In this document: positions 1 to 32,000 of the stretch, piece after piece | Numbering within the stretch: position 1 is the stretch's first letter | How the letters are laid out: every line of letters begins with the position of its first letter | DNA from: Candidatus Saccharimonadota bacterium | Lineage (GTDB): Bacteria > Patescibacteriota > Microgenomatia > UBA1406 > GWC2-37-13 | Assembly (NCBI GenBank): GCA_016432445.1 | Contig: CP066689.1 | Span: 60,001 to 92,000, forward strand | Direction: 5' to 3' | Length of the DNA: 32,000 nucleotides | Position numbers and translations under genes: made by a program | The notes under the pieces: generated by a model | Databases searched by the model: none | The model's input: the letters and a program-made list of their open reading frames with translations, nothing else | What the model was told of the DNA's origin: nothing

Positions 1-654
1 AAAACTAATTCCTGTAATTACAAAAATAAAATCATTATTTTCAAAAAAAATACTTTTTCCATGAAATGAGGTCAAAGCTAAACCCATTTTTACCTCTATT
101 TCATACTTCTTTTTATCAAAAACGTTTAATGCTTCATCTTTTATAAAGTCTACCTTATTAAAACTATTTAATAGTTCTTTATCCTCATCTATAATATTTT
201 TTAGTATGTAAGTCTTTTTATCTTTAATTCTTATATAAAGCCTGTTCTTAAACAAATTATCAGATTTCGGATCTACAAACATCATATCCACAAATGACAA
301 ATATTTATTAAAGCTTTGTTTTTGATTATCGTTTAAAAATTTTGAAATAGTTCCTAAATTTTCTATATTTAAATCCTTAGTCTGCACCCAATTTTTGGGT
401 AAAATAATCGTGTAGTTATATTTCGTACTTTTATAGTAAGAACGGGTATCTTTTGATACAGCAGGCTTTTTTATGGGCGTTGGAGAAATCAGAGACCTTT
501 TACCGCTATTCGAATACTCTTCTTTTAACTTTATAGCAATAAAAATTGCTAAAACAATTAAAATTAGTAGAATAATATATTTTTTATAAGATTTTTTTTT
601 CTCTACAGAGACTATTAAATTACCTGAGTCATTAGGTAAATTTTGATCTTGCAT
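1..654 (-). CDS. hypothetical membrane-anchored protein (partial, runs off left edge)
   Basis: My own translation of the minus strand from the ATG at 654..652 stays open to position 1 (MQDQNLPNDSGNLIVSVEKKKSYKKYIILLILIVLAIFIAIKLKEE...). It has one N-terminal hydrophobic helix. It is absent from the ORF track because no stop lies in the window. No family recognised. Confidence 0.5.
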   Translation of the reverse strand, partial: MQDQNLPNDSGNLIVSVEKKKSYKKYIILLILIVLAIFIAIKLKEEYSNSGKRSLISPTPIKKPAVSKDTRSYYKSTKYNYTIILPKNWVQTKDLNIENLGTISKFLNDNQKQSFNKYLSFVDMMFVDPKSDNLFKNRLYIRIKDKKTYILKNIIDEDKELLNSFNKVDFIKDEALNVFDKKKYEIEVKMGLALTSFHGKSIFFENNDFIFVITGISF

Positions 655-705
655 ATAAAAATGATACCATAATATTCTTCAACATAGCTTTTGCTAATAT
701 TCCTT

Positions 706-1452
706 TTAGATATCTAAAGCTTTCTTTAAAACTAAGTAGATAAATTTAATATTACCAATAGTATACCTTTTCCAGAGTCTTCGCGGCTCCTGTTTTAATC
801 TATAAACCCACTCTAGCCCTATTTTTTGCATCCAAACGGGAGCTCGCGGCAAATAGCCTGAGATAACATCAAATAAAGCTCCTACAGACCAAAATACATG
901 CACATCAAGTTTCTTTAAGTTTTTATAAATCCATTTCTCCTGAGTTGTCGAACCCATTCCTACTAATAAAATCGTCGGTTTTTTGATGTTTATATTTTTT
1001 AGAATATTTTTTTCTTTCCTAAGGTTGAAATAACCATTGTGATAACCCAAAATCTTTAGTTTAGGAAATTCCTTTTTTATTTTATTAAGTGCTTTTCTAA
1101 TCGATTCCTCTTTAGCTCCGATAAAATAAAATGACCATCCTTCTTTTTCTGCGAGCGAAAATATTTTATTTATAAAATCAGGAGTAGGAGTTCTATCAAA
1201 TAAAGGATCACCTAAAATTTTTGAGGCAAAAACTGGTCCGTAACCCCCTGAATAAATCAAAGATGCCTTGTTTAAAATATTTTTGTAAGTTTCATCTTTT
1301 TGAGCCAACAGAAGACAATAAGCATTTACATAAAAAATAGTGAGCTTTTTTTTGGAAGATATAATTAAATTTTTTATGATAAAAACGATATTTTGGGGAT
1401 GAGTTGCAGCTATTGAAACACCCAAAATATTTTTTTTCGCATAAGTAAGCAT
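706..1452 (-). CDS. WecB/TagA/CpsF-family glycosyltransferase
   Basis: 248 aa, the typical length. It matches the remembered family pattern along its whole length (VNAYCLLLAQKD..., LIYSGGYGPVFASKILG, FYFIGAKEE, VGMGSTTQEKWIYKN, GALFDVISGYLPRAPVWMQKIGLEWVYRLKQEPRRLWKRY). Confidence 0.85.
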   Translation of the reverse strand: MLTYAKKNILGVSIAATHPQNIVFIIKNLIISSKKKLTIFYVNAYCLLLAQKDETYKNILNKASLIYSGGYGPVFASKILGDPLFDRTPTPDFINKIFSLAEKEGWSFYFIGAKEESIRKALNKIKKEFPKLKILGYHNGYFNLRKEKNILKNINIKKPTILLVGMGSTTQEKWIYKNLKKLDVHVFWSVGALFDVISGYLPRAPVWMQKIGLEWVYRLKQEPRRLWKRYTIGNIKFIYLVLKKALDI

Positions 1453-1476
1453 AAGGAATCAGAAAAGTATATCATA

Positions 1477-1974
1477 TTATTTTATAGATGAAGAAGGCGA
1501 AGCGTTTTTATCTTCTAGTATATTTACGCTATAAAGATTCCAAGTTTTCTTTTTGAAATTAAAGCTAACATTTAAATCAATATTTTGTCCTTTTTTTAGT
1601 GCATTTAAATTTGAAGTCATTTTTTTACCATTGCTACTTAAAGTTATCTTTGTTGATTTTTCAACTATAAAAGTAGGGATTTCATCATCTTTAAAATCGG
1701 TAACCAGTTCTTGACCTTTAGAGTCTTTCTTAATATCGTTTATAACCACTCGGATAACATAAGTTATGTAGGTGGAACGAACTGCCTGATTATTTATATT
1801 TATTGAAGGAAGAACTACATTATTTGAGTCAGGATTCACTATCTTTGTTGGAGAAATAGAGATTTGTTCTGTTGTTGATTTAGACACTCCTGCCTTTCCA
1901 AAATAGATAAAAAGTTCAACCAAAATAATAATAACTAAAAATATTAAGGGAATTAAAAGAAATGATCTATTCAT
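1477..1974 (-). CDS. hypothetical protein with N-terminal transmembrane anchor
   Basis: 165-aa ORF with N-terminal hydrophobic segment LLIPLIFLVIIILVELFIYF. No recognisable domain. Confidence 0.45.
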   Translation of the reverse strand: MNRSFLLIPLIFLVIIILVELFIYFGKAGVSKSTTEQISISPTKIVNPDSNNVVLPSININNQAVRSTYITYVIRVVINDIKKDSKGQELVTDFKDDEIPTFIVEKSTKITLSSNGKKMTSNLNALKKGQNIDLNVSFNFKKKTWNLYSVNILEDKNASPSSSIK

Positions 1975-2013
1975 TTAAAAAAGTATGGCATATTTTCAAT
2001 TTTTTGTCAAACT

Positions 2014-3663
2014 CTACTCCTTCCTCTCAAAATAAGCATTTAGGATTTCCTTAGCAATTGGTGCAGCTATATCTGATCCTTGACCGCCTTCTTCAACTAA
2101 AACCGTTAATACTATCTCCGGATTTTCAGCCGGAGCAAATACAGTAAACCATGCATGAGGTTCTTTTGATAAAGCATGAGATTCAGCTGTACCGGTCTTG
2201 CAGGCGACGGGCGTCTCTACCATCTCGCCTTTGGAATTTGGAGCTTTGTAATTAAATAATGGCCAGCCAGTTCCGCCTGGAGTGCACGCTTGAATCATGC
2301 CTTGTTTGATGATATCCAATGTTTTTTTGGAAAGAGGTAATCTGTGGCAATTAGTTTTTTCATCCGTGTTTTTCAAAATTTGGGGTTTACACAAAGTACC
2401 TTTATTGGCAATCGCCTCAACCGCCAAGGCCATCTGAAGAGGCGTTACTAAAATATATCCTTGGCCAATGGATAAGTTATAAGTATCACCTAAATACCAC
2501 TGTTCTTTAAGTACATCTTCTTTCCAAAACGCCGAAGGGATTAAACCTTCTGATTCCTCAAACTCAATGCCTGTTTTTTTTCCTAGTCCAAATTTTTCCG
2601 CCCACGATTTTATAAGATCACTGCCAACTTTTTCGCCTACTTTGTAAAAGTAAATATCATTTGAGCGCGCAAGAGCTTTGACTACATTAAGCAATCCCTC
2701 TGTTTTTCCCCTTTCAAGGTAATACCAGTTACCAAACTCTATTGGTCCGGCTTTTATTTTCCCTGTATCCTCAATCATTGTTGCCTCGTCAATCTTTTTT
2801 TCCTCAAGGGCCGCTGCCGCCAAAACAAGTTTGAAAATTGAACCGGGAGGATAAGTCCCTTCTGTCGCCCTATTAAAAAGAGGTTTATCTTTATTATTAA
2901 TATATGCCTTTACTGACTCATTGTTTCCATCCTCAAAATCCTGAGGATTAAATGACGGCCAGGCTGCTAAAACCAGCACCTCTCCTGTTTGCGGTTTTAA
3001 TCCAACTACCGCCACTTTTTTATCCTTAACCTCAAATTTATCGTTATTGATAATTTCATAAGCTTTCTTCTGAAGCAGGCTGTCAAGCGACAGTTTTATG
3101 GTTTTACCATCTTCAGGCGCAATTACATTTAAAGTTTTTAATATTTTACCGCCAGCATCAACCTCAACCAATTTTTTCCCATTTTTGCCTCTTAACTCGC
3201 AGTCATAAATTTTTTCAATACTTTTTTTGCCCACTTTGTCACCTAAAGTCAGTTTGTTTAAACAAGGGTCAGATTTAATATCTTTCTCATCGGCAGTCTG
3301 CCGATAACCAACAAATGGAGCAATAATCTCTGGATCTTGATAAATACGAATTGATTTAAGGCGATCACCTTCCCCATGTAGGTCGGCCGCATAGTTTTGT
3401 GATAAAACCACACCTCGTCTGTCAACCAACATGCCTCGCTTAGGTTCAATAATCACTTCACGGATTCTATTACCCTCAGCTGCTCGTTTATAATATTCAC
3501 CTTTGACTACTGTTAAATGGAAAAGACGAAGCAGTAAAACAATAAAGAAAATTATTACGCCTCCAAAGTAAAGATATAAGAAAAAAGAAGAACCAAGTTT
3601 CTGCTCTTCCTGAAAATCCATCCCCCCCTGATGACCTTTTTTTATATACGGTATCTTATGCAT
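2014..3663 (-). CDS. mrdA: penicillin-binding protein 2 / class B transpeptidase
   Basis: N-terminal TM helix followed by VKGEYYKRAAEGNRIR. Has the transpeptidase motifs SxxK (GSIFK), SxN (SND) and KTG(T) (CKTGTAE). The start could instead be the internal Met at MDFQEE. Confidence 0.85.
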   Translation of the reverse strand: MHKIPYIKKGHQGGMDFQEEQKLGSSFFLYLYFGGVIIFFIVLLLRLFHLTVVKGEYYKRAAEGNRIREVIIEPKRGMLVDRRGVVLSQNYAADLHGEGDRLKSIRIYQDPEIIAPFVGYRQTADEKDIKSDPCLNKLTLGDKVGKKSIEKIYDCELRGKNGKKLVEVDAGGKILKTLNVIAPEDGKTIKLSLDSLLQKKAYEIINNDKFEVKDKKVAVVGLKPQTGEVLVLAAWPSFNPQDFEDGNNESVKAYINNKDKPLFNRATEGTYPPGSIFKLVLAAAALEEKKIDEATMIEDTGKIKAGPIEFGNWYYLERGKTEGLLNVVKALARSNDIYFYKVGEKVGSDLIKSWAEKFGLGKKTGIEFEESEGLIPSAFWKEDVLKEQWYLGDTYNLSIGQGYILVTPLQMALAVEAIANKGTLCKPQILKNTDEKTNCHRLPLSKKTLDIIKQGMIQACTPGGTGWPLFNYKAPNSKGEMVETPVACKTGTAESHALSKEPHAWFTVFAPAENPEIVLTVLVEEGGQGSDIAAPIAKEILNAYFERKE

Positions 3664-3667
3664 TTAA

Positions 3668-3762
3668 TCTAAATGTCAAAATCCAAATTTCAAATGTCAA
3701 ATATTTTTTAGAATTTAAGATTTTGGATTTGACCTGACATTTGAGCTTTGACATTTGGATTT
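3668..3762. repeat. heptamer-repeat hairpin element (AAATGTC / GACATTT word family)
   Basis: Left arm is aaatgtc|aaaatcc|aaatttc|aaatgtc|aaatatt (3671-3705). Inverted right arm is tttggat|ttgacct|gacattt|gagcttt|gacattt|ggattt. Lies between the VirB4-like stop and the PBP2 start. Confidence 0.8.
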
Positions 3763-3771
3763 ATCGTGTGT

Positions 3772-5526
3772 TTATTCTATCAAACTTTTTTCCTCCTCAG
3801 AAGCAATGACTTTAAATCCAACGTGAGACTGACCGGCAAAAAATAATCCTTCTCCAACCCCAGCCGATAACAAGAAATGCTTTTCTCCGCCTGTCAGGTA
3901 AAATGTTTCGGTGATCTTATCAACCGCCGCAGTTGACTGCTTTAGAATAATCTGCAAACTGGAATTAGTGATAATAGCTTTTCCTTCCTGCGTTGACAGA
4001 AAATCTTCAACGTCTTGAGTAATTGTAGTTAACCCCAGCAAATATTTGCGGGCGCGCTTGGCAAAATTAAAAAGATAATTGCCTGAGTCTTTATGTTTGA
4101 TTAAATACCACGCCTCATCAACAATTAAAACTCTTTTTTTCTTTTCACGCCTTACCTTATTCCAGATGTAATCTAAAACAACGTACATGGCCACCGGCCT
4201 TAAGTTTTCCTCCAAATCCCTAATACCAAAAACCGTAAATGGATTTTTAATATCAAAGTTTGATTGCTGATTAAAAATGCCTGAAGCTGAACCTTTAACG
4301 AATTTCTCCAGCCGGTCGCCCAGTTCTTTTGATTCTGGTGTTTCCATCCCCAATAATACTTTATAAAGATCCTCTAGAAGCGGCGGCTGCGTTTTAAAAG
4401 TCTCAGGATCCTGAGTGATGCCTTTTTGGCGGTAGGTCAAGACCAATGCCCGATCAAGAAGAGCATCCTGGGCCGGGACCAAATCACCCATAATTACCCT
4501 CATTAATGAATGCAGATTTAAGATTTTATTCTGCAGTTCATCAGGCTCAGGATCAGCGGTTGCTAAATCAAAAGGATTAATTTTATACTGAGATGCCCCT
4601 GAAAATTCTACAAACTCTCCACCCATTGAACCTGTTAATTTTTTATACTCATTCTCAGGGTCAATGATCATCACATCAGTACCCATCATCAGCAGTCTTG
4701 ACGACTCAAGTTTGACTAAAAAGCTTTTCCCTCCTCCTGATTTTCCTAAAATAACTGAGTTGGCATTCTCAAGAGTAAACCGGTCAAAGATAATAAGTGA
4801 TCCGTCATGCTGATTTAATCCATACATAATTCCTTCGTTTTTTGTAAGAGATGCCGTTGAAAAAGGAAAAGTCGTAGCTAAAGATGTTGTGTCCATATTG
4901 CGCCACACTGAAAGTTTGTCATAAAACATAGGTAAGGTTGATTTAAATCCTTCTTCCATCTGCAAAGTTGCTTGTTTAGCAATAATAAGAAGTGAGGCTA
5001 AACTTGAGTCAATCTGTTTGCTTAACTGATTTAACTCATCAAGACTATCAGCCGGAATTGTGATATAAAGTCCAAACTGAAAAAATCTTTCCGCTCCTTT
5101 GGCAAGTTCAGCCTGCAAGGCTAAAGCATCATCAAGGGCTACCTGTACTGTCGGGTCAACTACCTTCCCCGCCTTCATATCAGTTTCAATAGTCGCTTCC
5201 ATCTCGGCAATCTTGCGTTTCAAATCTTCAAGTACTGTTTTCGATTCGGTTGGATAAATATACATTGAGATATAAAGAGGATGATCAAAAGTAATAAGAG
5301 AATAAAGCCAGTTGGCTGAAACATAACGGGGGTAGCCTACGACATACAAAGTTTTGTAATATTTATCATCAATTTTAAGGTAGTTGAAATCAACTTCAAT
5401 AAAAGAAGGCGCAATAATATCTTTGATACTGACTGATCCTTTAGCCACTACCTCGGCCACGCTTTGAGATCCGCCCGCAACAGCCGAACCATTTGATTTT
5501 GTTTTTGGTTTAAATAAACCTAGCAT
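3772..5526 (-). CDS. VirB4/TrbE-like type IV secretion ATPase
   Basis: Walker A GKSGGGKSF and Walker B VLIVDEAW. N-terminal region is typical of the VirB4 family (YYKTLYVVGYPRYVSANWL). The track start at 5553 is a TTG inside the repeat element; the ATG at 5526 (MLGLFKPK) is preferred. Confidence 0.8.
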   Translation of the reverse strand: MLGLFKPKTKSNGSAVAGGSQSVAEVVAKGSVSIKDIIAPSFIEVDFNYLKIDDKYYKTLYVVGYPRYVSANWLYSLITFDHPLYISMYIYPTESKTVLEDLKRKIAEMEATIETDMKAGKVVDPTVQVALDDALALQAELAKGAERFFQFGLYITIPADSLDELNQLSKQIDSSLASLLIIAKQATLQMEEGFKSTLPMFYDKLSVWRNMDTTSLATTFPFSTASLTKNEGIMYGLNQHDGSLIIFDRFTLENANSVILGKSGGGKSFLVKLESSRLLMMGTDVMIIDPENEYKKLTGSMGGEFVEFSGASQYKINPFDLATADPEPDELQNKILNLHSLMRVIMGDLVPAQDALLDRALVLTYRQKGITQDPETFKTQPPLLEDLYKVLLGMETPESKELGDRLEKFVKGSASGIFNQQSNFDIKNPFTVFGIRDLEENLRPVAMYVVLDYIWNKVRREKKKRVLIVDEAWYLIKHKDSGNYLFNFAKRARKYLLGLTTITQDVEDFLSTQEGKAIITNSSLQIILKQSTAAVDKITETFYLTGGEKHFLLSAGVGEGLFFAGQSHVGFKVIASEEEKSLIE

Positions 5527-5530
5527 AATT

Positions 5531-5654
5531 AAATTTAAAAATCCAAATGTCAAAGCTTAAATGTCAAACCTGCCTGCCGGCAGGCAGGTCAAATCCAAAA
5601 TCTTAAATCCTAGAAAATGTTTGACATTTGAAATTTGGATTTTGACATTTAGAA
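5531..5654. repeat. heptamer-repeat hairpin element with central 22-nt GC palindrome
   Basis: AAATCCA/AAATGTC words, then acctgcctgccggcaggcaggt (5568-5589), then inverted TTTGACA/TTTGGAT words. Its last 22 nt (5633-5654) are identical to 13899-13920. Confidence 0.8.
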
Positions 5655-5656
5655 CT

Positions 5657-6313
5657 TTAACCATTAGTTAATATTGTATCGGTATAACTCTCAACCGGTG
5701 CTAACTGTTTCCCAGTTGCAGAGATATTGTAAAGATTATAAAAAAGGTCAGTAAGTTCTTGTTTCTGCAATACTGTCGCTCTTAAACCAACCTTAGCCAA
5801 AAGCCTTAAAAGGTGATCACGTTTTGGATAAAGTGATGTTTTAGCACGACTAATCACATACTCTTTATTTAATCCTTTGGTATTAACTCCTGATACTCCC
5901 ATCTCCAAAGGCGAGAAAGGAACTGCAAAAAAAAATCTTTTTTCTAAAACCGTGTTTTTTTTAACTACATTTTTAATAAATTCCTGATAGCTTAATAGTC
6001 TTTGTTTCATAAGATCATTATGCGAAGTATTAATCTTTCCCTGCAGATAATCTATGTAAGATGAAACATCCATGCGCTTGGAAAGAATCAATATCTCAAC
6101 CGGAAATGAGAGAGAATTTAAAAGACTGGCATAAGAATAAATCATTGAAGCCTGCTCTTCTTGAGACAAGAGCCAGAAGTTTACTGCCCCAACCTCAATA
6201 ACAATTACTGCTGAAGAATCTTTCAAAAGCAAAATATCATCTTTAATCTCTTCTATCTCAATAAAATACTGTGTCGTTGACTTTACCGGTGATGTGGGCT
6301 TTTGTACTGGCAT
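5657..6313 (-). CDS. hypothetical protein, T4SS-cluster associated
   Basis: 218-aa ORF between the PrgI-like and VirB4-like genes on the same strand. No catalytic motif recognised. Confidence 0.5.
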   Translation of the reverse strand: MPVQKPTSPVKSTTQYFIEIEEIKDDILLLKDSSAVIVIEVGAVNFWLLSQEEQASMIYSYASLLNSLSFPVEILILSKRMDVSSYIDYLQGKINTSHNDLMKQRLLSYQEFIKNVVKKNTVLEKRFFFAVPFSPLEMGVSGVNTKGLNKEYVISRAKTSLYPKRDHLLRLLAKVGLRATVLQKQELTDLFYNLYNISATGKQLAPVESYTDTILTNG

Positions 6314-6319
6314 CTTTTT

Positions 6320-6386
6320 ATGATTTATGATTCACGATTTAAGATTCATGAATATTCTTGAATCCTGAATCATGAATCTTGAATCA
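6320..6386. repeat. heptamer-repeat hairpin element (GATTCA / TGAATC word family)
   Basis: Reads tgattta|tgattca|cgattta|agattca|tgaatat|tcttgaa|tcctgaa|tcatgaa|tcttgaa|tca, a perfect 7-nt phase. The two halves are reverse-complementary. Confidence 0.85.
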
Positions 6387-6394
6387 ATTTTGTT

Positions 6395-7297
6395 TTATAA
6401 CATTTCTTTCGAATAAAACTCAAAAGGATTGGGATTGTTTTCCTCAACCTTCAATTTCATTGTATCAAAAAAGTAACCGCCTTTTGGATCTTTTAGTTCA
6501 AATAAATACTCGCCTTCAGGCAGATTGTTATAGGTTGCAAAAACTCCGTGAGGATTAGTTTTTAATAATCTTAAAGTCTCGTTACTACCACCTTTTACAT
6601 AAATTAAAATACCGGGAAGCGGAATCTTTTTATTGTTTTTAACCAAACCAATAAAGAATGGCTGTTTGGGTTGACTCGAAGATACAGCCGGTACTGAAAG
6701 CGGCGTAGCATTAATAGTAGAGGCCGCCTGAGCCACAACAGGATTATCAGTTCTGGGTTGTGAGTTGTGAGTTGTGGGTTGTGAATTTTGTGTTGACTCA
6801 GAACCCACAACCCTTGACCCAGAACTATTTTGTAATTGATTCGTCGCTGTCTGCAATAATGTCTGCACTTGCTGTTTGTTATCGTTTGATGCTTGCTGGG
6901 GAGTTGAGCTAACAAGATATGCTGCTAGTTTTTCTTTGGACTCAATATGCGATATTATTTTATGAGGGTCTGAAACAAAATATAGATTTTGTAGAAAATA
7001 AAGAGGCTGATTATGTTTGTGATAAACATATTGAGTTGGAGATGTAAGTCTTTTTATAAGATTTTTAATCCAAACATCAAGAGGCCGATCATTTATCGGC
7101 ACCAAAGCTAAAGCTGCACCAAACAGTACAAAAATTACTCCTAAAATGATATTTAAATAAGGTATCGGAAAAATCATCCAGATAATAAAACCCACAGGAC
7201 CAAATACCAAAAAATACAAAAACTGCTTTAAGGTCATAAACCCAATTAGCTTAAACTCAAATGTAGTTATCTGACGAGGAACTGGATGCTGCTCCAT
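6395..7297 (-). CDS. PrgI-family-like membrane protein with C-terminal carboxypeptidase-regulatory-like beta domain
   Basis: The N-terminus MEQHPVPRQITTFEFKLIGFMTLKQF plus two TM helices matches my memory of PrgI-family proteins encoded next to VirB4. The C-terminus (GILIYVKGGSNETLRLLKTNPHGVFATYNNLPEGEYLFEL) looks like a CarboxypepD_reg fold. The start is moved to the ATG at 7297. Confidence 0.6.
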   Translation of the reverse strand: MEQHPVPRQITTFEFKLIGFMTLKQFLYFLVFGPVGFIIWMIFPIPYLNIILGVIFVLFGAALALVPINDRPLDVWIKNLIKRLTSPTQYVYHKHNQPLYFLQNLYFVSDPHKIISHIESKEKLAAYLVSSTPQQASNDNKQQVQTLLQTATNQLQNSSGSRVVGSESTQNSQPTTHNSQPRTDNPVVAQAASTINATPLSVPAVSSSQPKQPFFIGLVKNNKKIPLPGILIYVKGGSNETLRLLKTNPHGVFATYNNLPEGEYLFELKDPKGGYFFDTMKLKVEENNPNPFEFYSKEML

Positions 7298-7328
7298 GTA
7301 TTCAGTATATAATATGTAGCACAATATT

Positions 7329-7412
7329 TGATTTATGATTCAAGATTCAAGATTCACGAATAAAAATTAATAAACAAATAATGAAATTTCATGAATCATG
7401 AATCGTGAATCA
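7329..7412. repeat. heptamer-repeat hairpin element (GATTCA / TGAATC word family)
   Basis: Left arm tgattta|tgattca|agattca|agattca|cgaataa; right arm tcatgaa|tcatgaa|tcgtgaa|tca. The right-arm 24-mer at 7389-7412 recurs exactly at 17041-17064. Confidence 0.85.
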
Positions 7413-7419
7413 AGGCAGA

Positions 7420-8490
7420 TTATCTATATGTGATGGGTTTCTCTGTTTGAGGCAAGATCAAACTCATTCTTCTTTCTTTCTTATTTATTCTTTCAATGAA
7501 TGCTTTTACTTTTTGTCCAACCTTAAAATCTTCTTTGCCTGAAAGTTTGCTTATGTGTATGAGTCCTTCAATTCCCGGTTCCAACCGGACAAAATATCCA
7601 TAACGTTCGCTTCTTACAACTTCTCCCTCAACCTCTTTATCTTTTGGATATTTATCTTCAATATTATCCCAAGGATCAGAGATTAATCTTTTTAAGGAAA
7701 GATTCAGTTTAAGGTCAGTTTCATTTTTTTCAACTACCAAAACATCAATCGTATCGCCAGAATTGGCATATAAAGTAGCATCGCTTACTTTTTCCCATGA
7801 GATTTCTGAGATGTGAACCAATCCTTCAACACCCTCAACCTCACAAAAGATTCCAAACTCCGATACTCCCAAAACCTTAGCTTTATACTTTCCTCCAACC
7901 TTAATCTCATCAAATCTCTGCTTCATCTCTTTTTGTGAGATATTTAAGGCCGAAGCCTTCTGAGAAACAACTAAACGGTTTTTTTCCTGATCAACTTCCA
8001 ATACCTTAACTTTTATTTTTTGTCCGGAAAGTTTTTCCGGATTTTGTCGATATTCCTCTGTTAGTTGAATTTTAGGAATCACTCCTCTTACTCCCATAAA
8101 ATCTACAAAAACTCCGCCTTTACCATACTCTCCGCAGATAACTTCTATCTCCTCTTCATTTTCTTTTTTGCGGCGGATAATATCCCATTTTCCTTTTTCA
8201 AAAAATTTCTGCATAGATACAACCGGGAAGCCTTCTCTTGATTCCTCAGAGATTATCTTAACTCTAATCGTATCACCAACCTTAAGATAAGGGAGATAAG
8301 TAGATATCTCTTTAAGTTCTTTATCTCCCAAAACTGCGTAAGCTTTAGCGCCGACATCAAAAAGAACATTTTTTCGCGATAATGAAATAATCTTGGCTTC
8401 TATTTCTTGTCCTTTTTTAATTTTTGCAGGCTGAACTTTTTTAAGCAGTTGCTCCATTAAATCAGCAGTTGTCTTTGTTTTTTTTACCAT
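7420..8490 (-). CDS. rpsA: 30S ribosomal protein S1 (four S1 domains)
   Basis: 356 aa with repeated S1/OB motifs (G.I..V...G.FV....G..G..HISE): GVFVDFMGVRGVIP, FGIFCEVEGVEGLVHISEIS, YGYFVRLEPGIEGLIHISKLS. Confidence 0.85.
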   Translation of the reverse strand: MVKKTKTTADLMEQLLKKVQPAKIKKGQEIEAKIISLSRKNVLFDVGAKAYAVLGDKELKEISTYLPYLKVGDTIRVKIISEESREGFPVVSMQKFFEKGKWDIIRRKKENEEEIEVICGEYGKGGVFVDFMGVRGVIPKIQLTEEYRQNPEKLSGQKIKVKVLEVDQEKNRLVVSQKASALNISQKEMKQRFDEIKVGGKYKAKVLGVSEFGIFCEVEGVEGLVHISEISWEKVSDATLYANSGDTIDVLVVEKNETDLKLNLSLKRLISDPWDNIEDKYPKDKEVEGEVVRSERYGYFVRLEPGIEGLIHISKLSGKEDFKVGQKVKAFIERINKKERRMSLILPQTEKPITYR

Positions 8491-8556
8491 CTATTACGAT
8501 ATCCTTTCCTTGTCCCGCGTATCCCGACTTAGTCGGGAGAAGTGGGAAGATTTTAT

Positions 8557-8585
8557 ACTATACCAAATAGCAGTTAAAAAAACAA
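8557..8585 (-). promoter_or_regulatory. candidate sigma70-type promoter of rpsA
   Basis: On the minus strand: TTGTTT, 17 nt, TATAGT, with a TGG extended -10. Followed by a leader hairpin (tcccgac tta gtcggga, 8522-8538) and an AAGGAAAGGA Shine-Dalgarno. Confidence 0.45.
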
Positions 8586-8712
8586 GAGAATTGTTCACAG
8601 CTTGTCGTTCACGGTTCACAGCAATAGAGCGAAAATGTTTGTTTCGAGCAATCGCTTGGGTCCCCTCTCAGGGTGAAGCGGCGAGAAACAAATATTGAGC
8701 GAAATTTGTGAA

Positions 8713-9249
8713 CTAGAGAGATTTAAGTTCCTCTTTTATCTTTTGGTTATTTTGTAAAATAATCCGAATCTGTTCAATCTCATCCTGTGAAGCCTCTTTT
8801 AAAAATGTGCTTATTACCTCTTCGTGTTTTTCATTACTGAGTTTTAGTTTTAAGATCATCTCATCTTGCGGTTTGACTCCTTGTTTTTTGGAGTTGGAAA
8901 GAAGCTCGGGTATTTTTAAAAAATATTTTTCTCCTTTAGAAAGTGTGTTTATAGCTAACTGACTTTTACCTTTTTTTGCAAGAAGCTGAGACATAAACAT
9001 TCGTTTATCTGATAAAAGATTATATAGTTCTGCTTTTCTTATGTTATCACGTGTGATAAACTCTTGAATTTTATCACGAGCCGCTTTTATCATATATAAA
9101 GGATTATCAGGCAGTATGCCCGGATAAGGAAGATCATAAGCAACTTTTTGTCCTGAGGTAGTGGATATTTGAGAGTTAGAACTTAAAAAAGGAAAAGCGA
9201 AAATAGCGCCAGCCAACAATGTGAAAGAAAGCAAAAACGATTTACCCAT
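8713..9249 (-). CDS. hypothetical secreted protein (possibly DUF5667-like)
   Basis: Signal-peptide-like N-terminus (FLLSFTLLAGAIFAFPFLS). The LPDNPLYMIKAARDKIQEF motif resembles a CPR-common domain as I remember it. Weak assignment. Confidence 0.45.
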   Translation of the reverse strand: MGKSFLLSFTLLAGAIFAFPFLSSNSQISTTSGQKVAYDLPYPGILPDNPLYMIKAARDKIQEFITRDNIRKAELYNLLSDKRMFMSQLLAKKGKSQLAINTLSKGEKYFLKIPELLSNSKKQGVKPQDEMILKLKLSNEKHEEVISTFLKEASQDEIEQIRIILQNNQKIKEELKSL

Positions 9250-9278
9250 GTAATTTACATTATATAATAATTTGTAAC

Positions 9279-9322
9279 GAAAACAACCCCCTCACCTTCT
9301 TTGTCTAGGGCTCTGGGGGTTG
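9279..9322 (-). terminator. candidate intrinsic terminator after hup
   Basis: Minus strand: CAACCCCC, a 23-nt loop, GGGGGTTG, then TTTTC, starting 11 nt after the HU stop codon. Confidence 0.5.
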
Positions 9323-9332
9323 CTCTGTTAAT

Positions 9333-9605
9333 TTATTTCACTTGTCTTTTTAAGCTTTTGCCAGCTGTAAAGCCAGGTGTTTTTGTTGCAGGAATCTGGA
9401 TCTCTGCTCCTGTTTGAGGATTGCGTCCTTTTCGAGAAGCTCTTTTTCTAACCATAAAAGTACCAAAACCTGTAACGACAACTTTTTCTCCTCTTTTCAT
9501 TGCATCACTAACTGTAGAAAAAATTGCTCCAACTGCATCTTTTGCAGCTTTGGAAGTCAAACCGGCTTTCTTGGCAACCTGAGCGATTAAATCTGCTTTT
9601 GTCAT
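9333..9605 (-). CDS. hup: DNA-binding protein HU
   Basis: 90 aa with MTKADLIAQVAKKAGLTSKAAKDAV...GFGTF..R.R..R.GRNPQTGAEI.IPA. Strong SD (AAAGGAGGTG) upstream. Confidence 0.92.
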   Translation of the reverse strand: MTKADLIAQVAKKAGLTSKAAKDAVGAIFSTVSDAMKRGEKVVVTGFGTFMVRKRASRKGRNPQTGAEIQIPATKTPGFTAGKSLKRQVK

Positions 9606-9678
9606 TTATTTTTCACCTCCTTTAGAGATTGTTTGCGAATTTATAATTAAAAAACTGTGAGTAAATACAAGCTCTTAA

Positions 9679-9752
9679 GCCCGCCTAAACTCGCTCTTTG
9701 TGACGACGAGCGAATAGCGTTGATCTAAGTCACAAAGCAAGAGTTGGTGGGC
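9679..9752. other. long imperfect hairpin in the putative hup 5' leader
   Basis: gcccgcc (9679-9685) pairs with ggtgggc (9746-9752), and aactc...ctttgtgac pairs with gtcacaaag...gagtt. It is a GC-rich island lying between the candidate promoter (TTGACA-17-TATTCT, 9778-9806 minus strand) and the hup SD. Confidence 0.45.
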
Positions 9753-9913
9753 CTAATAAAACTTTTTAAACAGGATAAGAATAGTTATTTTTTGGCTTCC
9801 TGTCAATCTATATTAAGAATATCTTATTGTAACAATCTATATCAAATTTAGGCTTTGGAACAATATAATTAAAGAAGTGATGAGTTCTGGGTTCCGAGTT
9901 GTTGGTTTTGAGT

Positions 9914-10007
9914 AAAAAACACCTCGGCCTTCGGCAACTCCTCTTAATAAGAGGAGAATAATTCCCCTCTTGAAAGAGGGGTCCGGCCATTGGCCGGGGG
10001 GTGTTTT
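9914..10007. repeat. closed multi-hairpin element, copy 1 (fused to rny stop codon)
   Basis: Outer stem aaaacacc/ggtgtttt encloses hairpins ctcctct-taata-agaggag, cccctct-tgaa-agagggg and ccggcc-att-ggccgg. Same architecture as 12134-12263. Confidence 0.75.
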
Positions 10008-11475
10008 ATATTTTCGTTGTTGCCTCGGCTCGGGATTCACGGATGATGGTGATTTTAATTTGACCCGGGAAGACTTCAAATTTCTGTTCCAGTTCTTCCT
10101 TTATCTTAGCCGCCAGAACTGTCATATCATCATCGCTTATTTCATCCGCCTTAACCATAACTCTAAGTTCGCGTCCGGCCTGTAAGGCATAAGCATCTCT
10201 GACTCCTTTTTTAGTTTTGGCAACATCCTCAATTGTTTTGATTCTTTTTATGTATTCTTGCAAATCCTCATGTCTCGCTCCAGGTCTGCCCCCTGACACA
10301 GCGTCCGCAATATAAACTATTACCGCTTCAATTGAGGTAAAAGGAACATCTTCATGATGGGATGCCACACAGTCAATAACTTTTTGTGGGAATCGGTATT
10401 TTTTAACAAGTTCAACACCTAAATCAACATGCGAGCCCTCCTTATCGGCCACAATTTTACCGATATCGTGAAGTAAACAACCCAGTTTTACAATATTGAC
10501 ATCCGCTTTTAACTCATGAGCCAATGCTACTCCAATTCTTGTTTCTTCCAAAGTGTGAAGAATCATATTTTGGCCATATGAGTATCTGTATTTGAATCGG
10601 CCAAGCATCCGGGTAATCTCAGGGGGAAGGTTATAGATTCCCACCTTATGAACCATTTCCTCACCGGCTTTAAAGATTGCTTTTTCAATCTCCTCTTTTG
10701 TTTTATGAACTATCTCTTCAATACGCTGAGGTTGAATGCGCCCATCTTTGATTAATCTTTCCAAAGAAAGACGGGCAATTTCGCGACGGGTGGCATCAAA
10801 TGAAGAAATTTTAATTACACCTTCCTCTTCCAAATCAACATCAACTCCCGTGGCCAGTTCAAAAGCCCGGATGTTGCGTCCGTCTTTGCCGATAATCCTT
10901 CCTTTATAATCATCGCTGGGAAGAGAAACAACTGACAAAGTATACTCGGCCACATAATCAGTTGCCCCATAACGCATAGCATCAAGCAACATCTCTTTGG
11001 CTTTCTCATCTTTTGTTTGCTGTATCTCTTCTTCTGCCTGTTTTATTCTTTTGGCAACTTCCGCTTTTAATTTTTCTTCCCATCCTTGCAAAAGCAATGT
11101 CCGTGCTTGGTCTTTAGTCATTGCCGCTACTTTTTCAAGTTTTTGTAATATAGATTCCCTTTTCTCTTCAAGCTCCTTTTTAAGCTGTTCTGTCTGCTGT
11201 TTCTCCCTTTCTGCATTCTGTTTATCTTTATTCAGCTGATTTTCCTTATCTTCAAGCTGCTGTTCGCGGCGGGCTAATCTTTTGTCAACTTCTAAAGTAT
11301 CGGCAGTTAACTTGCGGGCTTCACGTTCTGCCTCTTGCTTGATCTTTAAAGCCTCTTCATTGGCTTTTAAAATAATCTCTTTTGATTCCTGCTTTACTTT
11401 TATAAGTTCATCCTGTTTCTCCTTTTCCTGTTCTTTTTTACTAAGAAATAGTTTTTTTAAAAATTGAGGTAACAT
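10006..11475 (-). CDS. rny: ribonuclease Y
   Basis: 489 aa. Has an N-terminal charged coiled coil, a KH domain (GRIIGKDGRNIRAFE) and an HD domain (LLHDIGK...ASHH). Confidence 0.92.
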   Translation of the reverse strand: MLPQFLKKLFLSKKEQEKEKQDELIKVKQESKEIILKANEEALKIKQEAEREARKLTADTLEVDKRLARREQQLEDKENQLNKDKQNAEREKQQTEQLKKELEEKRESILQKLEKVAAMTKDQARTLLLQGWEEKLKAEVAKRIKQAEEEIQQTKDEKAKEMLLDAMRYGATDYVAEYTLSVVSLPSDDYKGRIIGKDGRNIRAFELATGVDVDLEEEGVIKISSFDATRREIARLSLERLIKDGRIQPQRIEEIVHKTKEEIEKAIFKAGEEMVHKVGIYNLPPEITRMLGRFKYRYSYGQNMILHTLEETRIGVALAHELKADVNIVKLGCLLHDIGKIVADKEGSHVDLGVELVKKYRFPQKVIDCVASHHEDVPFTSIEAVIVYIADAVSGGRPGARHEDLQEYIKRIKTIEDVAKTKKGVRDAYALQAGRELRVMVKADEISDDDMTVLAAKIKEELEQKFEVFPGQIKITIIRESRAEATTKI

Positions 11476-11532
11476 AATCCATTTTTTTCTTGAAGAAAAA
11501 ATACGTTTATGGATACACTTATTTATTAAGTC

Positions 11533-11630
11533 AAAACGGGTGACGCGAGTTCAGGGCTCCCATTAGCATGGACCCCGACGTTTTGTCGGGGGAATCCTGA
11601 TGGGAAAAAACGAGCGGCAGGCCCCGTTTC
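11533..11630. ncRNA. candidate structured RNA / rny leader element (unclassified)
   Basis: GC-rich island in an otherwise AT-rich 280-bp ORF-free spacer. Nested pairings: aaacggg/cccgttt (outer), cccat/atggg, and ccccgac-5nt-gtcgggg (apical, 11573-11591). I could not match it to a known RNA family. Confidence 0.3.
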
Positions 11631-11755
11631 ATTCCTAATGATAAGAAGACGATTTAATAAATTTGTATTCATTCAATTCCCTCTTCAAGGAATTTTTAAT
11701 ATTGTCCCTATTTTACTCCCTCACTCAAAAATCTTCAAATGAATTTCGAGCGGAA

Positions 11756-12133
11756 CTAATCTCTGTTGGATGTTTTATGCATAGTAATCCAGTTTTTAAT
11801 AACAACAATTACTCCATCCATGTCATTTTTAACTTGATCGTTAGTAAAACGTAAAATATTTATTCCCAACTTATAAAGCTGATCTTGTCTCTTCTCATCG
11901 TAATTACCTTTTAACTCATGACTATCTCCATCAATCTCGATGGCTAGTTTTAGTAAATTGTTGTAAAAATCAACAATATAATTTCCTAAAGGTTTCTGCC
12001 GGTTAAAATCGATACCCAAAACCTGTTTATTTTTCAACCTTTTCCATAAAATAATTTCTGCAACTGTACTATTTTTTCTTAAATGAGAAGCAATCTTTTT
12101 TAGTTTTGGATTATAAGGTATTGTATATGACAT
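11756..12133 (-). CDS. DUF559 (Vsr-like restriction-endonuclease-fold) domain protein
   Basis: 125 aa with the pattern LRKNSTVAEIILWKRLKNKQ..G..F.RQKP.G.YIVDFY......AIEIDGDSH......D..R...L...G...LRF.N..V typical of DUF559. Confidence 0.8.
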   Translation of the reverse strand: MSYTIPYNPKLKKIASHLRKNSTVAEIILWKRLKNKQVLGIDFNRQKPLGNYIVDFYNNLLKLAIEIDGDSHELKGNYDEKRQDQLYKLGINILRFTNDQVKNDMDGVIVVIKNWITMHKTSNRD

Positions 12134-12263
12134 AAAAACACCCCCCGCCTAAATGCGAGATCTTTTGGCGGGGTACTCCTCTTGGAAAGAGGAGACATAC
12201 AAACACTCCTTAGATTCCCCTCTTCGCAAGAGGGGTGGCCAGCTGAGCTGGCCGGGGTGTTTT
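12134..12263. repeat. closed multi-hairpin element, copy 2 (between recX stop and DUF559 start)
   Basis: Outer stem aaaacacccc/ggggtgtttt encloses ccccgcc...ggcgggg, ctcctct-tggaa-agaggag, cccctct-tcgca-agagggg and ggccagc-tga-gctggcc. Confidence 0.75.
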
Positions 12264-12744
12264 ATCCTTCCTCCATCTCTTCAATCACTTTTTTAGCAAT
12301 TGAAAAAGAAAAACCGCGGCGCATAAGAAACTGAGCGGCTTTTTCAAAACGGGTTTTTTTATCGAAATGATTAAAGTGAAACCAGCGGTTATGAAGAGCT
12401 TGTTTAGCCAGATCTTCTTGATTTGAAGGATTTTCTGTAAAGAATTCATCAATTATATCTTTCTCCACGCCTGCCTTTAGGAGTTCCTGTTTCAAAGCAA
12501 ACTCGCTTTTGGGTTTAACAATGTTTCTTGTAACTACAAAAGACTCAACAAATTTTTTATCATTTATGAGTCCTTCTTCTTCAAGTAAAGAAAGCGCCTC
12601 TTCAATCACTTCTGGCGACCAATGGTAAAACTTCTCAGATTTTTTACTAAGATAAGAGACAACCTCTTTTCGCGTGCGGGGCCGGAATTTAAGATAAAAA
12701 TAAGCGCGGTTAAGAGCTTTTTGAACGTGATCTTGCCTGTTCAT
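12262..12744 (-). CDS. recX: recombination regulator RecX
   Basis: 160 aa directly downstream of recA. Helical-repeat sequence typical of RecX ([26 protein letters not shown]...). Overlaps the recA 3' end by 35 nt. Confidence 0.8.
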
Positions 12745-13753
12745 CTTGGCTTTTTCCCAATTGTTTTTCAGTAATTTCTTTTAAGAATTGCTGTTTTAAT
12801 TTTTCGTCACTAGCTAAAAGTTCTTTAACCGCCTCTTTTCCTTGGCCTAAAATCTTCTCTCCATGTTTAAGAAATGACCCGGCCTTAGTAATTACTCCTG
12901 CCAAAATGGCCGCATCAATAATCCCTTCTTCGCGATCAACTCCTGAGGCCGTAATAACCACCTCGGCTTCTTTAAACGGAGGAGCCACTTTGTTTTTCAC
13001 AACCTTAACTCTTACTCTTGCACCATAAACTTCATTATTTTTCTTCAAGGTTTCAATTTTCCTGACATCCATACGGACTGAGGCATAAAACTTTAAAGCT
13101 AATCCTCCCGGGGTCGTTTCCGGATTACCAAACATAATACCGATTTTTAGTCTTAATTGGTTGGTGAAAATGATCGTGGTTCTTGATTTGGAAACAACAC
13201 CGGTTAATTTTCTTAAAGCTTGAGACATAAGTCTGGCTTGAAGACCCATCTGCGAATCTCCCATCTCCCCTTCAATCTCAGCTCTTGGAACTAATGCCGC
13301 CACCGAATCAATAACCACTAAATCAACTCCGCCAGAACGGATCAAAGCTTCAGCAATTTCTAAAGCCTGTTCCCCTGTATCAGGTTGAGAGATAAGTAAG
13401 TTATCAAGTTGGACTCCCAAAATTCGGGCCCATTCAGGGTCAAGTGCATGCTCGGCATCAATAAAAGCCGCCACTCCACCTGCTTTTTGAATTTGGGCAA
13501 TAAAAGATAAACAAATAGTTGTTTTTCCTGAAGCCTCAGGCCCGAAGATCTCAATAATTCTTCCCTTTGGAATTCCGCCAACACCCAAAGCCGTGTCCAG
13601 TGGCAAAATACCGCTGGGAATAACTTCGATGGCTGTGAGTGGTTTTTCACCCATCCGCATAATAGATCCCCGTCCAAATTGTTTTTGAATTTGCTCTATT
13701 GCCAATTCCACTGCTTGATTTCTCGGATTATCGTTTTTATCGCTTGTTTTCAT
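12710..13753 (-). CDS. recA: recombinase RecA
   Basis: Walker [10 protein letters not shown], plus [32 protein letters not shown] and [15 protein letters not shown]. Confidence 0.97.
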
Positions 13754-13840
13754 AAAAATTTATGAAATTATAATGTCACCATTATGCCTAAACATCTCAA
13801 AAAATTCAATAGATTATAAGCCACAAAGTTGAGTAAATAA

Positions 13841-13920
13841 ATTCAAATATCAAATAAATATTTGGATTTTAGATTTTGGATTTGATTTGAAATTTGACAT
13901 TTGGATTTTGACATTTAGAA
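13841..13920. repeat. heptamer-repeat hairpin element (TTGGATT/TGACATT word family)
   Basis: attcaaatatcaaataaata is followed by tttggattttagattttggatttgatttgaaatttgacatttggattttgacatttagaa. The terminal 22-mer is identical to 5633-5654 and overlaps the stop codon of the UbiA-family gene. Confidence 0.75.
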
Positions 13921-14835
13921 GATATAGATAAGTCCTACCATAATCAATCCCCAAAGCAGGATGGTAATAATTAAAGGTTTGTCATTGGTAATAATTTTCT
14001 CCGGCAGTTCTCCTTGTTCTTTTTGATAAAGAAGCTGGGCATAGCGGGCAATCCCATAAACTACTAAAGGAATTGAGATCATCAGCCATTTTCTAGCCTC
14101 AAATCCAGGGAGAATTTTGGAGATCGTATCAGAAAATACAGTAGTAACCTGCGGCGGTTTTTCAAAATAAGTGTAAAAGGAAAATGAAATTATAGTGGCT
14201 GTAGCAAAGGTGTTGGTTAAAAAATCAAGCAAATGCTCTTTATACTCAACTAATGACAATCTTGTTTCTGTCCCCCTCCCCACCAGCTCCGCATGCCTTT
14301 TAACAGTGGCCATGAAAAGCGATACGAAAAAAATGGTAAGCAAAAGCCAGATTGGAATATGATATCCTGAGACAACTTCACCAGCAAAAGTGCGGATCAT
14401 AAAAGAAAATGAGATGGTAAAAATATCTATTATCGGGTGTTTTTTAAGATAAAGAGAATAAAAAAAATGAATCAGAATAAATACGAAAGATAACAGGAAA
14501 AATGAAACGGAAAAAAGAATAGAGACTATTAAAGAAGCAAACGTCAATAGGAAAACTGTGAAAGTCGCCTCAGCAATAGTTACCTCGCCCGAAGCAATCG
14601 GCCGCTGTTTTTTTACCGGATGCTTTTTATCTAACGGATAATCAATAATGTCGTTTAAAACGTAAGAAGCCGAAGATAAAAAACAAAAAACAAAAAACGC
14701 AAAAAGAGATTTTGAAAAAAGATCAACATCAAAAAGTTTTCCTGAAAAAACAATGGCCACAAAAATGACTAAGTTTTTTATCCATTGATTAACCCGAAGC
14801 ATCCGCATTAATACAAAGATTCTTTCTTTTTTCAT
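13915..14835 (-). CDS. UbiA-family prenyltransferase (decaprenyl-phosphate phosphoribosyltransferase-like)
   Basis: Polytopic membrane protein with the NDIIDYPLDKKHP Asp-rich motif and KQRPIASGEV. Confidence 0.75.
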   Translation of the reverse strand: MKKERIFVLMRMLRVNQWIKNLVIFVAIVFSGKLFDVDLFSKSLFAFFVFCFLSSASYVLNDIIDYPLDKKHPVKKQRPIASGEVTIAEATFTVFLLTFASLIVSILFSVSFFLLSFVFILIHFFYSLYLKKHPIIDIFTISFSFMIRTFAGEVVSGYHIPIWLLLTIFFVSLFMATVKRHAELVGRGTETRLSLVEYKEHLLDFLTNTFATATIISFSFYTYFEKPPQVTTVFSDTISKILPGFEARKWLMISIPLVVYGIARYAQLLYQKEQGELPEKIITNDKPLIITILLWGLIMVGLIYIF

Positions 14836-14890
14836 GGGCTACTTGAATTATACAACGATTATCCTGTATAGTGTTAGAACTTAAATCTCT

Positions 14891-15328
14891 ATGGACAAAT
14901 TTGATAAAAGCAAATTTACGACTATTCCTTATCAAAAAAAAATTGATAAACCATGGGGTTATGAAATAATTTACACTCCGGAAAATGCTTCAGCAACAGG
15001 GAAAATATTGCACATTGATGCACGTAAAAGAATAAGTCTTCAATATCATGATGAAAAATCTGAGACTCTATGTCTTATAAAAGGACAAGCAGTAATTACT
15101 TTAAGTAACCAAAATGGAGAGACTGAAGAAATACCAATGGAACACTTTAAAGGCTATTTTATTACCCCAGGCCAAATTCACAGAATAACAGCTATTATTG
15201 ATACAGATATTTGTGAATCATCTATCCCTGAAATCGGTAACACTGTCCGTTTGCAAGATGATGTTGGTAGACCGACAGAAACAGAAGAGATGAGAAGACT
15301 TGAAAATCGAGGTTGGAAAAAACAATAA
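14891..15328 (+). CDS. cupin-domain protein (type II phosphomannose-isomerase C-terminal-like)
   Basis: KPWGYE...GKILHIDARKRISLQYHDEKSETLCLIKGQA matches the cupin motif WG.E....K.l.v.pg..lSlQ.H..R.E.w.v..G. Confidence 0.6.
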   Translation: MDKFDKSKFTTIPYQKKIDKPWGYEIIYTPENASATGKILHIDARKRISLQYHDEKSETLCLIKGQAVITLSNQNGETEEIPMEHFKGYFITPGQIHRITAIIDTDICESSIPEIGNTVRLQDDVGRPTETEEMRRLENRGWKKQ

Positions 15329-15358
15329 TTATTCCTATTATCAGTTTTTTTTAAAATT

Positions 15359-15967
15359 ATGAATATTGATTTTAAGAACGTTTCTAAACATTATGCTCCT
15401 CGTACTCATGAAAAAATGCAGGAAGTTTTAATGAATCCTCAAGGAGTTGGACCAGAAATTCATTATTACATGATAAGAGGTGGTAAAAATCAAAAAAACA
15501 TTACTATTTGGGAACCGGGAACAATAAGTGGCGAATATATTAAAACTTACGGACACTATCATTTAGGACAGCTTGATGAAACTTACTGGATCACTTTTGG
15601 ACAAGGAATCGCCGTATTGCAAAAATTAGCTCTTGATGAAAAAGGGGAGATGATCCCTGATGTTGTTGAAGAGTTTAAAGTCATAAAGGTTAAACCTGGA
15701 GATAGTATTTATATGCCACCAGGTTATGGACATCTCTTTGCTAATGTTGGAGAAACATATTTTGTGACAGCTGATAACAGCCCTGTTAATTTCGGGGATG
15801 TTGATCCTTCAGGAATGCCCGGTCATGCCGATTATGAACCTGTAAAAAAAATGCAAGGCTTTGCCTATTACGTGGTTGAACATGAAGGCAAACCAGCTCT
15901 TAAAAAAAATCTAAAATATAAAGAAATTAAAAAGGAAGATCTTGGAGGTTTGTCTGTCATTGTCTGA
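15359..15967 (+). CDS. cupin-type (archaeal-type) glucose-6-phosphate isomerase
   Basis: PGTISGEYIKTYGHYH....DETYW and PGDSIYMPPGYGHLFANVGE align by eye with Pyrococcus cPGI (PGKVGKEFFFTKGHFH...AEVY; PGTVVYVPPYWAHRTVNIGD). Confidence 0.7.
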   Translation: MNIDFKNVSKHYAPRTHEKMQEVLMNPQGVGPEIHYYMIRGGKNQKNITIWEPGTISGEYIKTYGHYHLGQLDETYWITFGQGIAVLQKLALDEKGEMIPDVVEEFKVIKVKPGDSIYMPPGYGHLFANVGETYFVTADNSPVNFGDVDPSGMPGHADYEPVKKMQGFAYYVVEHEGKPALKKNLKYKEIKKEDLGGLSVIV

Positions 15968-15994
15968 GATCTTCGATATTCGATTTTCGATATT
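15968..15994. repeat. heptamer-repeat arm (TTCGAT words), left inverted repeat of the four-helix-bundle cassette
   Basis: cttcgat|attcgat|tttcgat|attagat, starting right after the PGI stop codon. The inverted partner is at 16421-16452. Confidence 0.8.
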
Positions 15995-16361
15995 AGATTT
16001 TAGTTTTAAGATATCTAATAAGTCCACTAATCATCATGCCGATTTTATTAGCTTCATTAAGTAATTCTATAGAAATATGCTCATCAATGTATTTTAAATC
16101 TTTCGCAAGAATTATCTGATACTTTGTTTCTGCTAAAGAACTTTTAGACATGTATAAAAATCGCACAAAATCTTTTTTACTACCTCGTTCGTTTCCTTCT
16201 ACTATATTTGTAGAAATGGAAGCTGACGATCTTCGGATTTGATCCACTAATGAATATTTTTCATTCATTGGAAAATATTTTGTTATTTCATATATTTTTA
16301 ATACTAATTTATGTGAACGATTCCAAACTTCCAATTTTTCAAACTGATTATTAAAATTCAT
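15993..16361 (-). CDS. four-helix-bundle protein (23S rRNA intervening-sequence protein family, TIGR02436-like)
   Basis: 122 aa. LEVWNRSHKLVLKIYEITKYFP..EKYSLVDQIRRSSASISTNIVEG..R.SKKDFVRFLYMSKSSLAETKYQIILAKDLKYI matches the family consensus over its full length. Confidence 0.9.
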   Translation of the reverse strand: MNFNNQFEKLEVWNRSHKLVLKIYEITKYFPMNEKYSLVDQIRRSSASISTNIVEGNERGSKKDFVRFLYMSKSSLAETKYQIILAKDLKYIDEHISIELLNEANKIGMMISGLIRYLKTKI

Positions 16362-16420
16362 AAAATGATCATCTCATATCTAAAAATAATATCAGTCGCT
16401 TATCGTCAACAATATTAAGT

Positions 16421-16452
16421 AAATCGAACGTCGAATATCGAAAATCGATGAT
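16421..16452. repeat. heptamer-repeat arm (ATCGA words), right inverted repeat of the four-helix-bundle cassette
   Basis: aaatcga|acgtcga|atatcga|aaatcga|tgatc. This is the reverse-complement word set of 15968-15994. Confidence 0.8.
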
Positions 16453-16462
16453 CAGGAGCTTT

Positions 16463-17761
16463 TTAGAAGGATCTACTTACTTCTTTTCCTAACTTCACCG
16501 CATAATTTGTTCCCCGGTCATAAGGATAGGTCATGTCGAGATTGGCAATGAAAAAGTTTTTGACGGGAGTTTCAAATGTTGGTTTATTTGCTACAAACTC
16601 TTTATCATAAATAGGTTGTGCCCAAGGAGCTTTGAAAAAAAAGTTCTGAGTTATGCGTTCTGAGTATTGCGGATTTATTTGTTTTAAATAAGGAAGATAA
16701 AATTTAACGGCTTCTTCTCCATCCATTTTTAATCTTTTATCATCTCCATCTAAATAATTGGCCACGTAAAGGATATGTTTATCGTTATAATATTTTTTAT
16801 TCATAAAATTAGTATGTTGAACTAAACCCATGATGGGAATATTTTTATCACAGACATTAAGCCAGTAGGTCTTTTCAAGCAATGGCTTTTCTGACTGCAA
16901 AATAAGAGTTGTTGCATGAAGATATTTTATTTTTTTTAAGTTTGATAAATAATTTTCCGGAAAAATATTTTCTGCTAATTTAACTAAAACCGGCGTCGGC
17001 AAGGTAGAAATTACCGCATCATATTTTTCCTCATGAATCATGAATCGTGAATCATGAATCAATATTTCCCCTATTTGACATCCTTTCTTAATCACTACTC
17101 CCAAATCTTGATTAACCTTTTCCAAATAATTAATAAATGTTTGAAAACCACCTTTAATATAACCTAAATCCTTGGTTCTTTTTTTAATTCTGGCCCAAAA
17201 AAAAGAGGTTAGAATAATTCCCGCGTATTTACCGAACTTTTTCCGAAAGAGTTCCTGCCACAGTACATTCCAAGCTTCATCCCCCATGGTTTTCTTTAGA
17301 AACTCCTCAGCCGTTTGCTTCTCATAAAGATTAAAAAAAGGAGAAAATTTAAGAAAAGCCAAAATAAAAGCCGCTCTTATCTTTGATGGCCAAGAGAGAA
17401 GAGGGAACTTCAAAAAATCTTGCGGAGTATCTAAGGGAAATATGCGGGAATTAGATTTTCGATATTCGATTTTCGAAGATCGACTATCGAACATCGGATA
17501 AAGAGAGGCTGTCTCGGGTGACTCGAAAACGACATCATTAAACCCAACCTCTTTGGCAAAATTCAAGATATCCATATCATTAGAGAAGAGGTGATGGTAA
17601 GTCCTTTCCAAATACCAACTCCATTTTTCATCTTTAAACCCTGAAGCTAATCCTCCTAAGATTTCTTCTTTTTCAAAAAGCGTTACCTTGTGACCTTTTT
17701 TAGCAAGATAGTAAGCGGCCGTTAATCCCGTAAACCCTCCACCCAAAATTGCAATTTGCAT
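16463..17761 (-). CDS. NAD(P)/FAD-dependent oxidoreductase (amine-oxidase / protoporphyrinogen-oxidase-like fold)
   Basis: N-terminal dinucleotide-binding motif IAILGGGFTGLTAAYYLAKKGHKVTLFEKEEILGGLA. Contains two in-frame heptamer-repeat segments (see findings). Confidence 0.75.
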   Translation of the reverse strand: MQIAILGGGFTGLTAAYYLAKKGHKVTLFEKEEILGGLASGFKDEKWSWYLERTYHHLFSNDMDILNFAKEVGFNDVVFESPETASLYPMFDSRSSKIEYRKSNSRIFPLDTPQDFLKFPLLSWPSKIRAAFILAFLKFSPFFNLYEKQTAEEFLKKTMGDEAWNVLWQELFRKKFGKYAGIILTSFFWARIKKRTKDLGYIKGGFQTFINYLEKVNQDLGVVIKKGCQIGEILIHDSRFMIHEEKYDAVISTLPTPVLVKLAENIFPENYLSNLKKIKYLHATTLILQSEKPLLEKTYWLNVCDKNIPIMGLVQHTNFMNKKYYNDKHILYVANYLDGDDKRLKMDGEEAVKFYLPYLKQINPQYSERITQNFFFKAPWAQPIYDKEFVANKPTFETPVKNFFIANLDMTYPYDRGTNYAVKLGKEVSRSF

Positions 17762-17786
17762 ATTGTATTAATTATAATAGCTGGAT

Positions 17787-18080
17787 ATGGATATCCCAAC
17801 TCAACTTGAGAAACTAGAGAAAAGAGTTCAAACTATCGAAAACAGAAATAAAAAAGTAGAATTTGATAAGGCCTGGGAAACAAGCACTTTTCGTCGAATA
17901 TTAATTGCTTTCTTTACTTACTTTATTATCGCTTTATTTTTTACAGTTATTAAGATAGAGAAGCCTTTGATTAATGCTATTGTTCCAACCTTAGGATTTT
18001 TACTCTCTACTCTTTCTATTCCTTTTTTTAAGAATCTTTGGATGAAGTTGAAAAACCCGCCTTCGTTACAGAAGAATTAA
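17787..18080 (+). CDS. hypothetical small membrane protein
   Basis: 97 aa with two hydrophobic helices after a charged N-terminus. Confidence 0.45.
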   Translation: MDIPTQLEKLEKRVQTIENRNKKVEFDKAWETSTFRRILIAFFTYFIIALFFTVIKIEKPLINAIVPTLGFLLSTLSIPFFKNLWMKLKNPPSLQKN

Positions 18081-18109
18081 TAACTTCGGCGAGGCACAGT
18101 AATTCCCGC

Positions 18110-18131
18110 ACCTGCCTGCCGGCAGGCAGGT
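18110..18131. terminator. 22-nt perfect GC palindrome, candidate bidirectional terminator hairpin
   Basis: acctgcctgccggcaggcaggt lies between convergent gene ends (17787..18080 plus strand, 18157..19149 minus strand). There is no clear U-tract. Confidence 0.4.
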
Positions 18132-18156
18132 AATTAACGACATTTCCCCGCATGAA

Positions 18157-19149
18157 TTAGAAAAGATTGTCAAATGTGGATTTATTGGCTTTAATCTCCA
18201 TCACTACTGTTTCCAAGAAAAGAAGTATAGGGATAGAAAGAAGGACTCCTAAAACTCCGCCAAGCTTTCCACCAATTATTAAAGCAACAAGAGTTATAAT
18301 CGGATCTAATCCAACAGCTCGTCTCATAATCCAGGGAACAATAAGATTATTTTCAAGCTGCTGAACGATAAAGTAGAGAGCTACTGCCGCAATTCCCAAC
18401 ACATATGAGGTTGATAACCCTATCAAAATTGCAGGAATAGCTGAGATAACCGGACCAATGTTAGGAACAACTTCAAGCAAACCAGCTAACACTGCCAAAG
18501 GCAGGGCATACTTCATACCGATAAGATTTAAACCGATAAAGGTAAAAATACCGACGACAAACATTAATGTTAACTCTCCCCAAAACCAGGCGCTCATTCT
18601 TTTTTCAGCTTTTTCAAAAATAGCTACAATGGGAATAGCTTTTTCTCCATCAAATAATTTAGTAATAAATTTTTTAATAATATCTTCTTCAATGATGAAA
18701 TATAAACCGAAAAAGAGAGTGGTCACCACAAAAAAGATATTAGAAAAAATGCCGCCGACTATCTCAAAAGCCTGTCTTGTGATATTAGGTATATATTGAG
18801 TTAGCGACTCAAGCTGCAGCCAAGAAGAAACTTCAGGACTAACCAAACTTTTTACAATGCCTGGAAGACTTTTGATCAAAGCTCCTCCTTCAGTAATAAT
18901 TGGAGGGACAATAATAGAGAAGAGATAGATAAAAAAGAAAATAAACAATAAATAGACAACTATGGCAGCAGGCTTCCGTGGCAAGCCTCTTTTTTCCAAC
19001 ACCTTAACGGCCGGCCGAAGAGCGCTCATTAAAATAAAAGCGATAAGGAGAGAAAATAATAGTTCTTTTATAATCCATAATAAATATAATGAAAGAATAA
19101 AAAAAACAGCAAAAACAATTGTCCTTCGAGATATCTCAATTTTCCGCAT
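18157..19149 (-). CDS. AI-2E family transporter (PerM/UPF0118)
   Basis: 330 aa and polytopic. The C-terminal region (LEVVPNIGPVISAIP...QQLENNLIVP.IM......PI..L.A...GG.L.G..G) is typical of the family. Confidence 0.8.
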   Translation of the reverse strand: MRKIEISRRTIVFAVFFILSLYLLWIIKELLFSLLIAFILMSALRPAVKVLEKRGLPRKPAAIVVYLLFIFFFIYLFSIIVPPIITEGGALIKSLPGIVKSLVSPEVSSWLQLESLTQYIPNITRQAFEIVGGIFSNIFFVVTTLFFGLYFIIEEDIIKKFITKLFDGEKAIPIVAIFEKAEKRMSAWFWGELTLMFVVGIFTFIGLNLIGMKYALPLAVLAGLLEVVPNIGPVISAIPAILIGLSTSYVLGIAAVALYFIVQQLENNLIVPWIMRRAVGLDPIITLVALIIGGKLGGVLGVLLSIPILLFLETVVMEIKANKSTFDNLF

Positions 19150-19208
19150 ACTATATTATATACCATAACTCATTTGACTTTTTACTATAAAAATACAACA
19201 ATGATATT

Positions 19209-19811
19209 ATGCATGAAGAATACTTAAACAATCCTCAACTAAACCCGCAGGTGATTTTTTCCTGGAAAGCTCCTTTAAGACCATACAAAAAACGCGGTAA
19301 AAATGTTTTAAGATTTTATGTTGCCTTAGCCCTTCTTTTATCTTTAATCATAGTTTTTTTTGGAGATAAAATTCTGTTAATTCCTATATGGGCTGTTCTT
19401 TTTTTATTTTATACACTTACTATCACACCTCCACCTCAAGTTGAGAATAAAATAACTAAGTTTGGTATTGAGTTAGCTGGTGTAACTTTAAGATGGGAAG
19501 CTCTTTCCCATTTTTATTTAACTAAAAGATTTGGTTTTAATATGGCAACTATTGTCAGCCATGGCCCCTACTATCTTCATTCATATCTTGTCTTACCCAA
19601 TGAAGAAATCAAAAATAAAGTAATGAGTATTTTATCAGAACATCTTGTTTATCAAGAAAAACCGCAAAGAAATTTTACAGACAAAGCTGTTGATTGGCTT
19701 TCCAAACTTCTTCCTGATGATGAAGATGAAAAAACTAACTCCCAATCATCTTTTTCCCAAATAAAGGAGCCGATATTTCCTTCACCCCAAACAGGCGTGC
19801 CCAACGGATGA
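19209..19811 (+). CDS. hypothetical membrane protein
   Basis: 200 aa with two adjacent TM helices (FYVALALLLSLIIVFF / LLIPIWAVLFLFYTL). Its 3' end overlaps the convergent PIN-domain gene. Confidence 0.45.
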   Translation: MHEEYLNNPQLNPQVIFSWKAPLRPYKKRGKNVLRFYVALALLLSLIIVFFGDKILLIPIWAVLFLFYTLTITPPPQVENKITKFGIELAGVTLRWEALSHFYLTKRFGFNMATIVSHGPYYLHSYLVLPNEEIKNKVMSILSEHLVYQEKPQRNFTDKAVDWLSKLLPDDEDEKTNSQSSFSQIKEPIFPSPQTGVPNG

Positions 19812-20355
19812 CGCCTTCATCAGAGCTTACTAAAAAACCATTAAGTTCCTTCGCCAAAGCAATAAGCTCAAAATCAGCTAAGCTATCAATAAATCCAAAG
19901 CGGGTAGCTTGTCGATAACGCAAGCGAAAGTGTTTTACGATTGGTCCTATTTTCATCTCAAACTCTTTTTTTCCTAAATTAGGTATCCCAGCCAAAGTTT
20001 GAGCTGCTTGCTTTATTTCTTCTTCAGCTATTGTTTGACCACGGTAATTTCTGCTTCTTACCTCATCAATCATCTGACCTACCAAAGCTGCAGAAAGACT
20101 AACACTATGCAAATCAGGCGACTTAACTGTAATTGTGGACAAAAAATCTTTGATGAAAGGCTGTTCCTTATCTTCAAAAAAACTTAAAAACTCATCAATT
20201 ACTTTTGGAGGTGCAAAAAACTCATGTCTTTCTTCTTTCTTTAGTCTTTTCATGGCTTGAGTTACAGCCACAACAACCTCTTCGGTTTTTTTACCCATAC
20301 CCAAACCTGGCTCCATGTTGAAAAATAAATTGGTATCCAAAACGTACTTTTCCAT
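19735..20355 (-). CDS. PIN-domain protein
   Basis: MEKYVLDTNLFFN has the typical PIN N-terminal acidic motif, and there is a later SSDEGV acidic motif. The ATG at 20355 is preferred over the track start at 20373. It may belong to the archaeal RNA-ligase-partner-like PIN group, but I cannot verify that. Confidence 0.5.
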   Translation of the reverse strand: MEKYVLDTNLFFNMEPGLGMGKKTEEVVVAVTQAMKRLKKEERHEFFAPPKVIDEFLSFFEDKEQPFIKDFLSTITVKSPDLHSVSLSAALVGQMIDEVRSRNYRGQTIAEEEIKQAAQTLAGIPNLGKKEFEMKIGPIVKHFRLRYRQATRFGFIDSLADFELIALAKELNGFLVSSDEGVIRWARLFGVKEISAPLFGKKMIGS

Positions 20356-20377
20356 ATTAGTATAATACCACAATAAT

Positions 20378-20465
20378 GATTTATCGATCTTTGATCTGAG
20401 ATCTTAAATTTTGGATATTGAATGAATTATTTTGCTTCTAAGATTAAAGATTTAACATCTAATCA
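20378..20465. repeat. heptamer-repeat hairpin element (GATCT / AGATT word family)
   Basis: gatttat|cgatctt|tgatctg|agatctt|aaatttt|ggatatt|gaatgaa|ttatttt|gcttcta|agattaa|agattta|acatcta. Confidence 0.7.
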
Positions 20466-20615
20466 CTTGTTTTTGTTCAACATTTTTCGGCTAAATGCGA
20501 TTTTTAGTGGTTGATAAGAAAACTTAAGGCTAGATTTAGTAGCTGATCTATTTTTATTATATTATGACCTCTTGTAAACCCACAATTAGTGGTATAAATT
20601 TTATTCTGGCACAAT

Positions 20616-21062
20616 ATGTATTGTATTTTTTGCGGGCACACCAGCACTGATGTTATAGAAACCAGGCTTTCAGAAGACGGAAGCGCCATAAGAAGAAGGC
20701 GGAACTGTCCTAAATGCCAAAGGCGGTTTACCACCTATGAAAGAATCGAAGAGCTTCCGATACTGGTTATTAAGCGCGACAATACTAGAGAAAGATTTGA
20801 AAGAGAAAAGCTGAGAAGAGGTCTTTTAAAGGCGGCTGAAAAAACTACAGTCTCAGCAGATCATATTGAGAAGATATCCTCAGAGATTGAATCCGAGCTA
20901 AAACAGCAAAGTTCGACCGAGGTTGAGAGTAATCTTATCGGCAACCTGGTTGCCAAAAAGCTTAAAAAACTGGATAAAGTCGCTTATATCCGTTTCGCTT
21001 CGGTTTTTAAAAGGTTTGTCGATGTTGAGGAGTTTGAAAAAGAACTGAAAAAATTATTATAA
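20616..21062 (+). CDS. nrdR: transcriptional repressor NrdR
   Basis: The Zn ribbon MYCIFCGH...CPKCQRRFTTYE followed by an ATP-cone region (ILVIKRDNTRERFEREKL) matches NrdR. Confidence 0.9.
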   Translation: MYCIFCGHTSTDVIETRLSEDGSAIRRRRNCPKCQRRFTTYERIEELPILVIKRDNTRERFEREKLRRGLLKAAEKTTVSADHIEKISSEIESELKQQSSTEVESNLIGNLVAKKLKKLDKVAYIRFASVFKRFVDVEEFEKELKKLL

Positions 21063-21133
21063 AAATAATACCTTTTTATTACAAAATGCTATCTGAATTG
21101 TTATAAAAAATGTTATAATTTCATCATAAAATT

Positions 21134-23497
21134 ATGAAGCTTCAAGGAGTATCAGAAAAGGTTTTTTTAGATCGCTACGCTTTAAAAGATAGCTTAGGAA
21201 ATCCTATTGAAAAAAGTCCTGAAGAAACCTGGCACCGCGTAGCCAAAGCTGTAGCTAAATTAGAAAAAAAAGAGGTTCAGAAAAAATGGGAAAAAGACTT
21301 TTACAAAGCCATGCAGGACTTCAAATATATCCCCGGAGGAAGAATCTTAGCCGGCGCCGGCACTGGTTATTCTGTAACTTATTACAACTGCTTTGTTATC
21401 CCTAGTCCTAAAGATGCCAGAGGCGGCATTCTTGATACTTTAAAACAGATGGTTGAGGTTATGGCCCATGGCGGCGGAGTAGGCATTAATATCTCATCTT
21501 TAAGACCCCGAGGAGCTAGGGTTAAAAAAGTTAATGGTTTCTCTTCAGGTCCTTTAAACTGGGCTGAGCTTTTTTCTCTAGCTACCAAAGACATTATTCA
21601 ACAAGGAGGGACAAGACGGGGAGCTTTGATGCTTATGTTATGGGACTGGCACCCTGATATTGAGGAGTTTATAACTGTCAAGCAAGATTTATCAAGAATT
21701 AACGGCGCCAATCTTTCCCTTTGTATCTCAGATAAATTTATGGAGGCAGTAGAGAAAGATGCGGACTGGCCTTTAGTCTTTCCTGATATTGATGACCCTG
21801 AGTATGATATGAAATGGGAAGGCGATCTTGAGGTTTGGAAAAGTTTAGGGAAAAAAGTAATTGTTCAAAAAGTAGTTAAAGCCAGAAAAATTTGGGATCT
21901 TATTGCAGAGGGAGCTTGGAAATCAGCTGAACCTGGCGTAGTTTTTATGGAAAGATATAACAAAATGTATAACAACTATTATTGGAATCGCATCAACTGC
22001 GTTAATCCTTGCGGTGAAGAGGGTTTGGCGCCTTGGGGCGTATGTAATTTGGGATCTATCAACCTTTCAGCTTTAGTCAAAGGCAATAGTGTTGATAAAA
22101 AAGGAAAGTTTGATTTTGCTACTTTAAAGAAAATAATCCGGGCAGCTGTCCGTCTTCAAGATAATGTTATCGATATGGATCCTTATATATTTGAGGGGAT
22201 GAGAGAAACCCAACTTGAGGGAGAAAGAAGAATCGGATTAGGAACAATGGGTCTTGGAGATACCTTAATCAAACTTCACTTACGATATGGTTCAGATGAA
22301 TCACTGAAATTTATTGAAAAGGTTTACAAATTAATAAGAGATGAAGCTTATAAAGCTTCATCTGAAATTTCCAAAGAAAAAGGACCTTTTAAAAAATTTG
22401 ATAAAGAGCTTTATCTTAAAGGCAAATTTGTCAGCCAGCTTCCTTCAGATGCTAAAACCGATATCGGCAAATATGGCATCAGAAACTCGCTGCTTTTAAC
22501 CCAAGCCCCAACCGGATCAACATCACTTATGGCCAGCACAACCTCAGGGATTGAACCTGTCTTTGAGTTTGAGTTTATACGAAGAGACCGCTTGGGCGAA
22601 CATGTATTAAGACATCATTTATATGATCAATGGTATAAGAAACATGAGGAAGAAATTAAGCAGGGAAAAGTGAAAAAACCTGATTGGTTCGTCTCAGCCA
22701 ATGAACTTTCACCTGAAGATCATGTAAAAGTACAAGCTGTTATTCAAAAATATGTTGATGCCTCTATCTCAAAAACAGTTAATGCCCCCAAAAACCACAC
22801 AGTTGAGGATGTTAAAAAGCTTTATAACTTAGCCTACAAACTTGGTCTTAAAGGTATCGCTTATATGCGTGAAGGATCAAGACCAGGGGTGCTTGAGCGG
22901 AAAGAAGAGAAAAAAGAAGAACAGCCAAAACAACCTGAGATTGCTGTTAAGCCACGCCCGATGGTTGTTCAAGGATCAACGTATAAAATTAATACGCCAG
23001 TTGGCACTGCCTTTATTACGGTTAATACTAACGGCAGCAATGAACCATTGGAAGTATTTATTAATGTTGGGAAGGCAGGAACAGATGTTTACGCTATGGC
23101 TACAGCTTTAGGAAGGGTTATCTCAGTAGCTTTGCGTTTCTCCTCTCATCTATCTCCTAGGGAAAGAGTTAAAGAAATCATTGATCAGCTGGAAGGGATA
23201 GGCGGCGCCAGAACTTTAGGCTTTGGAAAGGAAAAAATCCGCAGTCTGCCTGACGCTGTGGCTAAAGTGCTTTCAATGCATTTTAAATTTAACGGCTACG
23301 CTGAAAAACACGCGGCTGACCAGATGAAACAAGGTGCAAAGCTAGTTAGTGAAGAGATACAACCGCCTTTAATCCAGGCACAGGAACCAGCCATAAGAAC
23401 CGGCCTTTTTGATCTTTGCCCCGGCTGTGGAGAAGCAACTTTAGCTCATGAGGAAGGCTGCGCTAAATGTTATAGTTGTGGTTATTCCGCGTGCTGA
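21134..23497 (+). CDS. nrdJ: adenosylcobalamin-dependent (class II) ribonucleotide reductase
   Basis: 787 aa with YNCFV, the active-site region NPCGEE.L.PWG.CNLGSINL, TQAPTGSTS, and the C-terminal Cys-rich tail CPGCGEATLAHEEGCAKCYSCGYSAC typical of class II RNRs. Confidence 0.9.
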   Translation: MKLQGVSEKVFLDRYALKDSLGNPIEKSPEETWHRVAKAVAKLEKKEVQKKWEKDFYKAMQDFKYIPGGRILAGAGTGYSVTYYNCFVIPSPKDARGGILDTLKQMVEVMAHGGGVGINISSLRPRGARVKKVNGFSSGPLNWAELFSLATKDIIQQGGTRRGALMLMLWDWHPDIEEFITVKQDLSRINGANLSLCISDKFMEAVEKDADWPLVFPDIDDPEYDMKWEGDLEVWKSLGKKVIVQKVVKARKIWDLIAEGAWKSAEPGVVFMERYNKMYNNYYWNRINCVNPCGEEGLAPWGVCNLGSINLSALVKGNSVDKKGKFDFATLKKIIRAAVRLQDNVIDMDPYIFEGMRETQLEGERRIGLGTMGLGDTLIKLHLRYGSDESLKFIEKVYKLIRDEAYKASSEISKEKGPFKKFDKELYLKGKFVSQLPSDAKTDIGKYGIRNSLLLTQAPTGSTSLMASTTSGIEPVFEFEFIRRDRLGEHVLRHHLYDQWYKKHEEEIKQGKVKKPDWFVSANELSPEDHVKVQAVIQKYVDASISKTVNAPKNHTVEDVKKLYNLAYKLGLKGIAYMREGSRPGVLERKEEKKEEQPKQPEIAVKPRPMVVQGSTYKINTPVGTAFITVNTNGSNEPLEVFINVGKAGTDVYAMATALGRVISVALRFSSHLSPRERVKEIIDQLEGIGGARTLGFGKEKIRSLPDAVAKVLSMHFKFNGYAEKHAADQMKQGAKLVSEEIQPPLIQAQEPAIRTGLFDLCPGCGEATLAHEEGCAKCYSCGYSAC

Positions 23498-23500
23498 TAT

Positions 23501-24034
23501 ATGACAATTTATACCAAAACAGGGGATAAAGGTAAGACTTCTCTTTTTGGAGGTAAGCGGGTTTTAAAATGCGATTGCAACATTGAAGCTTATGGATCTA
23601 TCGATGAACTTTCAAGTATTATAGGGCTCATTATTTCTAAAGAAAAAAATAAAGATAAAAAACAGCTGCTTACCGATGTACAGAAAGATTTTTATCAAAT
23701 CATGTCGTCAATTTCAGGCGCAAATGTTAATTTAGCCTCGCTTCTTAAGAAGATAAACTTTTTTGAACAAGAAATTAAAAATATAGAATTAAGACTGCCT
23801 GTTCTAAATCGTTTTATTTTGCCTGGTGGCACTGAAATAGCGGCATTACTTCATATTTCCCGAACTGTTTGCCGAAGAGCCGAAAGAGATGTCGCTCGCT
23901 ATTTTGAAACAGAAAAAAAAGATCACAAAATACAAAATTATAAGTCATTTATTCTTCCTTACTTAAATCGGCTTTCTGATCTTTTATTTATAATGGCAAG
24001 AGAAGCTAACAAAAATAATGAAGTAACAGTTTAA
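23501..24034 (+). CDS. PduO-type ATP:cob(I)alamin adenosyltransferase
   Basis: N-terminus IYTKTGDKGKTSLFGGKRV, then GSIDELSS..G, F.LPGG......LH..RTVCRRAER and YLNRLSDLLF. Confidence 0.85.
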   Translation: MTIYTKTGDKGKTSLFGGKRVLKCDCNIEAYGSIDELSSIIGLIISKEKNKDKKQLLTDVQKDFYQIMSSISGANVNLASLLKKINFFEQEIKNIELRLPVLNRFILPGGTEIAALLHISRTVCRRAERDVARYFETEKKDHKIQNYKSFILPYLNRLSDLLFIMAREANKNNEVTV

Positions 24035-24042
24035 ACTACGAA

Positions 24043-24062
24043 CCTGCCTGCCGGCAGGCAGG
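24043..24062. terminator. 20-nt perfect GC palindrome flanked by CTACGAA heptamers, candidate terminator of the nrdJ-pduO unit
   Basis: cctgcctgccggcaggcagg lies 9 nt after the adenosyltransferase stop. Flanking words are ctacgaa | ccacgaa|ctaccaa|ctacgaa. Confidence 0.45.
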
Positions 24063-24087
24063 CCACGAACTACCAACTACGAACATG

Positions 24088-24116
24088 TTGATTTTAATTA
24101 TCTTTAATAGTATGCT
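24088..24116 (+). promoter_or_regulatory. candidate promoter of the riboswitch-led operon
   Basis: TTGATT, a 17-nt spacer, TATGCT, about 20 nt upstream of riboswitch stem P1. Confidence 0.45.
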
Positions 24117-24138
24117 AAGAAAGCATTTTTAAAAATTA

Positions 24139-24308
24139 GGCTTGGTTTAACCACAATAAGGTTAATTGGGAATACGGTGTGAATCCGTAACTGTGCCGCA
24201 GCGGTAAAAGTTAGTCGCGAGTCGTTAGTCATGAGTCATTAAAAATGACTCTCAAGACTAAAGACTCAAGTCTCAAGACTAAACTTGAGTCCGAAGACCG
24301 ACCAAGCT
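24139..24308 (+). promoter_or_regulatory. cobalamin (B12) riboswitch
   Basis: The core GGUUAAUUGGGAAUACGGUGUGAAUCCGUAACUGUGCCGCAGCGGUAAAAG parallels E. coli btuB GUUAAUAGGGAAUCCAGUGCGAAUCUGGAGCUGACGCGCAGCGGUAAGG. The 3' B12-box GAGUCCGAAGACCGACC fits rAGYCMGgAgaCCkGCc. The P1 halves are ggcttggt / accaagc. Confidence 0.85.
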
Positions 24309-24332
24309 CTCGACCCCGAGCAGGGATTATTT

Positions 24333-25640
24333 ATGTTATCGGCCGAAATCTGTAAGCCTTCATCATCTTTTCTTCCTAGCAGAAATGCTACAGAAAGAAC
24401 AAATACAATCGACGTTCCATTAAAAGAAGAGTCGATTTTTAATTATTACTCAATCACCAACGAAGCCAAATTCCTCAAAGAAAACCCTCAATTGCCTCAC
24501 GAGCAAAAAGAATATTATCTTAAAGAAAACGTTTTAAGATTCTTGGGGGAGTTTGCCGGAAAAGTTCCTTACACTAAAATAACCTACATTCTAAGAGATG
24601 ATGGATTATATTACGGAGATCTAAAAGCCATGGACAATTATCGCCAGACTGCTATAATGCCTGAAGCCACCGATCGGGAAAAAGCCGAAGGGGAAGGATT
24701 TGAAAAAGTTGAGGAAGGATTACTTCAACCGGCAAACACCGCTTATTGGATTTCTCCTCCTAAGATTGCCAATTATGGATTTGTTTTCTACTTCACTAAA
24801 GAACTCCAATACGATAAAAAATTAAAAGGTTACAAGGTTACTGAATATATTTTAAGATATCCTGAAAAATTGGAAGATGTTTCAAAAAGTAACCAAATTG
24901 CTTATGGAATAGAAAGTAATGGAAATAACAAACATTACCGGAAAAACGCCAATGATTTTATCAGAGACCCTTTTTTTGATTTATCCAATCCAAATTCAAA
25001 TCTTAAAAAGATATTAAATCTTGTTGATGTTGATGATGAAAAGATATTTCAATCCCAACAGTTTGAAAAACAGGTTGAAGAAAAACTTTCAGGATTAATT
25101 GATCAATACACCAAAACTATTATGATACTATCAAAATATGAACCTTATGAACCAGAATATAATCAAATGTGTAACCACGCTGAAAGTTTACTAACTACTA
25201 TTTACAACAGTGCACGCGTCATTAAGCATATTGTTGAAGAACCTGAAAATCACAATACTGAGAGTTCTGTTTTTGAAAGAGCCAGCAATAAAGAACTTAT
25301 GGCTTACTTTTCACAAAAAAAAGCCACCGTAACTGGAGGAGGCAGTTGTCCTGTTACAAACAAAAGAAATCAACCTGCCTATTTATCATCTTTTAACGTT
25401 TATGCCCTAATGAATACCGGAAATCCCATTGAAAGTTTTATTCATGATCTTGATGAACTTTTTTCAGATAATAAATTTTTAGAATCTGATAGCGAAAACG
25501 AACACTATGAAGATTATGAATGTCCTCATTGCCACGAAACATTGTCAGGTGAAAAGAAAAATGATCCAAGTTCCTGGAGAAAAACATGCGACCACTGTGG
25601 TGAAGATGTCAGATGTAATAAAGAAACGTTAGCTGCCTAA
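24333..25640 (+). CDS. hypothetical protein with C-terminal CxxC...CxxC zinc ribbon, riboswitch-controlled
   Basis: Long ORF with no TM segment or signal peptide. The C-terminus is YECPHCHETLSGEKKNDPSSWRKTCDHCGEDVRC. The track start (TTG 24285) lies inside the riboswitch, so the in-frame ATG at 24333 is preferred. No family recognised. Confidence 0.6.
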   Translation: MLSAEICKPSSSFLPSRNATERTNTIDVPLKEESIFNYYSITNEAKFLKENPQLPHEQKEYYLKENVLRFLGEFAGKVPYTKITYILRDDGLYYGDLKAMDNYRQTAIMPEATDREKAEGEGFEKVEEGLLQPANTAYWISPPKIANYGFVFYFTKELQYDKKLKGYKVTEYILRYPEKLEDVSKSNQIAYGIESNGNNKHYRKNANDFIRDPFFDLSNPNSNLKKILNLVDVDDEKIFQSQQFEKQVEEKLSGLIDQYTKTIMILSKYEPYEPEYNQMCNHAESLLTTIYNSARVIKHIVEEPENHNTESSVFERASNKELMAYFSQKKATVTGGGSCPVTNKRNQPAYLSSFNVYALMNTGNPIESFIHDLDELFSDNKFLESDSENEHYEDYECPHCHETLSGEKKNDPSSWRKTCDHCGEDVRCNKETLAA

Positions 25641-25661
25641 AAAATCCTTTATAATGAATTT

Positions 25662-26072
25662 ATGCCGACAATAAATTACACTCCTATTGACGATATTATT
25701 GCTAACGGTGGTTATTCTTCAAAAGAAAAAGAACCGGCCATGGTTAAAAGCGAACCTTTAGAGATACATGAAATAGTTGAGCACAAAGAAGTTGATGAGG
25801 AGGTTAAACCGCATATTGAAGTTAAACAAGAAAATGTAAAACTGCCTGAAGATTTAACCCAAGCCGGAGTTGAAGCCGTCGAGACAACCCAGTTTCCCAA
25901 TCTTCAAAAAATTAAAACCCCGCTTTCTGACGAAAAAATTTTAGTAGGCCTTCATCAACCAATCACCTCTTCATTTAGGTGGCTTGCCACACTAGCTATG
26001 CATATATTAAAACAAGCTCATTTAGGCTTAAAGGTTGTTCATGGAAAAGTGATGAGAGTTCAGAGAAAATAA
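25662..26072 (+). CDS. hypothetical acidic protein with basic amphipathic C-terminus
   Basis: 136 aa, starting 21 nt after the previous gene on the same strand. The N-terminal two-thirds is acidic. The C-terminus is SSFRWLATLAMHILKQAHLGLKVVHGKVMRVQRK. Confidence 0.45.
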   Translation: MPTINYTPIDDIIANGGYSSKEKEPAMVKSEPLEIHEIVEHKEVDEEVKPHIEVKQENVKLPEDLTQAGVEAVETTQFPNLQKIKTPLSDEKILVGLHQPITSSFRWLATLAMHILKQAHLGLKVVHGKVMRVQRK

Positions 26073-26076
26073 TCTG

Positions 26077-26391
26077 TTACCCAGTAACTTTCTTAATCTC
26101 GCTTAAAAAACTTTCCTTACTCATAGCTCCAGTAAACTGAGAAACTACTTTTCCATTTTTGAAGATAAAAAAAGTCGGAATTGAAAAAATAGAGTACTGG
26201 GAAGCAAGATCGGCTTGAGCATCAACATCTACCTTAACAAATTTAACTTCGGTTAATCCTTTTGATATCTCTTCTAAGATTGGCGCTGTTAATTTGCAAG
26301 GACCACACCACTGCGCATAAAAATCAACAAAAACTATCCCTTTTTTATCTAATACCTCTTGTTGGAAGTCTTCTTTAGTTACTTTAATCAT
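26077..26391 (-). CDS. trxA: thioredoxin
   Basis: 104 aa with the WCGPC active site and the typical flanking sequence VDFYAQWCGPCK. Confidence 0.92.
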   Translation of the reverse strand: MIKVTKEDFQQEVLDKKGIVFVDFYAQWCGPCKLTAPILEEISKGLTEVKFVKVDVDAQADLASQYSIFSIPTFFIFKNGKVVSQFTGAMSKESFLSEIKKVTG

Positions 26392-26502
26392 ATGGACAAA
26401 AGTATTAACATCATTAAATAATAATAAAAAAAACTCTTTTTATCAAGGATAAGTATAATTTTTATAATGGATATAAAGATTATAACTGTTATATTTTTCT
26501 GC

Positions 26503-26531
26503 TTGAAACTTCAATAAATATATGATATATT
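26503..26531 (+). promoter_or_regulatory. candidate promoter of the Xer-like gene (very short leader)
   Basis: TTGAAA, 17 nt, TATATT, with the -10 ending 7 nt before the ATG at 26539. Confidence 0.4.
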
Positions 26532-26538
26532 ATAGGTT

Positions 26539-27399
26539 ATGGATAATTATTTCCTTCCTTTGCTTCTGGAAAAGTTTATTCAACACCTAAAAAGCCAAGG
26601 AAAATCTCAATTTACACTAATCGCCTATAAAAAAGATCTTGAGCAATTTATAGGTTTCTTAACCAGTCGTGAAAAAAATGATATACGCGAAGTTAAAAGA
26701 GAAGACATTGATGGCTTTATTAACAAACTTATTTCCGATAACTATACTAAAAAATCTGCCTCCCGAAAACTAAATTCAATAAGAACTTTTTTCAGATATC
26801 TTAAAAACGAAGGAGTAATCGAACAAAACCCCTCACTTGATATCTCTCACCCCAAATATACTCAAACCCCTCCACGAATCTTAAGCAAACTTGAATACCG
26901 AGCCTTACGGGATGTCGCCAAAGAAGACACCAGAACTTATGCTTTAATTGAGGTTCTTCTTCAAACAGGTATTAAAATAGGTGAACTGGCCGGACTTCGG
27001 ATTGATGATATTAAAGATACTAATTTACATATAAAAGCTTACGGCAAAAACAAAGAACGTGATGTTCCTTTGAATAAAGCTGCTAAAAAATCTTTAGAAG
27101 ATTATTTAAAAGCAAGAAATAATGTTGCCGAAGATCACATTTTTGTTACCCGCACCGGACGGCCTTTGTTAATAAGAAACATTAGACAAATTATTGACCG
27201 CTGTTTTAATGAGGTAGGGATAGAAAATGCAACTGTTAATGATCTAAGAAATACTTTTATTGCTCATCAGCTGATGAGCGGCACATCTTTAGAATATATT
27301 GCCAAAGTTGTCGGCCATAAACGATTGTCATCAACCGAAAGATTCCTTGACCTTGTTAAAGAAGAAGCCGAAAAAAAAGAAAAACTCGGCGAACTCTAA
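26539..27399 (+). CDS. tyrosine-recombinase (XerC/XerD)-like protein with divergent catalytic residues
   Basis: SAM-like N-terminal domain (YKKDLEQFIGFL, SIRTFFRYL) and a C-terminal catalytic-domain pattern (ALIEVLLQTGIKIGELAGL, GKNKERDVPL, LRNTFIAHQL, VVGHKRLSSTERF). Confidence 0.7.
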   Translation: MDNYFLPLLLEKFIQHLKSQGKSQFTLIAYKKDLEQFIGFLTSREKNDIREVKREDIDGFINKLISDNYTKKSASRKLNSIRTFFRYLKNEGVIEQNPSLDISHPKYTQTPPRILSKLEYRALRDVAKEDTRTYALIEVLLQTGIKIGELAGLRIDDIKDTNLHIKAYGKNKERDVPLNKAAKKSLEDYLKARNNVAEDHIFVTRTGRPLLIRNIRQIIDRCFNEVGIENATVNDLRNTFIAHQLMSGTSLEYIAKVVGHKRLSSTERFLDLVKEEAEKKEKLGEL

Positions 27400-27406
27400 A
27401 CACATG

Positions 27407-28531
27407 TTATTCATCTTCTTCAGGGCTAATCAAGTTAAATACCGAAACTAAAGTCTTCCAGTCTAACGATTCAGATTCAATCTCCCTAACCATTTTTAAA
27501 AGTTGTACAAACTTATCTCTGTTTACATTCAGTTTGTCGGCTACTTCTTCTTGAGAAATATTACCGCTTATAGAGTATATCCAATAATAAAAAAATGCTT
27601 CTTTTTTTTCTAAAGTTAAATAATGCTTGTTAATTACGTCTATTGCTTGCTTAACTAATGATGAATATCCCTCTAATGTTTTAGGTAAGTTAAAAGTAAA
27701 ATTGGTTAAAGGATTGGTTAAAACGTCGTGAATAAATTGTTTTTCTGCTATAAAATTTGTTGTAAACCATTCGTCATCAACCTCCTGCCCAAATCTATTC
27801 AATGTTACATTTGTTTTAGTTCCGTCTGTAAATGCTTTCAAAAATGCTTCTATTTTTATCTTATTGGTAAAGTCATCGGGTAATTCTCGATGATTTTGAG
27901 TATAAATTTGTTGTAACTCTTCCCAAAAAAATAAATCATTTCCGATTATTCCTGATTCTAGAAGTTCTTTTGCAAATAAACAGGCTTGTTTTTGTTGAGG
28001 AGTTTGAGCATCAACACTTTTCCCATGTTTTACTAAAGCGGCTTTACGTTTCATCTCTGAAATTTCTTCATCGGTTAAAGAAGCTGAAGGAAGGTGCCTT
28101 AAAGCTGCCCTAATTTTACTTTTGCTAAGATCTGTATAAATGGCCACCATATCTCCCCTTGAAGCACCTCGAGCAACTAAAGGAGCAAGTTTCTTTTGCG
28201 TAGTAGCTCTTTTTTTATTCTCTTCGACCATTTTTTCAACTTTTCTTTTTCTTTGCTCTTCATATTCTGGATCATGCCAAAACCGATCACTTCTAACTTT
28301 ATTAGCGGCTGTAACTCTTTTCCTATAATCTTCATTATCCCACGCTTCTCTTGCAGCTTCAGTCGATACTTCTCTAAGGTGAGGATTTTCTGCATAAGCT
28401 CTCTTTACACCAATTGAGGTTAATTTACGAGCCTCGGGAGTTCTAGGATGATTTTTATAATACTTTTTTAAGGCTGTTGAAATATTTGCATTTCTGGAAG
28501 AAAATTGTCCTTGCTCTATTGATTTTACCAT
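27407..28531 (-). CDS. hypothetical DNA-binding protein (NUMOD3-like N-terminal repeats, C-terminal HTH-like segment)
   Basis: N-terminal repeats of the type ...PEARKLTSIGVKRAYAENPHLREVSTEAAREAWDNEDYRKRVTAANKVRSDRFWHDPEYEEQRKRKV. The C-terminus ISQEEVADKLNVNRDKFVQLL resembles an HTH. No nuclease domain seen. Confidence 0.4.
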   Translation of the reverse strand: MVKSIEQGQFSSRNANISTALKKYYKNHPRTPEARKLTSIGVKRAYAENPHLREVSTEAAREAWDNEDYRKRVTAANKVRSDRFWHDPEYEEQRKRKVEKMVEENKKRATTQKKLAPLVARGASRGDMVAIYTDLSKSKIRAALRHLPSASLTDEEISEMKRKAALVKHGKSVDAQTPQQKQACLFAKELLESGIIGNDLFFWEELQQIYTQNHRELPDDFTNKIKIEAFLKAFTDGTKTNVTLNRFGQEVDDEWFTTNFIAEKQFIHDVLTNPLTNFTFNLPKTLEGYSSLVKQAIDVINKHYLTLEKKEAFFYYWIYSISGNISQEEVADKLNVNRDKFVQLLKMVREIESESLDWKTLVSVFNLISPEEDE

Positions 28532-28625
28532 ATCTCAAAGCTCTATTTTAAAGAATTAAATCTTTATAATCAAGGTTGAGTTTTTCCTCTGCTAAAGATA
28601 TACTTTACCTGTTACAAGCAATAAT

Positions 28626-29057
28626 ATGAAACTTAAAATCTATACCGACGGAGGGTCGTTAAATAATCCTGGGGAAGCGGCTATAGCTTACGTTATCTAT
28701 CTCAATGATGAATGTGTTTTAAAATTCTCTAAAAGGATTGGAGTCGCCACTAATAATTTTGCCGAATACACGGCCTTAATTGAAGCTTTAACAGCAGCTA
28801 AAGATTTTATTAAAAAATATCCAATCAAATCAATCAATGTTTTTTCCGACTCTCAACTCATGGTAAGCCAGCTATGCGGCCTTTACAAGATTAAAAACTC
28901 ATCAATAAGAGATCTTATTATGAATATAAGAGTACTTGAAGGAGAGATAAATTTACCAATAGTCTACGCTCACATTCTAAGAGAAAAAAACCAAATAGCA
29001 GATTCACTAGTTAAACTAGCTTTTAAATCCAAATATCAAATTTCAAATGACAAATGA
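28626..29057 (+). CDS. rnhA: ribonuclease HI family protein
   Basis: DEDD-type motifs: IYTDGGS (D), NNFAEYTALIEAL (E), VFSDSQL (D), NQIADSL (D). The last ~11 codons are encoded by the heptamer repeat. Confidence 0.8.
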   Translation: MKLKIYTDGGSLNNPGEAAIAYVIYLNDECVLKFSKRIGVATNNFAEYTALIEALTAAKDFIKKYPIKSINVFSDSQLMVSQLCGLYKIKNSSIRDLIMNIRVLEGEINLPIVYAHILREKNQIADSLVKLAFKSKYQISNDK

Positions 29058-29155
29058 AATCCAAAGTTTAAAATCTAAATTTAAAAATTTTTTTCACTCG
29101 TTATTTGGATTTGGGATTTAATTTGACATTTGTTATTTTGATTTTGACATTTGAG
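29024..29155. repeat. heptamer-repeat hairpin element (AAATCCA/AATGACA vs TTTGACA/TTGGATT words) between convergent rnhA and dnaN
   Basis: aaatcca|aatatca|aatttca|aatgaca|aatgaaa|tccaaag ... ttatttg|gatttgg|gatttaa|tttgaca|tttgtta|ttttgat|tttgaca|tttgag. Confidence 0.75.
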
Positions 29156-29156
29156 T

Positions 29157-30257
29157 TTATTCCTCTTGTATTCTTACTGGCATGACAATGTGAATAAATG
29201 AAGGATTCCCATCTATTTTGAAAACCACTGGAGCATCCGATCTTAAAACCTCAATTTGAAGCAGTTTAGTATCAATGTTATTTAATAAATCCAAAAGGAA
29301 CTTGTAGTTAAAAGCCACTTTCTGCTCTTCACCTTTAATTTGTCCTTCCTGAAAGGTATTGTTATTCTCACTGTTTTCCTTCTTTGGTCTCATAAATACA
29401 CCTTCTTTCTTAAACTCGCAAACTACAATATTGGAGAAGTCGCGAGCAAAAATTGAGATTAACTTAATGTTTTTCAAAAACTCATCTTTTTCCAAAATTA
29501 TTTTCGTTTTGCGGTCTGCCGGAATCACTCTTTCATAAGGGGGAAATTCACCTTCAATAAGACGCGAGTAAAACCTCGTGTCTCCAACCCTGAAGAAAAT
29601 TATCTTTTCTTCCGGAGAGTAAGAAAAAAATACTTCTTTTTCATCTTTAACAAAATGTAGGAGCTCCGAAAGAAAATCACCGGGAATAATCATTGAAGGA
29701 ATGTCTATCTGCTTTTTAGTTTTAATCAAAGACAATCTAAAACCGTCAGTGGCTACCATAATTAAATCATCTTCTGAAACTACAAAATTAACTCCGGTTA
29801 ATGATGGTCTAGTTTCATCTGGTGAAGCAGCAAATAAAATAAGGGGTAAATTTTTTTTAAAAAAGTTGACATCTAGTGTTTGCTCTTTTCCTTTTATCTC
29901 AGGAGGTAAAGGAAACTCCGTGGAAACAATTAAAGGAAAACTTCCTTTTGTTTTATTTTGACTGATAGTTACTTGATTTTCTTTAATGTCAACCTCTATT
30001 TTGCCAGGATCCAAAAACTGTAAAAACTCAGTTGTTTTTTTTGGCTCAATGATAATTCGAAAGTTCTCTTCTAAGGGAACAGTTAAAGTTGTATGAATGT
30101 AGGAAGTTAAGTTCGTTGAGTAAAAATGAAGCTTGTTTTTTTCTCCTTTAATTAAGATTCCCTGCAAAGCTGTTAAAGAAGTTAATCTTGACGATGTAAA
30201 TCTTGAGGCAAGACTTAGTTTTTCCAGTAAAAGATCTTTCGCTACGTTTATTTTCAT
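29157..30257 (-). CDS. dnaN: DNA polymerase III beta sliding clamp
   Basis: 366 aa directly downstream of dnaA. Three-domain clamp pattern: N-terminal MKINVAKDLLLEKLSLASRF, ATDGFRLS, FNYKFLLD, and a C-terminal MPVR. Confidence 0.9.
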   Translation of the reverse strand: MKINVAKDLLLEKLSLASRFTSSRLTSLTALQGILIKGEKNKLHFYSTNLTSYIHTTLTVPLEENFRIIIEPKKTTEFLQFLDPGKIEVDIKENQVTISQNKTKGSFPLIVSTEFPLPPEIKGKEQTLDVNFFKKNLPLILFAASPDETRPSLTGVNFVVSEDDLIMVATDGFRLSLIKTKKQIDIPSMIIPGDFLSELLHFVKDEKEVFFSYSPEEKIIFFRVGDTRFYSRLIEGEFPPYERVIPADRKTKIILEKDEFLKNIKLISIFARDFSNIVVCEFKKEGVFMRPKKENSENNNTFQEGQIKGEEQKVAFNYKFLLDLLNNIDTKLLQIEVLRSDAPVVFKIDGNPSFIHIVMPVRIQEE

Positions 30258-30363
30258 ATTTAAAATAGTAGTAGTAGACAGTGGGTATAAGTGTATAAAA
30301 TCAAAAATGGATTTTCAAGATATAACAAAATTGAAAAAAAACAATGTTTACGGTTAGTGGATA

Positions 30364-31689
30364 TCATGTTGATGAAGTAAGAGTTTGGGTTATACGGTCA
30401 ACCTCTTGCTTAAAAACAGGGTTTTTAATCATCAGAGCGGTGATTTTTTCAACTCCATGCATAATAGTTGTATGATCCTTTCTTTTTAAAATATCAGCAA
30501 CATTATCAAACTTCATCTTAAGTTCAATACGCAAAAGATACATAATTATTTGCCGAGTTAAAACTATTTCTTCTTGTCGGCTTGAGCTTTTTATGTGAGT
30601 CTGTCTAATATTATAAAAAGAACAGACAATCCTAATGACGTCGTTGTGAGATACTTTTTTAAGAACATTTCTTGTTCTTTCCTGTAGGTACATCTCGACA
30701 GCTTCAAGATCTATTTTTTCTTTGATTCCTAAAATTTTAGTATATACTGAAAGCAAAGCTCCCTCAAGAGCACGGCTGTCTTCAATTTCTTGAGCAATGA
30801 TCTTGGCCGCTTCCATATCAATCTCAATGTTTTTTTCTTTAGCTTTAATAAGCAGGATGGCTGTCCTTAATTCAAAATCTGGAGGTTGAAGATCAACTAT
30901 TAAACCACCGGAAAAACGTGATCTTAGGCGATCCTCGAGGTTTTTAATCTCACGAGGCGGCTTATCTGAGGTTAGGATTATTTGCCCTCCTGCTGAGGCA
31001 ACTGTATTGAACGTATGGAAAAATTCTTCCTGGACAGTTTGTTTCCCGGCAATAAACTGAATATCATCAACAATAATCATTTTTAAACTTCTATATTTTT
31101 TTCTAAACTTCGGTTGTGACCTTTCCCTTATTGACTCAATAAGCTCATTAGTAAATTGATCTCCTGGACAAAAAAATATTTTTTTGCTTTGATCTTTTTC
31201 CAATACGGTTCTTCCCACAGCTTGAGCCAAATGAGTTTTACCAACACCGACGCCTCCATATAAAAACAAAGGATTGTAAGCTGTTCCTAAGTTGCGGCTC
31301 ACAGCCTGAGCAGCAGCATAAGCAACCTGGTTGGTTGATGAGACAGCAAAGTTATCAAAGCGGTATTTAGCATGAAGCCCTGATTTTAAATAAATATCTT
31401 CCATTGACGGTTCAAAACGCAGTAAAGGCGGCTCTTTTTTTCTTTTTTTTTCTTCCAAGATAAACTCGATGGAGGTTTTTTTATTAAGGTAGGATAAAAG
31501 AAGATGTTCTATTATTGAAATTTTTTTTTCAAGATAAATTTTTACACCTTGGTTCTCACAACGGGCAATAATTTTGCTGTCGCTTATCTTAAGAGGCTTA
31601 AGTTCTTTTAAGATGGAGTGAATAATGGGATTCTTTTGGTCAGTTTTTTCTACATGCTGTACAAATTCATTCCAAAAAGATTGTAACAT
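30364..31689 (-). CDS. dnaA: chromosomal replication initiator DnaA
   Basis: F.NF.V...N..A..A, Walker A GGVGVGKTHL, Walker B IIVDDIQF, and the domain IV DNA-binding region (RQIIMYLLR......F..VA..L.RKDHTTIMHGVEKI). Confidence 0.96.
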   Translation of the reverse strand: MLQSFWNEFVQHVEKTDQKNPIIHSILKELKPLKISDSKIIARCENQGVKIYLEKKISIIEHLLLSYLNKKTSIEFILEEKKRKKEPPLLRFEPSMEDIYLKSGLHAKYRFDNFAVSSTNQVAYAAAQAVSRNLGTAYNPLFLYGGVGVGKTHLAQAVGRTVLEKDQSKKIFFCPGDQFTNELIESIRERSQPKFRKKYRSLKMIIVDDIQFIAGKQTVQEEFFHTFNTVASAGGQIILTSDKPPREIKNLEDRLRSRFSGGLIVDLQPPDFELRTAILLIKAKEKNIEIDMEAAKIIAQEIEDSRALEGALLSVYTKILGIKEKIDLEAVEMYLQERTRNVLKKVSHNDVIRIVCSFYNIRQTHIKSSSRQEEIVLTRQIIMYLLRIELKMKFDNVADILKRKDHTTIMHGVEKITALMIKNPVFKQEVDRITQTLTSST

Positions 31690-31705
31690 AAGGCTAATTT
31701 AACAA

Positions 31706-31724
31706 TGTGGATAACTTATCCACA
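31706..31724. promoter_or_regulatory. two perfect DnaA boxes in inverted orientation
   Basis: TGTGGATAA (31706-31714), then c, then TTATCCACA (31716-31724), starting 17 nt upstream of the dnaA start codon. Confidence 0.75.
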
Positions 31725-31777
31725 AATAATAAACATTTACACAACAAAAAGCAAGAGGATATTTCTATAATTTTCAT

Positions 31778-32000
31778 ATGGGATTGTTAAAAGATTTATT
31801 ATTTCCTAAATTCTGTGTTATCTGCAGTTTATTAGGCAGTTATATCTGTCTTTCCTGTCAAAAAAAATTAATAAGAAGCAGTAATTGCTGTGTTTATTGC
31901 AATAAACTGAGTTTTTTTGGCTTAACTCATTATTCTTGTCAAAGACAATTAGGGATAGATGGATTAATTAGTGTATATACATATAATCAGCCGATTAAAA
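31778..32000 (+). CDS. ComF-family protein (partial, runs off right edge)
   Basis: My own translation gives MGLLKDLLFPKFCVICSLLGSYICLSCQKKLIRSSNCCVYCNKLSFFGLTHYSCQRQLGIDGLISVYTYNQPIK. This is the double CxxC N-terminus typical of ComFC/GntX phosphoribosyltransferase-like proteins. Confidence 0.65.
   Translation, partial: MGLLKDLLFPKFCVICSLLGSYICLSCQKKLIRSSNCCVYCNKLSFFGLTHYSCQRQLGIDGLISVYTYNQPIK

Follow-up and report, generated by a model that had tools for sequence, protein, structure and literature searches.

Palindromic repeats whose arms are built from ~4-6 degenerate 7-nt units occupy spacers, and some coding and riboswitch sequence, in the genome of a Candidatus Roizmanbacteria (CPR) host. 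The repeats are the same kind of element as the STRR/heptanucleotide hairpins of cyanobacteria and the stems of 23S rRNA intervening sequences (IVS). In the full-length form (15968-16453 of the window, by which we mean the whole 32,000-nt stretch analysed) the loop contains a TIGR02436/PF05635 gene, and the common form consists of the arms alone. The link between this gene and the arrays appears to be previously unreported, and so consistent a tie to a small four-helix-bundle gene offers a way of testing what such repeats do. We put the chances at about even that the elements are selfish, IVS-like palindromic repeats, or near-neutral DNA, tolerated in transcribed spacers.

As originally predicted, the period-7 signal far exceeds that of shuffled sequence. 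With an array defined as a 28-nt segment with at least 17 of 21 matches at lag 7, 86 such segments were observed, whereas local dinucleotide shuffles averaged 0.23 and never exceeded 7; the same scan at lags 6 and 8-12 returned 0. Intergenic autocorrelation was 0.349, 0.336 and 0.326 at lags 7, 14 and 21 over a background of ~0.29, and no period-7 autocorrelation was found in the coding sequence of the window, the signal being confined to intergenic DNA. Across 80 related Roizmanbacteria loci we counted 79 arrays at lag 7, compared with 45, 20, 6, 2, 1 and 0 at lags 5, 6, 8, 9, 10 and 11.

Nine loci had originally been listed as hairpins of tandem degenerate heptamers followed by their complements. 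That anatomy is correct, and in our summary tally of the folding five of the nine fold strongly as heptamer hairpins (z -4.3 to -6.1), one is moderate and three are arrays with no heptamer hairpin; the locus-by-locus list gives four clear hairpins in the same z range, with 29024-29155 moderate and 13841-13920 one-sided (z -3.2). Four further elements had been missed: 24205-24288, 6745-6830, 17436-17500 and the inverted arrays 15968-16000 / 16421-16453. The claim that hairpins fill most of the longer spacers was overstated, since of the 21 spacers that are 59 nt or longer ~7 contain a clear hairpin, and ~11 a hairpin or bare array.

Table 1. Heptamer elements and associated features in the window
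Position	Earlier extent	Strand	Element	Folding or score
3666..3764	3668-3762	.	family A heptamer hairpin, words CAAANNN / NNNTTTG	z -4.26
5528..5656	5531-5654	.	family A hairpin, second copy	z -5.60
5569-5588			20-nt palindrome CCTGCCTGCCGGCAGGCAGG nested in the 5528..5656 hairpin	
6318..6388	6320-6386	.	family B hairpin, TGATTCA / TGAATCA	z -6.04; TRF period 7
6745..6830		.	family D hairpin, GTTGTGA / TCACAAC, within PrgI-family ORF	z -6.37
7327..7414	7329-7412	.	family B hairpin between S1-domain protein and PrgI-family gene	z -6.10
8591..8622		.	direct heptamer array, GTTCACN x4	z -1.48; not a heptamer hairpin
9881..9913		.	family D-like direct array (TRF)	z -0.41; no hairpin
13841..13920		.	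family A array, long right-arm type, one-sided	z -3.23; short complementary arm, 12-bp stem only
15968..16453		-	ORF-bearing element, inverted family C arrays around four-helix-bundle gene	IR score 18.0
17029..17064		.	family B half-array, TCATGAA x4.4, within amine-oxidase ORF	TRF score 55
17436..17500		.	family C arms-only hairpin within amine-oxidase ORF	z -4.36
20378..20465		.	weak GATCT-type arrays	z -0.67; no significant hairpin
24036..24083		.	direct CTACGAA array broken by 20-nt GC palindrome (24043-24062)	only the palindrome folds
24205..24288		+	heptamer hairpin, GTTAGTC / GACTAAN, within cobalamin riboswitch	z -5.21
29022..29157	29024-29155	.	family A-like hairpin between convergent RNase H (+) and dnaN (-)	z -2.80; moderate

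The first hairpin in Table 1 lies between a VirB4-like gene (3772-5527, -) and PBP2 (2014-3663, -) and ends 4 nt ahead of the PBP2 start codon. At 6318..6388, between the PrgI-family gene and a 218-aa gene, the 7-nt phase runs unbroken over the dyad. The hairpin inside the PrgI-family ORF codes for amino acids 158-183 of a variable linker, a segment that is extra relative to six orthologues. Within the amine-oxidase ORF, the arms-only hairpin brings no length change relative to PDB 5mog; the half-array gave no hairpin when folded (z -1.4) and, as read from the sequences, has the 23-mer CATGAATCATGAATCGTGAATCA in common with the right arm of 7329-7412. A cobalamin riboswitch (24126-24320; Rfam RF00174, 64.2 bits) has the 24205..24288 hairpin as its variable peripheral arm, and its conserved core flanks the hairpin on both sides.

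The words form several multi-copy families in this genome, and the original description of them as locus-specific was to that extent wrong. Positions 3655-3775 (reverse complement) and 5520-5665 are one ~95-nt element in opposite orientations, with ~95% identity that includes the loop; the stretch with the CCTGCCTGCCGGCAGGCAGG palindrome in the latter is a clean 20-nt indel relative to the former. An exact 22-mer is shared by 5633-5654 and 13899-13920, as had been noticed earlier. In family C, 17436-17500 is the ORF-less counterpart of the ORF-bearing 15968-16453, and the 19-mer TTCGATATTCGATTTTCGA is common to all four of their arms with 0-2 mismatches (0 expected by chance). A family A 20-mer recurs with unchanged architecture in 91 metagenome contigs, and unrelated loci in contigs ranging from 25 to 52% GC carry the same ~120-nt family. 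The suggestion of a self-propagating repeat class is borne out by these near-identical copies at different loci, by the ORF-bearing and arms-only forms with their common 19-mer, and by the spread of the family through metagenomes.

The gene in the ORF-bearing element (15993-16361, -) encodes a 122-aa four-helix bundle of the TIGR02436/PF05635 family, '23S rRNA IVS protein' (TIGR02436, 131 bits; PDB 2gsc, E 5e-16; Pfam PF05635), and arrays of the word TCGATNT at 15968-16000 and 16421-16453 are inverted around it. Flanking IRs scored 12.5 or more for 11 of 11 non-redundant PF05635 ORFs, compared with 6% of the 336 genes used as controls (Mann-Whitney p = 2e-8). Further PF05635 cases in high-GC viral contigs were flanked likewise (3/3), as were 8 of 10 genes on cyanobacterial/Gemmatirosa plasmids, by inverted short-period arrays; neither of two DGR-Avd-type relatives checked for such arrays was flanked. 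In these three independent series, the arrays beside solitary TIGR02436/PF05635 genes are short-period, mostly heptamer and nearly always inverted. Both in the window and in N. punctiforme, arms-only copies adjoin ORF-bearing copies with which they have long exact strings in common (19- to 32-mers). Protein subgroup also tracks word family, five of six 'SIGANY'-type proteins lying within CAAANNN arms.

Intervening sequences of 23S rRNA with an S23p ORF were reportedly described in Leptospira by Ralph and McClelland in 1993. The IVS of Coxiella burnetii, regarded as a selfish element, has terminal inverted repeats forming a long stem (28 bp, cut by RNase III), a loop that optionally carries a PF05635/TIGR02436 gene (the S23p ORF, probably untranslated), and 2-4 tandem GACAGAT heptamers, differing in number among strains, at the stem-ORF junction (PMC4990558). 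The elements described here differ in lying outside rRNA, in mRNA spacers, ORFs and a riboswitch, and in having arms that are wholly heptamer arrays; RNase III cleavage, shown for the IVS, is for our hairpins probable by analogy. We infer a cycle in which copies would land in, or be copied into, sites where a long stem-loop is harmless, such as spacers within co-directional gene runs, a riboswitch's peripheral arm or disordered protein linkers, and in which 7-nt units would be gained and lost by slippage while the arms stay roughly complementary. Transcribed copies would form long imperfect duplexes, the expected substrates of RNase III, and cutting would make the elements tolerable, splitting operon transcripts incidentally. 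We know of no nuclease, transposase or other mobility activity of the four-helix-bundle partner, and a look for RNase III found it neither in the window nor, among all loci, anywhere but in the related L152; both points count against this reading. The mirrored-unit-order test carries a bias from the way in which the hairpins were chosen.

The predicted placement at gene ends is accurate: hairpins start a median of 5 nt past the stop codon and end a median of 8 nt ahead of the next start. They number 54 in co-directional, 7 in convergent and 4 in divergent spacers, against baselines of 607, 115 and 227 spacers, so divergent spacers are depleted ~four-fold. On the sense strand, a U-tract follows only 4 of the 54 hairpins between co-directional genes, and a terminator scan of the window flagged none of the heptamer hairpins, although hairpins of a separate, GC-rich kind that do have U-tracts were flagged at 9964-9998 and 12143-12254. 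We conclude that, because U-tracts are lacking, the heptamer hairpins are not this genome's intrinsic terminators, a role that had been proposed for them.

A role in RNA processing or stability is possible. The elements might be selected as intercistronic stem-loops that set mRNA stability, processing sites or translation starts in operons, roles comparable to those of REP/BIME elements and of the sites that RNase III cuts between the early genes of phage T7; we consider this unlikely. Strong folding would suit such a role, as would near confinement to transcribed spacers, abutment on stop and start codons, and the scarcity in divergent spacers, which fits a selected transcript role and promoter avoidance equally. 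Several hairpins stand directly ahead of start codons that have no Shine-Dalgarno sequence, and in the related locus L152 one lies a short way ahead of the gene for RNase III. However, the family A 20-mer has no preferred orientation (20 sense, 22 antisense), G:U pairs show no strand bias (sense 112, antisense 96), and a search for covariation in support of a conserved RNA structure found none. Moreover, the same elements also lie within ORFs and a riboswitch arm, and in most of the related species the corresponding genes adjoin with no spacer between them.

The orthologous spacers of the S1-PrgI-hyp-VirB4 run have median lengths of 62, 6 and -26 nt and contain hairpins in some species only, with words that differ per species; the spacer orthologous to 7327..7414 holds hairpins of other words in L005, L023, L066 and others. 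Presence/absence and word turnover are thus both seen among relatives. Such turnover could arise as a mutational by-product without mobility, in which 7-nt-biased replication slippage lengthens short hairpins, intrastrand template switching copies changes between arms, and words grow in place. Some hairpins in L048-L057 look like extensions of an existing canonical terminator stem, and that at 24205..24288 like an extension of the riboswitch arm; in-place growth and insertion explain these equally well. Many bacteria have an excess of heptameric SSRs, for which polymerase slippage has been suggested (Mrazek 2007, cited in PMC4692102), and the strain-variable copy number in Coxiella is in keeping with this. 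Neither insertion events nor target-site duplications nor empty sites were caught among the spacers compared, the only clean comparison (3655-3775 vs 5520-5665) concerning the nested palindrome and not the hairpin. Nevertheless, growth in place is rather improbable as a general account, given the near-identical copies, loops too, at different loci, the ~120-nt family at unrelated loci in contigs of such different GC content, the long strings common to ORF-bearing and arms-only copies, and an array in the amine-oxidase ORF that entails no length change.

The arrays might be putative binding sites, in RNA, ssDNA or dsDNA, for a pentameric four-helix-bundle protein, about five units per arm matching five subunits. 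The closest solved relative, 2gsc, was deposited with five chains and is described as a homopentameric toroid (PMC4990558). The gene-array association in all three series and the pairing of protein subgroup with word family agree with this reading, as does an arm length of median 4.7 units (IQR 3.9-6.1), the lower bound of which is set by the detection threshold. We nonetheless find the idea very doubtful, since many word families coexist with only one such gene in 32 kb and the Coxiella ORF is probably untranslated. It is compatible with selfish or near-neutral repeats, not exclusive of them. By analogy, such a protein might be likened to the TRAP or Hfq rings that read spaced repeats.

That the elements are assembly or sequencing artefacts, a concern raised at the outset, is refuted and scarcely credible: repeats do break assemblies, all four Logan contigs end at window position 9978 and one ends at 13839, adjoining an array, yet contigs from four SRA runs, as independent assemblies, are 100% identical to the window across 9978-23753, elements included, and elements of the same kind occur in 80 related MAGs, 91 metagenome contigs and finished plasmids of cultured cyanobacteria.

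Several other kinds of repeat invite comparison. The REP/BIME and REPIN elements of enterobacteria and pseudomonads are likewise short, multi-copy intergenic palindromes, found between co-directional and convergent genes in either orientation and regarded as non-autonomous partners of a gene (RAYT). However, each REP is one palindrome of 20-40 nt whose GTAG/CGTC head is conserved; REPs lack both an inner 7-nt period and a diversity of words, and their gene is a known transposase, whereas the gene here encodes a four-helix bundle. MITEs resemble our elements in their dispersed copies and in arms-only copies beside a longer gene-carrying one; here, by contrast, no target-site duplication was seen, no transposase is present, and tandem arrays make up the arms in place of unique terminal repeats. 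The TAACTGA repeats of Beggiatoaceae, cyanobacteria and Bacteroidetes (PMC4679880) and the Geobacter metallireducens families (PMC2700814) are also sets of 2-6 heptamer units, mostly intergenic near start codons but also within genes, with the same word in distant phyla. Unlike our elements, for the most part inverted pairs that favour neither orientation, TAACTGA sets are orientation-specific direct repeats, and of 170 only one is inverted (PMC4679880).

Inverted heptamer-array hairpins had been thought undescribed; in fact they were already on record in the Nostoc tRNA-Leu intron P6b (PMC3488679), Xanthomonas (PMC4692102) and Geobacter metallireducens (PMC2700814). The (GGGANTN)n arrays of Xanthomonas are degenerate, mostly of ~four units, 89-93% intergenic near the end of the upstream gene, and form 70-75 convergent pairs per genome with stem-loop potential (Rehm et al. 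2015, PMC4692102). There, however, one G-rich word per genome was studied as a G-quadruplex former, whereas the words here are many and AT-rich, with G-quadruplexes impossible. In Nostoc P6b, according to a 2002 study as described in PMC3488679, degenerate heptamers of one arm pair with complementary heptamers of the other; the same source describes length variation by unit number and inserted non-heptamer elements, and P6b, like the riboswitch hairpin here, is a peripheral part of a structured RNA. Our host differs in being a CPR bacterium with a small AT-rich genome and AT-rich words (CAAANNN, TGATTCA, TCGATNT), and its elements fill spacers of tightly packed gene runs, reaching stop and start codons. 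Several word classes likewise share one replicon in Nostoc punctiforme, where we observed inverted heptamer arrays directly on plasmid pNPUN01 as four inverted pairs, three of the four built from different words and two having one word in common.

The period-7 arrays that had been claimed for this DNA are real. With an array defined as a 28-nt window with at least 17 of 21 matches between bases 7 nt apart (lag-7), we detected 86 windows, against a mean of 0.23 and a maximum of 7 in local dinucleotide shuffles, and at the same criterion lags 6 and 8–12 gave no windows in this DNA. TRF assigned the arrays periods of 7, 14 or 21, and the lag-7 signal was confined to intergenic DNA. The arms are arrays of 27–43 nt built from varied words. 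In eight elements the units of one arm pair with complementary units of the other, and these fold with z-scores of −4.3 to −6.4. The original prediction was partly mis-described in its details: when its nine hairpin loci were folded singly, four proved strong and one moderate, the other four having a short stem or no heptamer hairpin, and it had missed four elements altogether. Nor do such hairpins fill most of the longer spacers, since a clear hairpin is found in about one third of those of at least 59 nt.

Heptamer arrays and hairpins in the window, with the result of folding each locus
Feature	Position	Fold z-score	Remark
Heptamer hairpin, strong	3668-3762	−4.3	
Heptamer hairpin, strong	5531-5654	−5.6	
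Heptamer hairpin, strong	6320-6386	−6.0	
Heptamer hairpin, strong	7329-7412	−6.1	
Moderate hairpin	29024-29155	−2.8	
One-sided array, short stem	13841-13920	−3.2	
No heptamer hairpin	8591-8622	−1.5	
No heptamer hairpin	20378-20465	−0.7	
Direct array split by 20-nt GC palindrome	24036-24083	−3.2	palindrome alone folds
Element not predicted	24205-24288	−5.2	
Element not predicted	6745-6830	−6.4	
Element not predicted	17436-17500	−4.4	
Inverted arrays not predicted	15968-16000 / 16421-16453		

The window has 35% G+C and carries a gene set typical of CPR bacteria: PBP2, a VirB4/TraG-like ATPase, PrgI, an S1-domain protein, DUF5667, RNase Y, RecA/RecX, UbiA, class II ribonucleotide reductase, dnaN and dnaA. 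Relatives of the VirB4-like protein at 65–89% identity occur in 80 species-level genomes, and nearly all of those with informative names are Candidatus Roizmanbacteria or Microgenomates. Positions 9978–23753 are 100% identical, repeats included, to contigs of four SRA runs, and we therefore reject assembly artefacts as their source. Unit number did not differ among the four assemblies of this one strain, and between species it is whole elements that differ. All four Logan contigs stop at 9978, within a G+C-rich multi-hairpin repeat found at 9900–10005 and 12134–12261. The modules of this repeat (CCCCTCTT..AAGAGGGG, CTCCTCTT..AAGAGGAG and GGCCAG..CTGGCC) are bracketed by AACACCCC...GGGGTGTT; it includes terminator-like U-tract hairpins downstream of RNase Y and RecX, and neither copy has an Rfam match.

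We catalogued the context of 81 non-identical hairpins from all sources. Co-directional spacers hold 54 of them, convergent spacers 7 and divergent spacers 4, the baseline being 607, 115 and 227 spacers, respectively. The median hairpin starts 5 nt past the stop codon and ends 8 nt before the next start. A sense-strand U-tract follows only 4 of the 54 hairpins between co-directional genes, and a terminator scan flags none of the hairpins, picking out instead separate G+C-rich U-tract hairpins after RNase Y and RecX. The terminal 20-mer of word family A (CAAANNN) is found 20 times in sense and 22 times in antisense orientation, and no asymmetry between G:U and A:C on the sense strand, our test for RNA-level selection, was seen (112 versus 96). 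Fifteen family A copies showed no covariation, a comparison that is uninformative because no pair varies and the search pattern fixes the right end. We conclude from these data that the hairpins are not intrinsic (Rho-independent) terminators of this genome, a role that had been proposed for them, and that nothing indicates an orientation-dependent RNA function. Arm-to-arm scores were 15.1, versus 13.0 after shuffling of unit order (p = 6e-8), a weak difference that is biased by selection on the score. A selected role of the hairpins in RNA processing or stability is conceivable, and we consider it unlikely. A promoter role of the units containing TTGACA was rejected, as promoter-like sites show no excess (45 versus 42.7 expected). 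A known RNA family was also rejected: in Rfam 15 only the cobalamin riboswitch reached the gathering score, the hairpins giving only sub-threshold matches to microRNA-precursor models.

Several hairpins lie within other features. The one at 24205–24288 forms a variable peripheral arm of the cobalamin riboswitch, between its conserved core and the B12 box; another adds 26 residues to the variable linker of a PrgI-family protein, a third lies inside the amine-oxidase ORF with the ORF length unchanged, and in the comparison loci L048–L057 a canonical terminator core is extended by heptamer arms. The riboswitch (24126–24320, 64 bits) precedes a 451-aa ORF without a Pfam match (24285–25640), and the two directly follow genes for NrdR, a B12-type ribonucleotide reductase and cob(I)alamin adenosyltransferase. 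Genes starting at 3663, 6313 and 7297 begin a few nt from a hairpin foot and have no recognisable Shine-Dalgarno sequence, as exemplified by the PBP2 start with GACATTTAGATTAAATG upstream. At such starts, initiation either has to deal with the stem or relies on it.

The heptamer words mark families. Positions 3655–3775 (A1, reverse complement) and 5520–5665 (A2) are copies of one element of about 95 nt, about 95% identical including the loop, so that the words are not locus labels as had been supposed. Family B (TGATTCA) occurs at 6320, 7329 and 17029, family C (TCGATNT) at 15968, 16421 and 17458, and family D (GTTGTGA) at 6749 and 9881. The family A 20-mer was found in 91 metagenome contigs of 25–52% G+C, in most of which it closes, at the 3′ end, a hairpin of about 90–135 nt with the same layout at an unrelated locus; a search of viral contigs gave no match to it. 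These metagenome contigs contain 101 lag-7 arrays of many other words, versus no more than 13 at any single other lag. Related Roizmanbacteria loci, 1.27 Mb in total, contain 79 lag-7 arrays, and 45, 20, 6, 2, 1 and 0 arrays at lags 5, 6, 8, 9, 10 and 11. Purely in-place growth of the hairpins is rather doubtful beside near-identical copies at unrelated loci; words do differ from species to species. The gene order S1–PrgI–hypothetical–VirB4 is kept, with median spacers of 62, 6 and −26 nt, and hairpins at these junctions occur in scattered species only, with different words in each. We conclude that the elements are gained and lost, and that the spacerless state is ancestral at two of the three junctions. 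At these junctions, spacers of related loci, namely L005 (about 4010–4090 and about 4740–4815) and the S1/PrgI spacers of L060 and L077, contain arrays of 8–9 nt units such as AGTTGAAC CAGTTAAAC TAGTTCAAC, in which every unit includes GTTNAAC or GTTAAC as a palindrome; these also form hairpins, with a lag-8 or lag-9 rather than a lag-7 signal.

A1 and A2 differ by a clean 20-nt indel containing a perfect 20-nt palindrome, CCTGCCTGCCGGCAGGCAGG, which occurs in the window at 5569–5588, 18111–18130 and 24043–24062 (0 expected). It is also present in two metagenome contigs, including L093 (235–254), and in 35 IMG/VR contigs (L176–L210) of 38–68% G+C, several with 2–4 copies. Many copies lie between the units of heptamer arrays (L176, L178, L181, L184, L194, L197, L199 and L201), and sister copies differ in its presence: A2 and L093 have it, A1 and L105 lack it. 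Judged by its distribution, the palindrome resembles a very small, dispersed insert with loops or heptamer arrays as its targets. Elhai et al. reportedly described small dispersed repeats within such arrays in 2008. ARAGORN calls a 92-nt tRNA-Met in one of the viral contigs (L200, 2239–2330), the palindrome (2284–2303) being its long variable arm; by eye, the context is similarly tRNA-like at L177 8616, and the position is D-loop-like at L207 515, both without an ARAGORN call.

Repeats of this kind have been described elsewhere. In the P6b stem of the Nostoc tRNA-Leu intron, degenerate heptanucleotide repeats pair into a hairpin, their copy number varies and inserted non-heptamer elements are present (PMC3488679). 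Xanthomonas genomes carry about 185 (GGGANTN)n arrays each, with 70–75 convergent pairs near gene ends (PMC4692102), heptanucleotide families occur both inside genes and between them in Geobacter metallireducens (PMC2700814), and Beggiatoaceae have TAACTGA direct repeats (PMC4679880). In the 50 kb of N. punctiforme plasmid pNPUN01 that we analysed, nine lag-7 arrays make up four inverted pairs, of which two share one word and the other two each have their own. Given these descriptions and the pNPUN01 pairs, we conclude that inverted heptamer arrays are a known kind of repeat, and that the novelty here lies in the CPR host and in the AT-rich words. The window elements resemble cyanobacterial heptanucleotide tandem repeats (STRR) and P6b in their exact 7-nt degenerate units, in arm-to-arm pairing and in nested non-heptamer indels, here the palindrome. 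They differ from REP/BIME elements (palindromes of 20–40 nt with a conserved head and a RAYT partner) in that the arms are varied-word arrays and no RAYT is among the window genes. As for MITEs, inverted arms are present, no target-site duplication is seen at the ends of family A copies, and the gene-bearing form has no known transposase. A further comparison is the Coxiella 23S-rRNA intervening sequence (IVS), an experimental precedent: this selfish element has a terminal stem of 28 bp that RNase III cleaves, an S23p ORF and 2–4 tandem GACAGAT heptamers in strain-dependent number (PMC4990558). The segment 15968–16453 is like it in having terminal inverted repeats and a gene in the loop; unlike the IVS, the window copies are located in spacers of mRNA, within ORFs or in a riboswitch, and the window has no rRNA.

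The gene in question (15993–16361, 122 aa) encodes a four-helix-bundle protein of TIGR02436/PF05635 (TIGR02436, 131 bits; PDB 2gsc, E 5e-16), a family named after 23S-rRNA intervening sequences, and is bracketed by inverted family C arrays. All four arms of the gene-bearing copy and a nearby arms-only copy contain the 19-mer TTCGATATTCGATTTTCGA; in N. punctiforme a 32-mer is common to the gene-bearing and nearby arms-only copies. Three independent series show the association of gene and arrays. Inverted short-period arrays bracket all four ORFs of this family in the window and 80 related loci and all nine in metagenome loci; these amount to 11 non-redundant ORFs, and a flank score as high was reached by 6% of 336 size-matched control genes (p = 2e-8). 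Three of three further cases, in viral contigs of 56–64% G+C, are bracketed alike, the viral-contig search with a five-protein alignment having found only four loci. On plasmids of cultured organisms, 35 of the 36 records of the family are cyanobacterial, and seven of ten genes examined lie between inverted heptamer arrays; a Gemmatirosa gene lies between inverted 8-nt arrays, and the remaining two are flanked by non-inverted arrays. Two relatives of the DGR-Avd type in phages have no array flanks. The window protein itself is not the DGR accessory protein Avd, as NF033474 gave 41.6 bits (cut-off 80) and the neighbours are GPI and the amine oxidase, with no RT. In the literature searched, we found no papers that generalise the link between S23p/four-helix-bundle genes and heptamer arrays, which is not proof of absence; the association is apparently unreported, and it is testable. 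In two different cyanobacteria (Pseudanabaena galeata pPg_01, L216; Anabaena sp. 90 pANA02, L217) the gene and its arrays are inserted in a CRISPR-cas operon, between cas6 and cas4, the Pseudanabaena copy being flanked upstream by about 15 units of AAAAGCT and downstream by about 10 of AAAAGCC.

The reading that we favour, at about even odds, is that these palindromic repeats belong to the STRR/IVS kind and are selfish or near-neutral, one element existing in a long form with the gene and a short form of bare arms. Copies would accumulate at sites where a long stem-loop does no harm, and 7-nt slippage would make unit number drift. Transcribed copies would form imperfect duplexes, with 27–43 nt per arm, that by analogy with the IVS would be RNase III substrates. 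A broader proposal is that STRR, Xanthomonas-type convergent arrays, 23S-rRNA IVS stems and the CPR hairpins are one cross-phylum element class, complete with a TIGR02436/PF05635 gene in the loop and reduced to arms in bare hairpins, and that the pentameric protein reads arrays of about five units as RNA or ssDNA, aiding spread or processing; in this full form we think it quite unlikely. That the arrays are binding sites for the pentameric protein, a reading suggested by the gene association and compatible with selfish elements, is very improbable. The RNase III gene is absent from the window and, searched by motif, was found among the loci only in L152, where, as a single anecdote, a heptamer hairpin of TGTTACN words (3371–3457) lies immediately upstream of it (about 3500–4200). 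In E. coli, autoregulation of rnc acts through a leader stem.

Catalogues of heptamer repeats go back to about 1990, and to our knowledge those of cyanobacteria, Xanthomonas, Geobacter, Beggiatoaceae and many others have no accepted function or origin. They are abundant in this CPR bacterium, and because CPR genomes are small and compact, repeat-filled spacers are notable in it. Solitary TIGR02436 genes lie inside such hairpins in every series, from contigs of 31–64% GC to cultured cyanobacteria, with arms-only copies nearby. This link ties the repeats to rRNA intervening sequences, for which RNase III excision is experimentally shown, and it points to a candidate protein partner, open to purification and testing in tractable organisms, Nostoc punctiforme among them. 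The elements also break metagenome assemblies and insert into ORFs and riboswitches, and annotation pipelines could take them for terminators or small RNAs.

Other parts of the window are also structured or conserved. The long spacers 8491–8712 (z −3.4) and 11476–11755 (z −3.6) are strongly structured with G+C-rich cores; neither has a match in an Rfam search, and both could represent unannotated RNAs or else the leaders of the genes for S1 and RNase Y. A 68-nt stretch at 9778–9845 is 93% identical to positions 3672–3739 of the comparison locus L027. On the minus strand, dnaN and dnaA occupy 29157–31689 with a 311-nt spacer upstream (31690–32000), and the window therefore probably abuts the replication origin; a stretch that runs across the dnaA start into this spacer (31663–31755) is 86% identical to positions 3364–3457 of another locus, L017.

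Follow-up and report, generated by a model that had tools for sequence, protein, structure and literature searches.

The two structured elements in the 32,000-nucleotide stretch of DNA analysed here (the window) are very probably DNA-level repeats of the BoxC/PIT/TM type, each composed of two intrastrand-triplex motifs in inverted orientation. The association of such motifs with small genes for DUF559 nucleases is, with comparable assurance, real. Taken as a whole, the observations are probably best explained by triplex-motif repeats coupled to DUF559 proteins that act on them; action of the nuclease on the repeats, considered by itself, is advanced tentatively by analogy with other systems. 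BoxC/PIT/TM repeats have been described since 1992, in hundreds of genomes, and the earlier descriptions are said to include those of Bergler in 1992, Bachellier in 1999 and Hoyne and Maher in 2000. To our knowledge, nobody has yet assigned them a function, an origin or an enzyme that mobilises them. DUF559, for its part, is a very large family of nucleases for which a structure has been solved but hardly any function assigned. The element is neither a new RNA nor otherwise of a new kind; it belongs to this known repeat family (PMC4666352).

Each strand carries, in this order, a perfect hairpin with one all-pyrimidine and one all-purine arm, a second loop, and a G/T-rich box that mirrors the purine arm, with GGGGTGTT standing for AAGAGGGG and GAGGTGTT for AAGAGGAG (Table 1). 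The boxes follow the rule of an antiparallel purine-motif (class II) third strand, i.e., G opposite G and T or A opposite A, and the four in the window match 8/8, 8/8, 8/8 and 7/8 triads. Two asymmetries are explained by the same mirror rule: the inner hairpins differ at one position (CTCC vs CCCC), and the outer-stem halves of copy 1 differ at the corresponding position (CACCTC vs CACCCC). Copy 1 is ordered as AAAAAACACCTC / GGGGTGTTTT around CTCCTCTT-aat-AAGAGGAG, CCCCTCTT-ga-AAGAGGGG and ccggcc-att-ggccgg, and copy 2 as AAAAACACCCCCC / GGGGTGTTTT around CCCCGCC..GGCGGGG, CTCCTCTT-gga-AAGAGGAG, CCCCTCTT-cgc-AAGAGGGG and ggccagc-tga-gctggcc; the copies have 71% of alignment columns in common. 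The first loops are 2-3 nt long, and the second loops (12, 16, 18 and 31 nt) fold as hairpins, the second loop being enlarged in this lineage to a small G+C hairpin. In a scan of the 32 kb for stems of at least 6 bp with at least three G/C, only four homopyrimidine/homopurine hairpins were found, each of 8 bp and all within the two copies. At the stop-codon end both copies read GGGGTGTTTTAT, and each copy shares 2 nt with a minus-strand TAA, copy 1 with that of rny (10006-10008) and copy 2 with that of recX (12262-12264); in copy 1, the complement of the plus-strand box supplies the AA of the rny TAA. An internal box like that in the copy 2 spacer is present as well in L216, the locus with the closest homologue of the window's DUF559.

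Table 1. Features of the two repeat copies and the adjoining genes (positions counted from the first nucleotide of the window; a dot marks features without strand).
Feature	Position	Strand	Basis or remark
Copy 1, closed inverted pair of triplex motifs	9914..10007	.	Directly after rny stop codon
Copy 1 third-strand box GAGGTGTT(TTTT), mirror of AAGAGGAG, 8/8 triads	9914..9925	-	
Copy 1 minus-strand loop 2	9926-9937	-	Loop of 12 nt; box matched in search as GAGGTGT
Copy 1 hairpin CTCCTCTT/AAGAGGAG, minus-strand motif	9938..9956	-	
Copy 1 hairpin CCCCTCTT/AAGAGGGG, plus-strand motif	9964..9981	+	Hairpin and mirror search
Copy 1 loop 2, 16 nt, itself the hairpin ccggcc-att-ggccgg	9982..9997 (stem-loop 9983-9997)	+	
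Copy 1 third-strand box GGGGTGTT(TT), mirror of AAGAGGGG, 8/8 triads	9998..10007	+	
rny (RNase Y), native stop abutting copy 1	10006..11475	-	Pfam; relatives
Conserved rny promoter and leader, outside the DUF559/repeat unit	11476..11755	-	Relatives
DUF559 (Vsr-like PD-(D/E)xK) nuclease gene, 125 aa	11756..12133	-	Pfam PF04480, E 1.8e-31
Copy 2, closed inverted pair of triplex motifs, between recX stop and DUF559 start	12134..12263	.	
Copy 2 third-strand box GGGGGGTGTTTTT; best register GGGGTGTT, 7/8 triads	12134..12146	-	
Copy 2 minus-strand loop 2, 31 nt, hairpin CCCCGCC(17 nt)GGCGGGG	12145-12175	-	
Copy 2 hairpin CTCCTCTT/AAGAGGAG, minus-strand motif	12176..12194	-	
Internal third-strand-like box GGAGTGTT in copy 2 spacer, 7/8 triads for the CCCCTCTT hairpin	12202..12209	-	
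Copy 2 hairpin CCCCTCTT/AAGAGGGG, plus-strand motif	12217..12235	+	
Copy 2 loop 2, 18 nt, hairpin ggccagc-tga-gctggcc, -12.2 kcal/mol	12236..12253	+	
Copy 2 third-strand box GGGGTGTT(TT), 8/8 triads, overlapping the recX TAA	12254..12263	+	
recX, stop overlapping copy 2	12262..12744	-	Pfam

The architecture, coordinates, loops and stop-codon overlaps given in the preliminary description were correct in every detail checked. Its view of hairpins enclosed by an outer stem holds in part: the stems are present as described, but the minimum-energy fold is a rod rather than a cloverleaf, with CCCCUCUU pairing with AAGAGGAG across the two hairpins, and the fold with local hairpins is about 10-15 kcal/mol less stable. 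Folding is much stronger than in shuffled sequences (z -6.21 for copy 1 and -6.32 for copy 2; 0/200 shuffles as good). The apparent outer stem is a by-product of two mirror-repeat third-strand boxes, one per strand, which complement each other. Likewise, the inner stems had been read as pairing Shine-Dalgarno-like with anti-Shine-Dalgarno-like sequences, an appearance that stems from the requirement for all-purine and all-pyrimidine arms.

Since covariance models cannot encode mirror symmetry and loop lengths vary widely, the family was searched with explicit hairpin-plus-mirror patterns and non-cognate controls. A perfect cognate 7-nt box lay within 50 nt of 436 of the 958 strand-specific hairpins, against only 66/958 for a non-cognate stem-type pattern, and for 405/479 hairpins one strand or both carried a cognate box. 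A box is found behind the hairpin also where a complementary partner is absent (solo motifs number 146 and tandem ones 152), and inverted pairs hold 218/436 motifs. Second loops are most often 3 nt long, as is the TTA of the Escherichia coli motif (PMC4666352). Long second loops in the family fold as hairpins with compensatory changes, which bears out the earlier suggestion that structure rather than sequence is kept in the variable G+C hairpins.

Like the BoxC/PIT/TM repeats of E. coli (TMECO), Synechocystis and Haemophilus influenzae, the window copies combine a hairpin of at least 6-7 bp, whose 5' arm is all pyrimidine and whose 3' arm is all purine, and a same-strand, mirror-image G-rich third block located 3' of the purine arm. 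In both cases stems are better conserved than loops, the same kinds of stem occur across phyla, and the motifs are intergenic, multi-copy and often arranged in inverted pairs, of which there are two in the window. The window's own subfamily occurs in L210, L216 and L099 as well. The second loops of the window copies (12-31 nt) exceed the short loops of the ITxF definition (1-6 nt) and the 3-nt TTA or CCG of the E. coli motif, and the long-second-loop variant also occurs in Cysteiniphilum, Flavobacterium and other lineages. The window further differs from known members in its T-rich third strand (GGGGTGTT) in a CPR genome of 35% G+C, and in its A-rich ends on TAA stop codons. Holder et al. (2015) demonstrated triplex formation in vitro by CD and NMR for the E. 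coli motif only, did not find a stable triplex in vivo, and noted that the motif marks rearrangement-prone loci (PMC4666352). That study reports no mobility genes and no transposase near the motifs, and the coupling to DUF559 described below is absent from it (PMC4666352).

Pfam agrees with the gene identities proposed earlier (rny, recX, hup and DUF559) and likewise with recA. The DUF559 ATG (12133-12131) directly follows GGGGGGTGTTTTT, which is the only Shine-Dalgarno-like sequence ahead of it, and the gene lacks both a promoter and a spacer of its own. The idea that the 280 nt separating DUF559 from rny form a downstream half of the unit was considered and rejected; they are the conserved rny promoter and leader, and they lie outside the DUF559/repeat unit because relatives without DUF559 also have them. 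The protein matches PDB 3HRL in sequence (E 8.4e-15), and its predicted structure (pLDDT 88) superimposes on 3HRL with a TM score of 0.86 and on 3R3P with 0.79; in this model the fold is nearest to 3HRL and to the homing endonuclease I-Bth0305I. The catalytic residues D55, E66, D68 and H72 are invariant in 29 sequences. Vsr, I-Bth0305I and the structural-genomics protein NGO0050 (PDB 1VSR, 3R3P and 3HRL) share fold and clade with DUF559 (PMC3424549), and the same conservation of acidic and histidine catalytic residues is seen in them. Unlike vsr with its adjoining cytosine methyltransferase gene dcm, the window gene stands without one, and, unlike genes for homing endonucleases of the I-Bth0305I type, it is not inside an intron. 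One DUF559-domain protein from Caulobacter has been proposed to serve in T:G mismatch repair instead (PMC12907096).

The suggestion that DUF559 is tied to the element is strongly supported across phyla. Among 80 metagenomic DUF559 loci, retrieved by protein pattern only, 69 carry hairpins of this kind within about 260 nt, at a density of 3.37 vs 0.19 per kb. The strict motif, in the expected orientation toward the gene, was found upstream at 42/80 loci, downstream at 42/80 and on either side at 59/80. The typical DUF559 gene is bracketed by motifs whose third-strand boxes point toward it, and the upstream and downstream loop sequences are reverse complements. Between the end of the upstream box and the ATG lie from a few to some tens of nucleotides, and this box also serves as the ribosome-binding site of the gene. 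At the other end of the gene, the stop codon is overlapped or followed by the downstream box in its complementary form (median gap from stop codon to box, 2 nt). The window's DUF559 is a gene of this kind; copy 2 is its upstream partner, a motif pair lies on one side only, and copy 1 is a solo copy.

In the reverse direction, DUF559 adjoins 5/118 motif-selected genome loci, from different phyla, and is the only genuine recurrent neighbour family at such loci, with neither a transposase nor an integrase recurring. Nearest-sequence DUF559 pairs have the same stem type in 44/59 cases, vs 27% expected, a match that could reflect shared host ancestry alone. On either side of the gene for the closest homologue of the window protein (72% identity, in L216) stands a closed pair of the window's subfamily. 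Among named genomes, the motif lies beside a DUF559 gene in E. coli (ycjD), Neisseria gonorrhoeae, Picosynechococcus and Sphingomonas, and the gonococcal gene, a homologue of 3HRL/NGO0050, is flanked by triplex motifs. These gene neighbourhoods show that the adjacency of DUF559 to copy 2 is not a coincidence and that, as far as comparative data reach, the repeat family is genetically coupled to small DUF559 genes. In the literature searched, which included few subscription journals, the association is not reported. The repeat family and DUF559 are themselves already known; the link between them appears new and may point to the repeat's long-missing partner enzyme.

Comparison with relatives informs on how the copies arose. 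The rny-hup junction lacks copy 1 in three relatives (L209, L211 and L213), all of which keep the same native rny stop (ATATAA, ATTTAA and ATATAG). This comparison, called for in the preliminary description, reveals that the repeat is dispersed and inserted and not a conserved 3' UTR, and shows copy 1 to be an insertion after the native rny stop. From presence and absence among diverged relatives, we infer that the repeats are mobile; no precise pair of empty and filled sites was found among those compared. The fusion to stop codons stands for both window copies and for five of the six copies of the window's (Roizmanbacteria) subfamily, in which the A-rich end (ATAAAACACC) overlaps or abuts a TAA. 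As a trait of the whole family it was rejected, only 11/142 motifs lying within -1 to +6 nt of a stop codon. No DUF559 remnant was detected by tblastn after the element of L210, where only ATGTCTTAC (Met-Ser-Tyr, as in the window's DUF559) is left.

The alternative that the element works as RNA, whether as terminator, stabiliser or structured 3' UTR, and links termination to downstream translation was also raised in the preliminary description and now seems improbable. The folds are very stable, rny and recX each have a copy at their 3' end, U runs come after the outer stem, and among the sequences ahead of the DUF559 ATG the G-rich box alone resembles a Shine-Dalgarno sequence. The five subfamily copies whose upstream gene is known are all oriented the same way relative to it. 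However, the constraint is mirror symmetry between purine arm and box, not Watson-Crick pairing, and purine-motif triplexes do not form in RNA (PMC4666352). Motifs moreover occur solo, in tandem and on either strand, as also found by Holder et al. (PMC4666352), and DUF559 expression would require read-through of copy 2. PIT elements are cited in the same paper as having neither promoter nor terminator activity in E. coli (PMC4666352). Rfam gave no match at the gathering score and only chance-level matches (E >1) at permissive thresholds; a tRNA/tmRNA scan yielded nothing relevant. A terminator consensus scan flagged sub-hairpins together with the box T run, a run that belongs to the mirror box.

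Mobile elements of known kinds account for some of the same features. An ordinary MITE, moved by a transposase encoded elsewhere and meeting DUF559 at an insertion hotspot, would fit the terminal inverted repeats (ATAAAACACC...GGTGTTTTAT), the insertion polymorphism among relatives, the presence of multiple copies in many genomes and the breaking of assemblies at the element. MITEs such as Correia/NEMIS, ERIC, RUP and BOX are likewise small, non-coding, inverted-repeat-bounded intergenic insertions that are co-transcribed with neighbouring genes. No counterpart of their TA or other target duplication could be defined here, no consistent direct repeat being found at the three sites compared (both copies of the window and that of L210), and there is no matching transposase near the motifs, in agreement with Holder et al. 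(PMC4666352). The termini co-vary with the internal hairpin by the mirror rule rather than with a transposase family, and a hotspot leaves the oriented bracketing of DUF559 (59-69/80 loci) unexplained; we therefore give this account little credence. An integron-like cassette, in which the closed imperfect palindrome between one ORF's stop and the next start would act as attC, is far less plausible still. The order closed element, DUF559, closed element in L216 and the contact of stop and ATG with the window element would suit it, and the arrangements hairpin-box-gene-box-hairpin and box-hairpin-hairpin-box beside a gene are circular permutations of one unit. Against this, the ends are ATAAAAC / GTTTTAT and lack the RYYYAAC/GTTRRRY core sites, an integrase is neither in the window nor a recurrent neighbour, and the flanking genes, rny and recX, belong to the core housekeeping set and lie in conserved synteny. 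With no core sites and no integrase, the attC reading is effectively refuted as family membership.

The remaining alternative, that DUF559 is a homing-type selfish gene for which the repeats, spreading by other means, are only landing pads or recognition sites, is unlikely, though less so than the foregoing. DUF559 genes are single small ORFs in gaps between conserved genes or inside operons, for example recX/rny in the window, rnfG/rnfE, dnaN/adenine glycosylase and sapF/fabI in E. coli. In addition, the recX-rny gap holds different cargo in relatives, and the closest characterised fold is that of I-Bth0305I. Identical DUF559 proteins, examined as a possible sign of transposition, each occur in one context only and so are not multi-copy in the manner of an insertion sequence. 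Yet homing does not explain two-sided inverted repeats with matching loops, nor the excess of repeats over genes (23 to 1 in E. coli; PMC4666352), and no cognate empty site that still has its recognition sequence intact was identified.

Coupled repeats and nucleases are, by comparison, familiar from REP/BIME (REPIN) sequences and their RAYT (TnpA-REP) proteins. In both systems a genome has many short, structured extragenic repeats and one or a few genes for the nuclease, these genes are themselves bracketed by the repeats in inverted orientation, inverted doublets occur, and lineage-specific sequence variants track the protein. For DUF559, inverted repeats flank the gene at the family level (59-69/80 loci) and on the upstream side only in the window. 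RAYT is an HUH Y1 transposase, whereas DUF559 is a Vsr-like PD-(D/E)xK nuclease, and the repeats are built on a triplex (mirror) plan and lack a GTAG guide; the likeness is therefore functional at most and does not amount to membership. By this parallel, DUF559 would recognise the folded hairpin/triplex, or its duplex form, and nick it, and nicking would lead to copying or recombination and thereby to the spread and upkeep of the repeats. Genome instability, as reported at the motifs, would likewise follow from such nicking.

Among 120 motif-bearing loci on viral contigs (1.0 Mb), not one codes for a DUF559 protein, which fits action in trans, yet shows that motifs persist without a local gene. 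Short-loop motifs are common on viral contigs, though without DUF559, and the window-type motif is absent from those searched. Among viral DUF559 homologues, full-length ones often have hairpins of this kind and distant partial matches mostly do not. In E. coli Nissle, ycjD is missing at its usual locus, the query matching elsewhere, and Nissle-type strains have the eefRABC operon in place of ycjD and its motifs. A precise gain or loss of ycjD was considered here and rejected, the boundary being uninformative because homology ends about 27 nt from the motif.

The oriented, cross-phylum coupling joins two open questions, that of the repeat and that of DUF559, into one testable hypothesis, and a model organism is at hand in E. 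coli with ycjD and its 23 motifs. It is conceivable, though by analogy and somewhat short of likely, that DUF559 proteins, including E. coli YcjD and 3HRL, are dedicated Vsr-fold nucleases of BoxC/PIT/TM repeats that spread or maintain them and cause rearrangements. If so, this would be a second, mechanistically distinct nuclease-repeat symbiosis of the REP/RAYT kind, extending from CPR bacteria to enterobacteria and cyanobacteria, and it would explain assembly breaks and variable junctions in small CPR genomes. It would also represent a nuclease-repeat partnership that reads non-B DNA structure and shapes bacterial genomes.

Both elements lie in a stretch with a G+C content of 35%; its minus-strand genes include recA, recX, DUF559, rny and hup, in this order. 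The DUF559 protein and RNase Y encoded here match proteins of a Candidatus Roizmanbacteria genome with full identity. As the preliminary description had stated, and as a reading of the sequence bore out, the two copies share two inner hairpins with differing loops (CTCCTCTT/AAGAGGAG and CCCCTCTT/AAGAGGGG), each has a perfect G+C hairpin unlike that of the other, each overlaps a TAA stop by 2 nt (rny for copy 1, recX for copy 2), and the ATG of DUF559 immediately follows copy 2. The termini are AAAACACC.../...GGTGTTTT in both copies, and their four homopyrimidine/homopurine hairpins are the only ones in the whole 32 kb. The predicted fold of either copy is about 6 standard deviations better than those of its shuffles. 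At minimum energy this fold is a rod and not a cloverleaf, since base pairs can form between the two inner hairpins. An Rfam search of the elements returned no family match.

The arrangement of the elements follows a mirror rule. The box beside each hairpin is always the mirror of that hairpin's purine arm, with A mirrored by A or T (AAGAGGGG by GGGGWGWW, GGAGGGG by GGGGTGG, AAGGGGG by GGGGGWW and AGGGGGG by GGGGGGW). A perfect cognate 7-nt box lies within 50 nt downstream of 436 of 958 strand-specific hairpins, as against only 66 of 958 in a control with the pattern of another stem type; 405 of 479 hairpins have a cognate box on at least one strand, and 3 nt is the commonest spacer between hairpin and box. 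The architecture is that of the intrastrand-triplex motif (BoxC/PIT/TM), in which a homopyrimidine/homopurine hairpin and a second loop are followed by a G/T third-strand box on the same strand. The mirror rule explains two points left open in the preliminary description, namely the single-position difference between the two inner hairpins and the difference at the corresponding position between the halves of the copy 1 “outer stem” (CACCTC vs. CACCCC). That outer stem is only apparent and results from two motifs in inverted orientation; in the wider sample, boxes occur without a complementary partner in 146 solo motifs and 152 in tandem. The variable G+C hairpins represent expansions of the second loop. 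Of the long second loops, 93 are distinct; 57 of these reach −3 kcal/mol or better when folded, and 71 beat their own shuffles. Together with compensatory variants (such as TGGCC..GGCC, TGCCC..GGGC and TGTCC..GGAC), this upholds the earlier view that conservation in this part concerns the structure and not the sequence. The elements do not constitute a new RNA class; they belong to a known repeat family, of which they are a new lineage variant, distinguished by T-rich third strands, by second loops that are long and form hairpins, and by ends in contact with stop codons.

The motif was first named BoxC in E. coli, later described as PIT elements, and termed TM/TMECO in the survey of Holder et al., 2015 (PMC4666352). 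Triplex formation has been demonstrated in vitro, where single strands of such sequences form purine-motif triplexes, and a stable triplex in vivo was not found by Holder et al. (PMC4666352). RNA does not form purine-motif triplexes, and PIT elements lacked promoter or terminator activity in E. coli (PMC4666352). E. coli K-12 holds 23 copies, frequently in inverted pairs, and motif loci show excess rearrangement; Holder et al. found neither a link to the function of flanking genes nor mobility-related genes nearby (PMC4666352).

Comparison with relatives whose RNase Y is 79-85% identical shows that the elements are insertions. The gene order recA-recX-(variable)-rny-(variable)-hup-DUF5667-S1 is kept, as is the native rny stop (ATATAA, ATTTAA or ATATAG), and at the orthologous rny junction the relatives L209, L211 and L213 lack the element and have unrelated sequence after the stop. 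Among Roizmanbacteria, the contents of the recX-rny gap vary (see table). Elsewhere, at locus L210 of a related genome, a closed pair of the same subfamily (box-hairpin-hairpin-box) with an additional central hairpin follows a 97-codon ORF and again overlaps its TAA. On its 3' side stands ATGTCTTAC, encoding Met-Ser-Tyr, identical to the first three residues of the window DUF559; no DUF559 coding sequence was found beyond it at L210, and it may have been left behind by a lost gene. The fusion to stop codons noted at the outset holds within the subfamily (5 of 6 copies) but not across the family, where the distance from a stop is between −1 and +6 nt for 11 of 142 motifs. Several independent short-read contigs of the window's organism (L119-L127, Logan assemblies) end about 27 nt past the rny stop, inside copy 1, and numerous database DUF559 proteins come from contigs of less than 2 kb; assemblies evidently break at the repeats.

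Several other features of the region were recorded (see table). The 280 nt between DUF559 and rny were considered as part of the unit and rejected, as they are the conserved rny promoter and leader. The rny 5' leader has conserved nested hairpins (AAACGGG...CCCGTTT around CCCAT../..ATGGG and CCCCGAC/GTCGGGG), with eight base pairs preserved via two-sided changes in three Roizmanbacteria sequences; it has no match in Rfam and may act as a cis-regulatory RNA of RNase Y. Many intergenic regions are made up of heptamers in tandem (TGAATCA, GATTTTG, GAGTTGT and similar), which recur as inverted arms around genes, and one such arm adjoins copy 1, after the element. A 20-nt perfect palindrome found three times past gene ends, with a near-identical one 3' of a Gottesmanbacteria DUF559 gene, is a second, separate repeat or terminator family.

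Coordinates of features in the window and at comparison loci from other genomes (L-numbers)
Feature	Location	Remarks
Copy 1	window 9914-10007	triads matched: 8/8 (+), 8/8 (-)
Copy 2	window 12134-12263	triads matched: 8/8 (+), 7/8 (-)
Copy 2 spacer	window 12196-12211 (-)	AAGGAG, 7 nt, ATG
recX-rny gap	window 11476-12261	DUF559 and repeat
recX-rny gap	L211:771-3500	DUF87 ATPase, two small ORFs
recX-rny gap	L213:2822-3500	greA, opposite orientation
Closed pair	L210:3830-4030	
rny leader	window 11528-11628 (-); L209:2622-2722; L211:3366-3462	
Heptamer-repeat regions	window 3668-3763, 5585-5653, 6321-6391, 6732-6826, 7329-7412, 9880-9913, 13839-13932, 15963-16012, 16420-16453, 17031-17066, 29024-29152	
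ORF between heptamer arms	window 3772-5553	69-nt arms, 96% complementary
Palindrome CCTGCCTGCCGGCAGGCAGG	window 5571-5590, 18113-18132, 24045-24064	
Palindrome CCTGCCTGTCGGCAGGCAGG	L082 about 3020-3045	
Cobalamin riboswitch	window 24126-24320 (+)	Rfam RF00174, 64.2 bits; 3' end overlaps start of ORF 24285-25640
N. gonorrhoeae repeat copies	L310:150-330 and 960-1090	
DUF559 in rnf operon	L298:2140-3150	rnfG to rnfE
Region compared with ycjD region, E. coli Nissle	L297:9241-17260	
ycjD region, E. coli K-12	L208:7040-7420	

A scan for two such hairpins in tandem, with one genome per species, gave at least 118 loci. The matches listed span Nitrospirota, Patescibacteria, Gammaproteobacteria (isolates of Cysteiniphilum and Actinobacillus), Dehalococcoidia, Omnitrophota and others, and a single genome often has several loci; boxes such as GGGGTGTT, GGGGAGATTT, GGGGAGTT and GGGGTGATT enclose the hairpins or lie 3' of them. 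DUF559 directly adjoins the motifs at five of the 118 loci listed (Gottesmanbacteria, two Saccharibacteria, Nitrospirota and Rheinheimera) and is, among these loci, the only genuine protein family that recurs as a neighbor across lineages.

For the reverse view, 80 metagenomic loci were selected by DUF559 peptide patterns alone. At least one such hairpin lies within about 260 nt of DUF559 at 69 of them, and hairpin density is 3.37/kb in the flanks vs. 0.19/kb in the remainder of the same loci. Under strict criteria, 42 of 80 have an upstream motif on the coding strand, 42 of 80 a downstream motif on the opposite strand, and 59 of 80 at least one. From the end of the upstream box to the start codon, which was chosen heuristically, the median distance is 29.5 nt (range −2 to 95), and the complement of the downstream box starts a median of 2 nt past the stop, the ORF frequently reading into the box. 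The hairpin loops on the two sides are reverse complements; thus, the gene lies between inverted repeats. Frequently the motifs on the two sides are each part of a full closed pair, as at L216, whose DUF559 is 72% identical to that of the window and whose repeats are of the same subfamily. In 44 of 59 cases, a DUF559 locus shares its stem type with the locus of the most similar DUF559 protein, vs. 27% expected, a difference reached in 0 of 2000 permutations, which could reflect co-evolution or shared ancestry.

Named genomes show the same neighborhood. TMECO number 9 of Holder et al. stands beside E. coli ycjD, and DUF559 genes of Picosynechococcus and Sphingomonas are motif-flanked too. In N. 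gonorrhoeae, a DUF559 gene homologous to NGO0050 (3HRL) is flanked by a directly repeated sequence of about 120 bp, every copy of which holds a triplex motif (CTCTCTCCC-tgt-GGGAGAGAG, cta, GAGAGAGGG). With 59-69 of 80 loci and these genomes, the suspected tie of DUF559 to the element proved to be a general, oriented and firm association; literature searches found no report of DUF559 associated with triplex-motif repeats. In another organism, a DUF559 gene whose motifs have hairpin-type second loops sits inside the rnf operon. The K-12 fabI-ycjD-sapF segment is matched contiguously only as far as the fabI-ycjD intergenic region in about 2,000 of 5,426 complete E. coli genomes; in one of these, E. 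coli Nissle, the eefRABC efflux operon replaces ycjD and the triplex motifs, and homology with K-12 stops about 27 nt from the motif.

The DUF559 protein has four invariant residues (Asp55, Glu66, Asp68 and His72), and the nearest structures to its confident model (pLDDT 88) are 3HRL and the catalytic domain of the homing endonuclease I-Bth0305I, with Vsr more distant. We hypothesize that the repeats have DUF559 as their partner nuclease, which would act in trans on many copies, by analogy with RAYT and REP elements. Action in trans fits the ratio of one gene to many repeats, as well as the motifs on viral contigs, where DUF559 was found at 0 of 120 loci. A serious alternative is that DUF559 is a selfish homing-type endonuclease gene occupying intergenic gaps, with the repeats as its landing pads. 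Circular permutation relates the solo form (box-hairpin-hairpin-box) to the one that bears the gene (hairpin-box-gene-box-hairpin), as would be expected from a hypothetical circular or tandem intermediate.

Regarding expression, the window DUF559 has no ribosome-binding-like sequence other than the third-strand box of copy 2. The gene is necessarily co-transcribed with recX; therefore, copy 2 is not an efficient terminator if the gene is expressed. A 32-codon ORF opens in the copy 2 spacer, crosses the repeat and overlaps the DUF559 start in a different frame; it is probably incidental, since its AAGGAG lies within an internal third-strand-like box. For the repeat family, the DUF559 association appears to be the new part of these findings and worth pursuing.

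Follow-up and report, generated by a model that had tools for sequence, protein, structure and literature searches.

What is an intact gene of the four-helix-bundle (4HB) family PF05635/TIGR02436, a family found in intervening sequences (IVSs) of 23S rRNA, doing between two protein-coding genes, and why is it flanked on both sides by tandem heptamers? This question was raised by a cassette in the window, i.e. the 32,000-nucleotide stretch of DNA from a Candidatus Saccharimonadota bacterium that was analysed here. The cassette lies between the stop codon of a cupin gene on the plus strand and that of an amine oxidase gene on the minus strand (Table 1). Its neighbours within 3 kb are GPI, mannose-6-P isomerase-like cupin, UbiA, amine oxidase, a 97-aa ORF and an AI-2E transporter. 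An Rfam search found no rRNA in the window, and the cassette is thus not an insertion in helix 9, 25 or 45 of a 23S rRNA.

Table 1. Features of the 4HB cassette and its surroundings in the window
Feature	Position	Strand	Remarks
Whole cassette, 486 bp	15968..16453	-	5' arm, 59-nt leader, 4HB ORF and 3' arm, read in ORF sense
5' (upstream) arm, core TCGA, four to five heptamers	16421..16453	-	sense strand GATCATCGATTTTCGATATTCGACGTTCGATTT
Leader, 59 nt, from 5' arm to ATG	16362..16420	-	
4HB gene, 122 aa, PF05635 / TIGR02436, intact	15993..16361	-	
3' (downstream) arm, heptamers whose start overlaps the end of the ORF (last codons, stop codon)	15968..16000	-	sense ...AAAATCTAATATCGAAAATCGAATATCGAAGATC
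Amine oxidase (flavin amine oxidase family), upstream co-directional host gene	16463..17761	-	
GPI-type cupin, convergent neighbour	15359..15967	+	stop codon adjoining the 3' arm
Cargo-less twin of the arms	17458..17491	.	plus-strand copy 17458-17476, 19/19 identical to cassette arm, abuts minus-strand copy 17473-17491

Anatomy of the cassette

Reading of the sequence gave the words CTTCGAT, ATTCGAT, TTTCGAT and ATTAGAT at positions 15971-15998, downstream of the ORF, and AAATCGA, ACGTCGA, ATATCGA and AAATCGA at 16421-16448, upstream of it. Both arms are period-7 tandem arrays according to TRF (15968-15998 with 4.4 copies, 16421-16448 with 4.0 copies), and a repeat search identified them as inverted arms of 33 nt (15968-16000 and 16421-16453) that are 82% complementary and 420 nt apart, with an inverted-repeat score of 18 (z = 5.5 relative to shuffled flanks). 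An exact 19-mer at 15972-15990 in the 3' arm is present in the 5' arm as a copy with two mismatches. The original prediction, in which the 4HB ORF is bracketed by inverse sets of heptamer words and the whole unit is wedged between two convergent genes, next to their stop codons, is therefore correct on both points, as the words are exactly those claimed, both repeat searches agree, and the stop codons of the cupin and amine oxidase genes flank the unit.

When the sense-strand RNA is folded, a stem formed by the two arms closes the cassette in the MFE and the centroid structure alike. A sequence scan of the leader identified neither a sigma-70-like promoter nor a terminator-like site, and no intrinsic terminator (a short GC-rich hairpin followed by a T run) is present within 15800-16700.

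The four-helix-bundle protein

The 4HB ORF matches the PF05635 profile over its full length (positions 1-106 of 106; E 7e-40, 135.9 bits against a cut-off of 33.8), as well as TIGR02436 (23S_rRNA_IVP; E 2e-38, 131 bits against a cut-off of 24), PF22296 being its only other Pfam match. The encoded protein is basic (pI 9.5, net charge +6) and keeps all 14 residues that are invariant across 27 homologues. Helix 2 contains the polar motif Q..R...S...N..EG (Q41, R44, S48, N52, E55 and G56), which is invariant in the 27 homologues, complete in the window protein, and has already been remarked on in the literature for this family. The closest solved structure is the pentameric XCC0516 (PDB 2GSC, E 5e-16), with homology also to 2RLD; by this homology the window protein is probably a pentamer as well. 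Relatives of the protein are under purifying selection (dN/dS 0.04-0.19) and have a median pI of 9.2. The family is large, with 19,639 matches to the window protein among clusters at 50% identity. Searches with Pfam and TIGR profiles and by structure revealed no fold or motif for DNA cleavage or joining in the 4HB protein, and no recognisable transposase in the cassette. Several crystal structures are available for the PF05635 family, yet a function is known solely in diversity-generating retroelements (DGRs).

Heptamer arms around 4HB genes in other bacteria

Related loci, most of them on MAG contigs, were collected with an alignment of ten 4HB sequences, and arms were scored as present at an inverted-repeat score of at least 14. 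A survey of 4HB genes in related genomes for flanking inverted heptamers, called for in the original prediction, turned out positive: inverted heptamer arms were found around 59 of 89 4HB genes from many phyla, compared to 3.5% of 259 neighbouring control ORFs. The threshold score was reached by 65% of 68 4HB genes versus 3.5% of the 259 same-locus ORFs (Mann-Whitney p 1.6e-24). Eleven apparent control ORFs proved to be extra 4HB paralogues, and eight of these have arms themselves. For 74 of the 89 genes, one or both flanks contain a period-7 run, and autocorrelation at lag 7 amounts to 0.44 in both 4HB flanks versus 0.24 within the ORF. Nine of the 89 genes have direct arrays only. As about 10% of the cassettes thus carry direct instead of inverted arrays, and about a quarter remain under the score threshold, a stem is not obligatory.

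The arms have a defined orientation and placement relative to the gene. In relatives, G exceeds C in the 5' arm in 48 cases versus 6 (p 3e-9). The 3' arm begins at a median of 0.5 nt past the stop codon, a geometry matched in the window, and the 5' arm ends at a median distance of 10.5 nt upstream of the start codon, so that the 59-nt leader of the window cassette is longer than most. The upstream neighbour is co-directional with the 4HB gene in 65 of 69 relatives (94%), with median gaps of about 50 nt; this is a modest excess (p 0.04) over the 85% background of these operon-rich loci and was given little weight. Conserved 16S/23S motifs are absent from all 80 related loci, so that the comparison with rRNA-borne cassettes made below relies on the published Coxiella IVS, and no relatives in viral contigs were found with the patterns used.

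The cassette, i.e. the ORF together with its arms, is a unit of homology that recurs in unrelated genomic contexts. In six cassettes, DNA identity across the ORF and about 35-40 nt of each arm amounts to 69-82%, and their 2.5-kb flanks are without similarity. Two cassettes with proteins that are 89% identical (L032b and L032c) have a heptamer word in common, and the cassettes of a group with the word TAAGCTN are likewise similar in both protein and word. Paralogous cassettes within one genome have differing arm words. The heptamers generally consist of a conserved core of 4-5 nt and variable positions, and their copy number differs between orthologues. Arm words were found again elsewhere in their own locus for 10 of 29 loci, versus about two expected. 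On cyanobacterial plasmids, heptamer arrays flank four out of four 4HB genes, and in Xanthomonas an array of four GGGAATC units, a heptamer that is dispersed in that genome, overlaps the start of the 4HB gene XCC0516.

Plain heptamer hairpins and empty sites

The window holds 15 period-7 runs, mostly in intergenic gaps directly past stop codons, and 140 scanning windows have at least 16 of 21 lag-7 matches, versus 0.02 in shuffled sequence. Plain hairpins are far more numerous here than cassettes. It had been claimed that they occupy the same kind of position as the cassette; this holds for their location in gaps just past stop codons, but most of them lie between co-directional rather than convergent genes.

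The cassette has cargo-less counterparts in plain heptamer hairpins made of the same words. The clearest example is the twin of the arms in Table 1, which is located in frame inside the amine oxidase gene at 1.1 kb from the cassette; the chance expectation for its exact 19-mer is 0. At this site the amine oxidase has an insertion of 15 residues that is missing from six homologues. A metagenome search with the amine oxidase yielded only non-syntenic relatives at about 40% identity. In a related locus (L023), hairpins have words and loop ends in common with the cassette, and the ORF is preceded by a complete hairpin and followed by another copy of the right arm. Hairpin word families of the source genome include AATCCAA/ATGTCAA, TGAATCA, GAGTTGT, GAGTCNT and TCGATNN; a search for the word families of the window in the other loci gave no matches.

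The cassette comes and goes at orthologous sites, as could be seen in loci located via GPI homologues with the GPI-type cupin gene as anchor. One related locus (L098) has an empty GPI/amine-oxidase site with only a palindromic heptamer run, and in another (L103) the UbiA-recA spacer, which in the window contains a heptamer array alone, is occupied by a cassette. The comparison of empty and occupied sites that had been suggested along with the survey thus identified two sites with both states in relatives, and the empty ones carry plain heptamer hairpins. No target-site duplication was definable at the window/L098 junctions.

An IVS-type element outside rRNA

ORF-bearing IVSs of 23S rRNA, as in Leptospira and in helix 45 of Coxiella burnetii (S23p), encode the same protein family as the window cassette, and in both cases terminal inverted repeats surround the ORF and form a stem of about 28-33 bp. 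The IVS of Coxiella has a 28-bp stem that is cut by RNase III in vitro, and in-vivo ends have been mapped in the same stem. Its 5' arm consists of tandem heptamers (three copies of GACAGAT plus GACAGAA) directly before the 4HB start codon; the window cassette also has tandem heptamers in the arm upstream of the ORF, albeit at 59 nt from the ATG. Heptamer copy number in 23S IVSs varies between strains, and their distribution is sporadic, with horizontal transfer. The window cassette differs in that it is located between two protein genes, and in that its 4HB protein is intact and under purifying selection in relatives, whereas the protein is decaying in Coxiella, for which the authors concluded that the IVS protein is probably not expressed. 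In the freely accessible literature, no link between 4HB genes and heptamer repeats was found beyond a remark on Coxiella.

Because the Coxiella IVS has the same design, and because the cassette recurs and has both empty and occupied sites, we conclude that the cassette is an IVS-type element outside rRNA. This was the central proposal of the original prediction, with plain hairpins as the cargo-less version, and it is supported by the recurrence in 59 of 89 cases, the Coxiella heptamers, the shared 19-mer and the orthologous sites that hold either a cassette or a hairpin. It is probable that the region represents a complete member of a widespread and polar cassette, in which a PF05635 gene lies between inverted arrays of about four to five heptamers, and which has the 23S-IVS design in the 3' region of a protein-gene transcript.

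We propose that the cassette, presumably lacking its own promoter, depends on read-through: the transcript that carries it would probably originate from the amine oxidase gene. In this RNA the arms would pair into a stem of about 30 bp, and we infer, by analogy with the Coxiella and Leptospira IVS stems, that RNase III may process it; such a cut would free the 4HB message from that of the host gene. The 4HB protein, which is basic, Avd-like and probably pentameric, may bind nucleic acid, most plausibly the heptamer arrays, and could thereby help to maintain or propagate cassettes and hairpins. That the protein takes part in spreading or processing hairpins is suggested by circumstantial indications, i.e. 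the co-divergence of protein and word, the purifying selection, the basic nature of the protein and the XCC0516 case. The different words of paralogous cassettes in the same genome are unlike classical terminal inverted repeats, and were counted against this explanation.

In a consensus fold of the six homologous cassettes, a 27-bp arm stem closes. A test for wobble asymmetry was negative, with 56 G:U versus 52 A:C mismatches in the arm stems, and in the six homologous cassettes the pairs of the stem core are invariant, while the variable heptamer positions are poorly compensated. Neither test yielded a signal specific to RNA, and a role at the DNA level agrees with these data as well as selection on a sense-strand RNA stem does.

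Alternative explanations

The arrays could accordingly be double- or single-stranded DNA sites, such as iterons or recombination ends (cf. the REPs flanking RAYT genes), with the RNA stem as an incidental property. We regard this as doubtful, though not negligible. Apart from the missing wobble bias and unclear covariation, a conserved core with variable positions is what would be expected of protein-binding repeats, direct-repeat variants and variable copy numbers between orthologues fit as well, and a RAYT gene flanked by REPs with the same bracket geometry was caught by the same scan (L077, 7503-8078). Against it are the published cutting of the homologous Coxiella stem by RNase III, which occurs in RNA, the strand polarity of the arms with respect to transcription, which is most simply seen as a function of one strand, and the lack of a known DNA-cleaving or DNA-joining fold or motif in the 4HB protein. 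Alternatively, the hairpins may be host structures, e.g. transcript-end or processing hairpins originating from slippage, and a selfish 4HB ORF may land or survive only in their loops, so that the arms would belong to the site. Each paralogous cassette of one genome would then have its own word, empty orthologous sites would already have heptamer hairpins (as they do, with different words), the arrangement in L023 would be understandable, and so would the large surplus of plain hairpins in the window. We nevertheless consider it improbable, as cassettes in unrelated contexts are homologous 35-40 nt into both arms, similar proteins go together with similar words (as in L032b/L032c and the TAAGCTN group), the last codons and the stop codon of the ORF are part of the 3' arm, and the polarity of the arms is fixed relative to the ORF (48 versus 6).

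An ordinary 4HB gene in a heptamer-rich genome could also have ended up between two independent heptamer microsatellites. Heptamer runs do fill many intergenic gaps of the window, and a certain excess at lag 7 also exists around control ORFs in other genomes, in whose flanks this lag is the best in 20-24% of cases versus 11% expected. Such a coincidence is effectively refuted, however, by the arms carrying the same word in complementary form and by the recurrence of the arrangement in different phyla, about 19 times as often as around control ORFs. Equally slight is the chance that the gene encodes an Avd accessory protein of a DGR that has lost its reverse transcriptase. Avd, a homologous basic four-helix bundle, forms pentamers that bind both the reverse transcriptase and the RNA of the element, and the window protein does have weak matches to bAvd (PF22296, 36 bits) and to the Avd equivalog NF033474 (41.6 bits). 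These scores are under the curated cut-offs (40 and 80, respectively), no annotated reverse transcriptase is present within 3 kb, and general repeat scans, which are not specific for template and variable repeats (TR/VR), gave no TR/VR pair.

Relation to other repeat families and wider significance

The IVS-type cassette resembles REPIN-RAYT systems, in which a single-copy gene is also bracketed by an inverted short repeat that occurs elsewhere as dispersed, intergenic and cargo-less hairpins, and in which each paralogue has its own repeat family. It differs from them in that the 4HB protein is a helical bundle of about 120 residues without the HUH/Y1 (IS200-like) transposase fold, and in that the repeats are tandem heptamer arrays, whereas REPs are a fixed palindrome of about 20-35 nt. 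Classification as a transposon with terminal inverted repeats or a MITE was rejected, given the differing arm words of paralogous cassettes and the lack of a definable target-site duplication.

Heptameric simple-sequence repeats of bacteria (cyanobacterial STRR, Xanthomonas GGGAATC, Nostoc GGGGAYT; Rehm et al. 2015) have been treated as G-quadruplex-forming microsatellites, without a link to 4HB genes. Like the repeats in the window, they are tandem, mostly intergenic and near the stop codon of the upstream gene, they vary in length among relatives, and they frequently form convergent pairs capable of hairpin formation. The window words differ from the published ones in being AT-rich and incapable of forming G4 structures. 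In the published table of these repeats, however, the start codon of XCC0516 is overlapped by a GGGAATC array.

Since the 4HB gene normally lies between arrays and moves together with them, and since hairpins lacking the gene but sharing these words are found at similar sites, three puzzles, i.e. PF05635 proteins, rRNA IVSs and heptameric microsatellites, can be joined in one testable system. More tentatively, it is possible that PF05635 proteins and heptamer hairpins constitute a single genome-wide system comparable to RAYT/REPIN, in which each 4HB paralogue, probably as a pentamer reading about five heptamers, would recognise its own word and drive or maintain cassettes and hairpins in spacers, coding sequences, riboswitch stems and rRNA helices. 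If so, the classical rRNA IVSs would be a special case that came to attention before the others, and the long-known excess of heptameric microsatellites in bacteria, such as the cyanobacterial STRR and Xanthomonas GGGAATC, would be the footprint of this 4HB-heptamer system; each of the two has been a puzzle for decades.

For annotators, a word of caution is that in-frame heptamer hairpins within genes and riboswitch stems are insertions of the same class of element as the cassette. Rickettsia palindromic elements (RPEs) are hairpin-forming sequences of 100-150 bp that insert in frame and non-destructively into protein genes and structured RNAs; they have a fixed consensus and no associated gene, unlike the hairpins in the window, which are heptamer arrays of many word families. 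The hairpins at 17458-17491 and 6749-6826 and that in a riboswitch stem at 24212-24284 may be likened to such RPE-type insertions.

Anatomy of the cassette

The original prediction described a four-helix-bundle (4HB) gene enclosed by inverted heptamer repeats, and direct reading of the sequence at 15968-16453 confirmed this description. The two arms of the cassette are inverted copies of each other, 33 nt long and 82% complementary, with a spacing of 420 nt; they score 5.5 standard deviations above shuffled flanks. The encoded protein covers the whole PF05635 (23S_rRNA_IVP) model (E 7e-40) and matches TIGR02436 (E 2e-38); profile matches showed that the cassette encodes nothing transposase- or integrase-like. 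The cassette fills the gap between the stop codons of the genes for a GPI-type cupin and a flavin amine oxidase, in a genome belonging to Candidatus Roizmanbacteria (CPR) with 35% G+C. In total 15 period-7 runs were found in the window, against essentially none in shuffles; most are hairpins, placed in short gaps after stop codons.

Features of the cassette region (window positions)
Feature	Position	Strand	Remarks
GPI-type cupin gene	15359..15967	+	stop codon borders cassette
Heptamers CTTCGAT, ATTCGAT, TTTCGAT, ATTAGAT (3' arm)	15971-15998		period-7 array by Tandem Repeats Finder
4HB ORF	15993..16361	-	122 aa, between both arrays
Heptamers AAATCGA, ACGTCGA, ATATCGA, AAATCGA (5' arm)	16421-16448		period-7 array by Tandem Repeats Finder
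Flavin amine oxidase gene	16463..17761	-	stop codon borders cassette on other side
Tight in-frame heptamer hairpin, TCGAT word like cassette	17450-17496 (core 17458-17491)		lies within the amine oxidase coding sequence

Heptamer arms around 4HB genes

Relatives of the 4HB protein were compared in 80 loci, one genome per species, from Omnitrophota, Bacteroidota, Planctomycetota, Gamma- and Deltaproteobacteria, Clostridia, Patescibacteria, Nitrospira, Deferribacter and one nanoarchaeon. Most 4HB genes carry arms of about 31 nt of tandem heptamers, with words such as TAAGCTN, AGGATTA, GGGTTAT and TCAGNNN. Each ORF was scored by the best inverted repeat between its 150-nt flanks; with a heuristic threshold, loci that are mostly MAG contigs and tandem repeats that make alignments ambiguous, 65% of 68 4HB genes scored 14 or more (Mann-Whitney p 1.6e-24), against only 3.5% of true control ORFs (n=259). 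Eleven apparent controls proved to be further paralogues of the 4HB gene, and eight of these have arms. Autocorrelation at lag 7 was 0.44 in both flanks of 4HB ORFs versus 0.24 within them, and lag 7 was the best lag in 46/73 flanks on each side, compared to 2/73 within the ORF and 20–24% of control flanks. When the 4HB genes were pooled with the paralogues, one relative and four genes from cyanobacterial plasmids, 59 of these 89 cassettes had inverted arms, nine had heptamer arrays on both sides in direct orientation only, and 74 had a period-7 run on one side or both. No rRNA was found in any locus of the 4HB relatives, so that members of this branch of the family lie outside rRNA as a rule.

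The median distance from the end of the 5' arm to the start codon is 10.5 nt. The stop codon marks the beginning of the 3' arm (median +0.5 nt), whose first heptamers often form the last codons of the ORF. On the sense strand G exceeds C in the 5' arm in 48 cassettes versus 6 (p 3e-9), and therefore the arms are not interchangeable. Cassettes sit in co-directional gene strings with gaps of about 50 nt; they are co-oriented with the upstream gene in 94% of cases, versus a locus background of 85% (p 0.04), which taken alone is weak evidence. Two loci (L026 and L032) each contain four cassettes within 8 kb, all in one orientation, alternating with ordinary or housekeeping operon genes and each with a different heptamer word. 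These data show that the cassette architecture is conserved and polar. The 4HB protein is under strong purifying selection (dN/dS 0.04–0.19).

In two loci of one MAG (L016 and L022), a conserved small hairpin CCCTCC…GGAGGG between 5' arm and ATG pairs the 4HB ribosome-binding site with an anti-Shine-Dalgarno-like sequence; the cassette may thus carry an element of translational control. Proteins of 350–420 aa with an N-terminal 4HB domain (L008 3980-5164; representatives P0242, P0243, P0254 and P0388) may be read-through fusions of the cassette ORF with a downstream host gene, formed once the 3' arm had lost its stop codon. The bracket scan also returned an unplanned positive control, a RAYT-like gene (REP-associated tyrosine transposase; L077 7503-8078, minus strand) between REP hairpins in inverted orientation; the genome is that of a Pedobacter and has heptamer-flanked 4HB genes as well.

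Mobility and turnover

Six cassettes from MAGs assigned to Schekmanbacteria, Clostridia, Planctomycetia and Omnitrophota share 69–82% DNA identity over the ORF; this similarity reaches about 35–40 nt into each arm, and their 2.5-kb flanks have no similarity at all. Paralogues within one genome are divergent (35–58% identity), each with its own heptamer word matched between both arms, and the single close pair (89% identity) has its word in common. These data show that the cassette moves as a unit. A coincidental bracketing of the gene by repeats is excluded by the recurrence of the arms relative to controls and by the homology of cassettes across unrelated contexts.

As the original prediction had proposed, empty and occupied sites were compared in relatives, at orthologous loci located via GPI homologues (80–83% identity; synteny recX-recA-UbiA-isomerase-GPI). 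In L098 the 4HB gene is absent: 16 nt separate the stop codons of the GPI and amine oxidase genes, and the junction is a palindromic heptamer run (TAAGATC TTAGATC TAAGATC AAAGATC). L096 has an unrelated 439-aa gene at this site. Conversely, the UbiA-recA spacer of L103 holds a 4HB cassette: TTACGGA/TTACGTA x3 lies immediately 5' of the ATG, and TCCGTAA x3 supplies the last codons and stop. In the window this spacer (13754-13914) contains no more than a heptamer array and a small hairpin, at 13861-13916. The same spacer contains a heptamer hairpin in L096, TATAAAG x4 in L101 and no element in L098. Cassettes have thus been gained and lost at orthologous sites, and the differing words, the absence and the full cassette in this spacer indicate very fast turnover of elements at a fixed site. 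The number of heptamer copies also varies among orthologous cassettes.

Hairpins without cargo

The 19-mer TTCGATATTCGATTTTCGA occurs exactly in a cassette arm (15972-15990) and at 17458-17476, the latter abutted by an inverted copy at 17473-17491; a fourth match is the other cassette arm, while the chance expectation is zero. The resulting hairpin forms a 15-aa insertion in the amine oxidase (MFDSRSSKIEYRKSN region) that is missing from six homologues. In another locus, L023, two cargo-less hairpins have the words and loop ends of the adjacent cassette, and arm words recur elsewhere in their own 8-kb locus in 10/29 loci versus about two expected. Cassette arms and plain hairpins are thereby shown to have a common ancestry.

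The L023 cassette is itself composite (3886-4390): a full hairpin of left arm, loop and right arm (3886-3985) is followed by the 4HB ORF (3992-4345) and then by loop end and right arm once more (4347-4390). Two right arms are available for pairing with the left one, and the choice between them would include or exclude the ORF. Within the window, a second in-gene hairpin (6749-6826, GAGTTGT / ACAACCC words) lies in ORF 6395..7324 (minus strand, 309 aa), where it is translated in frame as a low-complexity linker (…SSGSRVVGSESTQNSQPTTHNSQPRT…) joining the N- and C-terminal parts; a one-armed array with its word is found at 9881-9913. The amine oxidase coding sequence also contains a TCATGAA x4.4 array (17031-17061, …IHDSRFMIHEE…) of the same word family as intergenic hairpins 6317-6386 and 7337-7412, in a region that aligns poorly with homologues. 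A cobalamin riboswitch (RF00174, 64 bits; 24126-24320, plus strand), upstream of gene 24285..25640, has a heptamer hairpin as its variable peripheral stem (GAGTCNT / AAGACTC; arrays 24212-24241 and 24248-24284), similar to rRNA helices hosting intervening sequences (IVSs). Finally, the 20-nt GC-rich palindrome CCTGCCTGCCGGCAGGCAGG is present in three exact copies in the AT-rich window (5569-5588, 18111-18130 and 24043-24062), two nested in or adjoining heptamer arrays, and also at 331 and 7383 of L024 (Schekmanbacteria MAG), with a near-copy in L091; it may represent a separate family of dispersed mini-palindromes targeting heptamer hairpins.

Origin and possible function

The comparative evidence supports the structural reading originally put forward, i.e. 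an IVS-type cassette outside rRNA with the plain hairpins as its cargo-less version. If the 4HB ORF instead landed in host hairpins already present, the diversity of heptamer words and the hairpins at empty sites would be accounted for, but this conflicts with homology running on into the arms, with the fixed arm polarity and with the ORF end lying inside an arm. A remnant of a diversity-generating retroelement (DGR) is excluded, as scores for the DGR accessory protein Avd were below threshold and no reverse transcriptase is nearby.

That the 4HB protein is tied to the spread or processing of the hairpins is a hypothesis with circumstantial support. The protein is basic (median pI 9.2; 9.5 in the window) and, from its homology to Avd, would bind nucleic acid. 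The amine oxidase gene upstream has the same direction as the 4HB ORF, no promoter-like or terminator-like sites were found between it and the 4HB start, and read-through transcription of the cassette from this gene seems plausible. In the predicted sense-strand RNA the arm stem closes both MFE and centroid structures, and the predicted consensus fold of the six homologous cassettes has a 27-bp closing stem, which may be cut by RNase III by analogy with Coxiella and Leptospira. Since G:U pairs are not in excess among stem mismatches (56 against 52), variable heptamer positions of the six cassettes show poor compensation, and a tenth of cassettes have direct rather than inverted arrays, a reading in terms of RNA alone is disfavoured and a DNA-level role of the arrays is possible. 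Most of the data fit such a REP/RAYT-like function, which can coexist with RNA processing.

Relation to known elements

In the Coxiella 23S IVS, three GACAGAT heptamers and GACAGAA immediately precede the S23p start codon in the 5' arm region, and the heptamer copy number differs among strains (Warrier et al. 2016), as it does among the orthologous cassettes described here. Intergenic heptamer repeats were catalogued, with no function assigned to them, in Nostoc and in Xanthomonas, where GGGAATC has 70 convergent pairs (Rehm et al. 2015); the supplementary table of that study lists a four-unit GGGAATC array 6 nt past accB (there bccP, XCC0517). This array runs into the start codon of XCC0516. 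The XCC0516 product is a pentameric 4HB protein known from its crystal structure, and no PDB entry matches the window protein better. No statement of a general association between 4HB genes and heptamers was found in the literature searched, whose coverage excludes most subscription journals; the rule that 4HB genes are packaged in heptamer arms appears to be so far undescribed, and merits systematic study. PF05635 ORFs are known from 16S and 23S insertions of CPR bacteria and from within cas operons. Beside the latter can be set the 4HB gene of Pseudanabaena galeata plasmid pPg_01 (L107 1492-1851), which lies between cas6 and cas4 and is flanked by very long direct, not inverted, arrays (AAAGCTA x17 upstream, AAAGCCA x10 downstream).

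Follow-up and report, generated by a model that had tools for sequence, protein, structure and literature searches.

Two heptanucleotide arrays of probably different origin within an oxidoreductase gene of a Candidatus Roizmanbacteria genome

Two segments of tandem 7-nt units within a FAD-dependent oxidoreductase gene were assigned to one lineage-wide class of heptanucleotide arrays and probably arose in different ways, site 1 by insertion and site 2 in place (probability roughly 0.6). Site 1 is a 45-nt insertion that lies in a loop, folds as a hairpin and has ends resembling those of an adjacent cassette encoding a PF05635 protein; for the copying itself, we infer a direction and a mechanism. 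A preliminary description of this DNA had taken both segments for recently copied repeats, tolerated as surface-loop insertions, and had preferred active copying to local slippage alone. This interpretation held for the insertion, the loop and the cassette kinship of site 1, and failed for site 2, for recency and for the preference over slippage.

The host gene and its heptamer arrays

The stretch of DNA analysed (32 kb, hereafter the window) is from a Candidatus Roizmanbacteria (CPR) genome. The host gene and its arrays are as follows.

16463..17761, minus strand: FAD-dependent oxidoreductase, 432 aa, intact (Pfam PF01593, E=1e-30)
17453..17497, minus strand: site 1, imperfect palindrome of 45 nt, in frame, made of heptamers with a TCGA core and translated as PMFDSRSSKIEYRKS (residues 89-103)
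17031..17061, minus strand: site 2, (GATTCAY)x4.4 on the sense strand, encoding IHDSRFMIHE in an ordered beta-hairpin
16643..16671, minus strand: hot spot 3 (residues ~359-376), decayed period-14 remnant of 2.1 copies (TRF), PQYSERITQN

The host protein has a fold of the amine-oxidase/phytoene desaturase/protoporphyrinogen oxidase type, with 5mog and 2ivd as the best PDB folds (TM 0.78). Its closest sequenced orthologue shows only ~73% identity in protein sequence. The gene had been called intact, and this was confirmed: the reading frame is open, the full-length protein keeps all family-invariant residues and the AF2 model is confident (pLDDT 89). An assembly artefact or a pseudogene is extremely improbable on the same grounds, and also because 15 contigs from separate assemblies, one of them 1.1 Mb long, encode a 100% identical protein and because the array at site 2 is adjusted so as to avoid a stop codon. 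Repeats do break assemblies, and Logan contig L208 stops just before the hairpin at ~3664. The pseudogene was rejected on the intact frame and the invariant residues.

Among short periods, 7 alone is enriched in the window, with 33 positions scoring at least 18/21 at that period and none at periods 5, 6, 8 or 9. Both in-gene segments agree with the definition of heptanucleotide LSSR/STRR, a head-to-tail 7-nt unit in at least 3 copies (TRF: period 7, 4.4 copies, 91% for 17031-17061; period 7, 3.9 copies, 80% for 17450-17476). The exact shared strings reported earlier were recovered, and the translations were correct (LIHDSRFMIHE, residues 234-244; PMFDSRSSKIEYRKS, as listed above). The 24-mer TCATGAATCATGAATCGTGAATCA occurs exactly twice in the window, at 7389-7412 and at 17031-17054. 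Since the in-gene copy starts at 17031, the array, which had been placed 10 nt too high at 17041-17071, was relocated to 17031-17061 (TRF). The 19-mer TTCGATATTCGATTTTCGA has exact copies at 15972-15990 and 17458-17476, and because its imperfect reverse complement is present at 17473-17491, the second in-gene segment holds both arms of a hairpin rather than one.

With at most 3 mismatches, 6 matches to TCATGAATCATGAATCGTGAATCA were observed and 0 were expected from shuffles. Given two arrays of the same family, identity over 24 nt has a probability of ~0.03-0.1 (rough estimate); the exact match is less telling because only 1-2 variable unit positions have to agree within the heptamer family. 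A contig scan with TCRTGAATCRTGAATCRTGAATC served as a convergence control, and the matches listed came from other phyla. Among these, identical 23-mers of this heptamer family were found at more than 120 loci of unrelated phyla, so that an exact match says little about how recent a copy is. The claim of recent copying was therefore dropped; it is further weakened at site 1, where the insert over its full length is only 62-77% like the cassette arms.

The palindromic insert at site 1

Site 1 is a true insertion of 45 nt, with flanks identical to those of the insert-free orthologue L124, and the centre of the palindrome is the centre of the insert. The element was found in this genome alone among ~200 orthologues, and the peptide PMFDSRSSKIEYRKS in no other protein among 120 homologues, in which the spacing at this position ranges from 5 to 49 aa. 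Surface-loop placement, as first proposed, was supported by the AF2 model, in which residues 95-102 are disordered (pLDDT <50). Orthologue alignment and structure mapping thus both agree with an in-frame loop insertion. The insert survives because its length is a multiple of three, it holds no stop codon and the loop is permissive. As sense-strand RNA the hairpin was predicted to fold at -18.1 kcal/mol (z=-4.4, 0/200 shuffles as good), compared with z=-2.0 on the other strand, where a G.U pair becomes C.A.

The nearest relatives of the insert in the window belong to the following neighbouring cassette.

15968..16453, minus strand: PF05635 (23S rRNA IVS protein/four-helix-bundle) cassette (Pfam PF05635, E=7e-40), with the gene at 15993..16361 (protein of 122 aa) and inverted TCGA-heptamer arms at ~15968-16008 and 16420-16453

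The cassette lies between the GPI/PGI and oxidoreductase genes, 1 kb downstream of site 1, and its arms form inverted repeat I13 (34 nt, 79%). The proposed relation of site 1 to this cassette was upheld by matches of 23/24 to 15967-15990 and 21/23 to 16424-16446, whereas local-alignment scores anywhere else in the 32 kb were at most 23. The 23/24 match covers the first 24 nt of the insert and begins exactly at the insert boundary. The termini at site 1 are GAT[N]TTCGA in inverted orientation, and the three TCGA-family arrays of the window all lie within 1.5 kb of one another. The cassette has the layout of an S23p-type IVS, a PF05635 ORF in the loop of an inverted-repeat stem; the in-gene element is a stem without an ORF. 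Because the two ends of the insert match both cassette termini, we take site 1 for a miniature, ORF-less member of the adjacent PF05635 cassette family that was copied into the gene.

With ~83% in either case, the right half of the insert resembles the complement of the left half as closely as it does the right arm of the cassette, so that the insert could have been made from a single arm by a strand switch. As mechanism we would favour either template switching promoted by the hairpin or ectopic repair involving arrays that lie close together. No target-site duplication is visible at the insert edges (17452/17498), and the window holds no transposase gene except a XerC/D-type integrase (26539..27399). 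The combination that marks MITEs and REPINs (terminal inverted repeats, target-site duplication and a cognate transposase) was thus not found.

Length-neutral periodicity at site 2 and across the family

In 84 orthologous CDS, 78 period-7 arrays were detected, as against 0-20 at other periods, and they concentrate in four hot spots. These recur in 55/84 orthologues, always with open frames. Hot spot 3 carries a period-7 array in 51/84 orthologues, with differing units, and unit sequences vary between orthologues throughout. Length gain linked to arrays is confined to site 1 (median length 22 aa with an array and 14 without); sites 2, 2b and 3 keep their length. One candidate for cassette exchange, L196 versus L204 (98.5% identical, with a different hot-spot-3 array), was rejected as a ~160-nt recombination mosaic shared with L188, L158 and L159.

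Relatives at ~95% nt identity have gained or lost site-1 arrays built from a heptamer that is single-copy in native codons. The phrase 'rather than slippage' was therefore too strong, and arrays made in place by other orthologues count against import at site 1. Pure local slippage in a 7-nt register, with the likeness to intergenic arrays due to low-complexity convergence and no copying between sites, would account for these pairs, for the repeated hot spots and for the identical 23-mers among unrelated phyla. Slippage is also an origin proposed in the literature (PMC4679880 and PMC4692102, which cite Mrazek 2007). Nevertheless, the insert here is palindromic, whereas the site-1 arrays examined in other orthologues are direct; its flanks show no native seed for its unit; its first 24 nt follow a cassette terminus from the exact insert boundary; and the TCGA-family arrays are clustered. 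Slippage moreover alters length, which sites 2, 2b and 3 keep. We consider slippage as the whole explanation unlikely, and separate origins for the two sites remain our reading.

Site 2 is not an insertion: the array brings no length change, its region measuring 27 aa in proteins with and without an array. The beta-hairpin is ordered (AF2, pLDDT >90), and the same codons carry arrays of GGTTCAY in L123, AATTCNN in L121 and AAATTCK in L122. As read from the sequences, the sole C variant of the array stands at the one junction where T would give an in-frame TGA. A neighbour-joining tree of the 84 orthologues, with hot spots masked, placed the carriers L122 and L123 as sisters, with L134 in the same clade lacking the array; L128, the closest relative of the window in the tree, also lacks it. 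The tree is poorly resolved, and the site-2 carriers are not demonstrably monophyletic.

Arrays related to site 2, and two of another family, were found in intergenic hairpins to which no strand was assigned.

7325..7419: intergenic hairpin with GATTCAN-heptamer arms; the right arm (7389-7412) holds TCATGAATCATGAATCGTGAATCA
6314..6394: paralogous GATTCAN intergenic hairpin, on the opposite side of a PrgI-like gene
3664..3771: intergenic hairpin of the AAATGTC/AAATCCA family, with a near-identical inverted copy at 5530-5656
5530..5656: second copy of the latter hairpin, with the nested 20-nt GC palindrome CCTGCCTGCCGGCAGGCAGG; repeats I1, I12 and D3

The two GATTCAN hairpins are alike in repeats D6 (91%) and D7 (79%), and that at 6314-6394 is linked to the site-2 array by I9 (90%), the array matching the complement of 6321-6351 at 28/31 positions. 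Folding gave -27.4 and -24.8 kcal/mol (z=-5.6 and -5.2) for the two strands of 7325-7419, and z=-6.2 and -5.0 for those of 6314-6394. The AAATGTC/AAATCCA copies share 69 nt at 96% (I1, 3668-3736 versus 5585-5653) and 28 nt at 96% (I12). Of the active copying postulated earlier, the part that stood is that these 69-nt copies show copying in the genome; it did not extend to site 2, which was not inserted. The 13 kb beyond the window contained no period-7 arrays and no 12-mer in common with either in-gene array. The heptamer hairpins were also considered as terminators and rejected: they have no T-tail, and terminator-like sites are no commoner than in shuffles.

At site 2, native beta-hairpin codons would have turned 7-nt periodic at constant length, likely by short-patch conversion or by misalignment in a 7-nt register with subsequent realignment. 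Neighbouring units would be homogenised, and selection would then purge frameshifts and stop codons. Two further hot spots in this gene family show similar length-neutral periodicity. That 24 nt are identical to the intergenic arm follows from both arrays belonging to a single heptamer family of this genome. Conversion may lie behind this identity, and a transfer from gene to spacer would be equally possible.

A selected RNA-level function, with the in-gene hairpin and arrays kept as cis-acting mRNA signals, would accord with the stronger sense-strand fold of site 1 and with the periodicity of hot spot 3 despite its different units. Such signals could mark an RNase III site, bind cold-shock, S1-type or PF05635 proteins over a 7-nt footprint, or pause translation. 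The RNase III of Coxiella cuts the IVS inverted-repeat stem at the first tandem heptamer (PMC4990558), and each CspB molecule occupies a single heptamer, as reviewed in PMC4679880. Such a function is nonetheless rather improbable, given that other orthologues lack the site-1 element, that units differ between orthologues, that the fold of site 2 is not significant (z=-1.4) and that the intergenic hairpins fold about equally on both strands, the site-1 hairpin alone favouring the sense strand.

Phase variation, in which 7-nt changes in copy number switch the oxidoreductase frame on and off, is driven by heptamer tracts elsewhere, e.g., in the Haemophilus hmw genes (PMC8262952), and a change by a single unit would shift the frame here. 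The array has just ~4 imperfect units, copy number is constant over the 15 contigs, and many orthologues carry arrays at the same place with all frames open. The contingency locus was rejected as very improbable on the imperfect units and on the lack of copy-number polymorphism across these contigs.

PF05635 loci, known systems and significance

In the syntenic relatives L121-L124 and L127, no PF05635 gene separates the oxidoreductase gene from the GPI/PGI gene, and none was present near the orthologous loci of relatives in 547 kb; the cassette is therefore not a fixed neighbour of the host gene. An Rfam scan of the window found a cobalamin riboswitch as the sole known RNA family and no rRNA, which places the cassette outside 23S rRNA helix 25/45. 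Beyond this genome, 43 PF05635 loci were picked by protein similarity alone. A flanking array was detected at 29/43 of these loci and in 1/86 control stretches, array density around the loci being ~8-fold enriched. Complementary flanks were found at 32/43 loci (74%), compared with 3/129 (2%) for cross-locus pairings. PF05635 genes across phyla and on viral contigs are thus bracketed by inverted heptamer arrays. Of the ORF-less arrays on the contig of a cassette, 20/40 (50%) had the unit of that cassette, compared with 4.1% across loci, a statistic that may be inflated by genome-specific base composition.

Tentatively, PF05635 proteins and heptamer-array hairpins could form one widespread two-part element of bacteria and phages, although we regard this as doubtful. 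Such an element would comprise a master cassette, whose ORF occupies the loop of a stem of inverted 7-nt arrays, and ORF-less satellite hairpins bearing the unit of the cassette. The satellites may colonise any permissive site, be it a protein loop, an intergenic spacer, the stem of a riboswitch or, as in the classical IVS, an rRNA helix, and the palindrome of 45 nt inside the gene would represent one of them. The PF05635 protein would bind its own heptamer arms. To our knowledge, this small four-helix bundle has no known nuclease or transposase activity.

Rickettsia palindromic elements (RPEs) were reportedly described by Ogata et al. in 2000. As reviewed in PMC10969869, RPEs are, like the repeats here, short and hairpin-forming; they occur in spacers, in RNA genes and in frame within coding genes, are tolerated in proteins as surface insertions and have no known transposase of their own. 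Absence from orthologues, an in-frame position and a protein-surface location, all typical of RPEs, were found at site 1 and not at site 2. RPEs, however, measure 100-150 bp and form dispersed multi-copy families of high identity, whereas site 1 consists of 45 nt in 7-nt tandem units, has its best partners in the arms of a cassette that encodes a protein and has no near-identical full-length copy in the 45 kb scanned (the window and a 13-kb extension).

Cyanobacterial STRR and other heptanucleotide long simple-sequence repeats (Mazel 1990; Mrazek 2007; as described in PMC4679880 and PMC4692102) are likewise tandem 7-nt units in 3-6 copies, far commoner than arrays of other periods, mostly intergenic and sometimes in inverted pairs, with slippage as proposed origin. 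The arrays here differ in lying also in frame within genes, at conserved and mostly length-neutral hot spots, and in being tied to PF05635 cassettes. No description of in-frame hot-spot arrays or of this tie was found in the literature. The heptanucleotide elements of Geobacter metallireducens (GGGACCG x4 in 49 copies; MTYCTGA x5 hairpins; PMC2700814) are GC-rich and were read as regulatory sites, in a study that, unlike ours, had no structural mapping, orthologue comparison or cassette link.

In the 23S rRNA IVS of Leptospira and Coxiella, the S23p/PF05635 ORF lies in the loop of an inverted-repeat stem, which in Coxiella contains tandem GACAGAT heptamers of strain-variable copy number and is cut there by RNase III (PMC4990558). 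The neighbouring cassette shares this layout but is located between protein genes and not in rRNA. Site 1 lacks an ORF and is part of an mRNA, which would be lost if the element were excised and the ends not rejoined. REPIN-RAYT and IS-MITE systems (PMC3116915) also combine a protein-coding master copy flanked by repeats with ORF-less satellites, a likeness seen here in the ORF-less arrays carrying the cassette unit; in contrast to those systems, target-site duplications are lacking and the repeats are tandem arrays, not one fixed sequence.

The 7-nt arrays thus extend beyond spacers to repeated use of a few permissive loops in a conserved enzyme. As they recur in the same loops, the variation of these loops in length and sequence in CPR proteins has a cause at the level of DNA and not of protein, which is relevant for annotation, alignment and the interpretation of 'insertions' in CPR proteomes. 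If the association of PF05635 genes with heptamer arrays holds genome-wide, two questions would become testable: what causes heptanucleotide repeats to outnumber all other long simple repeats in bacteria, and what IVS elements and the S23p protein are and how they spread. A two-part element, if true, would tie the origin of rRNA intervening sequences to the excess of heptanucleotide repeats in bacteria.

Host gene and repeat strings

The following features are referred to throughout (positions counted from the start of the window):
15968..16453: cassette, with a PF05635 gene (23S rRNA IVS protein, four-helix bundle) at 15993..16361 between inverted TCGA-heptamer arms
16463..17761 (-): host gene, FAD-dependent oxidoreductase
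17031-17061: site 2, in-gene array of period 7 and 4.4 copies (TRF)
17453-17497: site 1, in-gene segment of 45 nt

The source is a Candidatus Roizmanbacteria (CPR) genome. The host gene encodes a 432-aa flavoenzyme of the amine-oxidase family (Pfam), 100% identical to an NCBI MAG protein present on 15 contigs, the longest being 1.1 Mb. Its AF2 model (pLDDT 89) gave a TM of 0.78 on phytoene desaturase and protoporphyrinogen oxidase, and none of the family-invariant residues was missing. The host gene is intact.

Among short periods, only 7 was enriched in the window. Eighteen arrays were placed (12 intergenic, 4 wholly intragenic and 2 overlapping gene 3′ ends) in sequence that is 87% coding. 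Both exact strings that the preliminary description had reported were recovered, namely the 24-mer TCATGAATCATGAATCGTGAATCA, common to gene and spacer (7389-7412 and 17031-17054), and the 19-mer TTCGATATTCGATTTTCGA (15972-15990 and 17458-17476), and its translations of both in-gene segments were correct. The site-2 array was present, 10 nt below the position first assigned to it, because the exact 24-mer match falls at 17031-17054. An imperfect reverse complement of TTCGATATTCGATTTTCGA was located at 17473-17491; the segment at site 1 therefore holds both hairpin arms.

An in-frame array was also observed in a PrgI-like gene (6395..7324, -), where (GTTGTGR)x6.7 at 6744-6791 codes for TQNSQPTTHNSQPRTDN. 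Another, (AAAAAAC)x3 (14678-14698), is inside the UbiA gene, and a third (29028-29060) provides the RNase H C-terminus. A cobalamin riboswitch (RF00174, 64 bits; 24126-24320, +) precedes ORF 24285..25640, and its variable peripheral stem is an inverted pair of heptamer arrays, GAGTCNN and AAGACTC (24212-24241, 24248-24284), so that such a hairpin is also present in a structured RNA, within a permissive helix. A degenerate hairpin at 20386-20460, built of GATC-core heptamers (GATCTTT GATCTGA GATCTTA ... TCTAAGA TTAAAGA), and the left cassette boundary have the 11-mer TCTGAGATCTT in common. Three copies of a perfect, GC-rich palindrome of 20 nt, CCTGCCTGCCGGCAGGCAGG, were seen (~5568-5587, ~18110-18129 and ~24042-24061), two of them directly past a gene end and one nested in a heptamer hairpin; they resemble the very small dispersed repeats known from cyanobacteria. 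The genes for RNase Y and RecX flank one for a DUF559 protein (Vsr-like endonuclease; 11756-12133, -). The right end carries dnaN and dnaA (29157-31689), so the region adjoins the probable replication origin. No period-7 arrays were found in 10 kb past dnaA (L209) or in 3 kb past the left edge; the arrays are therefore clustered and not evenly spread.

The two in-gene sites

Both in-gene segments had been taken for insertions, which held for site 1 only. In the codon-level alignment, the window reads ctttat, 45 nt and aattcccgcatatttccc, and the insert-free orthologue L124 reads ctgatt followed directly by aattcccgcatatttccc; on this alignment, site 1 is an insertion. The insert codes for PMFDSRSSKIEYRKS, a peptide found in no other of 120 homologues, among which the spacing at this site varies from 5 to 49 aa. 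The insert is centred on the midpoint of its palindrome, TTCGAA (17472-17477), and its sense-strand RNA folds at -18.1 kcal/mol (z=-4.4). Residues 95-102, flanked by strands 84-89 and 105-108, are the sole stretch of the AF2 model with pLDDT <50. Over its first 24 nt, the insert matches the outer end of the cassette left arm (23/24), and the complement of its left half matches the right arm (21/23), with scores of 43 and 36, respectively; the rest of the window never exceeded 23. By eye, GAT[N]TTCGA is common to all four ends of insert and cassette, so the insert resembles the two cassette termini minus the interior. The best reading of site 1 is a miniature of the PF05635 cassette family that lacks the ORF and was copied into a permissive loop.

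At site 2, nothing has been inserted. The length between conserved anchors is 27 aa with the array present or absent, and the segment is modelled as ordered beta strands (AF2, pLDDT >90). The same codons hold arrays in three further orthologous loci, with related yet distinct units.

Site-2 arrays in orthologous loci (locus; unit; peptide)
L123; GGTTCAY; VHGSRFTVHG
L121; AATTCNN; IHNSKFTILN
L122; AAATTCK; IRNSKFEILN

At 1613-5056, the relative L122 also carries a ribonucleotide reductase gene with a LAGLIDADG-domain intein, which is lacking from the window's copy. The masked-alignment tree was compatible with both shared ancestry and convergence of the site-2 arrays. The sole C variant in the window's array (sense GATTCAC) stands at the only unit junction where a T would create an in-frame TGA; hence selection on the protein has filtered the array. 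We conclude that at site 2 a native hairpin was turned 7-nt periodic in place.

Birth of arrays in place and probable copying between sites

DNA was fetched for 87 orthologous loci and the CDS extracted from 83, giving 84 with the window's gene. These held 78 arrays at period 7 vs 0-20 at other periods.

Array hot spots in 84 CDS (residues; arrays)
87-109; 17
230-246; 5
338-351; 5
359-376; 51

Only at the first hot spot did arrays add length. Pairs of ~95% nucleotide identity were found in which one partner has a 30-55-nt site-1 array that the other lacks, the array-free partner containing the unit once (AATTACT, L173 vs L199; AAAACTC, L174 vs L165); in L127, the site-1 unit corresponds to native N-Y-R codons. 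Thus, arrays commonly originate where they stand, and their turnover is fast. Such behaviour is in keeping with the heptanucleotide long simple repeats already known, whose proposed origin is polymerase slippage in a 7-nt register (Mrazek 2007, cited from PMC4679880 and PMC4692102); in Geobacter metallireducens, heptanucleotide-repeat elements occur "within genes" as well as between them (PMC2700814). Length-neutral arrays call for more than plain slippage, and may arise by misalignment followed by realignment, or by short-patch conversion. L196 and L204 are 98.5% identical elsewhere and wholly different over ~160 nt spanning two further array positions (hot spots 2b and 3); over this stretch, L188, L158 and L159 agree with L196, and by this agreement the difference is a recombination mosaic between strains.

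The proposal that exact identity implied recent copying was not established, since at least 120 loci in representative genomes (Acidobacteriota, Chloroflexota, Bacteroidota, Pseudomonadota, CPR and others) match a degenerate 23-mer, many of them inverted-arm hairpins; exact identity by itself is weak evidence of copying. Other signs were found in the 45 kb of source-genome sequence compared (nearest orthologue ~73% identical at the protein level). Elements 3664-3771 and 5530-5656 have 69 nt in common at 96%, non-repeat loop sequence included, and the GATTCAN hairpins on either side of the PrgI-like gene are 79-91% alike. The 69-nt copies (3668-3736 and 5585-5653) are inverted and bracket a VirB4/TraG-like ATPase gene (3772..5553); more diverged relatives lie at 13839-13916 and 29024-29154. 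Together with the insert and cassette ends, the two pairs point to true copying in this genome, possibly through hairpin-promoted template switching or ectopic repair, which we favour. Copying had initially been preferred over local slippage alone; local processes clearly contribute too, and purely local slippage with convergence, the main rival, retains about a quarter of the probability.

PF05635 cassettes

The cassette is missing from syntenic relatives. Its left arm (15962-16012) overlaps both convergent gene ends, including the GPI stop codon (15965-15967), and encodes the last six PF05635 codons (YLKTKI). Among 120 loci picked for heptamer arrays alone, all three detectable PF05635 genes were bracketed by inverted arrays; of three loci from the homologue list, two were clearly and one weakly bracketed. 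Forty-three loci on viral contigs were selected by protein similarity only. A period-7 array lay within 170 nt in 29/43 vs 1/86 control stretches, and flanks were complementary in 32/43 vs 3/129 flanks paired across loci, both controls being mostly coding. With 10-kb context, array density was 1.39 per kb near the PF05635 gene vs 0.164 elsewhere. ORF-less arrays elsewhere on the same contig had the cassette's unit in 20/40 cases vs 4.1% across loci, a difference that base composition may inflate.

The PDB entries of the relatives 2gsc and 2rld contain five chains each; the source genus of 2gsc, Xanthomonas, abounds in heptamer repeats. A short-read assembly of the source organism (Logan contig L208, 6051 nt) stops just before the hairpin at ~3664, and contigs with PF05635 homologues are mostly just 0.5-8 kb, which suggests that assemblies break at the hairpins and that MAGs under-represent them.

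No published parallel for array-bracketed PF05635 genes was found except the Coxiella 23S IVS, which the cassette resembles: there, an S23p ORF lies in a stem with GACAGAT heptamers of strain-variable number, where RNase III cuts (PMC4990558). As a rule, based on window 15968-16453 and loci L087, L093, L102, L210, L212 and L213-L298, PF05635 genes stand between inverted heptamer arrays, in different phyla as well as in viral contigs. The units vary between loci; what is conserved is therefore the hairpin and not its sequence.

Follow-up and report, generated by a model that had tools for sequence, protein, structure and literature searches.

The window, a stretch of 32,000 nt from a Candidatus Roizmanbacteria (CPR/Microgenomates), carries a cobalamin riboswitch directly ahead of two uncharacterised genes, ORF-A and ORF-B, between nrdR-nrdJ-pduO and a thioredoxin gene. 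Its features at this locus, counted from the first letter of the window, are as follows.

20616..21062, plus strand: nrdR, transcriptional repressor of nrd genes (Pfam Zn_ribbon_NrdR, E 1e-19; ATP-cone, E 5e-20).
21134..23497, plus strand: nrdJ, AdoCbl-dependent class II ribonucleotide reductase (RNR) (Pfam Ribonuc_red_lgC, E 3e-126; also lgN and TSCPD).
23501..24034, plus strand: pduO, PduO-type ATP:cob(I)alamin adenosyltransferase (Pfam Cob_adeno_trans, E 5e-51).
24043..24062, no strand: perfect 20-nt GC-rich palindrome CCTGCCTGCCGGCAGGCAGG, arms 100% complementary.
24088..24116, plus strand: promoter-like TTGATT-17-TATGCT, read from the sequence, 10 nt upstream of the aptamer.
24126..24320, plus strand: cobalamin riboswitch aptamer (RF00174, 64.2 bits, E 7e-14).
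24314..24326, plus strand: expression platform mini-hairpin CCC-CGAGCA-GGG, its 3' arm part of the Shine-Dalgarno sequence AGGGA.
24333..25640, plus strand: ORF-A, a soluble protein of 435 aa from an uncharacterised family (translation, homologues, AF2 model).
24564-24866, within ORF-A: PAS-like alpha/beta domain, about aa 78-178.
aa 235-302 of ORF-A: long helical hairpin.
25335-25352, within ORF-A: GGGSCP loop, aa 335-340.
25521-25598, within ORF-A: four-cysteine ribbon, aa 397-422.
25614-25616, within ORF-A: C428.
25662..26072, plus strand: ORF-B, 136 aa, cysteine-free (translation; more than 117 homologues at 33-64% identity).
26077..26391, minus strand: thioredoxin gene trx (Pfam Thioredoxin, E 8e-32), convergent with ORF-B.

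The Pfam matches of nrdR, nrdJ and pduO bear out the reading of the upstream genes as nrdR-nrdJ-pduO in a preliminary description of this DNA, and the organisms that carry the locus appear to depend on scavenged B12 for DNA-precursor synthesis. NrdJ ends in a six-cysteine tail, CPGCG-x10-CAKCYSCGYSAC (encoded at 23417-23494), the pattern of which agrees with the Cys-rich C-terminal domain (CRD) of PMC5704485. The palindrome starts 9 nt past the pduO stop codon and occurs in three exact copies in the window, every one intergenic, where none is expected by chance; it probably separates the nrdJ-pduO unit from the riboswitch unit in the manner of a terminator or REP element.

The RF00174 scan suggested in the preliminary description returned a full-length match (cmscan, model 1-189 of 189) at about twice the gathering score of 31.5 bits, and no second Rfam match exists anywhere in the 32-kb window. 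The riboswitch core, P1 halves and B12 box lie where they had been placed: P1 pairs ggcttggt (24139-24146) with accaagc (24301-24307) in both the cmscan alignment and the MFE fold, and the B12 box GAGTCCGAAGACCGACC is at 24287-24303. The aptamer has a long P6-type extension, and the leader fold beats 200 of 200 shuffles (MFE z = -3.46). Its 3' end is 12 nt ahead of the ORF-A ATG on the same strand. The promoter claimed upstream of it fared less well. The sequence is present, but it fits 8 of 12 consensus positions, which is below the scan threshold, and it does not stand out from chance in a region with 15 promoter-like matches against 9.9 +/- 3.7 expected. Several related leaders have TATAAT-like boxes just 5' of the aptamer, which gives some positional support for a promoter.

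Between the aptamer and the start codon of ORF-A there is no terminator. The Shine-Dalgarno sequence (24322-24326) lies 6 nt ahead of the ATG, and the mini-hairpin that contains it recurs as the motif CCCCGNGCAGGGA (CCC-CGNGCA-GGGA) in about 31 distinct related leaders, with a compensatory change, CCU...AGG, in L013 and L014. In the btuB switch, an L5-L13 kissing loop becomes more stable on cobalamin binding, and the RBS hairpin with it. Bound cobalamin acts in the same way on env8HyCbl, a repressing translational B12 switch, and our mini-hairpin resembles its P13/L13 RBS hairpin platform (PMC5028336), a mechanism treated also in PMC10327014. A search by complementarity across 19 leaders found no consistent L5-L13 partner, and there is no covariation signal because L13 (CGNGCA) and L5 (UGUGAAU-like) are nearly invariant. 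Judged by analogy of its platform, the switch is very probably translational and repressing. Under the env8HyCbl/btuB-type model, ORF-A, and probably ORF-B, would be made when intracellular cobalamin is low.

ORF-A opens at the first ATG after the aptamer and, as had been claimed, is a 435-aa frame ending in CxxC-x18-CxxC (C397xxC400-x18-C419xxC422). Two more conserved cysteines had been overlooked, C339 in the GGGSCP loop and C428, and the complete six-cysteine signature (an invariant cysteine in the flexible GGGSCP loop, the four-cysteine ribbon, putatively of zinc or rubredoxin-like type, and one cysteine near the C-terminus) is present in 40 of 40 aligned homologues. The relatives of ORF-A comprise 66 homologues and 433 clusters at 50% identity. 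The protein evolves fast, with 28-50% identity where NrdJ keeps 60-80%. ORF-B had been described as a 136-aa acidic protein; the length stands, and the acidity applies to the N-terminal 85 residues (pI 4.7), whereas the C-terminal 50 residues have a pI of 11.1 and the whole protein a pI of 6.2. Its acidic N-terminal region is modelled with low confidence, a pLDDT above 90 being reached for aa 90-136 only, and is followed by a conserved basic domain composed of a helix and a beta-hairpin (aa 86-136).

Profile and structure searches placed neither protein in a known family. ORF-A, its divergent relatives included, has no Pfam, NCBIfam or PHROG match above noise, a sequence-profile search of the PDB returned zinc-ribbon noise only, and its AF2 model (pLDDT 85.7, pTM 0.77) has no Foldseek match with E <= 0.001 in the PDB or BFVD. 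Long, N-terminally extended homologues contain no fused Pfam domain, and the ribbon has sub-threshold matches only to zinc-ribbon, rubredoxin and HypA models (Pfam, PDB). ORF-B likewise has no PDB sequence-profile match and, together with its divergent relatives, no Pfam, NCBIfam or PHROG match above noise, and its model has no Foldseek match in the PDB with E <= 0.001. The highest 19-residue Kyte-Doolittle means are 0.54 for ORF-A and 1.07 for ORF-B, in line with the preliminary statement that neither has a TM segment, signal peptide or recognised domain. To judge from the model, the ORF-A fold appears previously undescribed. At aa ~78-178 its secondary-structure order fits PAS (two strands, helices, three strands), with weak Foldseek matches to LOV/PAS domains (probability <=0.25, target TM <=0.36), and the pocket of this PAS-like domain has a strongly conserved lining. 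Conserved pocket-like residues of ORF-A are E73, R115, E116, E119, S141, K144, E171, R175 and E178.

Several specific identities were rejected. ORF-A has no Pfam or PDB profile match to an RNR, no ten-stranded barrel in its AF2 model and no Foldseek RNR match. The motifs or fold of a TK1-type kinase, P-loop kinase, radical-SAM enzyme or SxxK acyl-enzyme are absent. A PF02310-type B12-binding protein is contradicted by the lack of a Pfam match and by DxHxxG occurring in 2 of 40 homologues at a non-conserved site, and a CblC/MMACHC-type enzyme by the lack of PDB sequence and Foldseek matches. The hydropathy maxima of both proteins and the absence of family matches dispose of a B12 transporter of the BtuFCD, ECF-CbrT or BtuM type.

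The arrangement riboswitch-ORF-A-ORF-B is kept in a wide range of Microgenomates (CPR) genomes, in each case within a B12-utilisation locus. A gathering-level cobalamin riboswitch lies directly 5' of the ORF-A relative, on the same strand, in 43 of 46 loci, which are not independent observations as all come from a single CPR lineage in which gene order is conserved; at that position the remaining three have a cobalamin match below threshold. Association with the riboswitch and with nrdJ/pduO, the point of the homologue survey that had been proposed, is thus essentially without exception. By source, the gathering-level match is found in 16 of 18 GTDB species-representative loci (the other two being sub-threshold at the same spot) and in 19 of 20 metagenome loci, the exception (L042) having a 28.3-bit match and the conserved platform. 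Five of five very distant ORF-A family members have the riboswitch, as do both of the divergent ORF-A-like proteins reached via ORF-B. The aptamers differ in Rfam subtype (RF00174, RF01689 and RF01482), about one-third scoring best with RF01689. Several hundred kb of flanks contain no other cobalamin match except in L003, where pduO is preceded by its own extra riboswitch. In L021, ORF-B is present without ORF-A and without the riboswitch, so that the "two-gene operon" may not be a single functional unit.

Gene order in the related loci is nearly invariant: nrdR-nrdJ-pduO-(DUF4430-DUF6580)-riboswitch-ORF-A-ORF-B-<trx, with the position of nrdR conserved and trx 3' of ORF-B in nearly all. A different genomic context was sought in the five distant family members and synteny was identical in all five; with one lineage and conserved synteny, there is no alternative context from which to triangulate function. 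Inserted neighbours in related loci include purF-like and purN-like genes, a HAD hydrolase and a phosphoribosyltransferase, and in several genomes the locus is origin-proximal, with dnaA/dnaN within a few kb. The DUF4430-DUF6580 pair, which precedes the riboswitch in roughly half of related loci and which a search did not find in the 32-kb window, is by analogy with cbrS-cbrT a probable B12-uptake pair. Its position upstream of the riboswitch puts it outside riboswitch control, and the separate presence of candidate uptake genes argues against ORF-A and ORF-B being the uptake system.

The preliminary proposal of a new B12-related function for ORF-A and ORF-B holds at the level of candidates; each refuting outcome named there was looked for, and none was found. 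Our tentative preference, which we hold as a real possibility short of an even chance, is that ORF-A is a low-B12-induced, thiol-dependent cytosolic corrinoid-handling factor feeding PduO and NrdJ. ORF-A would capture incoming non-adenosylated corrinoid, and its thiol chemistry, recycled by the adjacent thioredoxin, would reduce or de-ligand the corrinoid, which would then be passed to PduO. PduO would make AdoCbl for NrdJ, AdoCbl would feed back on the riboswitch, and ORF-B may be an accessory or adaptor protein. We regard as similarly plausible, and equally provisional, a novel system peculiar to CPR bacteria that would process or chaperone corrinoids in the cytosol in a thiol-dependent way.

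Thiol chemistry is suggested by the invariant six-cysteine signature, by the adjacent thioredoxin gene and by the precedent of Cys-mediated cobalamin decyanation in BtuM, as outlined in PMC6072759, and the PAS-like strand-helix order with its weak LOV/PAS matches also fits the proposal. The riboswitch of pduO itself in L003 indicates that AdoCbl-supply functions are of the type that this lineage places under B12 control. Against corrinoid handling, ORF-A has no corrinoid-binding signature and no match to a B12-binding domain or to the CblC or BtuM fold, and a PAS pocket offers little room for an entire cobalamin. The adjacency of thioredoxin is equally explained by NrdJ, and the fast evolution of ORF-A is unusual for a core enzyme. 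Repression by cobalamin is itself read from the platform, the near-invariance of L5 and L13 giving no covariation. A member of the RF01689 class, env8HyCbl, prefers non-adenosylated cobalamin; if RF01689-type switches act like it, an abundance of the proposed substrate would repress ORF-A.

That ORF-A is inside riboswitch control and the probable uptake genes outside fits a B12-independent isozyme at least as well, and this leads to the main rival, which we consider unlikely: ORF-A and ORF-B would be a B12-independent backup or B12-sparing function that replaces or bypasses NrdJ when B12 is scarce, for example by supplying deoxyribonucleotides through salvage or a different chemistry. Where a genome also encodes a B12-dependent isozyme, B12 riboswitches keep nrdAB/nrdDG or metE repressed, and in genomes with nrdJ they are reportedly found 5' of class I/III RNR operons (work ascribed to Vitreschak/Rodionov 2003 and Borovok 2006). 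Here too the riboswitch comes right after nrdR-nrdJ-pduO, with a two-gene unit under its control; ORF-A ends in a putative zinc ribbon and terminal-cysteine tail like those of RNR catalytic subunits, the unit adjoins thioredoxin, and the neighbouring insertions are nucleotide-metabolism genes. However, no RNR, kinase or nucleotide-enzyme fold came up in Foldseek, the RNR-type barrel is missing from the model, and there is no P-loop or radical-SAM motif. ORF-B has neither cysteine nor obvious cofactor ligands, only one conserved ORF-A cysteine lies outside the ribbon and tail, and the evolutionary rate again speaks against a core enzyme. The most specific form of this idea, a B12-independent deoxyribonucleotide route with a fold unrelated to all known RNRs, induced through the riboswitch once cobalamin is exhausted and with its cysteine tail re-reduced by thioredoxin, we think extremely improbable.

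Rather more doubtful than the backup function in general is a non-enzymatic manager of the B12-starved state. It would bind NrdJ in apo or damaged form, NrdR or components of replication, and serve as a holdase, a cofactor-loading adaptor or a checkpoint that tunes replication or the demand for dNTPs while the sole RNR is without cofactor. The fast divergence of ORF-A with few invariant polar residues would suit such a role, as would a largely disordered ORF-B with a small conserved basic domain, typical of adaptors, its retention without ORF-A in L021 and the origin-proximal position of several loci. Yet origin proximity may reflect lineage synteny, no DNA-binding or known protein-interaction domain is found, and the conserved pocket-like residues and the invariant cysteine look catalytic or ligand-binding.

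An activating switch is improbable. ORF-A would then be a NrdJ accessory made when B12 is present, such as an electron shuttle from thioredoxin to the NrdJ tail. PMC5704485 reports that what natively reduces CRD-type NrdJ is not known, the cysteine set of ORF-A looks redox-active, its gene lies between nrdJ and trx, and a natural activating corrinoid riboswitch exists (PMC10327014). That sole known example is transcriptional and follows a different logic, however, whereas a Shine-Dalgarno sequence inside a P13-like hairpin is a repressing architecture. No SD-freeing alternative structure is conserved; one candidate, the hairpin CUCG-ACCC-CGAG, was dropped because it is not conserved across loci. 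Very improbable is a function unrelated to B12 or dNTPs, with the association as frozen synteny in one clade of conserved gene order, since a dedicated riboswitch has been kept before ORF-A although the proteins diverged to the detection limit and the aptamer changed Rfam subtype, and has disappeared together with ORF-A in L021.

Few features point to the function of unknown genes as reliably as riboswitches do, and those for B12 have already brought transporters to light, CbrT and BtuM among them. Here the sole cobalamin switch in the window and in most flanks guards, over a long evolutionary span, a pair without relatives of known function or a known fold, and we found no prior description in the literature on CPR/Roizmanbacteria B12 riboswitch cargo. 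The function of ORF-A and ORF-B bears on the ways in which the smallest bacteria process B12 or make do with little of it, on bacterial cytosolic B12 trafficking comparable to human CblC/CblD, and on electron supply to, or a substitute for, the widespread CRD-type class II RNRs. As both proteins are small and soluble, the hypotheses are open to direct in vitro tests.

Among known systems, the translational repressing switches env8HyCbl and E. coli btuB (CL00101) share with this leader the full-length aptamer, B12 box and P1, and a short linker to a small RBS-bearing hairpin with no terminator. They differ in that the genes regulated here are not for transport, biosynthesis or a recognised B12-independent isozyme, and in that the Shine-Dalgarno sequence is here in the 3' arm of a 3-bp stem and not clearly in the loop. 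The control of the B12-independent nrdAB/nrdDG operons in Streptomyces and others, whose genomes also have nrdRJ, is similar in that an nrdR-nrdJ unit adjoins a riboswitch-controlled two-gene unit, with a thioredoxin-type reductant nearby and the logic of synthesis when B12 is lacking; ORF-A and ORF-B, in contrast, have no RNR fold, radical cofactor motif or homology to NrdA, NrdB, NrdD or NrdG. The L. delbrueckii cluster nrdJ-cbrS-cbrT-pduO (ECF-CbrT; PMC5997447) likewise combines nrdJ and PduO with two further proteins, one a small S-component-like membrane protein and the other a small partner, for which DUF6580 and DUF4430 are the candidates here, but it has neither ORF-A/ORF-B nor an internal riboswitch. 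CblC/MMACHC and BtuM, the latter as outlined in PMC6072759, resemble ORF-A solely in the chemistry proposed for it, in which a conserved cysteine would attack the cobalt ligand of incoming cobalamin before adenosylation; ORF-A has no sequence or fold similarity to them, and BtuM is a membrane protein whereas ORF-A is soluble. The CRD of NrdJd (PMC5704485), finally, has four zinc-site cysteines and then one more at the C-terminus or close to it; ORF-A, encoded in a locus with a CRD-bearing NrdJ, has a similar arrangement, with a putative Cys4 zinc site. The NrdJ tail is almost invariant (FDxCPxCGEAxLAHEEGCxKCYxCGYSxC), whereas that of ORF-A is variable in both spacing and sequence, and one pairwise BLAST of an ORF-A homologue tail with the NrdJ tail matched CPxCG only (E 0.013). 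Because the NrdJ tail is far more conserved, the resemblance of the two sequences is probably best taken as analogy.

The cobalamin riboswitch that the preliminary description placed after nrdR-nrdJ-pduO was the sole Rfam match in a cmscan of the whole window (Rfam 15). The match to RF00174 spans the full model and, at 64.2 bits (E 7e-14), exceeds the gathering score of 31.5, and the P1 halves and the B12 box lie where they had been read. The 231-nt leader is more stable than 200/200 dinucleotide shuffles (z = -3.46), and its MFE structure closes the same P1. Inside the P6-type extension of the aptamer, 24210-24283 is built of short internal repeats, two copies of GTTAGTCNCGAGTC and two of TCTCAAGACTAAA, which suggest expansion by local duplication. 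The promoter proposed for the leader, TTGATT-17-TATGCT, is present as a sequence but matches only 8/12 consensus positions, and promoter-like matches are near chance in this AT-rich region (15 found vs 9.9 +/- 3.7 expected). The features of the region are as follows, P1 and the B12 box being placed by sequence and cmscan together.

24126-24320, + strand, RF00174 match
24139-24146, + strand, first half of P1, ggcttggt
24301-24307, + strand, second half of P1, accaagc
24287-24303, + strand, B12 box GAGTCCGAAGACCGACC
24333-25640, + strand, ORF-A, 435 aa, from the first ATG after the aptamer
25662-26072, + strand, ORF-B, 136 aa, beginning after a 21-nt gap from ORF-A
5569-5588, 18111-18130 and 24043-24062, three identical copies of the 20-nt perfect GC-rich palindrome CCTGCCTGCCGGCAGGCAGG

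Upstream of the riboswitch, nrdR, a class II RNR (with TSCPD in addition to Ribonuc_red_lgC, E 3e-126) and a PduO-type adenosyltransferase (E 5e-51) are encoded as originally reported, and ORF-A likewise has the length and the C-terminal C397xxC400-x18-C419xxC422 ascribed to it. ORF-B had been called acidic, which does not hold for the whole protein (pI 6.2), its N-terminal 85 residues having a pI of 4.7 and its C-terminal 50 residues a pI of 11.1. A thioredoxin gene lies downstream of and convergent with ORF-B, and beyond it are genes for a Xer-type recombinase and RNase H, followed by dnaN and dnaA. Between the recombinase and RNase H lies a 374-aa ORF (27407-28531, - strand) with no match in Pfam, NCBIfam or PHROG. 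All three palindrome copies are intergenic with differing flanks, and none would be expected by chance at the 35% G+C of the window; the element looks like a REP-like or terminator-like sequence of genome-wide occurrence. The copy at 24043-24062 starts 9 nt past the pduO stop codon and is bounded by AACTACGAAC direct repeats. It is plausibly a terminator-like boundary, in which case the riboswitch unit would be a separate transcript.

The database entry identical to ORF-A is hypothetical protein HYW86_00385, encoded on a 1.1-Mb contig of a Candidatus Roizmanbacteria MAG. Its 66 homologues at 30-50% identity in a 90%-clustered database are all unnamed or 'hypothetical', and where a source is named it is Roizmanbacteria or Microgenomates; among 1.84 billion representatives, a profile search found 433 clusters at E <= 1e-3 (258 at E <= 1e-10). 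Searching with the window proteins by tblastn revealed a near-invariant order of nrdR, nrdJ, pduO, riboswitch, ORF-A, ORF-B and convergent thioredoxin gene, in agreement with the nrdJ/pduO proximity that the preliminary description had proposed looking for among homologues.

The association with a riboswitch is equally consistent. Among 18 loci from GTDB species representatives, 16/18 have a gathering-level RF00174 or RF01689 match that directly precedes the ORF-A homologue in the same orientation, and the other two have a sub-threshold RF01689 match at the same position (L016, 31.3 bits, E 6e-4; L002, 22.4 bits). Of 24 loci on metagenome contigs, 20 were scanned and 19/20 carry a gathering-level riboswitch, the exception (L042) having a 28.3-bit match and the conserved platform sequence. 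Two further loci, L019 and L023, were anchored on ORF-B homologues whose upstream gene BLAST had missed. The 392-aa and 412-aa proteins in their ORF-A slots are very distant relatives of ORF-A (hmmsearch with the profile of 40 ORF-A homologues, 1.8e-19 and 4.9e-6 in a six-sequence database; hhalign probability 71%, E 3.7e-5 for L023), and a riboswitch precedes both. Five of the most divergent representatives (P0276, P0267, P0294, P0306 and P0258) retain a riboswitch (RF01482 or RF00174) and unchanged synteny in 5/5 cases. Altogether, a curated-threshold riboswitch is present in 43/46 loci and a weaker match in the same place in 3/46, a count that includes some near-duplicates, comes wholly from one lineage and so overstates the number of independent observations. 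The single locus truly without a riboswitch (L021, 5619-7001; none even at E <= 1) also lacks ORF-A. Its slot is filled by unrelated 217-aa and 70-aa ORFs, while nrdR-nrdJ-pduO-DUF4430-DUF6580, ORF-B and the thioredoxin gene are kept, and loss of ORF-A thus coincides with loss of the riboswitch.

Within this one gene family, the best Rfam model for the leader is RF00174, RF01689 ('AdoCbl-II') or RF01482 ('AdoCbl'). The aptamer has stayed in place through changes of subtype, some forms having the P6 extension and others not. Even with proteins diverged to the detection limit and aptamers split over three Rfam models, the arrangement has been actively maintained. The only other cobalamin match in the searched flanks is a second riboswitch in L003, whose two RF01689 elements lie in the nrdJ-pduO gap and before the ORF-A homologue (5018-5098 and 5825-5899); pduO of this locus would be individually under B12 control. 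Many of the MAGs concerned (L001, L003, L005, L006, L008-L010, L012, L014, L015 and L018) are titled 'uncultured Gammaproteobacteria bacterium' in GTDB records, which on a typical Microgenomates locus suggests mislabeling at deposition and not a genuinely wide taxonomic distribution.

About half of the loci have two extra genes between pduO and the riboswitch, outside the control of the switch. The first encodes a ~130-aa protein that combines a DUF4430 domain (PF14478, E 1e-20) with a hydrophobic segment at its N-terminus, and the second a ~180-aa multi-pass membrane protein of the DUF6580 family (PF20221, E 4e-47). The pair occurs in L007, L008, L010, L011, L013, L014, L017 (about 4800-5770) and many metagenome loci; neither gene is found in the 32 kb of the window. 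These loci closely resemble a cluster of Lactobacillus delbrueckii, a B12 auxotroph, with the order nrdJ-cbrS-cbrT-pduO, where CbrT is a proven B12-specific ECF S-component (PMC5997447), and by analogy the pair may correspond to cbrS-cbrT. If so, uptake genes would be co-expressed with nrdJ and pduO outside riboswitch control, leaving ORF-A and ORF-B as the sole genes of the locus to answer B12 directly. Other insertions are occasional and include a HAD hydrolase gene and purF-like and purN-like genes. A purF-like glutamine amidotransferase and a purN-like formyltransferase are encoded between pduO and the riboswitch in L009 (1965-4425), L023 (3960-5510) and L053 (5086-6639), and such insertions imply that the neighborhood is a general nucleotide-metabolism island.

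Only 12 nt separate the end of the aptamer from the ORF-A start codon, and no terminator-like element was found 3' of the aptamer on the + strand, so control must act on translation initiation or on the stability of the mRNA. The SD, AGGGA (24322-24326), forms the 3' arm of a mini-hairpin, CCC-CGAGCA-GGG (24314-24325), which starts six to seven nt past P1. The pattern CCCCG(N)GCAGGGA, followed after 4-15 nt by ATG, recurs in 31 distinct leaders; the stem is compensated as CCU...AGG in L013 and L014 and is CCU...GGG, with a U-G wobble, in L019. A variant subgroup (L007, L011, L027, L030 and L034) has ACA-CGAGCCA-UGU just upstream of the ORF-A start, with the loop conserved and the stem different. 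There the sequestered element is not the SD but an out-of-frame AUG, at which a 7-codon upstream ORF (MSYVRRP*) begins that overlaps the start of ORF-A, a hint of uORF-coupled control like that reported for mycobacterial B12 switches. The short J1/13 linker and small RBS-bearing P13 hairpin of these leaders correspond to the architecture of env8HyCbl and btuB, in which cobalamin-dependent L5-L13 docking stabilizes P13 and occludes the RBS (PMC5028336; PMC10327014). Simple complementarity scans found no consistent L5-L13 partner, and the near-invariance of both loops leaves no covariation to score. As an RNA, the element is an unremarkable addition to the cobalamin riboswitch clan whose translational platform is env8/btuB-like, and it is very probably a repressing translational switch.

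The preliminary description had named a confident profile or structural match to a known family unrelated to corrinoids as an outcome that would count against its proposal; no match to any known family was found for either protein. Neither ORF-A by itself nor a set of 40 family members matched a Pfam, NCBIfam or PHROG family, and a PDB profile search with ORF-A returned zinc-ribbon noise only. The AlphaFold2 model of ORF-A from the 40-sequence alignment (pLDDT 85.7, pTM 0.77, 290 residues >= 90) gave no Foldseek match at E <= 0.001 in PDB or BFVD, with a best whole-chain TM-score of ~0.12. The parts of the protein, from the model and, for the ribbon, also the sequence, are as follows.

aa 1-26, disordered N-terminus
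aa 81-94 (strands), 99-131 (helices) and 136-177 (three strands), alpha/beta domain
aa 235-302, long helical hairpin
aa 335-340, GGGSCP in a poorly ordered loop
C397, C400, C419 and C422, Cys4 ribbon

In the model, the alpha/beta domain has the predicted element order of a PAS fold (two strands, helices, three strands), and LOV/PAS domains are the only recurrent weak Foldseek matches (probability <=0.25, target TM <=0.36). Invariant or nearly invariant residues on these helices and strands (E73, R115, E116, E119, G122, S141-P142, K144, Y148, F152, E171, R175, Y176 and E178) suggest a ligand pocket or active site. A minimal set of six cysteines is kept in 40/40 aligned homologues, comprising the GSC cysteine, the four ribbon cysteines and one in the last 1-13 residues, often final or penultimate; no conserved DxHxxG, P-loop or CxxxCxxC motif was found in these homologues. 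The NrdJ of the window ends in CPxCG-x10-CxxCxxC-x4-C, and this tail (23417-23494), FDxCPxCGEAxLAHEEGCxKCYxCGYSxC, is almost invariant among the 20 loci compared. It matches the six-Cys pattern of the Cys-rich C-terminal domain (CRD) of Stackebrandtia NrdJd, which binds zinc and shuttles electrons and whose native reductant was reported as unknown (PMC5704485). A conserved thioredoxin gene follows two genes downstream. With its Cys4 site and terminal Cys, the ORF-A tail is analogous to the NrdJ CRD. It varies far more, and one pairwise comparison of the tails detected no homology.

ORF-B has >117 homologues at 33-64% identity, lacks cysteine, and had no match in Pfam, PDB or Foldseek. Its conserved motifs are NYTPID, KExEP, LPPDLKKxG and LPISDEKIxxGLHAPITSSxRWLATLAxYLLxQAHLxLKVVHGKVVRV, and its model is confident only for aa 90-136 (two helices and a beta-hairpin).

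Locus comparisons firmly place ORF-A, usually with ORF-B, in the B12/NrdJ locus as a component specific to this lineage, its synthesis being predicted to be tied to intracellular cobalamin. As to what it does, we tentatively favor a cytosolic corrinoid-handling role induced by low B12. ORF-A would capture non-adenosylated cobalamin, reduce or de-ligand it through thiol chemistry with thioredoxin recycling the thiols, and pass the processed cobalamin to PduO; PduO would then make AdoCbl for NrdJ, and AdoCbl would feed back on the riboswitch. ORF-A would not be an importer because it is soluble, and the separate DUF4430/DUF6580 genes agree. Its placement between uptake/adenosylation and reductant, its six-Cys signature, the separate riboswitch that an AdoCbl-supply gene of this lineage can have (pduO of L003) and, by analogy, the Cys-mediated cobalamin processing of BtuM and CblC may all be counted in favor. 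Re-adenosylation of the cob(II)alamin that NrdJ releases likewise needs PduO, and this could explain why pduO is usually constitutive and a first-pass processing factor B12-repressed. The main points against corrinoid handling are the lack of a known corrinoid-binding signature in ORF-A, the small size of a PAS-type pocket, and the restriction of the evidence to one lineage.

The regulatory layout suits the logic of a B12-independent isozyme at least as well, which counts both against corrinoid handling and for a B12-independent backup or sparing function of ORF-A and ORF-B in deoxyribonucleotide supply, an alternative that we regard as rather unlikely. Somewhat less probable again is a role outside catalysis, in managing apo-NrdJ or replication under B12 starvation. 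If the switch were activating, ORF-A could be an electron shuttle for NrdJ; this is improbable, the single known activating corrinoid riboswitch being transcriptional and of different logic (PMC10327014). We give slightly less credence still to ORF-A and ORF-B being unrelated hitch-hikers, and a truly new RNR-like enzyme is very improbable, the predicted fold of ORF-A being unlike that of an RNR and no radical-generating motif being present.

Full-text literature searches on cobalamin riboswitches in CPR, Patescibacteria or Roizmanbacteria, and on DUF4430/DUF6580, turned up no earlier account of the system. The riboswitch association is unusually clean, and the proteins lend themselves to experiment; their function is a candidate one, as first proposed, with evidence from a single lineage. 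The locus is a B12 regulon with an unprecedented cargo, whose activity could possibly be categorically new. In its logic it resembles the nrdJ-cbrS-cbrT-pduO cluster of Lactobacillus and the riboswitch-controlled B12-independent RNR operons that adjoin nrdRJ in actinobacteria. It is the ORF-A cargo that is without counterpart, having no detectable homology or structural similarity to characterized proteins and, as its partner, a second unknown small protein.
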